In this document: positions 1 to 16,920 of the stretch, in pieces | Layout: each line of letters starts with the position of its first letter | Numbering within the stretch: the first letter of the stretch is position 1 | DNA from: a virus | Virus record (IMG/VR): IMGVR_UViG_3300034073_003048 | Direction: 5' to 3' (one strand) | Length of the DNA stretch: 16,920 nucleotides | Program-made: the position numbers and the translations under genes | The notes under the pieces: generated by a model | What the model was told of the DNA's origin: nothing | What the model saw: the letters and a program-made list of their open reading frames with translations, nothing else | Database searches by the model: none

Positions 1-127
1 CCATGCTGATCCGCTCGACGCTGCTGTCGGCATCCTCGCCCGTCGACGTGCCCGACGCCCGCGTCACGCACGGCTACCGCCTGCAGTCGAGCATCCTGCC
101 CGCCGTGACCTTCGAGGTGGCGTCGAC
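1..127. repeat. Exact 127-bp terminal direct repeat, copy 1 (identical to 16794..16920); circularisation overlap
   Basis: Base-by-base comparison: ccatgctgatccgctcgacg...ttcgaggtggcgtcgac occurs at both window ends. The repeat lies inside a CDS. Confidence 0.97.
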
Positions 128-380
128 TGCGCTGGCGACCATCGGCGCCATGCGCGAGTCGGAACTGACGGTCACCTGCATATGCGACACCACGGTGGAT
201 GCCAGCGCGCTCGTCGACTACATCGAGGCGAGCGTGCTTGACACGGGCACCTACGACACCATCGACATCCACGCGCTCGTCGTGAGGTCGAAGACCGTGG
301 CGGCGCCTACCGCCGGGCTCGGCGACGAGCAGGAACCCGCCACCGCAACCCTCACCGTAACCGTTCACTGGGAGCCCTGA
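1..380 (+). CDS. Same tail terminator/completion gene, C-terminal part (5' end at 16766)
   Basis: ORF 3..380 has high GC3. Its stop at 378..380 is followed 1 nt later by the ATG of the major tail gene. Confidence 0.55.
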   Translation, partial: MLIRSTLLSASSPVDVPDARVTHGYRLQSSILPAVTFEVASTALATIGAMRESELTVTCICDTTVDASALVDYIEASVLDTGTYDTIDIHALVVRSKTVAAPTAGLGDEQEPATATLTVTVHWEP

Positions 381-381
381 T

Positions 382-765
382 ATGGCCGTCTACAACACAT
401 CCGGATGCACGCTCTCCGTCGGCGGCACCGCTCTCGCCAACCTCATCGACGCCACGGTCGAGCTCTCCATCGAGACCATCGACGTGACCGAGATCGGCAA
501 CCTGGACCGCAAGTACATCGCGGGCATCCGCACGGGAACCATCTCGGGCAACATCTTCTACGACCAGAACAACGCGCAGATCGCCGCGCTAGAGGCAGCG
601 GTCAAGTCTGGATCGACCGTGGCATTCGTGTTTACCCTGCACAACGCCGCCACCTACACCGCAAACGCGATCATCACCAGCTTCTCGCCGAACATCGCGG
701 TCGCGGACGTGGTCCGCGCGTCGTTCTCCGCGCAGATCACGGGCGAGGTCACCATCAGTGCCTGA
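382..765 (+). CDS. Major tail (tube) protein, small TP901-1/phi13/GTA-like type (127 aa)
   Basis: The pattern ...IETIDVTEIGNLDRKYIAGIRTGTISGNIFYD...YTANAIITSF...ASFSAQITGEVTI is typical of short siphovirus tube proteins. It lies directly upstream of the chaperone and tape measure genes. Confidence 0.7.
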   Translation: MAVYNTSGCTLSVGGTALANLIDATVELSIETIDVTEIGNLDRKYIAGIRTGTISGNIFYDQNNAQIAALEAAVKSGSTVAFVFTLHNAATYTANAIITSFSPNIAVADVVRASFSAQITGEVTISA

Positions 766-1042
766 CATCCGCGCCATCCTGAGCCTGCAGCCCATCGAGG
801 CCGAGTGGTCCGGCTGCAGGTTCCGCATCTCGCGGCCGACGCTGGCGGATCTCGTCGAGGCGGTCGACGTGAACGCGAAGAGCCCCGAGAACGCGCGCGC
901 GTGGTGCCTGTACCGGCACTGCCAGGACACGGATGGAAAGCCGCTGTTCGCCGACGTGGCCGACGCCATGGCGGCGCCGGCGGGATTCGCTGCCAAGGTG
1001 GTCCCGCAGATCGAGGCGTTGTACAACGAAGGGGTGGACTAG
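758..1042 (+). CDS. Tail assembly chaperone (gpG-like), 94 aa
   Basis: The GTG start overlaps the upstream stop (GTGCCTGA). It occupies the canonical position between the tube protein and the tape measure. The call is mainly positional. Confidence 0.5.
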   Translation: MPDIRAILSLQPIEAEWSGCRFRISRPTLADLVEAVDVNAKSPENARAWCLYRHCQDTDGKPLFADVADAMAAPAGFAAKVVPQIEALYNEGVD

Positions 1043-1171
1043 GCCGGGACGCGCGCGCGCTGCTCGCGCGTGTCCTGAGGAACAGGCGTGCAGCACCATG
1101 GGAGCGCTCGGTACTTGAGCTCATCATCGAGCTCGACGTGCCGGACTACAAGGCGATCAGGAGAAGGCTCG

Positions 1172-1792
1172 ATGAACTCGGCAACACTGGAGTTTCGCCC
1201 AAACCCGCAGGACATCATCCGAATCCAAAACGCCCTGGGCCAATTCGAGGTCAAGGTGCAGGACCAGATCGCGCGGAAGGCGCTGCGGGCGTATGCCAAG
1301 GACGTGATACGGGCGGCACGCGCCCACACGCCGATCAGGAACGGCTACACCGTCACCAGTCTGGCCTCGAAAGTCAAGGCATGGCCTAACGGCATGGCAT
1401 GGGCCGCCATCAATTACAAGGGGCTCGGCCGGAAGCAGAGCAGCGCCACGGGCGCCGGCCGCCTGCGCAGGAAGCAGTACGACGCCGAGGGCGTGGGGTG
1501 GCGCACCCATTTCACCGAACTCGGTTTCCATTCCTGGCCGAAGACTCGAATCAACCTGAGGCGCGGAGTCGAGGGCGGTGGCGGCAAGGGGTGGAAGAAG
1601 GGCCAATACCACCGCGGCAGCGGCCAGTACCACCGCGGCACCATGGCCACCGTGATCGCGCAGACCGCGATGACGGGCAGGCTTATTCCCCACCTTCAGG
1701 CGGCGATCCGTGACGCGATGATCCAGGTCGAGAAGGGCAAGGGCGCGCAGCCACCGCAGAAGGCGCGCCGGATCTCGCTGGAGGCTGCATGA
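1172..1792 (+). CDS. HK97 gp10-family head-tail protein with a Gly/basic insertion (206 aa)
   Basis: ATG 1172 is preceded by AGGAG. The motifs ...KALRAYAKDVIRAARAHTPIRNGYTVTSL... and ...HFTELGF... resemble the gp10-family signature (kaa..v...ak..aP..tG.L..si, EfGT). The longer ORF starting at 1088 has poor GC3 in its upstream part. Confidence 0.5.
   Translation: MNSATLEFRPNPQDIIRIQNALGQFEVKVQDQIARKALRAYAKDVIRAARAHTPIRNGYTVTSLASKVKAWPNGMAWAAINYKGLGRKQSSATGAGRLRRKQYDAEGVGWRTHFTELGFHSWPKTRINLRRGVEGGGGKGWKKGQYHRGSGQYHRGTMATVIAQTAMTGRLIPHLQAAIRDAMIQVEKGKGAQPPQKARRISLEAA
1601..1642 (+). repeat. In-frame 21-bp tandem duplication (2 copies, 2 mismatches) encoding GQYHRGS/GQYHRGT
   Basis: ggccaataccaccgcggcagc (1601..1621) is followed directly by ggccagtaccaccgcggcacc (1622..1642). 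Confidence 0.9.
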
Positions 1793-2466
1793 AACTGCCG
1801 ACGATGAATGTTGACGTCAAGGTCAACACGAAGAACATGCAGCGCGATCTGGAGAACGCGAAGAAGCAGATGCGCGCCGTCGGCAAGCAGGGACTCGCGG
1901 CGGCCGGCGGAACTTTCGGCAAGCTCGGAGCCTTCTCGGGTGTCGGCGGCAGCCTGGGCGGACTCGCGCTCGGCGCGGGAGCCGGCGGACTCGCCATCGC
2001 GGCGCCGTTCATGATCGCGGGCAAGATCGTCGACAACTTCGCCACGACGATGAAGACCGCAGAGCAGACGCTGCAGGAATTCTCGACAAGCGGCAAGATC
2101 ACTACCGGGATGCTGTTGACGCAGGCGGCCGCATTGCTGCAGGCCCGCGAGGAAGGCGGAATGGGAAGGACCGGCGCAGGCTTCTTCGGCGGTTTCGGTC
2201 AGGGTTTCGCCGCAGGCGGCGCCGGTGGCCCCATGAATGAATCGGCCGAATGGCTGTCGAAGCAGGCGACATGGTTCGGCACGCTGCTCGGAGGCGCCAT
2301 CGGCGGCATCGGCGGCGGATCGGCCGAGGAGATCATCCGTCAGGCAGATCTCAGCATCGCGCAGTCGGAGGAAGAGGCGCGCGCGTTGTTCGAGCCGCAC
2401 GAACTGAAGCGGCTGGAGGCGATCATGGCGCAGTTCGCCAAGCAGCAGCGGGAGGCCACCACATGA
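1789..2466 (+). CDS. Tail tape measure protein, unusually short (225 aa)
   Basis: ATGA overlap with the upstream gene, and GGAGG upstream. It has helical ends plus central Gly/Ala-rich hydrophobic stretches (GGLALGAGAGGLAIAAPFMIAG, FFGGFGQGFAAGGAGG), and lies downstream of the chaperone. Confidence 0.65.
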   Translation: MKLPTMNVDVKVNTKNMQRDLENAKKQMRAVGKQGLAAAGGTFGKLGAFSGVGGSLGGLALGAGAGGLAIAAPFMIAGKIVDNFATTMKTAEQTLQEFSTSGKITTGMLLTQAAALLQAREEGGMGRTGAGFFGGFGQGFAAGGAGGPMNESAEWLSKQATWFGTLLGGAIGGIGGGSAEEIIRQADLSIAQSEEEARALFEPHELKRLEAIMAQFAKQQREATT

Positions 2467-3404
2467 TCGAATCAGACGATTACCGCGCATACCTCAGGGG
2501 CACGACCGCCAACCAGGGCGACATCTGGGACGTGCACACGATCACCGAGCGATGGCAGGTCGAGAAGACCGTGCTGAACGGCGCCGGCGTGGTCGAGGTC
2601 GGACCTCTTGAACCCCATTCGATCATCTACGACGCCACGCAGGGCGGCCCCGTCATCAAGAACATCGGCGAGCAGTACGGCGCGGGCACCGACTGGATGT
2701 CGGGCGCCCTGGTGCGTCGGCTGAGCTGGGGCCTGCCCGAGGGCAACAAGATTACCGTGGACGTGGAGTATTCAACGCGCTACTTCGAGAGCAAGTACGC
2801 GAAGGGCATGGGCCCGGCTGAGGAGTCGATTGAGAATGCCGTGGTGCTCGACCAAGGGCTCTTCCTGCCCTGCATGGTCATCCCGACCTTCCGCACGCGG
2901 TCGATGAAGATGTACCGCGACAACCCCGGGATGACCGGGCCGAACGCGACCAACAACCTAAGCACGTCCGACATCGGCGGCATCCAGAAGGTGCGCGACA
3001 TCGACGTGCGGCAGACGGCGCTCCGGCTGCGGTTCGTGGTCGACGTGAACAGCGGCGGAATCGACTACCTCACCGGCGTGCTGCAGGCGTACGTCGGGAA
3101 GAAGAACTCGGACGCCTTCCTAGGCTACGGCGCGCAGAACCTCATTTGCGACGGCGCCGCCATCAACCATCTGGAGCACGAATTCTACGAGGTGGTCATC
3201 GACTACCTGTACGACGAGTATTTCCATCATTCGCAGATCCTGCAGATGGACAACGACGGCAAGCCCCGCATGAACGGCGACGACTACGCCGACGTGCGCT
3301 GGGCCCGCGAGGAGCGCACGGCCGTGGCGTTCAACGACATCTGGCCGACGGGCGCGCTCGGCGAGAGCATGAAGTACCAGGCGTTCATGGGGGTCTGGTA
3401 CTGA
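2463..3404 (+). CDS. Hypothetical tail-tip/baseplate protein (313 aa; distal-tail position)
   Basis: ATGA overlap with the tape measure stop, GGGAGG upstream, high GC3. No motif recognised, so the function is positional only. Confidence 0.55.
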   Translation: MIESDDYRAYLRGTTANQGDIWDVHTITERWQVEKTVLNGAGVVEVGPLEPHSIIYDATQGGPVIKNIGEQYGAGTDWMSGALVRRLSWGLPEGNKITVDVEYSTRYFESKYAKGMGPAEESIENAVVLDQGLFLPCMVIPTFRTRSMKMYRDNPGMTGPNATNNLSTSDIGGIQKVRDIDVRQTALRLRFVVDVNSGGIDYLTGVLQAYVGKKNSDAFLGYGAQNLICDGAAINHLEHEFYEVVIDYLYDEYFHHSQILQMDNDGKPRMNGDDYADVRWAREERTAVAFNDIWPTGALGESMKYQAFMGVWY

Positions 3405-4039
3405 TGTACCGCAACCAGTACACCTTCCGCCGCGAGAAGGACCTCGACCGCGCCGCGCGGTTCCGCGAGGAGCCCGCCGGCATCGAGACCCAGCTCATGA
3501 AGGTGACGGAGGCGACCGCCCTGGCGTCGGGCGGTCCGTTCCGGTGGCTGTACACGCTCTACTTCGCCGAGATCGCCGGCAGCCCGAACTACCTGCCGCA
3601 GCTCAGGGCGAACACCTATCCGAACATCGGTTTCTCCGTGTCGGAACTGTCCAACACGGGCAGCTACTACAGCTACGGCGTGGCGAACGGCAACATCCCC
3701 GCCGGCTACCAACCGCGTCAGATCCCGCTGAATACGTACGTACTGGCGGTGCCCCACCGCGCGCAGACGGGAACGCTGTACTGGCTCATCGTCAACACGC
3801 AGGCCATCGACGGCACGTGCGAGGCGCCTCTTGTGGGCGACACGGACTACGGTACGCTTCTGATGCCGACGGCGCTCGATGACGAGTACGGCACCTTCGA
3901 CGCGCCCGAGGGCGACACGGACTACGGCACGATCAACCTCAGCGACTACGGCACGTTCGCCAACCCGACCAACGACGCCGACTACCAGACGATCACGAAC
4001 CCATACACCAATACGGTCGATTACGGAGCACTGGTCTAA
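3404..4039 (+). CDS. Minor tail protein with C-terminal (D/E)YG(T) repeats (211 aa)
   Basis: TGATG overlap at the start. The C-terminus reads GDTDYGTLL..DEYGTF..GDTDYGTIN..SDYGTF..DADYQTI..VDYGAL. Confidence 0.55.
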   Translation: MYRNQYTFRREKDLDRAARFREEPAGIETQLMKVTEATALASGGPFRWLYTLYFAEIAGSPNYLPQLRANTYPNIGFSVSELSNTGSYYSYGVANGNIPAGYQPRQIPLNTYVLAVPHRAQTGTLYWLIVNTQAIDGTCEAPLVGDTDYGTLLMPTALDDEYGTFDAPEGDTDYGTINLSDYGTFANPTNDADYQTITNPYTNTVDYGALV

Positions 4040-4962
4040 TGCCTCTCAAGCTACGCCGCGGAACCAACGCCGACAGGACGGGGATCACGCCCGCCGAGGG
4101 CGAGCCGATCTACACCACCGACACGAAGAAGCTCTACGTGGGCGACGGCACCACCGCCGGCGGCACCGAGATCGGCGGCGGCGGCACGCTCACCGTCGAC
4201 ACGCAGGACTTCACCGCGTCGGGCACCTGGACGAAGCCCGCGAACGCGCTGTGGGTCGAGGTGACCATGTGCGGGGCGGGTACCAATGGAGCGACGGGCT
4301 CGACTGGCGCAGGCGGTTCGGGAGGAAACGCCGGGCGGATCGCGCAGAAAACATTCCTGGCAAGCGCGCTCGGTTCCACGGTTTCCGTCACCTGCGGAGC
4401 ACCCGACGATCTCTACAGCCCTAGCAGCGGTTCCGTTTCCTCATTCGGCACGCATCTCTACGCAGCAGGCGGTGCCAACGGCATTGACCTGTATGGCGGC
4501 AGCACGCCTGAGTTTGTTTCCATTCAGGAGAACATGGGCGCTACTGGCGGTTTTGGGATGTTTGGCACTGGAGGAAATCCCGGACTTGCGGGACACCACG
4601 GAGCCCCAATGGGACCGGCAGCCGGCGGCGGTGGCGCGACATCTGGCGCTGGCGCCGCGGGTGGTTTGGCTGCAACGGGCAACGTGACTTCAGGCAACGC
4701 AATTGCATACGGCGGCGGCGGCGCGGGCGGCGCAAGTGGCACGACGGGTGTCGCGGGCACCGCGGGCGGATACGACACGATCACGGGCTTCGGCCACGGC
4801 GGCGGCGGCGGCGGGCAGGGCACCGCGGGCGCAGGCGGCGCCGGCGGCGCGGGCGTCCGTGGCGGCGGCGGTGGTGGCGGTGGCAAGGGCACGACCGCGG
4901 GCGGCGCCGGTGGCGCCGGCGGCGCGGGATTCGTGCGGGTTCGCACCCTTTGCTTCGGATGA
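4039..4962 (+). CDS. Tail fibre/receptor-binding protein: conserved fibre N-terminal motif plus a glycine-rich domain (307 aa)
   Basis: The N-terminus LKLRRGTNADRTGITPAEGEPIYTTDTKKLYVGDGTTAGG matches the widespread fibre/Mtd-N/HylP-type motif. It is followed by FTASGTWTKPANALWVEVTMCGAGTNG... and long GGxGGAGG tracts. Confidence 0.7.
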   Translation: MPLKLRRGTNADRTGITPAEGEPIYTTDTKKLYVGDGTTAGGTEIGGGGTLTVDTQDFTASGTWTKPANALWVEVTMCGAGTNGATGSTGAGGSGGNAGRIAQKTFLASALGSTVSVTCGAPDDLYSPSSGSVSSFGTHLYAAGGANGIDLYGGSTPEFVSIQENMGATGGFGMFGTGGNPGLAGHHGAPMGPAAGGGGATSGAGAAGGLAATGNVTSGNAIAYGGGGAGGASGTTGVAGTAGGYDTITGFGHGGGGGGQGTAGAGGAGGAGVRGGGGGGGGKGTTAGGAGGAGGAGFVRVRTLCFG

Positions 4963-4965
4963 TCC

Positions 4966-5316
4966 ATGGCACACCCAACGGACAACCCCCAGCGCGACAT
5001 CATCATCGAGAGCGGCAGCACGTTCACCATGGTGGTTACCTGGACGGGCAACGTCTCAGGCCAGAGTTTCGCCATGAAGGGACGCCCTTCCCATGGCAGC
5101 AGCACGGTCGTATTCGAACTGTCGACCCTCGAGGGCGACATTTCCGCTACCCATAGCGGCGGTGAAACCACCATCACCGTCACCATGGCCGCGACCGTCA
5201 CCGCCGGATTCACGGCGCCCCAGTACGGCGTCTACGACCTCGAGGCCACCCTGAGCGGCGTCACGACGCGCATCGCCGAGGGCACCTTCTACGTCACCCC
5301 CAACGCAACCAGATAA
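4966..5316 (+). CDS. Hypothetical beta-rich (Ig-like?) virion protein (116 aa)
   Basis: High GC3. The pattern ...YGVYDLEATLSGVTTRIAEGTFYVTPNAT is common in small phage beta-sandwich domains. It lies next to the fibre gene. Confidence 0.55.
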   Translation: MAHPTDNPQRDIIIESGSTFTMVVTWTGNVSGQSFAMKGRPSHGSSTVVFELSTLEGDISATHSGGETTITVTMAATVTAGFTAPQYGVYDLEATLSGVTTRIAEGTFYVTPNATR

Positions 5317-5625
5317 ATGGCCAAAGAACCAACGCCTACAGGAGGAACAGTGGCACGCTCATCTCTCATCGGAAACGTCTCGGCACCCGTCAGTACGGGC
5401 AGCTTCGCGCAGGTCTCGGCGAATAACGTGGCCGGCGGCGGCACGCTCTACATGGCGGCGACGGCCAACGTTGTCATCCGTTTCTCCACGGATGGTGGAA
5501 CCACGTTCCAGGAGATGACCGTCCTGTCGGCGTGGGGGCCCATCGTCCTGGGCGACATCGATCCCCGTTACATCTACGTCCGCAGCGCCGGCACCGCGAC
5601 CACCGCGCACTTCTGGTACGCCTGA
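5317..5625 (+). CDS. Hypothetical protein (102 aa; alternative GTG start at 5350)
   Basis: ATG 5317 abuts the upstream TAA. However, an in-frame GTG at 5350 has a strong AGGAGG at 5340..5345, so the start is uncertain. Confidence 0.6.
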   Translation: MAKEPTPTGGTVARSSLIGNVSAPVSTGSFAQVSANNVAGGGTLYMAATANVVIRFSTDGGTTFQEMTVLSAWGPIVLGDIDPRYIYVRSAGTATTAHFWYA

Positions 5626-5626
5626 G

Positions 5627-5809
5627 ATGGATGTAGCAACGCTCGCCGGCGCCCTGGGCATCATCGCGTCCGTGGTCACGACCACGATGGTTGTCGTTGG
5701 CAAGCTGACGCGCGTCGAGGTCATGCTCGCCGAGCTGCGCGCGACGATGAACCACTACGACAAGAGGCTCGCCGACCTCGAAAGGAAGCACCATGAAAGG
5801 CAACCGTAA
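5627..5809 (+). CDS. Small membrane protein: N-terminal TM helix plus charged coiled-coil tail (60 aa); lysis-associated (i-spanin-like or holin-like) candidate
   Basis: VATLAGALGIIASVVTTTMVVVG is followed by KLTRVEVMLAELRATMNHYDKRLADLERKHHERQP. Confidence 0.5.
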   Translation: MDVATLAGALGIIASVVTTTMVVVGKLTRVEVMLAELRATMNHYDKRLADLERKHHERQP

Positions 5810-5960
5810 GACCACCCTCGCCGGCATCGCCGCCATCCTGACCGCCGCGGCGGGCATCCTGAACGGGTGGCCCGACGCCGTCGACTGGACCGCGGCCGTC
5901 TCGGCGATCATCGCCGGCGTCGGCCTGATCATGGCGCGGGACGCCCAGAAGGGTGATTGA
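5793..5960 (+). CDS. Two-TM small membrane protein, holin-like (55 aa; below the ORF-track cutoff)
   Basis: Read by hand: the ATG is preceded by GAAAGGAAG. Translation: MKGNRKTTLAGIAAILTAAAGILNGWPDAVDWTAAVSAIIAGVGLIMARDAQKGD. It overlaps the previous gene by 17 nt and has high GC3. Confidence 0.5.
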   Translation: MKGNRKTTLAGIAAILTAAAGILNGWPDAVDWTAAVSAIIAGVGLIMARDAQKGD

Positions 5961-6232
5961 ACGTGTACTCACGGAAATCGCGGTCGCCATCCTGCGGCAC
6001 TACGCGCGGCGCGAGCGCGCCGTCGACGCCGACACGGATGGCCGCCGCGCTCGCGCTGCCGCTGCTGTGCGCGAGTGGCTGCGGAGAAACGGTCCTGGTG
6101 AGGCGGGGGACGCCGGTCAGGATCGCTGAGCCCGTCCACGTCTACACGCTCGAAGGCGGCGAGTGGGTGCGCAGCGCGAACCGCGTCGACGTGCGCGGTT
6201 GGTACGCCGTGAGCCCCGAGGAAGTCGAGTGA
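5957..6232 (+). CDS. Putative secreted lipoprotein (o-spanin-like or exclusion-type); start at TTG 5957 or ATG 6038
   Basis: ...TRMAAALALPLLCASGCGE... has a hydrophobic core followed by an ASGC lipobox-like site. TTG 5957 forms a TTGA overlap with the upstream stop. GC3 is very high from 6038 onward. Confidence 0.5.
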   Translation: MNVYSRKSRSPSCGTTRGASAPSTPTRMAAALALPLLCASGCGETVLVRRGTPVRIAEPVHVYTLEGGEWVRSANRVDVRGWYAVSPEEVE

Positions 6233-6909
6233 GCACGTCGCGGTGCTGCTGCGGCGGCGGCGGCCTGCCGGCCTGCGGCGAGTGCCCGTGCAGCGCCAAC
6301 ATCTACAGCGTGCGTTGGTCGGGATCGTACGATCTCATCGACGCGAATCTCTGCCCCGCGTGCGGCAGCAGCAATGTCTTCCGCGCGCCCAACACCACGC
6401 ATTCCGATGGCGCCACGCGCGTGTTGTCCCCCATCGGCATTGGCACGTGCCGCGATGTCTACGCCGAGTATTCCAAGATCCATCCGCAGTACACGCCGCC
6501 TGCATTCTGCAGCGGTTCCTGCACTGGGCCGCAGAACAGTCAAACCAGATCCACCTACACACTGATCAAGCCAGATCAGTTCACTGGAACAAACAACGAC
6601 ATAAACCGATGCGAGTGGCAGGCGAGGTTGGTACTGGCGCAGACGCGTTCCGTCAATTGTTTGTTGACTCCGGTTATCAATGGGTTGTGGAGTCTGGTGG
6701 GACTTTTCCGAAAGGACTACGTGTCGTGCGCAGCTCCTGGCGCCCTGGTGTTCGAAAGGTTTGTGTGGATAACCACCGACGGCAATTTCCAGACGGTGGA
6801 ACTTGCATACAACCCCGGTGATCTGATCGTGCGAGCGGGATGCAACTTTGGCAATAGTGTCGCATACGCCAACATCTACGCCACCGCGGGAACGCTGGAG
6901 ATCCTGTGA
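6229..6909 (+). CDS. Cysteine-rich hypothetical protein (226 aa, 15 Cys), N-terminal CCCGGGG...CGECPC...CPAC cluster; compositionally atypical
   Basis: GTGA overlap at the start. The frame stays open although GC falls to about 47-60% per 60-nt line across 6540..6900, against a clearly higher background. Confidence 0.65.
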   Translation: MSTSRCCCGGGGLPACGECPCSANIYSVRWSGSYDLIDANLCPACGSSNVFRAPNTTHSDGATRVLSPIGIGTCRDVYAEYSKIHPQYTPPAFCSGSCTGPQNSQTRSTYTLIKPDQFTGTNNDINRCEWQARLVLAQTRSVNCLLTPVINGLWSLVGLFRKDYVSCAAPGALVFERFVWITTDGNFQTVELAYNPGDLIVRAGCNFGNSVAYANIYATAGTLEIL

Positions 6910-7154
6910 GCTGCCTGCGACTCGCCGACGGTTGGTGCACCGAGCCGCGCGCCATCGCGCACAGGATGCGCCCGTCACCGGGCGTGTGCAGCGTGTGCCC
7001 GCACTACGACGGCCCTGCGCGCGGGCTCGGGGACATCGTCCACACGGTCGCCAGGGCGACGGGCGTGGCGGCCGTGGTCGAGGCCGTGGCGCCCGACTGC
7101 GGGTGCCAGAAGCGCCGCGAGGCGCTCAACGAAAGATTTCCTAAAGCCCCTTGA
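6906..7154 (+). CDS. Small Cys-containing hypothetical protein (82 aa)
   Basis: GTGA overlap at the start. Motifs CSVCPHYDGPARGLGDIVH...DCGCQKRREALNERFP (a CxxC plus CxC pair). It is the last gene of the long rightward block. Confidence 0.55.
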   Translation: MSCLRLADGWCTEPRAIAHRMRPSPGVCSVCPHYDGPARGLGDIVHTVARATGVAAVVEAVAPDCGCQKRREALNERFPKAP

Positions 7155-7177
7155 CCGATTCGGTCGATGCTTATACC
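7151..7177 (+). promoter_or_regulatory. Candidate sigma70-like promoter (TTGACC, 15-nt spacer, TATACC) just upstream of the RHH gene
   Basis: -35 at 7151..7156 and -10 at 7172..7177. ATG 7187 lacks an SD, which fits a leaderless or near-leaderless mRNA. The spacer is short and the -10 is imperfect. Confidence 0.3.
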
Positions 7178-7186
7178 GTCCCCGCC

Positions 7187-7573
7187 ATGCAGAAGCGGAG
7201 AGCGGTCTCGGTCGATGAATCCACGTACTGGACGCTCGAGGCCATGCGGTTGGAGACGGGTAGATCCGTCCGGCAGATCGTCAAGGAGGCGGTCGCGGGC
7301 TACTCGGTAATGATGGACCTCGCGCAGACCGCGAGGCCACGAAAGGAAACGCGGACATGGGAATCTTTCTCGGCATCTGCGCCATCGCCATCGCGGCCGT
7401 GGCCACCGCCTGGCCCCTCTTCGATGATCGGGGGATCCGATGAGAAGTCACAGCTACACCGAGGACATGGAGCGGCAGGACAACCCGCAGCCGGGGATGG
7501 ATCGGCACCACCGCGAGTGGAACGCCGCCAACGGCGTACGCGAGCCCGCCGCGGACCTCAGCCGGATGGCTGA
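7187..7573 (+). CDS. Ribbon-helix-helix (CopG/Arc-type) transcriptional regulator with a long low-complexity tail (start at ATG 7187 or TTG 7151)
   Basis: KRRAVSVDESTYWTLEAMRLETGRSVRQIVKEAV shows the classic RHH strand-helix-helix pattern. GC3 drops after about 7335, but there is no in-frame stop until 7571..7573. Confidence 0.55.
   Translation: MQKRRAVSVDESTYWTLEAMRLETGRSVRQIVKEAVAGYSVMMDLAQTARPRKETRTWESFSASAPSPSRPWPPPGPSSMIGGSDEKSQLHRGHGAAGQPAAGDGSAPPRVERRQRRTRARRGPQPDG
7357..7443 (+). CDS. 28-aa hydrophobic mini-protein (MGIFLGICAIAIAAVATAWPLFDDRGIR)
   Basis: GAAAGGAAAC is 7 nt upstream. GC3 is 23/28. The stop forms an ATGA overlap with the next gene. It lies out of frame inside the RHH ORF. 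Confidence 0.4.
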   Translation: MGIFLGICAIAIAAVATAWPLFDDRGIR

Positions 7574-7718
7574 GGAGATCCGGGGCAAGCTCATCGACCG
7601 CGTCGGCGCCATCGGGCCCGGCGACCGCGCGTCGGCTCGGACGATGCTGGAGGCCGTGCAGGTCATCAAGGCGCTGCACGACGCCCTCGAGGCGGAACGG
7701 AGGCGCGATGCGCCATGA
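7440..7718 (+). CDS. Hypothetical early protein (92 aa)
   Basis: Very high GC3 throughout and an ATGA start overlap. No motif recognised. Confidence 0.75.
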   Translation: MRSHSYTEDMERQDNPQPGMDRHHREWNAANGVREPAADLSRMAEEIRGKLIDRVGAIGPGDRASARTMLEAVQVIKALHDALEAERRRDAP

Positions 7719-7887
7719 CATCGTGGCGCGACTGCGGAATTGTGATTGTATTCCGCATTGCCTATGCGCCGAAGCCGCCGACGAGATCGAACGGCTCCGC
7801 AAGGAACTTGCCGCACGTTGCGGCGACGGTGGGGCCGGTGCACATACCGCCGGCCCCACCGAACACTTCATCCCGGAGGCCCTGTGA
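7708..7887 (+). CDS. Small hypothetical protein (59 aa, below the ORF-track cutoff) with ARLR...EAADEIERLR motif
   Basis: Read by hand: GGAGG is 4 nt before ATG 7708. Translation: MRHDIVARLRNCDCIPHCLCAEAADEIERLRKELAARCGDGGAGAHTAGPTEHFIPEAL. The stop overlaps the next GTG (GTGA). Confidence 0.55.
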   Translation: MRHDIVARLRNCDCIPHCLCAEAADEIERLRKELAARCGDGGAGAHTAGPTEHFIPEAL

Positions 7888-8363
7888 GCACCCAGCTGAC
7901 CGTACGCCGAAAGGCACCCGTGGAGCAGGTCGACGCGCAGCTCGCGCCGATGATGCTGCTCCGCGACACGCTGTCCGTGATCGGGCCCCGCATCATCAAG
8001 GAACATTCCTCGCGGATCGGGGACAAGCAGTACGTTCATGTGGCGGGGGCCACCCTGATCGCCGCGATGTTCGGGCACCACGTCCGCGAGATCGGCGCCA
8101 GGCGCATCGACATCGACGGCGTGGGCGCCTGGGAGGCGACGGTCGAGATCGTCCGCGCCGCCGACGGGATGGTCGTGGGAGGTGGCTCGGCCATCTGCTG
8201 CGACGATGAGAAGATGTGGGCCCAGCGACCGCAGTACGCCCGCCGCGCGATGGCGTCGACCCGCGCGGCCGGCAGGGCGCTCAGGCTGTTCTTCGGTCAC
8301 GCATTCACCATGCTCGGCGACAACGTCGCCACAGTCACACGCGAGGAGATGCCGGATGAATAG
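7884..8363 (+). CDS. Possible Rad52/Sak-like single-strand annealing protein (159 aa)
   Basis: GGAGG upstream of GTG 7884. ...RRAMASTRAAGRALRLFFGHAFTMLG resembles the conserved Rad52-family helix (TDAxKRAL..FG..LG). It lies adjacent to the SSB-like gene. Confidence 0.4.
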   Translation: MSTQLTVRRKAPVEQVDAQLAPMMLLRDTLSVIGPRIIKEHSSRIGDKQYVHVAGATLIAAMFGHHVREIGARRIDIDGVGAWEATVEIVRAADGMVVGGGSAICCDDEKMWAQRPQYARRAMASTRAAGRALRLFFGHAFTMLGDNVATVTREEMPDE

Positions 8364-8760
8364 TGCGACACTGGTCGCGCGCCTGCGGGCGCTGGCCGAC
8401 GAGATCGAGAAGGGCGGCAAGCACGTGCCCGCGCCCGTCCAGGCGGCCGAGCCGCCGTCCCAGTTCGGGGCCCGCACCGTCGAGTGCGAGGTGGGCTACT
8501 GGAAGGTGGGCCCGACCAAGACCGGCAAGCCCATGGGCAGCCTCAGCCCGAGGAGCGAGGACGGCGAGACGGTGTACTGGAAGTGCTTCGACGAGAAGGT
8601 CATGTCCAAGGTCGACCCGCTCGGCAAGGGCGAGAAGATCCGCGTGACGCTCGTCCCGTGGAACGACACCCACCGCATCGTCGACATCGTGCGCCTGTCG
8701 CCCGCCGCTGCACCCGAGCGGCGGTCGACGGGGATCACGGTCGACGAGATCCCCTTCTGA
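8356..8760 (+). CDS. SSB-like protein: small OB-fold-like core with a canonical SSB C-terminal tip (..VDEIPF)
   Basis: GAGGAG upstream of ATG 8356. The protein ends in DEIPF, matching the bacterial SSB tail D(D/E)xIPF. Confidence 0.5.
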   Translation: MNSATLVARLRALADEIEKGGKHVPAPVQAAEPPSQFGARTVECEVGYWKVGPTKTGKPMGSLSPRSEDGETVYWKCFDEKVMSKVDPLGKGEKIRVTLVPWNDTHRIVDIVRLSPAAAPERRSTGITVDEIPF

Positions 8761-8778
8761 GTACCGCCCATTCGCGCG

Positions 8779-8823
8779 GGGCCCGTGCAGCCGTCGGAAG
8801 CTGTGCGGGCCCTTTCCCTTTTT
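8779..8823 (+). terminator. Rho-independent terminator
   Basis: 13-bp stem gggcccgtgcagc/gctgtgcgggccc (2 G-U pairs), 8-nt loop, followed by tttcccttttt. Confidence 0.6.
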
Positions 8824-8837
8824 ACGGAGGCACAACC

Positions 8838-9347
8838 ATGCTCAGACGCGCAGCGCAGCGAATGGCCGATCTGATTCGGGAGGGTGTCGCGCCGGCAGTG
8901 GCCGCGACGATGGCAGCAGAGGAAGCGGGACTGGAGGCGGGGAAGGTGGGCGCCGAGTGCGCGGCCATCCGAGCCGAGATCGAGGCCCAGCGCCGGCTTG
9001 AACTGGGGCAGCTGACGGACCAGCAGGCCCGCGACCACCTCAGGGAGCACCTGGCGACCCGCACCGACATCGACCGCGACATCCGAAGGGTGGCCGGCAA
9101 GGTGTTCTACGAAGTCATGCGCGCGGGCCGAGGCTCTGGCAACATCTCCGAGGCGTTCATCGAGCACGCCCACGACCTCGACGCCGAGCAGAGCGTGCAG
9201 GTCCAGTACCTGCTCGTCCAGCTCTGGCGGAAGTTGCCGCCGGGCTACGACCCGCGGACGCCCAGGAAGGCGACCATCGGCCGCGATTCGTTCATGTGGC
9301 CCGAGATGGAGATGTCGGCGTTCTACAGGTGGATCCCCAATGGATGA
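8838..9347 (+). CDS. Hypothetical helical protein (169 aa)
   Basis: ACGGAGG is 7 nt upstream of ATG 8838. High GC3. It overlaps the helicase gene start by 8 nt. Confidence 0.7.
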   Translation: MLRRAAQRMADLIREGVAPAVAATMAAEEAGLEAGKVGAECAAIRAEIEAQRRLELGQLTDQQARDHLREHLATRTDIDRDIRRVAGKVFYEVMRAGRGSGNISEAFIEHAHDLDAEQSVQVQYLLVQLWRKLPPGYDPRTPRKATIGRDSFMWPEMEMSAFYRWIPNG

Positions 9348-10347
9348 GGCGCCCATCTTCCTGACGCCGCCCGACCTGTCCAAGGGCCCGCCGAGCCTGC
9401 GGCCGCCCGTCGTGGACGGCCTGTTCCGCAGGGGCGAGGTGGTGAACTGGATCGCATCGCCCAAGGTCGGCAAGACGTGGATGCTCTACCGGCTGCTGCT
9501 GGCCATCTGCACGGGCTCGGAATGGCTCGGCAGGCAGGTCACCAAGGGCCGCGTCCTGCTGATCGACAACGAGCTTCACCCCGAGACGGGCCTCCAGAGG
9601 CTCCACAAGGTCGCTACAGGCGTCGGAGCGGATTTGGCGGCCGTGGATACCTCCATGCGGTGCGCGTGGCTCAGAGGGGCATCTGCGGGCCTGGAACAGA
9701 TCGAGGCGGCCGTGAGGTCCGAGCCGAGGGGTACGTACGCCGTGATCGCCCTGGACGCCTTCTACCGGCTCATCCCGAAGGGCACCGACGAGAACGCCAA
9801 CGGCGACATGGTCCAGATCTACAACCACCTCGACCGGATCGCCGCGGCGTCGGGGGCGTCGATCATCAACGTGCACCATGCGTCCAAGGGCGACCAGAGC
9901 CAGAAGGGGACCACGGACGTGGGCTCGGGCGCCGGCGCGATCTCGCGGGCGGTGGACACCCACATCGTCTACCTGCGGCACGCGACCGAGGGGTGCGTCA
10001 CCATGCGGGCGGTCTGCCGCAGCTTCCCGCCGCCCAAGGCGACCGTCCTGCGCGTTTCCCCGCCCGACGTGACCGTCGAGGCCGACTTGGATCCCGATGA
10101 CCTCTGGACGCCCAAGAAGGCCGCCAAGGGCGCCCAGCGCGAATGGACGCCCGAGGAATTCGCCGCCACGTTCATCGACGGCAAGGCGTCCAAGGGCGAG
10201 GTGATCGACCGGGCCGTCGGCTACGGCATCTCGCGCACCAAGGCGAGGGAGATCCTCAAGGGAGCGCTCGACATGGATCTCGCGGAAGCCGTTGTCTCCA
10301 AGGACACCTCTGCGGGGCGTCCCAAGCAGCTGCTTCGAAGGTGCTAA
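9340..10347 (+). CDS. RepA-like (AAA_25/RecA-fold) P-loop NTPase, probable replicative helicase (335 aa)
   Basis: Walker A IASPKVGKTW and Walker B-like RVLLIDNE / AVIALDAF. The IINVHHASKG motif is typical of RepA/AAA_25 proteins. Confidence 0.7.
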   Translation: MDEAPIFLTPPDLSKGPPSLRPPVVDGLFRRGEVVNWIASPKVGKTWMLYRLLLAICTGSEWLGRQVTKGRVLLIDNELHPETGLQRLHKVATGVGADLAAVDTSMRCAWLRGASAGLEQIEAAVRSEPRGTYAVIALDAFYRLIPKGTDENANGDMVQIYNHLDRIAAASGASIINVHHASKGDQSQKGTTDVGSGAGAISRAVDTHIVYLRHATEGCVTMRAVCRSFPPPKATVLRVSPPDVTVEADLDPDDLWTPKKAAKGAQREWTPEEFAATFIDGKASKGEVIDRAVGYGISRTKAREILKGALDMDLAEAVVSKDTSAGRPKQLLRRC

Positions 10348-10355
10348 GATGGGGG

Positions 10356-10382
10356 GTGAATTAATTACCGCGCCCCTATAAA
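10356..10382 (+). promoter_or_regulatory. Candidate promoter (GTGAAT, 15-nt spacer, TATAAA) in the largest AT-rich intergenic gap
   Basis: The 115-bp gap 10348..10462 is the most AT-rich non-coding stretch. TATAAA lies at 10377..10382. Confidence 0.3.
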
Positions 10383-10390
10383 GAGATGGC

Positions 10391-10432
10391 GGAAAATAAT
10401 TCCCGCTCACAAGTTCGCGGGATTATTGTTCC
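10391..10432. promoter_or_regulatory. Imperfect 16-bp inverted repeat (operator, ori or hairpin candidate)
   Basis: ggaaaataattcccgc (10391..10406) and gcgggattattgttcc (10417..10432), giving about 15 bp of pairing with two bulges. Confidence 0.6.
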
Positions 10433-10462
10433 GCCTGACAGCCCCGCGGAAAGGGAGGGACC

Positions 10463-10837
10463 ATGTCCGGGATGCAGAGACGGAAAGGCGCCGTCGGCGA
10501 GCGCGAGGTGGTCGCCGAGTTCGACCGCCACGGGATGCTCGCCCACCGCACAGCCCAGAGGATGGGCAAGGCAGGCGACGCAGCCGACGTGCAGGTGGCG
10601 GGGCTCGACGTGCACATCGAGGTCAAGCGCACCGAGAACCTCGCCTGGCGCAAGACCATCGCCCAGGCGACGAACGACGCCCAGGGTGGGCCATGGATCG
10701 TTCTCCACCGGGTGAACGGCGGCAAGTGGATGGTGATACAGCCCCTCGACCAATGGGTGGCCGACAGCGTGGCGGCACACTGCGCCATCGCCCATCGCAG
10801 GGAGCTTATGGAAAGGGCAGCTGGTGAGAGTCTTTAA
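10463..10837 (+). CDS. PD-(D/E)xK nuclease, Hjc-type Holliday-junction-resolvase-like (124 aa)
   Basis: GGGAGGG upstream. The pattern QRRKGAVGEREVVAEF...GDAADVQV...DVHIEVKRTE shows RKG..ER plus D..ExK. Confidence 0.55.
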   Translation: MSGMQRRKGAVGEREVVAEFDRHGMLAHRTAQRMGKAGDAADVQVAGLDVHIEVKRTENLAWRKTIAQATNDAQGGPWIVLHRVNGGKWMVIQPLDQWVADSVAAHCAIAHRRELMERAAGESL

Positions 10838-11102
10838 GCACACCATTCCCTCCATGGGCAAGGTGAAGCAGCCCCTACCGGAAGGCAAGCGGCTCACTGG
10901 GTGCAGGTGGACCATCCTGCGCAACAGGTTCATAAGGGCCAATCCCCTATGTGCCAAGTGTGGCAAGGTGGCCGAGCAGGTGCACCACGTCATCCCCCGA
11001 GCACAACGGCCCGACCTGACCTACGTGTGGGACAATCTCATGTCCATATGCACCGATTGCCACGTGAAAGAGCACAACGCGCACGAAAAACCGCGTTTTT
11101 GA
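10824..11102 (+). CDS. HNH endonuclease (terminase-associated)
   Basis: CAKCG...QVHHVIPRAQRPDLTYVWDNLMSICTDCHVKEH. It lies immediately upstream of the large terminase. GTG 10824 (GAAAGGG upstream) is preferred over ATG 10854. Confidence 0.8.
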   Translation: MRVFKHTIPSMGKVKQPLPEGKRLTGCRWTILRNRFIRANPLCAKCGKVAEQVHHVIPRAQRPDLTYVWDNLMSICTDCHVKEHNAHEKPRF

Positions 11103-11190
11103 GTCAAAAATGAGGTTTTTGCATGGGCATCAAAAAATCGGCAAAAAATGAGGGTGGGGGGGTAGGTTTTGGGCGGTCAGGGGCCCCTAA
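11081..11190. promoter_or_regulatory. Phased A5/T5 tracts plus a G-run: candidate packaging (cos/pac) or terminase recognition region
   Basis: A5 at 11086, T5 at 11096, A5 at 11106 and T5 at 11116 (exact 10-bp phase). A6 at 11132 and 11143. CAAAAA(A)TGAGG occurs twice. GGGTGGGGGGGTAGGTTTTGGGCGGTCAGGGG lies at 11152..11183. Confidence 0.35.
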
Positions 11191-12850
11191 GGTGCCGCCT
11201 GTAAACTCGGAAGCCAAAACACACGCGAAAACGGTCGTTCTTGAGTACAACCGTCGCGTACTGTCGGGATCTGCGCCGAACTCGAAATGGATCTTTGCCG
11301 CGGCGCAGCGTTTCGAGCGCGATCTCGCGCGATCCGACCTGCGGATGAACTGGGACAGGGTGGAGGAGATCGACCAGTTCGTGCGCACGCTGCCGCTGCT
11401 CGACGATTACGCCGGCGAGCCGTTCGTGCTGCACCCATGGCAGGTCTGGGTGACCGCCCAGCTGTTCGGATGGGAGTGGCAGGACGGCACCAGACGGATC
11501 AAGACGGCCATCCTGCAGGTGGCGAGAGGCAACGGCAAGACCACGCTTGCCGCCGCGCTGGCGCTCTGGGAGTTCCTGAGCGGCCCCGGTAGGCGTGTGC
11601 ACGTGATCGCCAACAAGGAACTGCAGGCGCTCATCTGCGTACAGAAGGCGCAAGAGATGCTGCGGGGGCGTGAAACCGACGGCGTGAAGGTGCTCCACAA
11701 CCGCATCGAGGATCGGAACCGCGACTGCCTCATGTCGGCGCTGAAGAAATCGGCCAGAAGCCTGGACGGTCTGACGCCGTCCATGTGGATCGGCGATGAG
11801 GTCGCCGAGTTCGCCGACCGGGACATCCTGGCGAAGCTGGAGACCACCGCGCACAAGCGCCGGAACAGTCTGGGGCTCATCATCTCGACGCCCGCCGCGG
11901 ACGCCGAGGGCTTGTTCAGCGAGAAGGTGGCCGCCGGGCAGCGGATTCTGAGCGGCGAGGAGGAGGACGATTCCACGATGCCACTGCTGTTCGGCATCGA
12001 CAAGGAAGACGATCTCGGCGACGAAGGCTGCTGGGCGAAGGCCAACCCCGCCATGGAGCATGGGCAGCCCAACATCCGCGACCTGAAGACGATGTGGAAC
12101 GCGAAGAAGGGCAGCGCCATCGGGCGCGCCGAGTTCTCGCGCTACATCTGCGCCAGGACGGGCGAGGAGACGGGCAACTGGCTCGACATGGCGCTCGCCT
12201 GGACGCCGACCGAGATCGACTGGGCGGCGCTGCGCGGCCGGCGGGCGTGGCTCGGGCTCGACCTGAGCAAGAACCTCGATCTGTCGGCGCTCGTCGTGGC
12301 CGTTCCCCTGGACGATGGGCGGGTGGCGCTCCGCGGCCACTACTGGTGGCCGTCCGAGGACGTGCGGCAAAGGGAACTGGACTACCGCCTGCCTGTCAGG
12401 AACTGGGCGGCCAAGGGGCACGTGGAGCTTACCGTCGGCCGCGAGATCGACTACACCCGGATCATGGCCACGCTGGAGGCCATCGCCGGCGAGTTCCAGG
12501 TCGCCAGCGTGGCGTACGACAAGTGGGGCGCCAAGATGTTCGCCGAGCAGGCGGTGTCCAAGGGCCTGCCGCTGGAAACCTACTCGCAGGGCATCGCCAC
12601 GATGGGCCCGGGGTGCCAGCTGTTCCAACAGCTCTGGGTGGGCCGCAAGTTCGTCGTGGGCGATGATCCGATCCTCCGCAACGCCTGCGCGGTCGCGGTC
12701 CCGATCCGCGACACGAACGGCAACATCAAGGTGAACAAGTCGAAGCGCACCCACATCATCGACCCGCTGGTGGCGGCCATCATGGCGGTGCACGCCTGGG
12801 GCGGCGAGACGGCGACATCGTGGGAGTTCCTGCGGGACGCCGATATCTGA
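11123..12850 (+). CDS. terL: Terminase large subunit (Terminase_1 type)
   Basis: PFVLHPWQVWVTAQLFGWEW..GTRRIKTAILQVARGNGKTTLAAALAL (Walker A) with a nuclease half following. The first ~25 codons are AT/G-run rich, so GTG 11192 is an alternative start. Confidence 0.9.
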   Translation: MGIKKSAKNEGGGVGFGRSGAPKVPPVNSEAKTHAKTVVLEYNRRVLSGSAPNSKWIFAAAQRFERDLARSDLRMNWDRVEEIDQFVRTLPLLDDYAGEPFVLHPWQVWVTAQLFGWEWQDGTRRIKTAILQVARGNGKTTLAAALALWEFLSGPGRRVHVIANKELQALICVQKAQEMLRGRETDGVKVLHNRIEDRNRDCLMSALKKSARSLDGLTPSMWIGDEVAEFADRDILAKLETTAHKRRNSLGLIISTPAADAEGLFSEKVAAGQRILSGEEEDDSTMPLLFGIDKEDDLGDEGCWAKANPAMEHGQPNIRDLKTMWNAKKGSAIGRAEFSRYICARTGEETGNWLDMALAWTPTEIDWAALRGRRAWLGLDLSKNLDLSALVVAVPLDDGRVALRGHYWWPSEDVRQRELDYRLPVRNWAAKGHVELTVGREIDYTRIMATLEAIAGEFQVASVAYDKWGAKMFAEQAVSKGLPLETYSQGIATMGPGCQLFQQLWVGRKFVVGDDPILRNACAVAVPIRDTNGNIKVNKSKRTHIIDPLVAAIMAVHAWGGETATSWEFLRDADI

Positions 12851-12879
12851 CCTTCGGAGATTAGGACAGGGGCGCGCGC

Positions 12880-14061
12880 TTGCACACGACGGATGATCCG
12901 TGCGTGGCGCTCTCGGACCTCATCGCCAACCTGTTCCGTCGGAACTACTCGACCACGCTGCTGACCGGCAGCGCGATGGCGGTGCCGACGGTTGGTCCGT
13001 TGTCGGCGCTGCGGTACACGCCCGTCTACCGCGCGGTCACGCTCATCTCGGGCGACATCGCGCGGCTCGACTGCGAGCTGTCGGCGCCCGTCGCCGACAC
13101 GCTCTGGCGCAACCCGTCGACCTGGTGGAACGCCTTCGAGTTCCGCCGCGCGCTCCTGATGAACGCGCTGCTGTACGGCAACGGCTTCGCGCTCATCAAC
13201 CGCACCAAGGGCGGCGAGCTGCTGGAGCTGTTCCTGCTCGACAACGACAACGTGTCGCTGGACGTGACGCGCGGCACCCCGACGTACACGATCCGCGGCT
13301 ACCCGGACATCCCCGCGTCGGACGTGCTGCACGTGCGCGCGCCGTCGACGAGCGGCCTGTGGGGCGAGTCGCCCATCAACCTGTGCCGCACGTCCATCCA
13401 GATCCTCGCGTCCCAGGAGGCGATGGCGCTGACGGCGTACCAGAACGCCGGCAACCCGAAGATCGCCATCATCCACCAGCGCGCCATCGATGAGGCGCTG
13501 ATGCAGAAGGTGGAGAACTACTACATGAAGCGCCACGGCGGCGCCGAGAACGCGGGCAAGCCCGTCGTCCTGGGCGACGGCGTCAAGATCGAGCGCATCT
13601 CGTCGACCGTCGACGACACGGGCCTCGAGGCCGCGCGGCGCTACTCCATCGGCGACGTGTCCCGCCTGTTCGGCGTGCCGGCGTCGTACCTCGCCGAGGA
13701 TGTCGGATCGTCGTACGGCTCGATGGAGTGGCTGTCCAGGATGTACGTGGACGGCTGCCTGCAGGCGTGGATGTCGGCGCTCGGCTCCGAGCTGCGCGCG
13801 AAGCTGATGTCGCCGTTCGATTCGGTCGTGTGGGACACCGACGCGCTGATCCGCCCGGGCGTGGCCGAGCAGATGGCCGCGCTCCGCACGGGCGTCGAGG
13901 CGGGATTCCTGACGCGGAACGAAGCCCGCGCTCGGCTCGACCTCGAGCCCCTCGAGGGCCTCGACGAGCCCACGCTCGCGCTCAACGTCGGCACGGGCGG
14001 CGGCAGCACCAACATCGGCGAGGACACGTCCGCGTCGGAGGGTTCACCGAATGATTTCTAG
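12880..14061 (+). CDS. Portal protein, HK97 family
   Basis: Size, position after terL, and typical motifs (..ALRYTPVYRAVTLISGDIARL.., ..NGFALI.., ..YQNAGNPK..). Start at TTG 12880 (AGGGG upstream) or GTG 12904. Confidence 0.85.
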   Translation: MHTTDDPCVALSDLIANLFRRNYSTTLLTGSAMAVPTVGPLSALRYTPVYRAVTLISGDIARLDCELSAPVADTLWRNPSTWWNAFEFRRALLMNALLYGNGFALINRTKGGELLELFLLDNDNVSLDVTRGTPTYTIRGYPDIPASDVLHVRAPSTSGLWGESPINLCRTSIQILASQEAMALTAYQNAGNPKIAIIHQRAIDEALMQKVENYYMKRHGGAENAGKPVVLGDGVKIERISSTVDDTGLEAARRYSIGDVSRLFGVPASYLAEDVGSSYGSMEWLSRMYVDGCLQAWMSALGSELRAKLMSPFDSVVWDTDALIRPGVAEQMAALRTGVEAGFLTRNEARARLDLEPLEGLDEPTLALNVGTGGGSTNIGEDTSASEGSPNDF

Positions 14062-14605
14062 GCGCGCCATGGGCGAGCTGGAGCAGGGCGACGGGCGGCA
14101 GCTCGTCGGCATCGCCGTGCCCTACAACCGCTGGTCGAACGAGATCACCGAGCCGGGAGTCCGCGGCACGTTCCAGGAGCGCATCGCGCCCGGCGCCTTC
14201 GGCGACCTCGCCGATTCGGACATCAAGCTGCTCTGGAACCATGAGCCCGGCGCGCTCCTCGCGCGCACGAAGAGCGGCACGCTCCGCATCAAGGACACCG
14301 CGAAGGGCCTGCGGTTCGACGCGGACCTACCCGAGACCACGCTGGGGAACGACGTGCGGGCGCTGCTCGCGCGCGGCGACCTCACGGGCGAGATGAGCTT
14401 CGGCTTCTACGCCGAGGCCGACGAGTGGAACGACAAGCGCACGCTGCGCACGGTCACGAAGGCACGGCTCGTCGAGCTGTCCGTGGTCGTGGACGCAGCG
14501 TACGGAGACCGCACAAGTTCGTCGCTACGGAGCGTTTCCGAGCGCGACAGGATGGCACGCGCGCTTCGACTGCGCGAACTGAAAGGACTGATGAAATGGA
14601 TCTGA
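14051..14605 (+). CDS. Prohead maturation protease, HK97 (S78/U35) family
   Basis: ..GIAVPYNRWS..ERIAPGAF..IKLLWNHE..GEMSFGF.. GGAGGG is 8 nt upstream, and the gene overlaps the portal stop. Confidence 0.85.
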   Translation: MISRRAMGELEQGDGRQLVGIAVPYNRWSNEITEPGVRGTFQERIAPGAFGDLADSDIKLLWNHEPGALLARTKSGTLRIKDTAKGLRFDADLPETTLGNDVRALLARGDLTGEMSFGFYAEADEWNDKRTLRTVTKARLVELSVVVDAAYGDRTSSSLRSVSERDRMARALRLRELKGLMKWI

Positions 14606-15867
14606 AGATGAAGATGGAGGAGCGCAAGAAGCTCCTCACCGACATGCAGGCGCTCAACGACCGCAAGGACTTCGGCAGCCTGGAGCGCGAGCAGTGGGAC
14701 CGCATGGACGCCCGCTACACCGAGCTCGACCGCGAGATCGAGCAGGCCCAGCGCGCCGCGCGCCTGGACGCCGAGCTGCGCAAGCCCGTCCATGAGATCG
14801 CCCCGCTGGCCGTCCGCGCGGCCGAGAAGGCGGTTGCCGCCGACTTCTCCGCGTCGGCCGAGTACCGCGCGGCGTTCGCCAAGGCGCTCCGCACCGGCGA
14901 CATGGCCGAGATCCGCGCGCTCAACACCGGCAGCAGCAACGCTCCCGTGCCCGTCGATATGCAGCGGCGCATCTGGGAGCTCATGATGAAGGAGACCCCG
15001 CTCCGCGGCCTCGCGCGCGTGTTCAACGTGGCGACGGACCAGCAGATCACCGTCGAGACGGCGATCCCCACCGGCTACCTGGTGGACGAGTCGACCACGA
15101 CCACCGACGGCTACGCATCGCCGACGAGCACGGTCACCGAGTCCACCGGCACCTTCGGCCGCAAGACCATCGGCGACTTCACCTACGCCGTCCGCTCGAA
15201 GGTGTCGTACCAGGCGTACAACGACTACATCAACGGCGGCAGCTACCTCGCCAACAAGGTCGCGCAGGCGCTCGCCCAGACCGAGGAAGGGTACCTGATG
15301 ACCGGCGACGGCTCGTCGAGCGCCACGGGCAACCCCGCGCAGCCGACGGGCGTGGTCACCGCCATCAATGCGGCCGACAACAAGTTCACCTTCACCGGCG
15401 GCTCGACCGGACAGGGGTGGACGGGCCTCACCGCGGACGCCGTGATCGAGACCGCGCACCTGGTGAGCCCGCAGTACCGCCGCGGCGGTTCGCTGCGCTG
15501 GATCATGGGTGACACGGCGGCCAAGGAGATCCGCAAGCTCAAGGACGGCTCCAACCGCTACCTCTGGCAGGTCTCCGACAACGTCGCCGAGGGCCTCACG
15601 AACGGCATCAACGGCAGCCTCTACGGCATCCCCGTGGTGATCTCGCAGTTCATGCCGACCGCGACCACCGCGGCGTCGGTCGCCTTCATCGTCGGCGATT
15701 TCTCCAACGTCGAGATCTACGACCGCGGCCCGGTCGAATTCATGCTCGACCAGTACACCGACCTGGTGAAGCTGAACGTGTTCCTGCAGACGTGGAAGCG
15801 TTCGGATCTCACCGTCATGACGGGTGCCGCGGGCTACCGCCCCTTCGCGCACGCCGAGTTCAAGTGA
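14596..15867 (+). CDS. Major capsid protein, HK97 fold, with N-terminal coiled-coil delta domain (423 aa)
   Basis: ATG 14596 follows GAAAGGA and overlaps the protease stop. The N-terminus MDLKMKMEERKKLLTDMQALN... is followed by a typical HK97-family body. Confidence 0.85.
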   Translation: MDLKMKMEERKKLLTDMQALNDRKDFGSLEREQWDRMDARYTELDREIEQAQRAARLDAELRKPVHEIAPLAVRAAEKAVAADFSASAEYRAAFAKALRTGDMAEIRALNTGSSNAPVPVDMQRRIWELMMKETPLRGLARVFNVATDQQITVETAIPTGYLVDESTTTTDGYASPTSTVTESTGTFGRKTIGDFTYAVRSKVSYQAYNDYINGGSYLANKVAQALAQTEEGYLMTGDGSSSATGNPAQPTGVVTAINAADNKFTFTGGSTGQGWTGLTADAVIETAHLVSPQYRRGGSLRWIMGDTAAKEIRKLKDGSNRYLWQVSDNVAEGLTNGINGSLYGIPVVISQFMPTATTAASVAFIVGDFSNVEIYDRGPVEFMLDQYTDLVKLNVFLQTWKRSDLTVMTGAAGYRPFAHAEFK

Positions 15868-15884
15868 GAGCATCTTTCCCCATG

Positions 15885-15916
15885 GGGTTTGCCGCCGAAA
15901 GGCGGCAGACCCTTTT
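15885..15916 (+). terminator. Strong stem-loop with GAAA tetraloop and T4 run directly after the capsid gene (terminator/attenuator)
   Basis: gggtttgccgcc-gaaa-ggcggcagaccc forms a 12-bp stem (one G-U), followed by tttt. Confidence 0.55.
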
Positions 15917-15918
15917 CC

Positions 15919-16437
15919 ATGTCGATCCCCCTGAGCACAATCAAGACCGCGCTGAAGATCGACTACAGCGACGATGACGCCGACCTGATCAGGCTCAGGG
16001 AGACGGCGACGGCGTTCGTCGAGAAGCGCACGGGCCTCGCGCTGCAGCCCCGCAGCGAGGCTCTGTACCTGTCCTGGTGGACGGACAGCCTGATCCCGGT
16101 GGCCCCGTACACCGGAATCACGCACGTCCGCTACCAGAACAGCACGAACACCCAGACCACGATGCCGTCGGGCGACTACTGGATCGACCAGACCGACGGG
16201 CCGCTGAACCTGATCAGGTTCCTGGAGCACCCCGAGATCTACGAAGGCACGGCGATCACCGTGACCTACACCGTGGGCTACAGCAACATCCCCGACCCGC
16301 TCGTCCACGCGATGATCGCGCTCGTCGGGCACTGGTACAACAACCCCGAGGCCGCGCAGCCCATCGGCCTGCAGACGGTCCCGATGTCGGTCGACGCCAT
16401 TATGGACCTCTACTCGGTCAGGAGCCAGCTCCGATGA
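15919..16437 (+). CDS. Head-tail connector/adaptor (gp6-like, Phage_connect_1 type)
   Basis: The N-terminus MSIPLSTIKTALKIDYSDDDADLIRLRETATAFVEKRTG is the typical signature of this family. It lies after the capsid gene. Confidence 0.7.
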   Translation: MSIPLSTIKTALKIDYSDDDADLIRLRETATAFVEKRTGLALQPRSEALYLSWWTDSLIPVAPYTGITHVRYQNSTNTQTTMPSGDYWIDQTDGPLNLIRFLEHPEIYEGTAITVTYTVGYSNIPDPLVHAMIALVGHWYNNPEAAQPIGLQTVPMSVDAIMDLYSVRSQLR

Positions 16438-16766
16438 TCTCGGGCGGCGTCCTGTCCCACGTGGCGACCAGGCTCGCCGCCAGCGAGGCGCAGGACGCGC
16501 TGGGAATGCGCACGGACGAGTGGACGGAATCCGGCACATTCCGGTGCGACCTGCGGAACGACTCGACCACCGAGCAGCAGTACGCCGACGGCGTGGTCGT
16601 GGTCCGTTCCTGCGAGGTCCGCGCGCGCTGGCAGGCGGTGCAGAACGTCGGGCTCACCGAGCTCGACCGGCTCGCGGTGCGCGGGCGCACGCTGCGGGTG
16701 CAGTCGATCCGCAACCTGGACGAAGCCGACCGCGTCGCCGTCATCCTCTGCGAGGAGATCACCTAA
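16434..16766 (+). CDS. Head closure/head-tail joining protein (110 aa)
   Basis: ATGA overlap, AGGAG upstream. Size, position and the ..RTLRVQSIRNLDE.. pattern fit SPP1 gp16/HK97 gp9-type proteins. Confidence 0.5.
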   Translation: MISGGVLSHVATRLAASEAQDALGMRTDEWTESGTFRCDLRNDSTTEQQYADGVVVVRSCEVRARWQAVQNVGLTELDRLAVRGRTLRVQSIRNLDEADRVAVILCEEIT

Positions 16767-16920
16767 TGGCGTCCATCGAGTCCGCCATCCGCGCCATGCT
16801 GATCCGCTCGACGCTGCTGTCGGCATCCTCGCCCGTCGACGTGCCCGACGCCCGCGTCACGCACGGCTACCGCCTGCAGTCGAGCATCCTGCCCGCCGTG
16901 ACCTTCGAGGTGGCGTCGAC
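16766..16920 (+). CDS. Tail terminator/tail completion protein (DUF3168-like), N-terminal part; continues at 1..380 across the circular junction (135 codons in total)
   Basis: ATG 16766 overlaps the TAA of the upstream gene (TAATG), with GAGGAG 8 nt upstream. The frame runs MASIESAIRAMLIRSTLLS... straight into ORF 3..380. It sits between the head-closure and major tail genes. Confidence 0.55.
   Translation, partial: MASIESAIRAMLIRSTLLSASSPVDVPDARVTHGYRLQSSILPAVTFEVAS
16794..16920. repeat. Exact 127-bp terminal direct repeat, copy 2 (identical to 1..127)
   Basis: Same as copy 1. Unique length is therefore 16,793 bp. Confidence 0.97.

Follow-up and report, generated by a model that had tools for sequence, protein, structure and literature searches.

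Evidence for a complete 16,793-bp genome of an uncultured HK97-like siphophage, with a 127-bp terminal overlap left by assembly and predicted 3' cohesive ends

The window analysed here, a 16,920-nucleotide stretch of DNA from a metagenomic virus record, is supported by several lines of evidence as a complete viral genome of 16,793 bp, that of a very small, uncultured siphophage of the HK97-like type. The evidence likewise supports the view that the 127-bp identity of its ends is an assembly by-product of the closed genome rather than a physical repeat, and that the packaged DNA is a linear molecule whose cohesive ends are fixed at 11195/11205, at a distance of 5.6 kb from the limits of the window. 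Taken as a whole, the observations are very probably best explained by the genome of a cos phage to which an assembler added an overlap at k = 127. The phage adds a new, uncultured member to the HK97-like siphophages with genomes of 16–17.5 kb, a family that is widespread.

Results and Discussion

Closure of the genome

The first 127 nucleotides of the window (1..127) are identical, base for base, to the last 127 (16794..16920). No longer prefix of the window recurs as a suffix, and the flanks of the two copies differ (TGCGCTGGCG after the prefix, GCCATCCGCG before the suffix). The preliminary description of the sequence had drawn attention to this terminal pair. No other long repeat of the window is exact; the remaining repeat families do not exceed 45 nt or ~90% identity, and a 127-nt identity is expected by chance with a probability of ~1e-71 at the window's base composition. 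Trimming of the second copy leaves a unit of 16,793 bp with 66.5% G+C.

Joining of the ends restores one forward-strand open reading frame (ORF) of 135 codons, which starts at ATG 16766, runs uninterrupted through the join (16920/128) and terminates at the stop codon 378..380. Its 5' part (16766..16920) and 3' part (1..380) are in the same frame when 16920 is equated with 127. The start codon overlaps the TAA of the preceding gene and has a GAGGAG motif 8 nt upstream, and the GC3 of the coding frame is 0.91 on both sides of the join. From its location between the head closure and tail tube genes, the product is a candidate tail terminator or tail completion protein of the SPP1 gp17-like type. 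Four of 20 orthologues match PF11367 (best E 5.4e-6), and a profile search against PDB gave a marginal match (E 0.6) to a "Terminator protein". The same 135-aa gene has been called as an internal gene in contigs L259, L260, L269 and L270, so the gene proposed earlier to read through the junction is recovered in independent assemblies.

About 20 contigs from other samples are collinear with the window through the join, including same-strain assemblies at 99.97–100% identity (L259 at 99.97%, L270, and L260 at 99.99% over 1.21 units). In a set of 21 related contigs, all 19 that reach the join display the adjacency 16793->1. Furthermore, a same-strain contig from ENA, NODE_548 (ERZ4201046; 16,773 bp, 174x coverage), corresponds to the circle rotated to 11213..11192, from which it differs by 3 mismatches and 0 gaps, and it has no terminal overlap. 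The collinearity of these contigs and the gapless match of NODE_548 indicate that the 16,793-bp unit is real and complete. Both the completeness of the genome and the coherent gene order that had been predicted to result from joining its ends are thereby upheld.

Gene content

The genes described below are all on the forward strand. The head and packaging genes include an HNH endonuclease (10854..11102; PHROG 144 at 7e-17, with PF01844 on an identical public protein), situated directly upstream of the cos region. It is followed by a large terminase (TerL) of the HK97/Terminase_1 type (11192..12850; PHROG 9 at 5e-109, with PF03354 and PF20441 on a public 552-aa gene call), a portal protein (12880..14061; PHROG 12 at 3e-72; PF04860), a prohead protease of the HK97-type S78 family (14069..14605; PHROG 80 at 2e-38; PF04586), and a major capsid protein of the HK97 fold family (14596..15867; PHROG 10 at 3e-59; PF05065). 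The segment 15919..16766 encodes a head-tail adaptor (15919–16437) and a head closure protein (16434–16766), as judged from matches to PHROG 442 at 3e-22, PHROG 25 at 1e-5 and PF05521. PF03354, PF20441, PF04860, PF04586 and PF05065 were all found on identical public proteins; look-ups of the cut 547-aa form of TerL, and of the portal beginning with either L or M, found no record.

The only canonical start codon of the TerL ORF is GTG 11192, which places its beginning one codon before the predicted right-end nick. ATG 11123 was considered as a start and rejected, since the G run varies by a single G among close relatives, which puts that frame out of register. No ORF of the window gave a PHROG or Pfam match to a small terminase (TerS), the sole "TerS" match being the HNH domain of a fusion family.

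The tail module comprises the major tail tube protein (382..765; PHROG 158 at 2e-11; PF06199 at 6e-9), a putative tail assembly chaperone-like protein (758..1042), suggested by a weak match to PHROG 344 (4e-3) and its position after the tube gene, and a distal tail module (1789..4962; PF18454 at 5e-13) with synteny in all relatives. The last encodes a Gly-rich 225-aa protein that may be the tape measure, products of 313 and 211 aa with unknown functions, and a Gly-rich 307-aa fibre with an Mtd_N domain; its segment 4281–4710 does not align with relatives. A trio of small membrane proteins and lipoproteins (5627..6232) resembles a lysis cassette, as judged purely from sequence features and gene calls. 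Further genes encode an AAA_25 replication protein (RepA/DnaB-like, of the primase-helicase family; 9340..10347; PF13481 at 4e-29; PHROG 2597 at 2e-36) and a RusA-like/PDDEXK-like nuclease (10463..10837; PHROG 244 at 4e-13). The stretch from 6906 to 9347 contains ORFs to which no function was assigned. No tRNA genes are present in the window, and PHROG and Pfam searches of its ORFs recovered no integrase. The window has one perfect DnaA box, a number at chance level; its relatives carry DnaA boxes.

Physical ends at a cos site

The positions of the termini were read from the limits of public contigs, drawn from several lineages and dozens of samples, rather than from reads. In assemblies, cos ends come to lie at the limits of contigs, except where circular forms contaminate the sample; during end repair, 3' overhangs are lost and 5' overhangs are filled in. 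The landmark for this comparison is a G7-TA run (11156..11164, forward strand; G6–G10 in relatives) that is conserved in the cos region of the family. Measured from this run, positions +39..+42 (window position 11205) account for 36 of 57 distinct contig starts (binomial 2e-43), and positions +28..+32 (11192–11195) for 8 of 14 contig ends (1e-8). The cluster of right ends thus lies 9–10 nt upstream of the cluster of left starts, and both are located between the HNH and large-terminase genes.

For the lineage to which the window itself belongs, one contig, L181, sets the right end at 11195, and L003 and L005 set the left end at 11205; like L016, L073 and L074, these two begin at the column that is homologous with 11205. 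The limits of the same-strain NODE_548 are offset, its end lying 3 nt before 11195 and its beginning 8 nt after 11205. Position 1 of a 30,094-bp contig, computed from coordinates, also corresponds to 11205. The predicted opening letters of Ga0310127_001219 are ACTCGGAAGCC. In a distant group of relatives (group D) the right ends and left starts are 10 nt apart, and those 10 nt are present in contigs that pass through the region. L076/L030 (16,476 bp) was considered as a full linear genome with the overhang and rejected for defining the ends, as ~60 nt around the G runs are missing.

The 9–10-nt gap between the two clusters fits 3' overhangs removed at end repair, and from the clusters we infer HK97-type cos ends with a 3' overhang, including its polarity and length. 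The predicted 9-nt 3' cohesive end, CGCCTGTAA (11196..11204, forward strand), with the duplex ending at 11195 on the right and 11205 on the left, is part of a conserved 13-mer, GTGCCGCCTGTAA (11192..11204, forward strand), which also holds the GTG start used for TerL.

The contigs that define the right end traverse the G runs and stop 28–32 nt later, and the left starts lie 39–42 nt past the run in one column, in lineages with differing local sequence. Both features are at odds with the notion that the pile-up is a failure of sequencing or assembly at a G-rich tract in a molecule that is simply circular, for instance a phage-plasmid. Such a failure might be suspected from the G7–G10 run itself, located 40 nt upstream of the cut, which together with a second G run occupies the region 10–50 nt upstream, and from contigs L025, L030 and L267, which stop before or in the G run, while the AAA_25 replication gene, the missing integrase and the DnaA boxes of relatives would be in line with a circular molecule. 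However, L264, L260 and the window itself cross the G run and the cos region unbroken, and the size of the gap is that expected for a 3' cos. We therefore consider this explanation quite unlikely.

Headful (pac) packaging, in which the DNA would be circularly permuted and devoid of fixed ends, and the circle would be the right representation, is very unlikely. It could accommodate the circular assemblies with three different break points and the existence of multi-unit contigs, but would be expected to give at most one fuzzy end, whereas across several lineages and dozens of samples both left and right ends pile up, 9–10 nt from each other; the adjoining of an HNH gene to an HK97-type TerL also speaks against it. 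DNA packaged with fixed cohesive ends is by the same token not circularly permuted. Hence, the earlier wording of a "circular or circularly permuted molecule" is apt for the map and for the intracellular form, but does not apply to the packaged DNA, for which contig ends cluster at 11195/11205.

Origin of the terminal overlap

The length of the overlap equals the top k of the JGI metaSPAdes workflow (k = 33, 55, 77, 99, 127), in agreement with the suggestion that 127 reflects a de Bruijn k-mer. The CheckV study found that the lengths of direct terminal repeats (DTRs) cluster at k values, and regarded k-length "DTRs" as assembler by-products. Moreover, a relative, L070, has a 127-nt terminal overlap with its break near window position 4500, non-homologous to that of the window, and a related 16,620-bp contig has a 128-nt overlap with its break inside the AAA_25 gene. 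The match to the top k and the breakage of relatives elsewhere with overlaps of similar length identify the overlap as an assembly by-product, which in itself is ordinary.

These similar-length overlaps at unrelated positions are difficult to reconcile with virion DNA that carries a genuine DTR, comparable to the short DTRs of T7 and T3, despite the exactness of the repeat and a length close to the lower limit of known DTRs (131 bp in T3). In addition, same-strain and related contigs pass straight through the repeat, the linear same-strain contig NODE_548 ends at the cos site and not at 1/127, the repeat lies inside a conserved ORF (that of the tail terminator), and the packaging genes are of the HK97/HNH cos type. 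We regard a true DTR as extremely unlikely. In practical terms, the window trimmed to 16,793 bp can be used as a complete genome, and the "127-bp DTR" is unfit for annotation as a biological repeat or for inferring the packaging mode.

Relatives and host

A megablast search with the full unit found no match among 50,697 phage records, and tblastn searches of the phage collection recovered only remote relatives, with identities no higher than 31% for the capsid and 30% for TerL. These records therefore offer no cultured reference with known ends. A scan of 185,579 species genomes recovered only five small contigs of metagenome-assembled genomes (MAGs), assigned to five unrelated taxa, and no isolate genome; given their contradictory taxonomy, we read these contigs as binning contamination that gives no host. 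The names of the samples suggest lakes as the habitat of the family.

A larger replicon that would contain the window, such as a prophage or a chromosomal or plasmid-borne tandem array, has a practically negligible probability: contigs longer than one unit do exist (30,094, 26,900 and 18,600 bp), but they hold only repeats of the same unit or two strains of it, no locus aligning to the window or sharing its cos architecture has host or other non-phage flanks, an integrase is missing, and the genome scan yielded just the conflicting MAG contigs. Host flanks, named earlier as a finding that would speak against the closed genome, are thus missing from these loci.

A possible packaging mechanism and its implications

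For a cos phage genome with an assembler overlap, the following sequence of events may be envisaged. The large terminase, perhaps aided by the adjacent HNH nuclease, would introduce staggered nicks at cos, just downstream of the HNH gene, with the top strand cut at 11204/11205 and the bottom strand at 11195/11196, leaving 9-nt 3' extensions. After injection the ends would anneal and thereby rejoin the terminase ORF, whose GTG at 11192 would sit on the right end if the gene is indeed split by the cut. Joined forms of the genome in the sample, either circles ligated at the cohesive ends or replication concatemers, would offer a closed path, and a de Bruijn assembler with a final k of 127 would traverse it and write the last k-mer twice.

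More tentatively, the family as a whole might be described as miniature 16–17.5-kb 3'-cos siphophages, widespread and uncultured, with a conserved cos architecture consisting of the HNH stop codon, an optional DnaA-box array, a G7–10TA run and a cut ~40 nt downstream. On this conjecture they would lack a recognisable small terminase, and in the window's sublineage TerL would be split by the cos cut, with the start codon on the right end and the body on the left end. If so, synthesis of terminase would have to await the joining of the cohesive ends.

At a more general level, the limits of public contigs can place phage termini within a few nucleotides without recourse to reads, and in the present case they show that a "DTR/circular" contig corresponds to a linear cos genome. 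The family is abundant in metagenomes, has no cultured member, and its genomes are among the smallest of tailed phages; it would lend itself to work on HK97-type packaging in a minimal form, apparently without a small terminase.

Comparison with known systems

With the assembler-made overlaps of "DTR contigs", in the sense of CheckV and IMG/VR, the window shares the exact k-length repeat, the arbitrary break and the closed genome. There is no substantive difference, the template here being a cos phage for which the circle depicts the map rather than the DNA of the virion. Short DTRs of the T7/T3 type are of a similar order of length, but the window's repeat differs from them in its non-conserved position inside a gene, its traversal by contigs and the accompanying packaging machinery.

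Among cultured siphophages, very small genomes are found in Rhodococcus phage RRH1 (~14 kb) and the Microbacterium phages of cluster EE (~17 kb), which, like the window, combine a minimal 14–17-kb tailed-phage genome with an HK97-like head module; the window is set apart from this type by having no nucleotide match in the phage records searched. The capsid-forming PICI satellites (cf-PICIs) are of similar size and possess an HK97-like head and packaging module with an HNH protein. Unlike them, the window encodes a complete tail module and a replication protein of its own, and has neither an integrase nor chromosomal flanks.

A further parallel is coliphage HK97, which has 10-nt 3' overhangs and whose HNH protein gp74 stimulates cos cleavage by TerL (gp2). 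The window departs from it in size (16.8 kb versus ~39 kb), in having no recognised TerS, in the placement of TerL directly after cos with the start codon of the sublineage upstream of the nick, and in a predicted overhang of 9 nt. The two have in common an HNH gene beside cos and TerL, a TerL with PF03354/PF20441, the order of portal, S78 protease and HK97-type capsid, and fixed ends with a 3' overhang of ~10 nt, predicted here from contig limits.

Terminal overlap and continuity of the unit

The first and last 127 nucleotides of the window (1..127 and 16794..16920) are exactly identical. No longer prefix recurs as a suffix, and in both directions the flanking bases are different. The chance probability of such a match, computed at 66.5% G+C, is approximately 1e-71, and the window contains no second exact long repeat, its remaining repeat families being imperfect and at most 45 nt in length. 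Trimming one copy leaves a unit of 16,793 bp, and joining its ends restores, as the preliminary description had claimed, an uninterrupted gene of 135 codons that runs in frame from ATG 16766 to the stop at 378..380. The same description had regarded the overlap as an assembler signature, and several lines of evidence bear this out. In the JGI metaSPAdes workflow, k reaches its final value at 127. According to the CheckV authors, the lengths of terminal repeats on metagenomic contigs concentrate at the k values used by assemblers, which open a circular path at a random position and leave its two ends sharing k bases. The relatives are decisive: the circular L070 (IMGVR_UViG_3300042868_006391, 17,457 bp), 87-89% identical to the window along the conserved backbone and about 70% outside it, carries an exact overlap of 127 nt whose break lies near window coordinate 4500, and in contig 3300027746_000142 (16,620 bp) the ends overlap by 128 nt, with one mismatch, and the break lies inside the AAA_25 gene. 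That 127- or 128-nt overlaps occur at three positions with no relation to one another indicates a product of the assembler and not of the terminase, and a physical terminal repeat is thus rejected. Hence, the overlap is an artefact of an already known kind, and the earlier finding is both correct and ordinary.

The proposal of a complete 16,793-bp unit joined end to end is likewise upheld by related and same-strain contigs. A capsid-protein search yielded 21 IMG/VR contigs, of which 19 extend as far as the join; these 19, drawn from different samples and sharing 74-91% identity with the window, all span it in a single collinear alignment. Among independent same-strain assemblies, the Logan contig SRR35356174_95965 (6,743 bp, 2 mismatches) spans window 13971 to 3920 across the join, as likewise SRR35181947_172526 crosses it, and so does the 30,094-bp JGI contig Ga0310127_001219, with 99.99% identity over the 20,375 bp compared (1.21 units); the gene calls of all three have the 135-aa gene as an ordinary gene within the contig. 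Furthermore, the ENA contig NODE_548_length_16773_cov_174 matches the same circle in another rotation, running from 11213 round to 11192 without gaps and with 3 mismatches. Every base of the unit is therefore present in at least two assemblies, and its length is right.

The junction gene (16766..380) is preceded by GAGGAG, and its start overlaps the stop of the upstream gene. Its product has no direct family match and only a marginal best PDB match, to a 'Terminator protein', and is kept throughout the phage family, at a length of about 135 aa, as the product of an internal gene. Its earlier label as a tail gene is fair, given that 4 of 20 orthologues match PF11367 (Tail_completion_gp17; best E 5.4e-6) and that it lies between the head closure and tail tube genes.

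Physical ends at a predicted cos site

The description of the molecule as 'circular or circularly permuted' stands only in part: the closed map holds, but the genome is a cos genome with fixed ends at 11195 (right) and 11205 (left), neither circular nor permuted, and this correction is what the present analysis adds. Contigs bearing ends were collected by searches with the large terminase (TerL) and the replication protein. Most of the 35 nearer-lineage and most of the 80 distant-lineage TerL-bearing IMG/VR contigs start close to the beginning of TerL, at a distance of a few dozen bases at most. L003, L005 and L016, from three samples and two sublineages, all start at the base homologous to window 11205, which directly follows the conserved GTGCCGCCTGTAA downstream of the HNH gene. 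In an automated tally of contig limits, anchored on the conserved G-run (G6-10 then TA), 36 of 57 distinct starts lay at +39 to +42 (binomial 2e-43; window 11205 is +41) and 8 of 14 ends at +28 to +32 (binomial 1e-8). Ga0209820_1003366, from the window's own lineage (replication protein 97% identical), ends at ...CCCTAAGGTGC, equivalent to window 11195 and 9 nt before the common start; a 9-nt gap is seen again when L032 is compared with its pass-through relative L039. In the distant lineage, right ends fall at ...CCGACGTRC or the homologous column (L199) in five contigs, at least 12 contigs start at CACGRC, 10 nt further on, and the intervening 10 nt are present in pass-through contigs. The linear NODE_548 is bounded around the same site, and position 1 of the 30,094-bp contig computes from coordinates to exactly 11205.

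Poly-G failure does not explain this pile-up, since the right-end contigs traverse the G runs before they stop. End repair removes 3' overhangs and fills in 5' overhangs, and in assemblies cos ends coincide with contig limits as long as no circular forms occur in the sample; given this behaviour, the gap between contig ends and starts points to 3' cohesive ends, with CGCCTGTAA (11196-11204) as the predicted 9-nt overhang.

The conserved architecture around the site (11103-11212, between the HNH and TerL genes) comprises two CAAAAA(A)TGAGG repeats (11105-11115 and 11142-11153), a G7-TA run (11156-11164), a palindrome GGGGCCCC (11180-11187) and the 13-mer GTGCCGCCTGTAA (11192-11204); public contigs by the dozen start at 11205 or end at 11192-11195. 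In relatives, the spacer that separates HNH from the cos G-run contains 2-4 perfect DnaA boxes in 14 of its 43 distinct versions (TTATCCACA / TGTGGATAA; for example L027:2340-2409, L089:5440-5507, L040:11550-11611 and L096:9870-9934), perfect boxes being rare over all loci collected (122 in 2.4 Mb total). They are absent from this spacer in the window's lineage.

The TerL ORF appears to span the cut in the window's sublineage, where ATG, GTG and TTG are all missing from its frame between 11205 and 11345, although the residues encoded from about 11216 onward are conserved family-wide. In other sublineages an ATG follows the cut. Canonical in-frame starts occur only at GTG 11192 and ATG 11123, both upstream of the left end. 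The latter was rejected, as its frame is not kept in close relatives owing to a one-G difference in the G run, and public gene calls use GTG 11192 (552 aa). If this is the start, the virion DNA would carry the start codon on its right end and the remainder of the gene on its left end.

Gene content

Coding is essentially all on the + strand (GC3 frame plot and ORF table), and the gene content, as labelled with PHROGs and Pfam (some Pfam labels being taken on identical public proteins), is that of a compact tailed-phage map. A RusA/PDDEXK-like nuclease (10463-10837) and an HNH endonuclease (10854-11102) precede TerL (11192-12850; PF03354 and PF20441), portal (12880-14061), S78 prohead protease (14069-14605), HK97-type major capsid protein (14596-15867), head-tail adaptor (15919-16437) and head closure protein (16434-16766). 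Beyond the junction gene lie the tail tube protein (382-765), a possible tail chaperone (758-1042), distal tail genes (1789-4962), three small membrane/lipoprotein genes (5627-6232), ORFs without assigned function (6229-9347) and an AAA_25 replication protein (9340-10347). PHROGs/Pfam and tRNA searches of the whole 16.8 kb gave no recognisable integrase, endolysin, small terminase or tRNA.

The last of the distal tail genes encodes a Gly-rich fibre with an N-terminal Mtd_N domain (4039-4962); it looks like a hypervariable receptor-binding region, as GC3 drops here to about 0.65 from above 0.9 and 4281-4710 fails to align with the relatives. The break of L070 falls in this region. The small gene trio resembles a lysis cassette from a phage that infects diderm bacteria, its predicted products being a 60-aa protein with an N-terminal TM helix and coiled coil, a 55-aa protein with two TM helices, and a 64-aa protein with a signal sequence and lipobox LLCASG|C; the neighbourhood has no recognisable endolysin. 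The adjacent gene (6229-6909) encodes a Cys-rich 226-aa protein (N-terminus MSTSRCCCGGGGLPACGECPC) with no family match; its 3' half has low GC3 (0.64-0.70) and contains the single perfect DnaA box of the window (6764-6772), a chance-level occurrence.

Relatives and setting

The element is a new, uncultured HK97-like 3'-cos siphophage. It has no nucleotide match among 50,697 phage records, the closest of which are at most 31% identical in capsid and 30% in TerL. Relatives of the distant lineage's TerL are encoded on at least 157 IMG/VR stretches. Recovered near-complete contigs measure 15.6-18.5 kb, the closed or verified ones 16.4-17.5 kb, and readable sample names point to Lake Mendota. A distant relative, L249 (Ga0180431_10010099, 10,542 bp; replication protein 41% identical), has an exact 123-nt terminal overlap and may likewise represent a small closed genome, assembled at another k.

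A scan of 185,579 species genomes matched only small MAG contigs, assigned to five unrelated taxa and with no host flanks. These GenBank contigs (L174-L178) are binned into species-representative MAGs labelled Crocinitomicaceae, Alphaproteobacteria, Pirellulales, Gemmatimonas and Bifidobacterium, contradictory labels that probably reflect binning contamination; three of the five start at or near the TerL end.

Proposed mechanism and comparison with HK97

Homology and contig limits together suggest a cycle in which linear DNA with 9-nt 3' cohesive ends would be injected, the ends would anneal and be ligated, and the circle would be replicated with the AAA_25 protein, possibly with host DnaA in relatives with DnaA-box arrays beside cos. 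TerL and HNH would then cut concatemers at cos for packaging unit by unit. Metagenomes with infected cells would contain cos-spanning reads, from which assemblers would close the circle (the window, L070 and the 16,620-bp contig) or go round more than once (the 30,094-, 26,900- and 18,600-bp contigs); particle-dominated samples would yield linear contigs bounded by cos. The three longer public contigs (L260/L268, Ga0310127_001219; L157+L167, IMGVR 3300042866_001699; and L261, Ga0310126_0005054) carry 1.1-1.8 tandem units of the phage or its relatives, the 26,900-bp one holding two joined copies about 90% identical, and taken at face value they would inflate genome-size estimates.

The predicted 3' cos is similar to that of HK97, which has 10-nt 3' overhangs. 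In HK97 the HNH protein gp74 stimulates TerL cleavage at cos, and the window likewise has an HNH gene beside its cos.

Follow-up and report, generated by a model that had tools for sequence, protein, structure and literature searches.

Near the end of the late gene block of a tiny tailed phage lies a cysteine-rich gene with low GC content and shifted codon usage, which raises the question of whether it is recently imported cargo or a regular part of the phage, and of what its product does. A sequence-only reading had favoured a recent, moron-like acquisition with a role in host interaction, lysis or exclusion. The window (the whole stretch of DNA analysed, 16,920 nucleotides) derives from a complete circular phage genome of 16,793 bp; at about 16.8 kb it is, to our knowledge, among the smallest complete tailed-phage genomes known. 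The gene and the signal ahead of it are as follows:

6229–6909, plus strand: Cys-rich gene, 226 aa with 15 Cys, the sole conserved open frame
6218–6222, plus strand: GAGGA, Shine–Dalgarno-like, 6 nt 5′ of the GTG start, read from the sequence

The ORF is a genuine coding gene and evolves under purifying selection (dN/dS of 0.12–0.28; rounded, 0.1–0.3). Frame +1 is the only frame that is open throughout the relatives, and two competing candidates, an antisense gene (the 278-aa ORF at 6142–6978) and a 192-aa ORF in an alternative plus-strand frame, were rejected because their frames are closed in relatives. The GTG start at 6229 overlaps the stop codon of the upstream gene (GTGA) and the stop codon at 6907–6909 overlaps the GTG of the next gene, an arrangement that couples the gene translationally on both sides; it is co-oriented with the late block and coupled to its end. 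A scan of positions 5500–7800 for sigma-70-type consensus signals found neither a promoter nor a terminator for the gene, and one weak terminator-like site at 7721. Translation of the ORF bears out the 226-aa product with 15 Cys that had been described (residues 6, 7, 8, 16, 19, 21, 42, 45, 74, 94, 98, 128, 144, 167 and 205), including the N-terminal CCCGGGGLPACGECPC and the CPAC that follows it. Cysteine accounts for 6.6% of this protein versus 0.95% of the other 26 predicted proteins (binomial P = 7e-9). The recognised structural proteins are nearly Cys-free (0–1%), and the HNH protein and the 82-aa product of the next gene reach 5.4% and 7.3%, respectively. No signal peptide or transmembrane segment was found in the 226-aa protein.

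The tail module of the phage is short and GTA-like. The Cys-rich gene lies six genes downstream of a fibre gene, counting an overlapping 58-aa ORF, and follows a cluster of small genes that resemble lysis genes:

4039–4962, plus strand: fibre gene with an Mtd_N domain (Pfam PF18454, E = 4.9e-13), in the same variable late module as the Cys-rich gene
5627–5809, plus strand: 60-aa membrane protein with one transmembrane segment and a charged helix
5793–5960, plus strand: 55-aa holin-like protein with two transmembrane segments
5953–6129, plus strand: conserved 58-aa ORF running out of frame over the start of the lipoprotein gene, an Rz/Rz1-like arrangement
6038–6232, plus strand: lipoprotein gene, with a hydrophobic region and an A-[ST]-G-C lipobox that all relatives retain, and with a stop codon that overlaps the start codon of the Cys-rich gene
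6906–7154, plus strand: translationally coupled gene for an 82-aa Cys-rich protein (6 Cys), with conserved C-x2-C-P-x-Y-x-G-P-x-RGLGD ... CGC-x-KRR-x-ALN

The 82-aa protein, modelled by AlphaFold2 at a pLDDT of 71.5, has no fold match, and its gene is followed by a conserved ribbon-helix-helix (RHH) ORF. Because the fibre carries Mtd_N, we also considered a diversity-generating retroelement; domain and repeat scans of the window revealed no template-like repeat and no reverse transcriptase.

The GC dip that had been counted by hand at 6540–6900 is real in the computed profile, and this stretch has the lowest GC content of the genome (0.540 against a genome mean of 0.665; 360-nt windows, s.d. 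0.035, z = −3.55). In consecutive 60-nt steps from 6229, the values are 0.82, 0.57, 0.67, 0.70, 0.58, 0.50, 0.57, 0.47, 0.60, 0.52, 0.58 and 0.68. The only other region below the mean minus 2 s.d. is 10750–11400, which covers the HNH gene and the start of TerL. The suspected change in codon usage is equally evident: GC3 of the C-terminal 122 codons is 0.672, compared with the 0.900 expected for the same amino acids under the codon usage of the genome (z = −8.6). Amino-acid composition was rejected as the main cause of the dip, as it alone predicts a GC content of 0.632 where 0.541 is observed; the trough arises mostly at synonymous sites. Hypervariable codons were likewise rejected as its source, because conserved codons of the body are as low in GC3 as variable ones (0.66 and 0.68). 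The N-terminal Cys module has a normal composition (GC 0.663, GC3 0.85), and the other fast-diverging genes of the genome with low GC3 are the fibre gene and the small genes adjoining the Cys-rich gene.

The same dip recurs in all close relatives. It is common to type-A alleles, type-B alleles and the allele of contig L012, which are mutually saturated at synonymous sites; dS in the C-terminal part is 1.6–2.2 between alleles that keep the low GC3. Because the trait is retained in synonymously saturated alleles, low GC3 is a long-standing property of the cassette and not the sign of a newly imported gene still short of amelioration. The atypical composition might stem from circulation of the cassette in a wider phage gene pool of lower GC content.

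Every related contig that covers the locus has a homologue in the same slot (L001, L002, L006, L009, L012, L013, L015–L019, L020/21, L023/24, L025 and the P0012 contig), with no presence/absence polymorphism among close relatives. The order is fixed and translationally coupled: lipoprotein gene, Cys-rich gene, 82-aa Cys-rich gene. The Cys-rich gene is thus almost certainly a fixed component of the late module in a family of ~17-kb tailed phages, whose members are uncultured, tiny tailed phages of about 17 kb. The gene is conserved in all of these relatives, without being identified as a tail or structural protein in them. A word-indexed profile search yielded 11 proteins. When 1.84 billion cluster representatives were searched exhaustively with a profile, only 4 further clusters emerged, with no relatives detected outside these phages. 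Neither the family profile nor the capsid protein, used as query, revealed a prophage copy in 185,579 species-representative genomes.

The sequence in the slot is far less constant than its occupancy. Backbones are 85–99% identical, yet the Cys-rich proteins that they carry are 70–75% or only about 31% identical. Between our genome and L013, flanking proteins are 83–94% identical and the Cys-rich protein 32%; between L019 and L018, six tail-module proteins are 93–99% identical and the fibre 82%, while the slot, compared as a called 266-aa ORF that also covers the 3′ part of the lipoprotein gene, drops to about 42%. Nucleotide identity falls from 0.9–1.0 to 0.3–0.5 within about 60 nt of the start of the gene and is restored 30–100 nt into the next one; the first 20–25 codons of the 82-aa gene diverge together with the cassette, with breakpoints inside its 5′ end. 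Synonymous divergence of the Cys-rich gene (dS 0.86–1.22) is 3–6 times that of the two flanking genes (0.16–0.52). These comparisons show the low-GC body behaving as an allelic cassette that is swapped between otherwise near-identical genomes, with breakpoints at the gene borders. The late module itself also moves between backbones, because L017, with a capsid protein only 30% and a tail tube only 27% identical, keeps a Cys-rich protein that is 69% identical and a fibre that is 67% identical. Allele type does not co-vary with the lipoprotein, and three contigs without an Mtd_N fibre (L020, L021 and L025) have the Cys-rich gene nonetheless. We are highly confident of this evolutionary description, in which a modular, swapped cassette of persistently low GC content fills a fixed slot. 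Of the earlier proposal of an acquired moron, horizontal exchange stands, in the form of a cassette that recombines at sharply defined borders and has a dS far above that of its flanks; optional cargo and recent import do not, given a slot filled in all covering relatives and a low GC3 that persists at saturated dS.

Within the protein, one N-terminal segment resists this turnover, and the variation concentrates in the rest:

6244–6363, plus strand: N-terminal Cys module, residues 6–45, CCC-x7-C-x2-C-x-C ... Y26-x3-W30-x-G32 ... C42-x2-C45
6523–6906, plus strand: variable low-GC body, residues 99–226, predicted all beta, GC3 0.67 versus 0.90 expected
6523–6555, plus strand: hypervariable patch 1, residues 99–109, from per-column entropy in 25 type-A alleles
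6625–6699, plus strand: hypervariable patch 2, residues 133–157, from per-column entropy, with single columns at 2.0–2.3 bits
6769–6807, plus strand: hypervariable patch 3, residues 181–193, from per-column entropy in 25 type-A alleles
6826–6861, plus strand: hypervariable patch 4, residues 200–211, from per-column entropy, up to 2.5 bits

The module, about 45 aa long, is the sole part common to all allele types and to one unrelated phage. Its invariant residues are C6, C7, C8, C19, C21, Y26, W30, G32 and C42. Across 12 divergent members of the family, the strictly conserved cysteines are C6, C7, C8, C19, C21, C42 and C167, and the residues that never change are limited to Cys, Gly, Pro and the aromatics Trp and Tyr. 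In the 25 type-A alleles, none of the 15 Cys varies; beyond the module, the number and spacing of cysteines vary widely, as slot proteins range from 201 to 339 aa (the largest in L025) with 12–39 Cys and are alike only in the N-terminal motif. The CCC...CxC motif is also present in L019, L020, L025 and L126. The last of these is an unrelated 16-kb phage that has the same module on a different body (hhalign E = 4.6e-5, 38 aligned columns, family residues 5–45). The L126 homologue sits among soluble beta-rich ORFans, with no small membrane-protein or lipoprotein-like ORF seen upstream; the small proteins of L126 were compared with the 102-aa and LtfC-like proteins of our genome and showed no similarity. 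The suggestion that the paired CxxC motifs are zinc-ribbon-like is not established. Both C16-x2-C19 and C42-x2-C45 are present in type-A alleles, C16 and C45 fall just short of invariance in distant alleles, and zinc-ribbon models gave no significant score, the only match being a weak one to a single family member (E = 0.062).

The body is the more variable half, with a mean column entropy of 0.62 for residues 99–226 versus 0.32 for residues 1–98. Variation among type-A alleles is concentrated in the four patches, which lie between strictly conserved segments that are not Gly-rich (YTLLKPDQFTG, NRCEWQA, LFRKDFVSCAAPG and AYANIFATAG). Averaged across the variable half, dN/dS is still <0.3, so positive selection is not demonstrated there. 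The AlphaFold2 model of the 226-aa protein consists of strands only and is of low confidence (pLDDT 61.6, pTM 0.57; residues 1–22 and 42–51 below pLDDT 50), and Foldseek matched this low-confidence model to nothing in PDB or BFVD (TM-score of 0.28 or less). That no known family matches the protein, as first noted, is borne out by empty Pfam, PHROGs, NCBIfam and PDB profile searches; no Pfam or PHROG family appeared at E ≤ 0.1, or at ≤ 1 across all 12 family members. PADLOC likewise returned no match for the protein family, nor did tblastn against 50,697 phage records, and the searches linked the sequence to none of the known families of receptor-binding proteins, fibres or adhesins. Profile comparison was also used to look for kinship with the fibre, the 313-aa tail protein and a neighbour of the L022 homologue, and showed none.

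Host interaction, one of the roles first suggested, stays the most plausible reading. We tentatively propose that the Cys-rich protein takes part in host interaction, most likely as a virion-associated component of the receptor-binding or adhesin type that is anchored by its Cys module. In this proposal, the module, as a metal cluster or an inter-subunit disulfide knot, would dock the protein to a conserved partner, for which a tail component or the 82-aa protein could serve. The variable patches would form a surface that contacts a variable host structure, and an allele swap would change specificity. The proposal is favoured by the entropy patches between invariant segments, by a body predicted to be all beta and by retention of the gene in genomes without the Mtd_N fibre. 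Against a role in the virion, the gene comes after the holin-like and lipoprotein genes and not directly after the fibre, and the structural proteins of this genome are almost devoid of cysteine. Cysteine-rich phage proteins are, moreover, more often intracellular zinc-binding proteins. Further points against the proposal are the absent signal peptide and transmembrane segment, the low-confidence model with no fold match, the empty family searches, and allele types that change independently of the lipoprotein and, between L019 and L018, of the fibre.

Several characterized systems offer partial parallels. In T2-type gp38 (phages S16, PP01 and T2), a conserved attachment part is combined with hypervariable segments between conserved ones, and alleles set specificity (PMC12892980). 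The two proteins are of similar size (200–260 aa) and the patch pattern of the Cys-rich one resembles this layout, but there is no sequence or fold relation, its conserved flanks are not Gly-rich PGII motifs, its beta-strand model has no PGII match, its gene is not directly 3′ of the fibre gene and its N-terminal Cys cluster has no counterpart in gp38; the gene order does not suggest binding at the fibre tip. Lambda gpL and RcGTA gp13 are tail-tip proteins whose cysteines coordinate a [4Fe-4S] cluster (PMC10721106), and so set a precedent for Cys clusters in small tail proteins of siphoviruses or GTA-like particles. The gpL cluster, however, uses four cysteines of the C-terminal domain and its gene lies among tail-tip genes, whereas the protein described here has 6–8 N-terminal cysteines, is encoded after lysis-like genes and does not match Phage_tail_L. 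Mtd of Bordetella phage BPP-1 and other modular receptor-binding proteins share the plan of a conserved N-terminal anchor and a variable binding domain, and the neighbouring fibre carries Mtd_N; unlike Mtd, which varies through a diversity-generating retroelement, the cassette varies through allele exchange and point substitutions, and the Cys-rich protein has no match to a C-type lectin fold. Finally, genes for receptor-binding proteins are paired with genes for superinfection-exclusion lipoproteins in T5 (pb5/Llp) and in Rtp-like small siphophages (PMC9586334, PMC12685063). Here too a small lipoprotein gene lies directly beside the gene for the candidate binding protein, but the lipoprotein and cassette alleles do not co-vary, and the out-of-frame overlap of the lipoprotein gene with a small ORF fits an o-spanin better.

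A rather unlikely alternative, and the one that fares best, is that the protein acts inside the cell as a metal-binding accessory protein for host take-over, anti-defence or regulation. The N-terminal cluster would then bind Zn or Fe-S in the cytoplasm and the variable body would follow changes in a host target, for example a defence sensor, with the 82-aa and RHH genes in the same non-structural block. The missing signal peptide and a cysteine density similar to that of the putative Zn proteins (HNH and the 82-aa protein) are consistent with this, as is the position where the late block borders on the regulatory and early region, ahead of a second Cys protein and the RHH ORF. Hypervariable patches and cassette exchange would also suit an arms race within the cell, and many accessory genes are of atypical composition. 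Typical accessory or anti-defence genes, however, are not always present as this one is; the gene is co-oriented with and coupled to the end of the late block, and it travels with the fibre module across backbones. The 12–39 cysteines, variably spaced beyond the module, are more like variable disulfides than fixed metal sites, and PADLOC, Pfam and PHROG searches are all without a match.

It is improbable, to a greater degree, that the protein is the missing endolysin or a lysis effector of a new type, co-expressed with the holin-like and spanin-like genes upstream. No endolysin is recognizable across the 16.8-kb genome in Pfam, PHROGs, NCBIfam or PDB sequence searches, including a PDB sequence search of its other ORFans, and the gene adjoins and is coupled to the lysis-like cluster (the proteins with one and two transmembrane segments and the Rz/Rz1-like overlap). 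The 12 divergent members nevertheless share no invariant Asp, Glu or His, though a Cys might be catalytic, and 30% identity between alleles of near-identical genomes, with patchy hypervariability, is surprising for an enzyme whose substrate, peptidoglycan, is invariant. The all-beta model matches no muralytic fold, no muralytic domain appeared among the Pfam, PHROGs, NCBIfam and PDB profiles, and the L126 homologue is not beside membrane or lipoprotein genes.

Morons such as lambda bor and lom vary in presence from one relative to the next and, as a rule, bring a promoter and terminator of their own. That the gene is a recently acquired cargo of this kind, not yet ameliorated to the composition of the genome, was suggested by the deepest GC and GC3 trough, a location at the end of the late operon and the absence of a family match. 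We consider it very improbable, because the slot is filled in all covering relatives, the distant backbone included, the dip is common to type-A, type-B and L012 alleles despite synonymous saturation, and the gene is coupled on both sides, with no signals of its own in the sigma-70-type scan. Least probable of all is that an embedded cis element (an origin, a packaging site or an RNA) or a second, overlapping gene distorts codon usage. AT-rich islands within genes sometimes mark origins, and the early and replication genes follow closely downstream of this one, but synonymous sites are most diverged here, which leaves no DNA conservation other than that of the protein. GC3 is alike at conserved and variable codons, alternative frames are not conserved, and there is no Rfam match and no sigma-70-type promoter or terminator; of the 20 largest direct repeat families and 25 longest inverted pairs in a whole-window scan, none lies in the stretch.

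Returning to host recognition, we offer a bolder version that is somewhat doubtful at present. The CCC...CxC...Y-x3-W-x-G module may be a plug-in adaptor of a kind not described before, stabilized by metal or disulfides, on which very small tailed phages would carry interchangeable, disulfide-rich binding heads of a new fold. The family would then represent a new class of receptor-binding cassette, with alleles swapped wholesale even across unrelated backbones and the 82-aa Cys protein co-varying at its N terminus. Less likely than the adaptor is a new class of non-canonical endolysin.

If the functional inference is true, these phages would carry a compact specificity cassette, sharply bounded by recombination and equipped with a conserved 45-aa adaptor and four variable patches. 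They would provide a convenient natural system for the study and engineering of host-range switching. A trough in GC content and codon usage need not mean recent acquisition; here it is a stable property of a recombining allele pool, retained through synonymous saturation.

The Cys-rich gene is an exchangeable cassette, in which alleles are replaced at a fixed locus (the slot). Its open reading frame (ORF; 6229-6909, + strand) shares bases of its GTG start with the upstream stop codon and bases of its own stop codon with the next GTG. Rereading this ORF confirmed the product described in the sequence-only reading: 226 amino acids and 15 cysteines, with CCCGGGGLPACGECPC at the N terminus and CPAC at residues 42-45. 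Cysteine accounts for 6.6% of the protein versus 0.95% of the other predicted proteins (P = 7e-9). All 15 cysteines are invariant both in the first six clusters of homologues, which are 68-76% identical, and in 25 aligned type-A alleles (the window's own allele type). This is a real, conserved gene, with pairwise dN/dS values of 0.12-0.28, and no frame other than the annotated one stays open throughout the relatives. An ORF in an alternative + frame was rejected because it is closed in relatives. A 278-amino-acid antisense ORF (6142-6978, - strand) that spans the whole gene is interrupted in most relatives, has codon-position GC resembling that of non-coding sequence and results from the high GC content.

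Positions 1-127 and 16794-16920, the two ends of the window, are 100% identical, and a 30,094-bp JGI metagenome contig is a head-to-tail concatemer in which these genes occur two times, exactly 16,793 bp apart. The window thus represents a whole phage genome, either circular or circularly permuted. This tailed phage has a genome of 16,793 bp (GC content of 66.5%) with all clear genes on the + strand; assemblies of many relatives are 16.5-17.5 kb. The lineage is uncultured: across 50,697 deposited phages, its terminase finds a best match of only 29% identity, and no prophage copy was found in 185,579 representative genomes. The tail module (382-4039) is extremely short and lacks a long tape-measure gene: a product of only about 206 amino acids is encoded where the tape measure would be expected. 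In this it is reminiscent of gene transfer agents, yet the genome has a helicase-like, a RusA-like and an HNH gene of its own. The features are as follows.

Packaging and head genes, + strand: HNH, large terminase, portal, S78 protease and HK97-type capsid protein
Connector and tail genes, + strand: adaptors, tail tube, very short tail module and fibre with an Mtd_N domain
4039-4962, + strand: fibre gene, N-terminal Mtd_N domain (E = 4.9e-13)
Upstream of the Cys-rich gene: 60-amino-acid protein with one transmembrane segment
Upstream of the Cys-rich gene: 55-amino-acid holin-like protein with two transmembrane segments
5953-6129: conserved 58-amino-acid ORF (55-58 amino acids among relatives), overlapping the lipoprotein gene's start in a different frame
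6038-6232, + strand: lipoprotein gene, with a hydrophobic region and an A-[ST]-G-C lipobox kept in all relatives
6906-7154, + strand: 82-amino-acid protein with conserved C-x2-C ... RGLGD ... CGC-x-KRR-x-ALN
7151-7573, conserved core about 7188-7330: ribbon-helix-helix (RHH)-like ORF (Pfam RHH_1, weak, E = 0.022)
After the fibre, + strand: small genes, then an AAA_25 helicase-like gene and a RusA-like gene

A Cys-rich homologue occupies the slot in every related contig that spans it (the closer ones being L001, L002, L006, L009, L012, L013, L015-L019, L023/24 and the P0012 contig), always with the same small genes upstream and the 82-amino-acid Cys-rich gene downstream. We reached more distant genomes through the broader family of the 82-amino-acid protein, an ORFan family of 50 clusters with an invariant RG-x-GD ... 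C-x2-RR-x2-LN. Their slot proteins, of 227 (17 Cys), 201 (12 Cys) and 339 (39 Cys) amino acids, all start with [MV]-S-x-H-[RQ]-x-CCC...C-x-C...Y-x3-W-x-G. In L022, a phage with 51% GC, the homologue of the 82-amino-acid gene (3468-3716) adjoins a collagen-like fibre gene (Pfam Collagen, weak), and the N terminus of the protein beside this fibre looks LamG-like by eye. The RHH-like ORF lies in an apparent 285-nt gap after the 82-amino-acid gene; its first 60 or so residues are conserved in relatives, gene callers missed it in all related contigs, and it probably encodes the regulator where late genes give way to early ones.

Exchange at the slot is evident from pairs of relatives. Between contig L013 and the window, neighbouring proteins are 83-94% identical and the Cys-rich protein 32%; contigs L019 and L018 share 93-99% identity in six tail-module proteins and 42% in the slot, for which the called 266-amino-acid ORF, extending also over the lipoprotein gene's 3' part, was compared. 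No more than about 60 nt from the start codon, immediately past the Cys motif, nucleotide identity drops from 0.9-1.0 to what chance would give; it is regained 30-100 nt inside the 82-amino-acid gene, the first 20-25 codons of which diverge jointly with the cassette. Relative to type-A relatives, dS is 0.86-1.22 for the Cys-rich gene versus 0.16-0.52 for the two flanking genes. The horizontal exchange proposed in the sequence-only reading was thus right in kind, but it replaces alleles at a fixed locus and adds no new gene. In contig L017 (IMGVR_UViG_3300042914_001976), the capsid protein and tail tube are only 30% and 27% identical to those of the window, whereas the Cys-rich protein is 69%, the fibre 67% and the two-transmembrane protein 92% identical, and the block from the fibre to the 82-amino-acid gene is 50-92% identical; such similarity on a divergent backbone indicates that the whole distal late module moves between head and tail backbones.

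High divergence and low GC3 also coincide in the fibre gene (GC3 z = -6.1), in the adjoining 102-amino-acid gene and, more weakly, in two tail genes. The C-terminal part of the fibre is Gly-rich and very GC-rich (4651-4950, GC 0.79), and the gene is absent altogether from some relatives (L020, L021 and L025). As the window contains neither a reverse transcriptase nor a template repeat, the fibre here is not the target of a diversity-generating retroelement.

The Cys-rich protein belongs to a new family, with no known match by sequence or predicted fold and with an unusual N-terminal CCC module. It had no sequence match to any family, solved structure or deposited phage, and only four further clusters emerged when 1.84 billion representatives were searched exhaustively with a profile. 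Across 12 divergent members, S2, C6, C7, C8, C19, C21, Y26, W30, G32, C42, P115, W130, C167 and G221 are invariant, C98, K114, C128, P170 and G171 are nearly so, and no Asp, Glu or His is conserved. AlphaFold2 (11 sequences) predicts an all-beta protein of 13 strands (pLDDT 61.6, pTM 0.57) with residues 1-22 unmodelled, and a Foldseek search with this model gave no match in PDB or BFVD. A pattern scan of IMG/VR recovered the CCC module in L126, an otherwise unrelated 16-kb phage (IMGVR_UViG_3300007363_000200), at the N terminus of a 266-amino-acid, 21-Cys protein (1595-2395) with a different body; only 38 columns align, to family residues 5-45 (hhalign E = 4.6e-5). The Cys-rich protein is therefore modular, consisting of a conserved Cys module of about 45 residues and a replaceable body. 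Downstream of the L126 gene are a small Cys-rich protein (phrog_13558), a 473-amino-acid ORFan and then Erf-like and Gam-like genes. Type-A alleles hardly differ over residues 1-98 (mean entropy 0.32), and their variation in residues 99-226 (mean entropy 0.62) is concentrated in four patches (99-109, 133-157, 181-193 and 200-211) separated by strictly conserved segments.

Taken together, the findings fit a host-interaction protein with a specificity surface that is pressed to change: the slot is fixed, the adaptor is conserved and the body swappable, hypervariable patches sit on a conserved beta scaffold, the cassette is exchanged, and the gene is linked to the fibre module. We tentatively favour a virion-associated adhesin or receptor-binding component, in which the N-terminal Cys module, perhaps a metal cluster or a disulfide knot between subunits, would dock the protein and the four variable patches would touch the host. 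The closest functional analogue of this proposed role is gp38 of T2-type phages, and Cys-ligated clusters occur in the tail proteins lambda gpL and RcGTA gp13 (PMC10721106). The Cys-rich protein is a member of neither family: it shows no homology to gp38 and no gp38-type glycine-rich motifs around its hypervariable segments, and neither Phage_tail_L homology nor a C-terminal domain with four conserved Cys. Placement of the gene after the lysis-like genes and the near absence of Cys from the recognized structural proteins count against an adhesin; an intracellular metal-binding accessory or anti-defence protein is conceivable, if unlikely.

The overlap of the 58-amino-acid ORF with the lipoprotein gene, for which gene callers in relatives choose either one frame or the other, resembles that of Rz/Rz1 spanins, although the hydrophobic N terminus of the 58-amino-acid product is only short and both proteins are unusually small; this resemblance points to a lysis cassette and to a host that is Gram-negative. 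Neither an endolysin nor any other muralytic domain was recognizable in the complete genome (Pfam, PHROGs and NCBIfam on predicted proteins, and a PDB sequence search on four ORFans). Holin-like and lipoprotein genes are nevertheless present. Either one of the ORFans is a lysin of a new kind or the phage achieves lysis by other means. Position would favour the Cys-rich protein as the missing endolysin, but its lack of conserved catalytic residues and its hypervariability make this improbable.

The GC dip and codon-usage shift from which recent acquisition had been proposed are both genuine. Between 6540 and 6900, GC is 0.540, the genome minimum (z = -3.55 versus all 360-nt windows). The C-terminal 122 codons have a GC3 of 0.672 versus 0.900 expected (z = -8.6) and a GC of 0.541 versus 0.632 predicted from the amino-acid sequence alone, so that most of the dip lies at synonymous sites; composition is normal over the first 104 codons. 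GC3 is alike at conserved (0.66) and variable (0.68) codons of type-A alleles, which indicates that the composition is regional and no by-product of variable sites. A second trough, nearly as deep (0.54-0.58, 10750-11400), covers the HNH gene (GC3 = 0.76, z = -4.1), a short gap and the start of the terminase.

The trough recurs in 10 of 10 closer relatives, including alleles that are only about 30% identical, and weakens in the most distant ones. Because low GC3 persists in spite of synonymous saturation between alleles over the C-terminal part (dS 1.6-2.2), it is a lasting property of the cassette rather than the mark of a fresh, unameliorated import. With the slot also filled in all spanning relatives, the gene is not optional cargo, and its recent acquisition as such is very improbable. 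Least credible of all is an embedded cis element or overlapping gene, as the region of the gene gave no Rfam family and, in a consensus scan for sigma-70-type signals, no promoter or terminator. Hypervariable, recombining host-interaction cassettes are a behaviour already known in phages, and the case calls for caution: here, a strong trough in GC and codon usage marks a long-lived pool of alleles and not a recent acquisition.

Follow-up and report, generated by a model that had tools for sequence, protein, structure and literature searches.

The presence of packaging, head, neck and tail genes on a stretch of viral DNA shorter than 17 kb raises the question of whether it encodes a complete HK97-type phage or is instead a piece of a larger genome, a gene transfer agent (GTA) or an element that depends on a helper. 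We analyzed the whole 16,920-nt stretch (IMG/VR record IMGVR_UViG_3300034073_003048; hereafter, the window), which very probably represents the entire genome of an uncultured double-stranded DNA tailed phage possessing an HK97-type head and neck, a very short non-contractile tail, a T=4 head and cos ends. Positions 1-127 are an exact duplicate of positions 16794-16920, and removal of this 127-nt terminal direct repeat as assembly overlap yields a unique circle of 16,793 bp, the junction of which is contiguous in loci L001, L004, L010 and L021. An identical capsid gene is found on a 30-kb JGI contig, which could indicate that the window was cut or misassembled from a larger phage genome and that its circularity is a repeat artefact. 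However, this 30,094-bp contig is a 1.8x concatemer in which the gene order recurs exactly every 16,793 bp, and an independent ENA contig is 16,773 bp long. Moreover, a lineage with 56% capsid identity (L026) has a 141-bp overlap that leaves 16,564 bp of unique sequence, and its sister contig is 16,562 bp long; the longest contig among more than 139 IMG/VR relatives measures 17,457 bp, and numerous contigs start precisely at the left cos end and stop precisely at the right one. Across independent ENA and JGI assemblies, spanning lineages down to 51% capsid identity, genomes top out at 15.3-17.5 kb, leaving a larger parent genome with next to no probability. These overlap, concatemer and size data support the proposal of the initial annotation that a miniature, complete HK97-type virion module resides in a self-contained genome of less than 17 kb. 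The genome is 66% G+C, lacks tRNA genes and encodes every gene on one strand (the plus strand as displayed), with the 11.2-kb packaging-head-neck-tail operon occupying two thirds of its length, and the phage is a member of a widespread, undescribed family of equally tiny phages.

The recurrent contig ends coincide with a 14-nt plus-strand cos motif at 11191-11204, consisting of GGTGC followed by CGCCTGTAA, at which the right genome end stops at 11195 and the left end starts at 11205. This motif is invariant across lineages while its flanks diverge. At least 19 family contigs begin 0-1 nt after it, G(G/C)TGC forms the terminus of eight near-full-length contigs (14.8-17.4 kb where length is known), and 57 of 80 TerL loci begin no more than 130 nt from terL. 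Neither end retains the 9 nt that separate the two end positions. Library end-repair removes 3' overhangs, and the contig-end pattern fits a 9-nt 3' overhang comprising bases 11196-11204, a polarity that we infer from assemblies of unknown library methods and not from reads. Upstream of the motif, at 11086-11173, AT-rich inverted and direct repeats (AAAAACCGCGTTTTTGA / TCAAAAATGAGGTTTTT, and AAAAATGAGG twice) are followed by a G-run (11152-11173); the same repeat type and G-run precede the motif in relatives, suggesting a candidate cosB-like protein-binding region. An 82-aa HNH endonuclease (10854-11102, start as in the JGI gene call; Pfam HNH, E 3e-11) is the final gene at the right genome end. 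All pass-through lineages keep it 90-130 nt ahead of the motif, and it is presumed to be the cos-cleavage partner of the terminase. The large terminase TerL (552 aa, 11192-12850; TerL_ATPase, E 6e-21 and TerL_nuclease, E 6e-33) appears to start at the GTG at 11192, within the motif and upstream of the cut. This GTG is in frame in eight loci and agrees with the JGI call, neither the window nor L024 contains another canonical start, and an in-frame TAG directly precedes the GTG in L024 and L026. Because the cut leaves the start codon and the first four codons on its upstream side, terL would be intact only once the ends are rejoined. Virion DNA would be linear and of unit length, with concatemers cut at the motif by terminase, presumably together with the adjacent HNH protein as in HK97-type phages, and cleavage would make terL the leftmost gene and HNH the rightmost.

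The virion genes then proceed rightward from terL and across the assembly junction. The initial annotation had placed a full head-neck-tail set within 10463-16920, and while all of the parts exist, far beyond chance, only half of them lie there. That segment contains a resolvase-like gene (10463-10837, distinct from HNH), HNH, TerL, portal, protease, capsid, adaptor and head-completion protein, as well as 51 codons from the start of the following gene; this terminator-like gene (16766 onwards to 380), the tube, chaperone, tape measure and fibre (382-4962) occupy the other end of the window, and the two halves are contiguous because the contig is circular. The portal protein (393 aa, 12880-14061; Phage_portal, E 2e-60) is followed by a 184-aa prohead serine protease (14051-14605; Peptidase_S78, E 4e-32), encoded by a gene separate from that of the HK97-fold major capsid protein (423 aa, 14596-15867; Phage_capsid, E 7e-43). 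The capsid match begins at residue 118, preceded by a charged region of approximately 115 aa that presumably serves as a delta or scaffold domain. The neck is encoded by a gp6-like head-tail adaptor (172 aa, 15919-16437; Phage_connect_1, E 8e-8), a head-completion (stopper) protein (110 aa, 16434-16766; Phage_HCP, E 3e-8) and a 135-aa protein spanning the junction (JGI call; 5' part at 16766-16920, continuing at 128-380, with the 3' part appearing as window ORF 3-380). The latter belongs to conserved family A6, of which one relative weakly matches Tail_completion_gp17 (E 0.05), and its position suggests a tail terminator or completion protein. During assembly, the capsid protein with its delta-like domain would form on the portal, the separate S78 protease would mature the shell, and the adaptor, head-completion and terminator-like proteins would connect the head to a very short tail.

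A complete virion module in so small a genome implies a head smaller than T=7 together with a short tail, as had been anticipated. Indeed, an allometric model in which T=4 heads have a mean genome of 17.98 kb (13.2-24.5 kb) and measure 49.6 nm, and T=3 heads a mean of 11.78 kb (8.1-17.1 kb), assigns T=4 to 16.8 kb (PMC7762592). By this model, the head is most likely T=4 and approximately 50 nm in size. Other possible geometries include a tightly packed isometric T=3 or prolate (phi29-like T=3, Q=5) shell and an underfilled head of the T=7 type that typical HK97-like phages build. The genome size is still covered by the T=3 confidence interval, near its upper limit, the RcGTA capsid, the closest solved one, forms T=3-derived shells, and the prolate T=3 shell of phi29 accommodates 19.3 kb. 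Nonetheless, the T=4 mean is far nearer to 16.8 kb than is the T=3 mean, and the narrow range of family genome sizes (15.6-17.5 kb) also argues against these geometries. The genome would fill only about 40% of a T=7 head, a level that stable cos-packaged heads are not known to tolerate (lambda needs approximately 75% or more). We therefore regard a head other than T=4 as unlikely, albeit a genuine contender.

The tail genes begin with a 127-aa tail tube protein (382-765; Phage_tail_2, E 6e-9; PHROG major tail, E 2e-11). The terminator, chaperone and tape measure lack significant family matches and their labels derive from position, conservation and weak matches. Tail assembly chaperone G (758-1042), recognized by position and conservation, is 94 aa in every lineage and overlaps a -1-frame extension (1033-1179) bearing the conserved peptide GLGRDARALLARVLRNRRAAPWERSVLELIIELDVPDYKAIRRRLDEL, which is kept in the -1 frame in six of seven loci, with L026 carrying a variant. 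Stops in L026 and L028 limit the shift to the last five or so codons of the chaperone and GC3 favours the extension frame, consistent with a putative G/GT pair produced by -1 frameshifting, although the site lacks a canonical slippery heptamer. Next is a very basic 206-aa protein (1172-1792; pI 11.2) with weak matches to PF04883 (E 0.011) and TIGR01725 (E 0.02), an invariant GVGWRxHFxELGxHSW motif and a poor AF2 model; it is probably a divergent HK97-gp10-like morphogenesis protein in an unusual place between chaperone and tape measure. The tape-measure-like protein (225 aa, 1789-2466), assigned by position and conserved length, is 223-231 aa in all lineages, with an invariant MKLPTxNxD N-terminus and a Gly/Ala-rich hydrophobic core; it has no family or PDB match, and the genome contains no longer candidate. 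Helped by the chaperone pair, the tube protein would surround this tape measure in approximately 5-8 rings, giving by extrapolation a tube length of about 30-35 nm and a length of about 40-50 nm for the tail as a whole.

Distal to the tape measure, the tail would terminate in tip proteins specific to this family and a glycine-rich fibre. A 313-aa distal-tail or baseplate protein (2463-3404) is modelled by AF2 with a pLDDT of 92 as a family-specific fold. The model has no PDB match below E 0.03, the weak ones being mostly tail tube, Dit and baseplate proteins, its BFVD matches are solely uncharacterised proteins of uncultured phages (E 1e-13), and all 35 of its homologues fall within the family. 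The following 211-aa protein (3404-4039) has a conserved N-terminal 140 aa and a variable, acidic C-terminus, no family matches in Pfam, PHROGs or NCBIfam, and a position that suggests a tail-tip role. The fibre (307 aa, 4039-4962; A+G, 45%) matches Mtd_N (E 5e-13) and PHROG 863 tail fibre assembly (E 9e-7). A 116-aa beta-sandwich protein (4966-5316; PHROG 1084, E 8e-13; weak LtfC match, E 5e-4) is probably fibre-associated, and a 91-aa protein conserved in relatives (5350-5625; weak match to PHROG 38670 tail fibre, E 7e-4) is possibly the last tail or fibre gene.

The initial annotation also likened the module to RcGTA-type clusters, and part of this likeness is measurable. The RcGTA capsid is the best PDB match to the phage's capsid protein (E 2.7e-19), ahead of HK97 gp5, and the RcGTA tube is the sole significant match to the tube family profile (E 1e-4), making these the closest solved structures, at about 25% identity. 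RcGTA has a 216-aa tape measure, compared to 225 aa in the phage, with five tube discs and a 49-nm tail, and by the protein naming in its structural description its cluster follows the same gene order from TerL to tape measure (PMC7296036). These similarities are what would favour a GTA, or a GTA-derived chromosomal cluster that packages host DNA. However, the affinity to RcGTA is no stronger than that to ordinary phages, and the proteins at the tail-tip position lack Pfam families and show no link to RcGTA g12-g15. The portal is also closer to chain 8cez (E 5e-24), which we take to be the HK97 portal, than to the RcGTA portal (E 7e-10). Furthermore, as already noted at the outset, the element differs from a GTA in carrying replication and recombination genes and in packaging as a closed unit. 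This unit measures 16,793 bp, has a specific cos site and recurs as linear contigs of one unit length. Among bacterial genomes (one per species, 185,579 species), copies are restricted to two short MAG contigs. In practice, the closed cos unit, the element's own replication genes and its absence from bacterial genomes refute a GTA origin, which we consider exceedingly improbable.

Small phages of similar layout have been described, namely Microbacterium EE, Arthrobacter AN/AX/FE, Gordonia CW/DM and Rhodococcus RRH1, which share the size class, high G+C and a one-strand layout in which structural genes lie to the left and HNH closes the right end. Membership of one of these clusters is nevertheless very doubtful: megablast against 50,697 phage records returned zero nucleotide matches, no cultured relative exists (amino acid identities of 32% or below), the best TerL and capsid identities to any record are 29-31%, and the phage's protease and capsid are separate genes. 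Given that phages of 14-18 kb, including small siphophages, are already known, these genomes constitute a new family within a known kind, a tidy real case of a known oddity that introduces no new principle.

Lastly, we considered whether the element depends on a helper, as would a satellite or capsid-forming island whose lysis, small-terminase or other functions come from another phage. Searches of Pfam, PHROGs and NCBIfam recognised no small terminase, endolysin or integrase, and the genome is of the size held by the T=4 capsids of satellites such as SaPI1 and P4. By contrast, every structural class is encoded, with tube, tape measure, tip and fibre among them. The element is self-packaging, having its own TerL, HNH and cos site. 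It also encodes a replication helicase (AAA_25 helicase-like protein, E 4e-29, with PHROG primase/helicase matches), and the 124-aa resolvase-like nuclease upstream of HNH (PHROG 244 RusA-like resolvase, E 4e-13; weak PDDEXK_15, E 0.009) belongs to this replication/recombination module rather than to the virion. Its 174x coverage as a free unit-length contig and the lack of integrated copies in the 185,579 species genomes likewise argue against helper dependence, which we judge improbable, and small terminases are frequently unrecognisable. The element is a putative fully autonomous phage, and its lifestyle would be lytic. Downstream of the tail genes are holin-like and lipoprotein genes, which point to a likely divergent lysis cassette and also speak against helper dependence.

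The first 127 nucleotides of the window are identical to its last (1-127 and 16794-16920), giving a unique length of 16,793 bp, and the junction across the window's ends is read straight through by other contigs. An independent ENA assembly measures 16,773 bp at 174x coverage. A 30,094-bp JGI contig with an identical capsid gene (L022; JGI 3300034072, Ga0310127_001219) suggested a larger genome, but its genes recur every 16,793 bp exactly: the contig is a 1.8x head-to-tail concatemer, which replicating concatemers or cos ends joined in the sample could have produced. Searches for relatives returned 50 capsid homologues (33-100% identity, 49 of the 50 at 51% or above), 35 homologues of a 313-aa tail protein and, by a TerL profile scan, 139 TerL relatives in IMG/VR; the family comprises more than 139 IMG/VR contigs from many samples. 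Full-length members group at 15.6-17.4 kb, and L026, a relative with 56% capsid identity, closes separately through a 141-bp terminal overlap at a unique length of 16,564 bp. The initial annotation had described a closed autonomous unit of under 17 kb, which agrees with the terminal overlap, the concatemer period and a longest family contig of 17,457 bp, and its concern that the contig might be a fragment of a larger genome proved unfounded. Its interpretation of a miniature HK97-type module in a small genome of its own is thus supported.

G+C content of the window is 66% and every convincing gene lies on the plus strand; tRNA and Rfam scans of the window found nothing. Searched in full by megablast, the window matched none of 50,697 phage records, and a portal scan of the genomes of 185,579 species found no copy. 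A capsid-profile scan of the same species genomes matched two short MAG contigs (labelled Bifidobacterium and delta-proteobacterium), which are probably mis-binned and no guide to host.

The virion parts listed in the initial annotation all exist, but its interval of 10463-16920 holds only the head and packaging half, with the tail half at the start of the window. The ORF that opens that interval (10463-10837) is not the HNH gene but encodes a RusA-like/PDDEXK resolvase; the HNH endonuclease follows at 10854-11102 (Pfam). Downstream are a large terminase with ATPase and nuclease domains (11192-12850, Pfam), a PF04860 portal (12880-14061, E 2e-60), an S78 prohead protease (14051-14605, E 4e-32), an HK97-family capsid protein (PF05065; 14596-15867, E 7e-43), a gp6-like adaptor (15919-16437, Pfam) and a head-completion protein (16434-16766, Pfam). 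This is an HK97-type head and packaging series of capsid, separate protease and portal, with PDB matches to HK97 gp5 and to portal chain 8cez. A terminator-like protein of 135 aa is encoded across the junction (16766 to 380) and is followed by a 127-aa tube protein (382-765; Phage_tail_2, E 6e-9), a 94-aa chaperone (758-1042) with an extension in the -1 frame (1033-1179), a very basic 206-aa protein (1172-1792), a tape-measure-like protein of 225 aa (1789-2466), two tip proteins of 313 aa (2463-3404) and 211 aa (3404-4039), and a glycine-rich fibre with an Mtd_N match (4039-4962). Of a siphophage tail set, the tube is matched, the conserved -1-frame extension supports a GT product, the putative tape measure is assigned by position, conserved length and composition only, and the 206-aa gene is interposed.

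What appears as a 129-nt gap 3' of the chaperone encodes a -1-frame peptide that is kept across lineages whose chaperones are only 45-55% identical. Stop codons restrict the shift site to the last ~5 codons of the chaperone and GC3 favours the -1 frame; no canonical XXXYYYZ slippery heptamer is visible in the last five codons (..GAAGGGGTGGACTAG). Conservation of this peptide implies a putative programmed frameshift of the G/GT type. A fusion of G/GT to the 206-aa protein was not supported: conservation in the -1 frame does not extend past that gene's ATG, and the arrangement is missing from L026. In all lineages the 206-aa protein itself (pI 11.2) is encoded after the chaperone and ahead of the tape measure. 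It carries an invariant motif (GVGWRxHFxELGxHSW...GKGWKxGxYHRGxG), and two libraries give weak but concordant matches to the HK97-gp10 family, at E 0.011 and 0.02. The interval between chaperone and tape measure is an unusual place for a neck or tail-completion-type gene. An AF2 model of this protein was unusable (pLDDT 48, 5 sequences).

The tape-measure-like protein has 223-231 aa in all lineages, with an invariant N-terminus and a Gly/Ala-rich hydrophobic core, and has no family match in Pfam, PHROGs or a PDB profile search. PDB sequence searches with family profiles of the 206-aa, tape-measure-like, 313-aa and terminator-like proteins gave nothing significant. The 313-aa protein yields a confident AF2 model (pLDDT 92), for which a fold search of the PDB found nothing below E 0.03, the weak matches being mostly to tail tube, Dit and baseplate proteins; in BFVD it matches solely uncharacterised 'uncultured Caudovirales phage' proteins, with TM up to 0.65. 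In the 211-aa tip protein a core of 140 aa, ending ..NTQAIDGxC, is conserved; the window lineage alone adds an acidic C-terminal extension of 70 aa, rich in Tyr and Asp and containing DYG repeats, which may serve receptor binding in this lineage.

A 14-nt motif, GGTGCCGCCTGTAA (11191-11204 in the window), is kept within diverged flanks in all lineages with sequence across the HNH-terL junction. HNH ends ~90 nt ahead of it; ~25-45 nt upstream of the motif is a G-run (window 11152-11173), itself preceded by AT-rich repeats. Contig ends cluster at this motif. On the left, 57 of 80 TerL loci start within 130 nt of terL, most within 40 nt; judged strictly, at least 19 contigs, drawn from several lineages, start 0-1 nt past the motif, and a homologous left start is common to many more. 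On the right, 15 contigs stop 50-120 nt past HNH, eight of them exactly at G(G/C)TGC, the five bases that open the motif, and six of these eight are 14.8-17.4 kb long. Right ends thus stop at 11195 and left ends start at 11205, with nine bases, CGCCTGTAA, absent from both. End-repair during library preparation produces this loss from 3' protruding cohesive ends, so we infer cos ends with a 9-nt 3' overhang, the polarity following from the nine nucleotides lost at both ends. As in the HK97-type cos arrangement, HNH occupies the right end of the genome and terL the left. TerL and HNH profile scans were the productive route to the family's ends; a scan of IMG/VR with the bare 14-mer gave mostly chance matches, with 2/120 family members among the matches listed. 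We found no mention of the cos motif itself in the literature searched.

In several lineages (L024/L025, L232, L235, L267 and L268) the stretch from HNH to the G-run, immediately 5' of cos, contains two or three perfect DnaA boxes (TTATCCACA) in direct and inverted orientation; in their place the window lineage has inverted repeats of the AAAAACCGCGTTTTTGA type (11086-11120). These cos-proximal boxes and repeats could be an origin or a host-factor site. The window contains one DnaA box, no more than expected by chance.

The position of the cut bears on the start of terL. In all eight loci examined, a GTG inside the cos motif (11192 in the window) is in frame with the whole TerL ORF (544-558 aa); between the cut and the conserved N-terminal block, neither the window nor the family locus L024 has a canonical start codon, and in both L024 and L026 an in-frame TAG lies directly 5' of the GTG. 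The JGI gene caller chose the same start. Together, these four observations make 11192 the most likely start of TerL. An upstream ATG at 11123, which would give a 575-aa protein, was rejected because it falls in the AT-rich and G-run cos region and its frame is closed by stops in L024 and L026. We therefore consider it probable that TerL begins M-P-P-V at 11192 and that, in virion DNA, the gene's first 13 nt sit at one end and its remainder at the other. The predicted start codon and first four codons lie upstream of the cut (motif at 11191-11204, gene at 11192-12850). In the virion, terL is most likely 5'-truncated at the left end, with its start at the right end, and becomes whole only after the ends are joined, an arrangement in which terminase expression would depend on end-joining. 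As precedent for a gene spanning cos, a phrase search of the literature, not exhaustive, returned only a D29 transcript study. For the small terminase, there is no ORF between cos (11204) and terL and no TerS family match in the genome (Pfam, PHROGs, NCBIfam); a divergent TerS may lie elsewhere in the genome.

The dimensions of the particle can be predicted from the genome and the tape measure. In the allometric model of Luque et al. 2020, T=4 heads have a mean genome of 17.98 kb (95% interval 13.2-24.5 kb) and a diameter of 49.6 nm, and T=3 heads a mean of 11.78 kb (95% interval 8.1-17.1 kb; PMC7762592). The genome of 16.8 kb is close to the T=4 mean and falls in the 13-25 kb band of tailed phages assigned T=4, which points to a predicted T=4 head of ~50 nm; a T=3 or prolate head is a minority alternative. 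At the usual scaling of 0.15 nm per tape-measure residue, 225 aa corresponds to a tube of ~34 nm. The Rhodobacter capsulatus gene transfer agent (RcGTA), with a 216-aa tape measure, builds five tube discs and a 49-nm tail (PMC7296036). Combining these dimensions with the scaling, we would expect 5-8 discs and a non-contractile tail of ~40-50 nm in all, comparably short to that of RcGTA. The sub-T=7 capsid and short tail anticipated by the initial annotation are backed by the allometric T=4 band and the 225-aa tape-measure-like protein. To our knowledge, the solved T=4 examples (P68, C1, and the P4 and SaPI1 satellites) are podophages or satellites, and they include no HK97-type cos siphophage that encodes a protease and delta domain of its own. 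The family offers a compact model in which to study what leads an HK97-fold protein with a delta domain to form a T=4 shell.

With HK97-like cos siphophages the window shares an HK97-fold capsid with an N-terminal delta-like region, the S78 protease, the PF04860 portal, gp6-like, HCP-like and gp10-like neck proteins, an HNH gene beside the terminase gene at the end of the genome, and fixed cos ends compatible with 3' overhangs. HK97 has a 10-nt 3' overhang, and its HNH protein gp74 is needed for cos cleavage. However, HK97 has a genome of ~40 kb and a T=7 head, compared with 16.8 kb and a predicted T=4 head, and a tape measure of roughly 1,000 aa, compared with 225 aa; the window also lacks a small terminase gene between cos and terL, its terL most likely starts upstream of the cut, and its capsid protein matches HK97 gp5 at low identity (E about 1e-3).

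RcGTA is the best solved-structure match for the capsid protein (PDB; E 2.7e-19, ~25% identity) and the sole significant PDB match for the tube profile (E 1e-4). Tube (127 aa versus 137 aa) and tape measure (225 aa versus 216 aa) are similar in length in the two, and, by protein naming, the two share one gene order between TerL and the tape measure (PMC7296036). The homology of capsid and tube to RcGTA g5 and g9 is nonetheless distant and no closer than to ordinary phages, which outscore RcGTA for the capsid (127 bits, ~30% identity), and the portal is closer to PDB chain 8cez, presumably the HK97 portal from its pairing with HK97 capsid entries, than to that of RcGTA. The window also has an extra gp10-like gene ahead of the tape measure. 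Distal tail genes of the RcGTA type (g12-g15: distal tail, hub, peptidase, megatron) were not matched: 2463-3404, 3404-4039 and their relatives show no Pfam family of any kind, whether linked to GTAs or not. The likeness to RcGTA-type clusters noted in the initial annotation is supported by the capsid, tube and tape-measure length; the portal and tip genes do not share it.

Could the element itself be a gene transfer agent? RcGTA is chromosomal, packages ~4 kb of random DNA per oblate T=3-derived head and is unable to package itself (PMC7296036), whereas the window is a closed 16,793-bp unit with unit-length cos contigs and replication genes. An RcGTA-type agent is ruled out by this cos unit, by the helicase-like and resolvase genes, and by the lack of a chromosomal copy in the genomes of 185,579 species; the element works as a small HK97-type phage with a GTA-sized tail. 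A more adventurous reading, to which we give only slight credence, is that the family is a free-living, self-packaging lineage related to the stock that gave rise to RcGTA-type agents. It would then be a minimal cos siphophage whose tail has the length of a GTA tail, whose capsid and tube resemble those of a GTA, whose T=4 head is barely big enough for its own 16.8 kb, and whose terminase gene is functional only after end-joining. If true, the family would illustrate the form of a GTA still capable of packaging itself and would supply the first T=4 HK97-type siphophage for structural work.

As a small HK97-type phage, the window finds its closest parallels in size among siphophages of 14-18 kb with ~25 genes, namely Microbacterium cluster EE, Arthrobacter AN/AX/FE, Gordonia CW/DM and Rhodococcus RRH1. 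These small actinobacteriophages commonly place structural genes on the left, then lysis genes and regulators, with HNH at the right end, a layout that the window shares; cluster EE is lytic without an integrase, as the window probably is. All of these clusters fuse protease, scaffold and capsid (PMC7302621), a fusion that is lacking in the window, where protease (14051-14605) and capsid (14596-15867) are separate. Sequence is not shared either: TerL and capsid have at most ~31% identity to any phage record, and so, with no megablast match, the possibility that the genome belongs to a described cluster at above 70% amino acid identity does not hold. Nor does the window look like a P4-like, PICI/SaPI or cf-PICI satellite: a full head, neck and tail set is present, no integrase was matched in the window and no integrated copies were found in the genomes of 185,579 species. 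We regard the novelty as modest, namely a new uncultured family, with some uncommon details, within the known class of miniature siphophages. Nothing is overturned by it, as phages with genomes of 14-18 kb have been described before and T=4 heads predicted, with 77 isolates predicted to be T=4 (PMC7762592) and 109 phages of under 20 kb in PhagesDB. The genome is near the lower size limit for a tailed phage with full head, neck and tail and has no cultured representative, and the family probably merits its own taxon.

The remaining genes lie between the tail and packaging modules. After the tail genes come three small ORFs, encoding a one-TM protein with a charged tail (5627-5809), a two-TM protein (5793-5960) and a 64-aa protein with a lipoprotein-type signal (..LLCASGC; 6038-6232), which look like holin/spanin-type genes of a lysis cassette; neither an endolysin nor an integrase was recognised anywhere in the genome (Pfam, PHROGs, NCBIfam). 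Replication modules are swapped among lineages with a common virion module: at 7700-10400 the window has a helicase-like AAA_25 protein (9340-10347) and genes without assignment, whereas some of the relatives L026-L029 encode an ERF recombinase and a protein of 674-680 aa. A putative ORF at 6229-6909 would encode a cysteine-rich protein of 226 aa with lower G+C, a weak GC3 signal and no family match, and relatives have a different gene in its position, of 308 aa or 674-680 aa. Finally, GC3 supports coding of an uncalled ORF at 7187-7400, in frame to ~7400, and its N-terminus, KRRAVSVDESTYWTLEAMRLETGRSVRQIVKEAV, bears what we take to be a resemblance to a ribbon-helix-helix DNA-binding domain.
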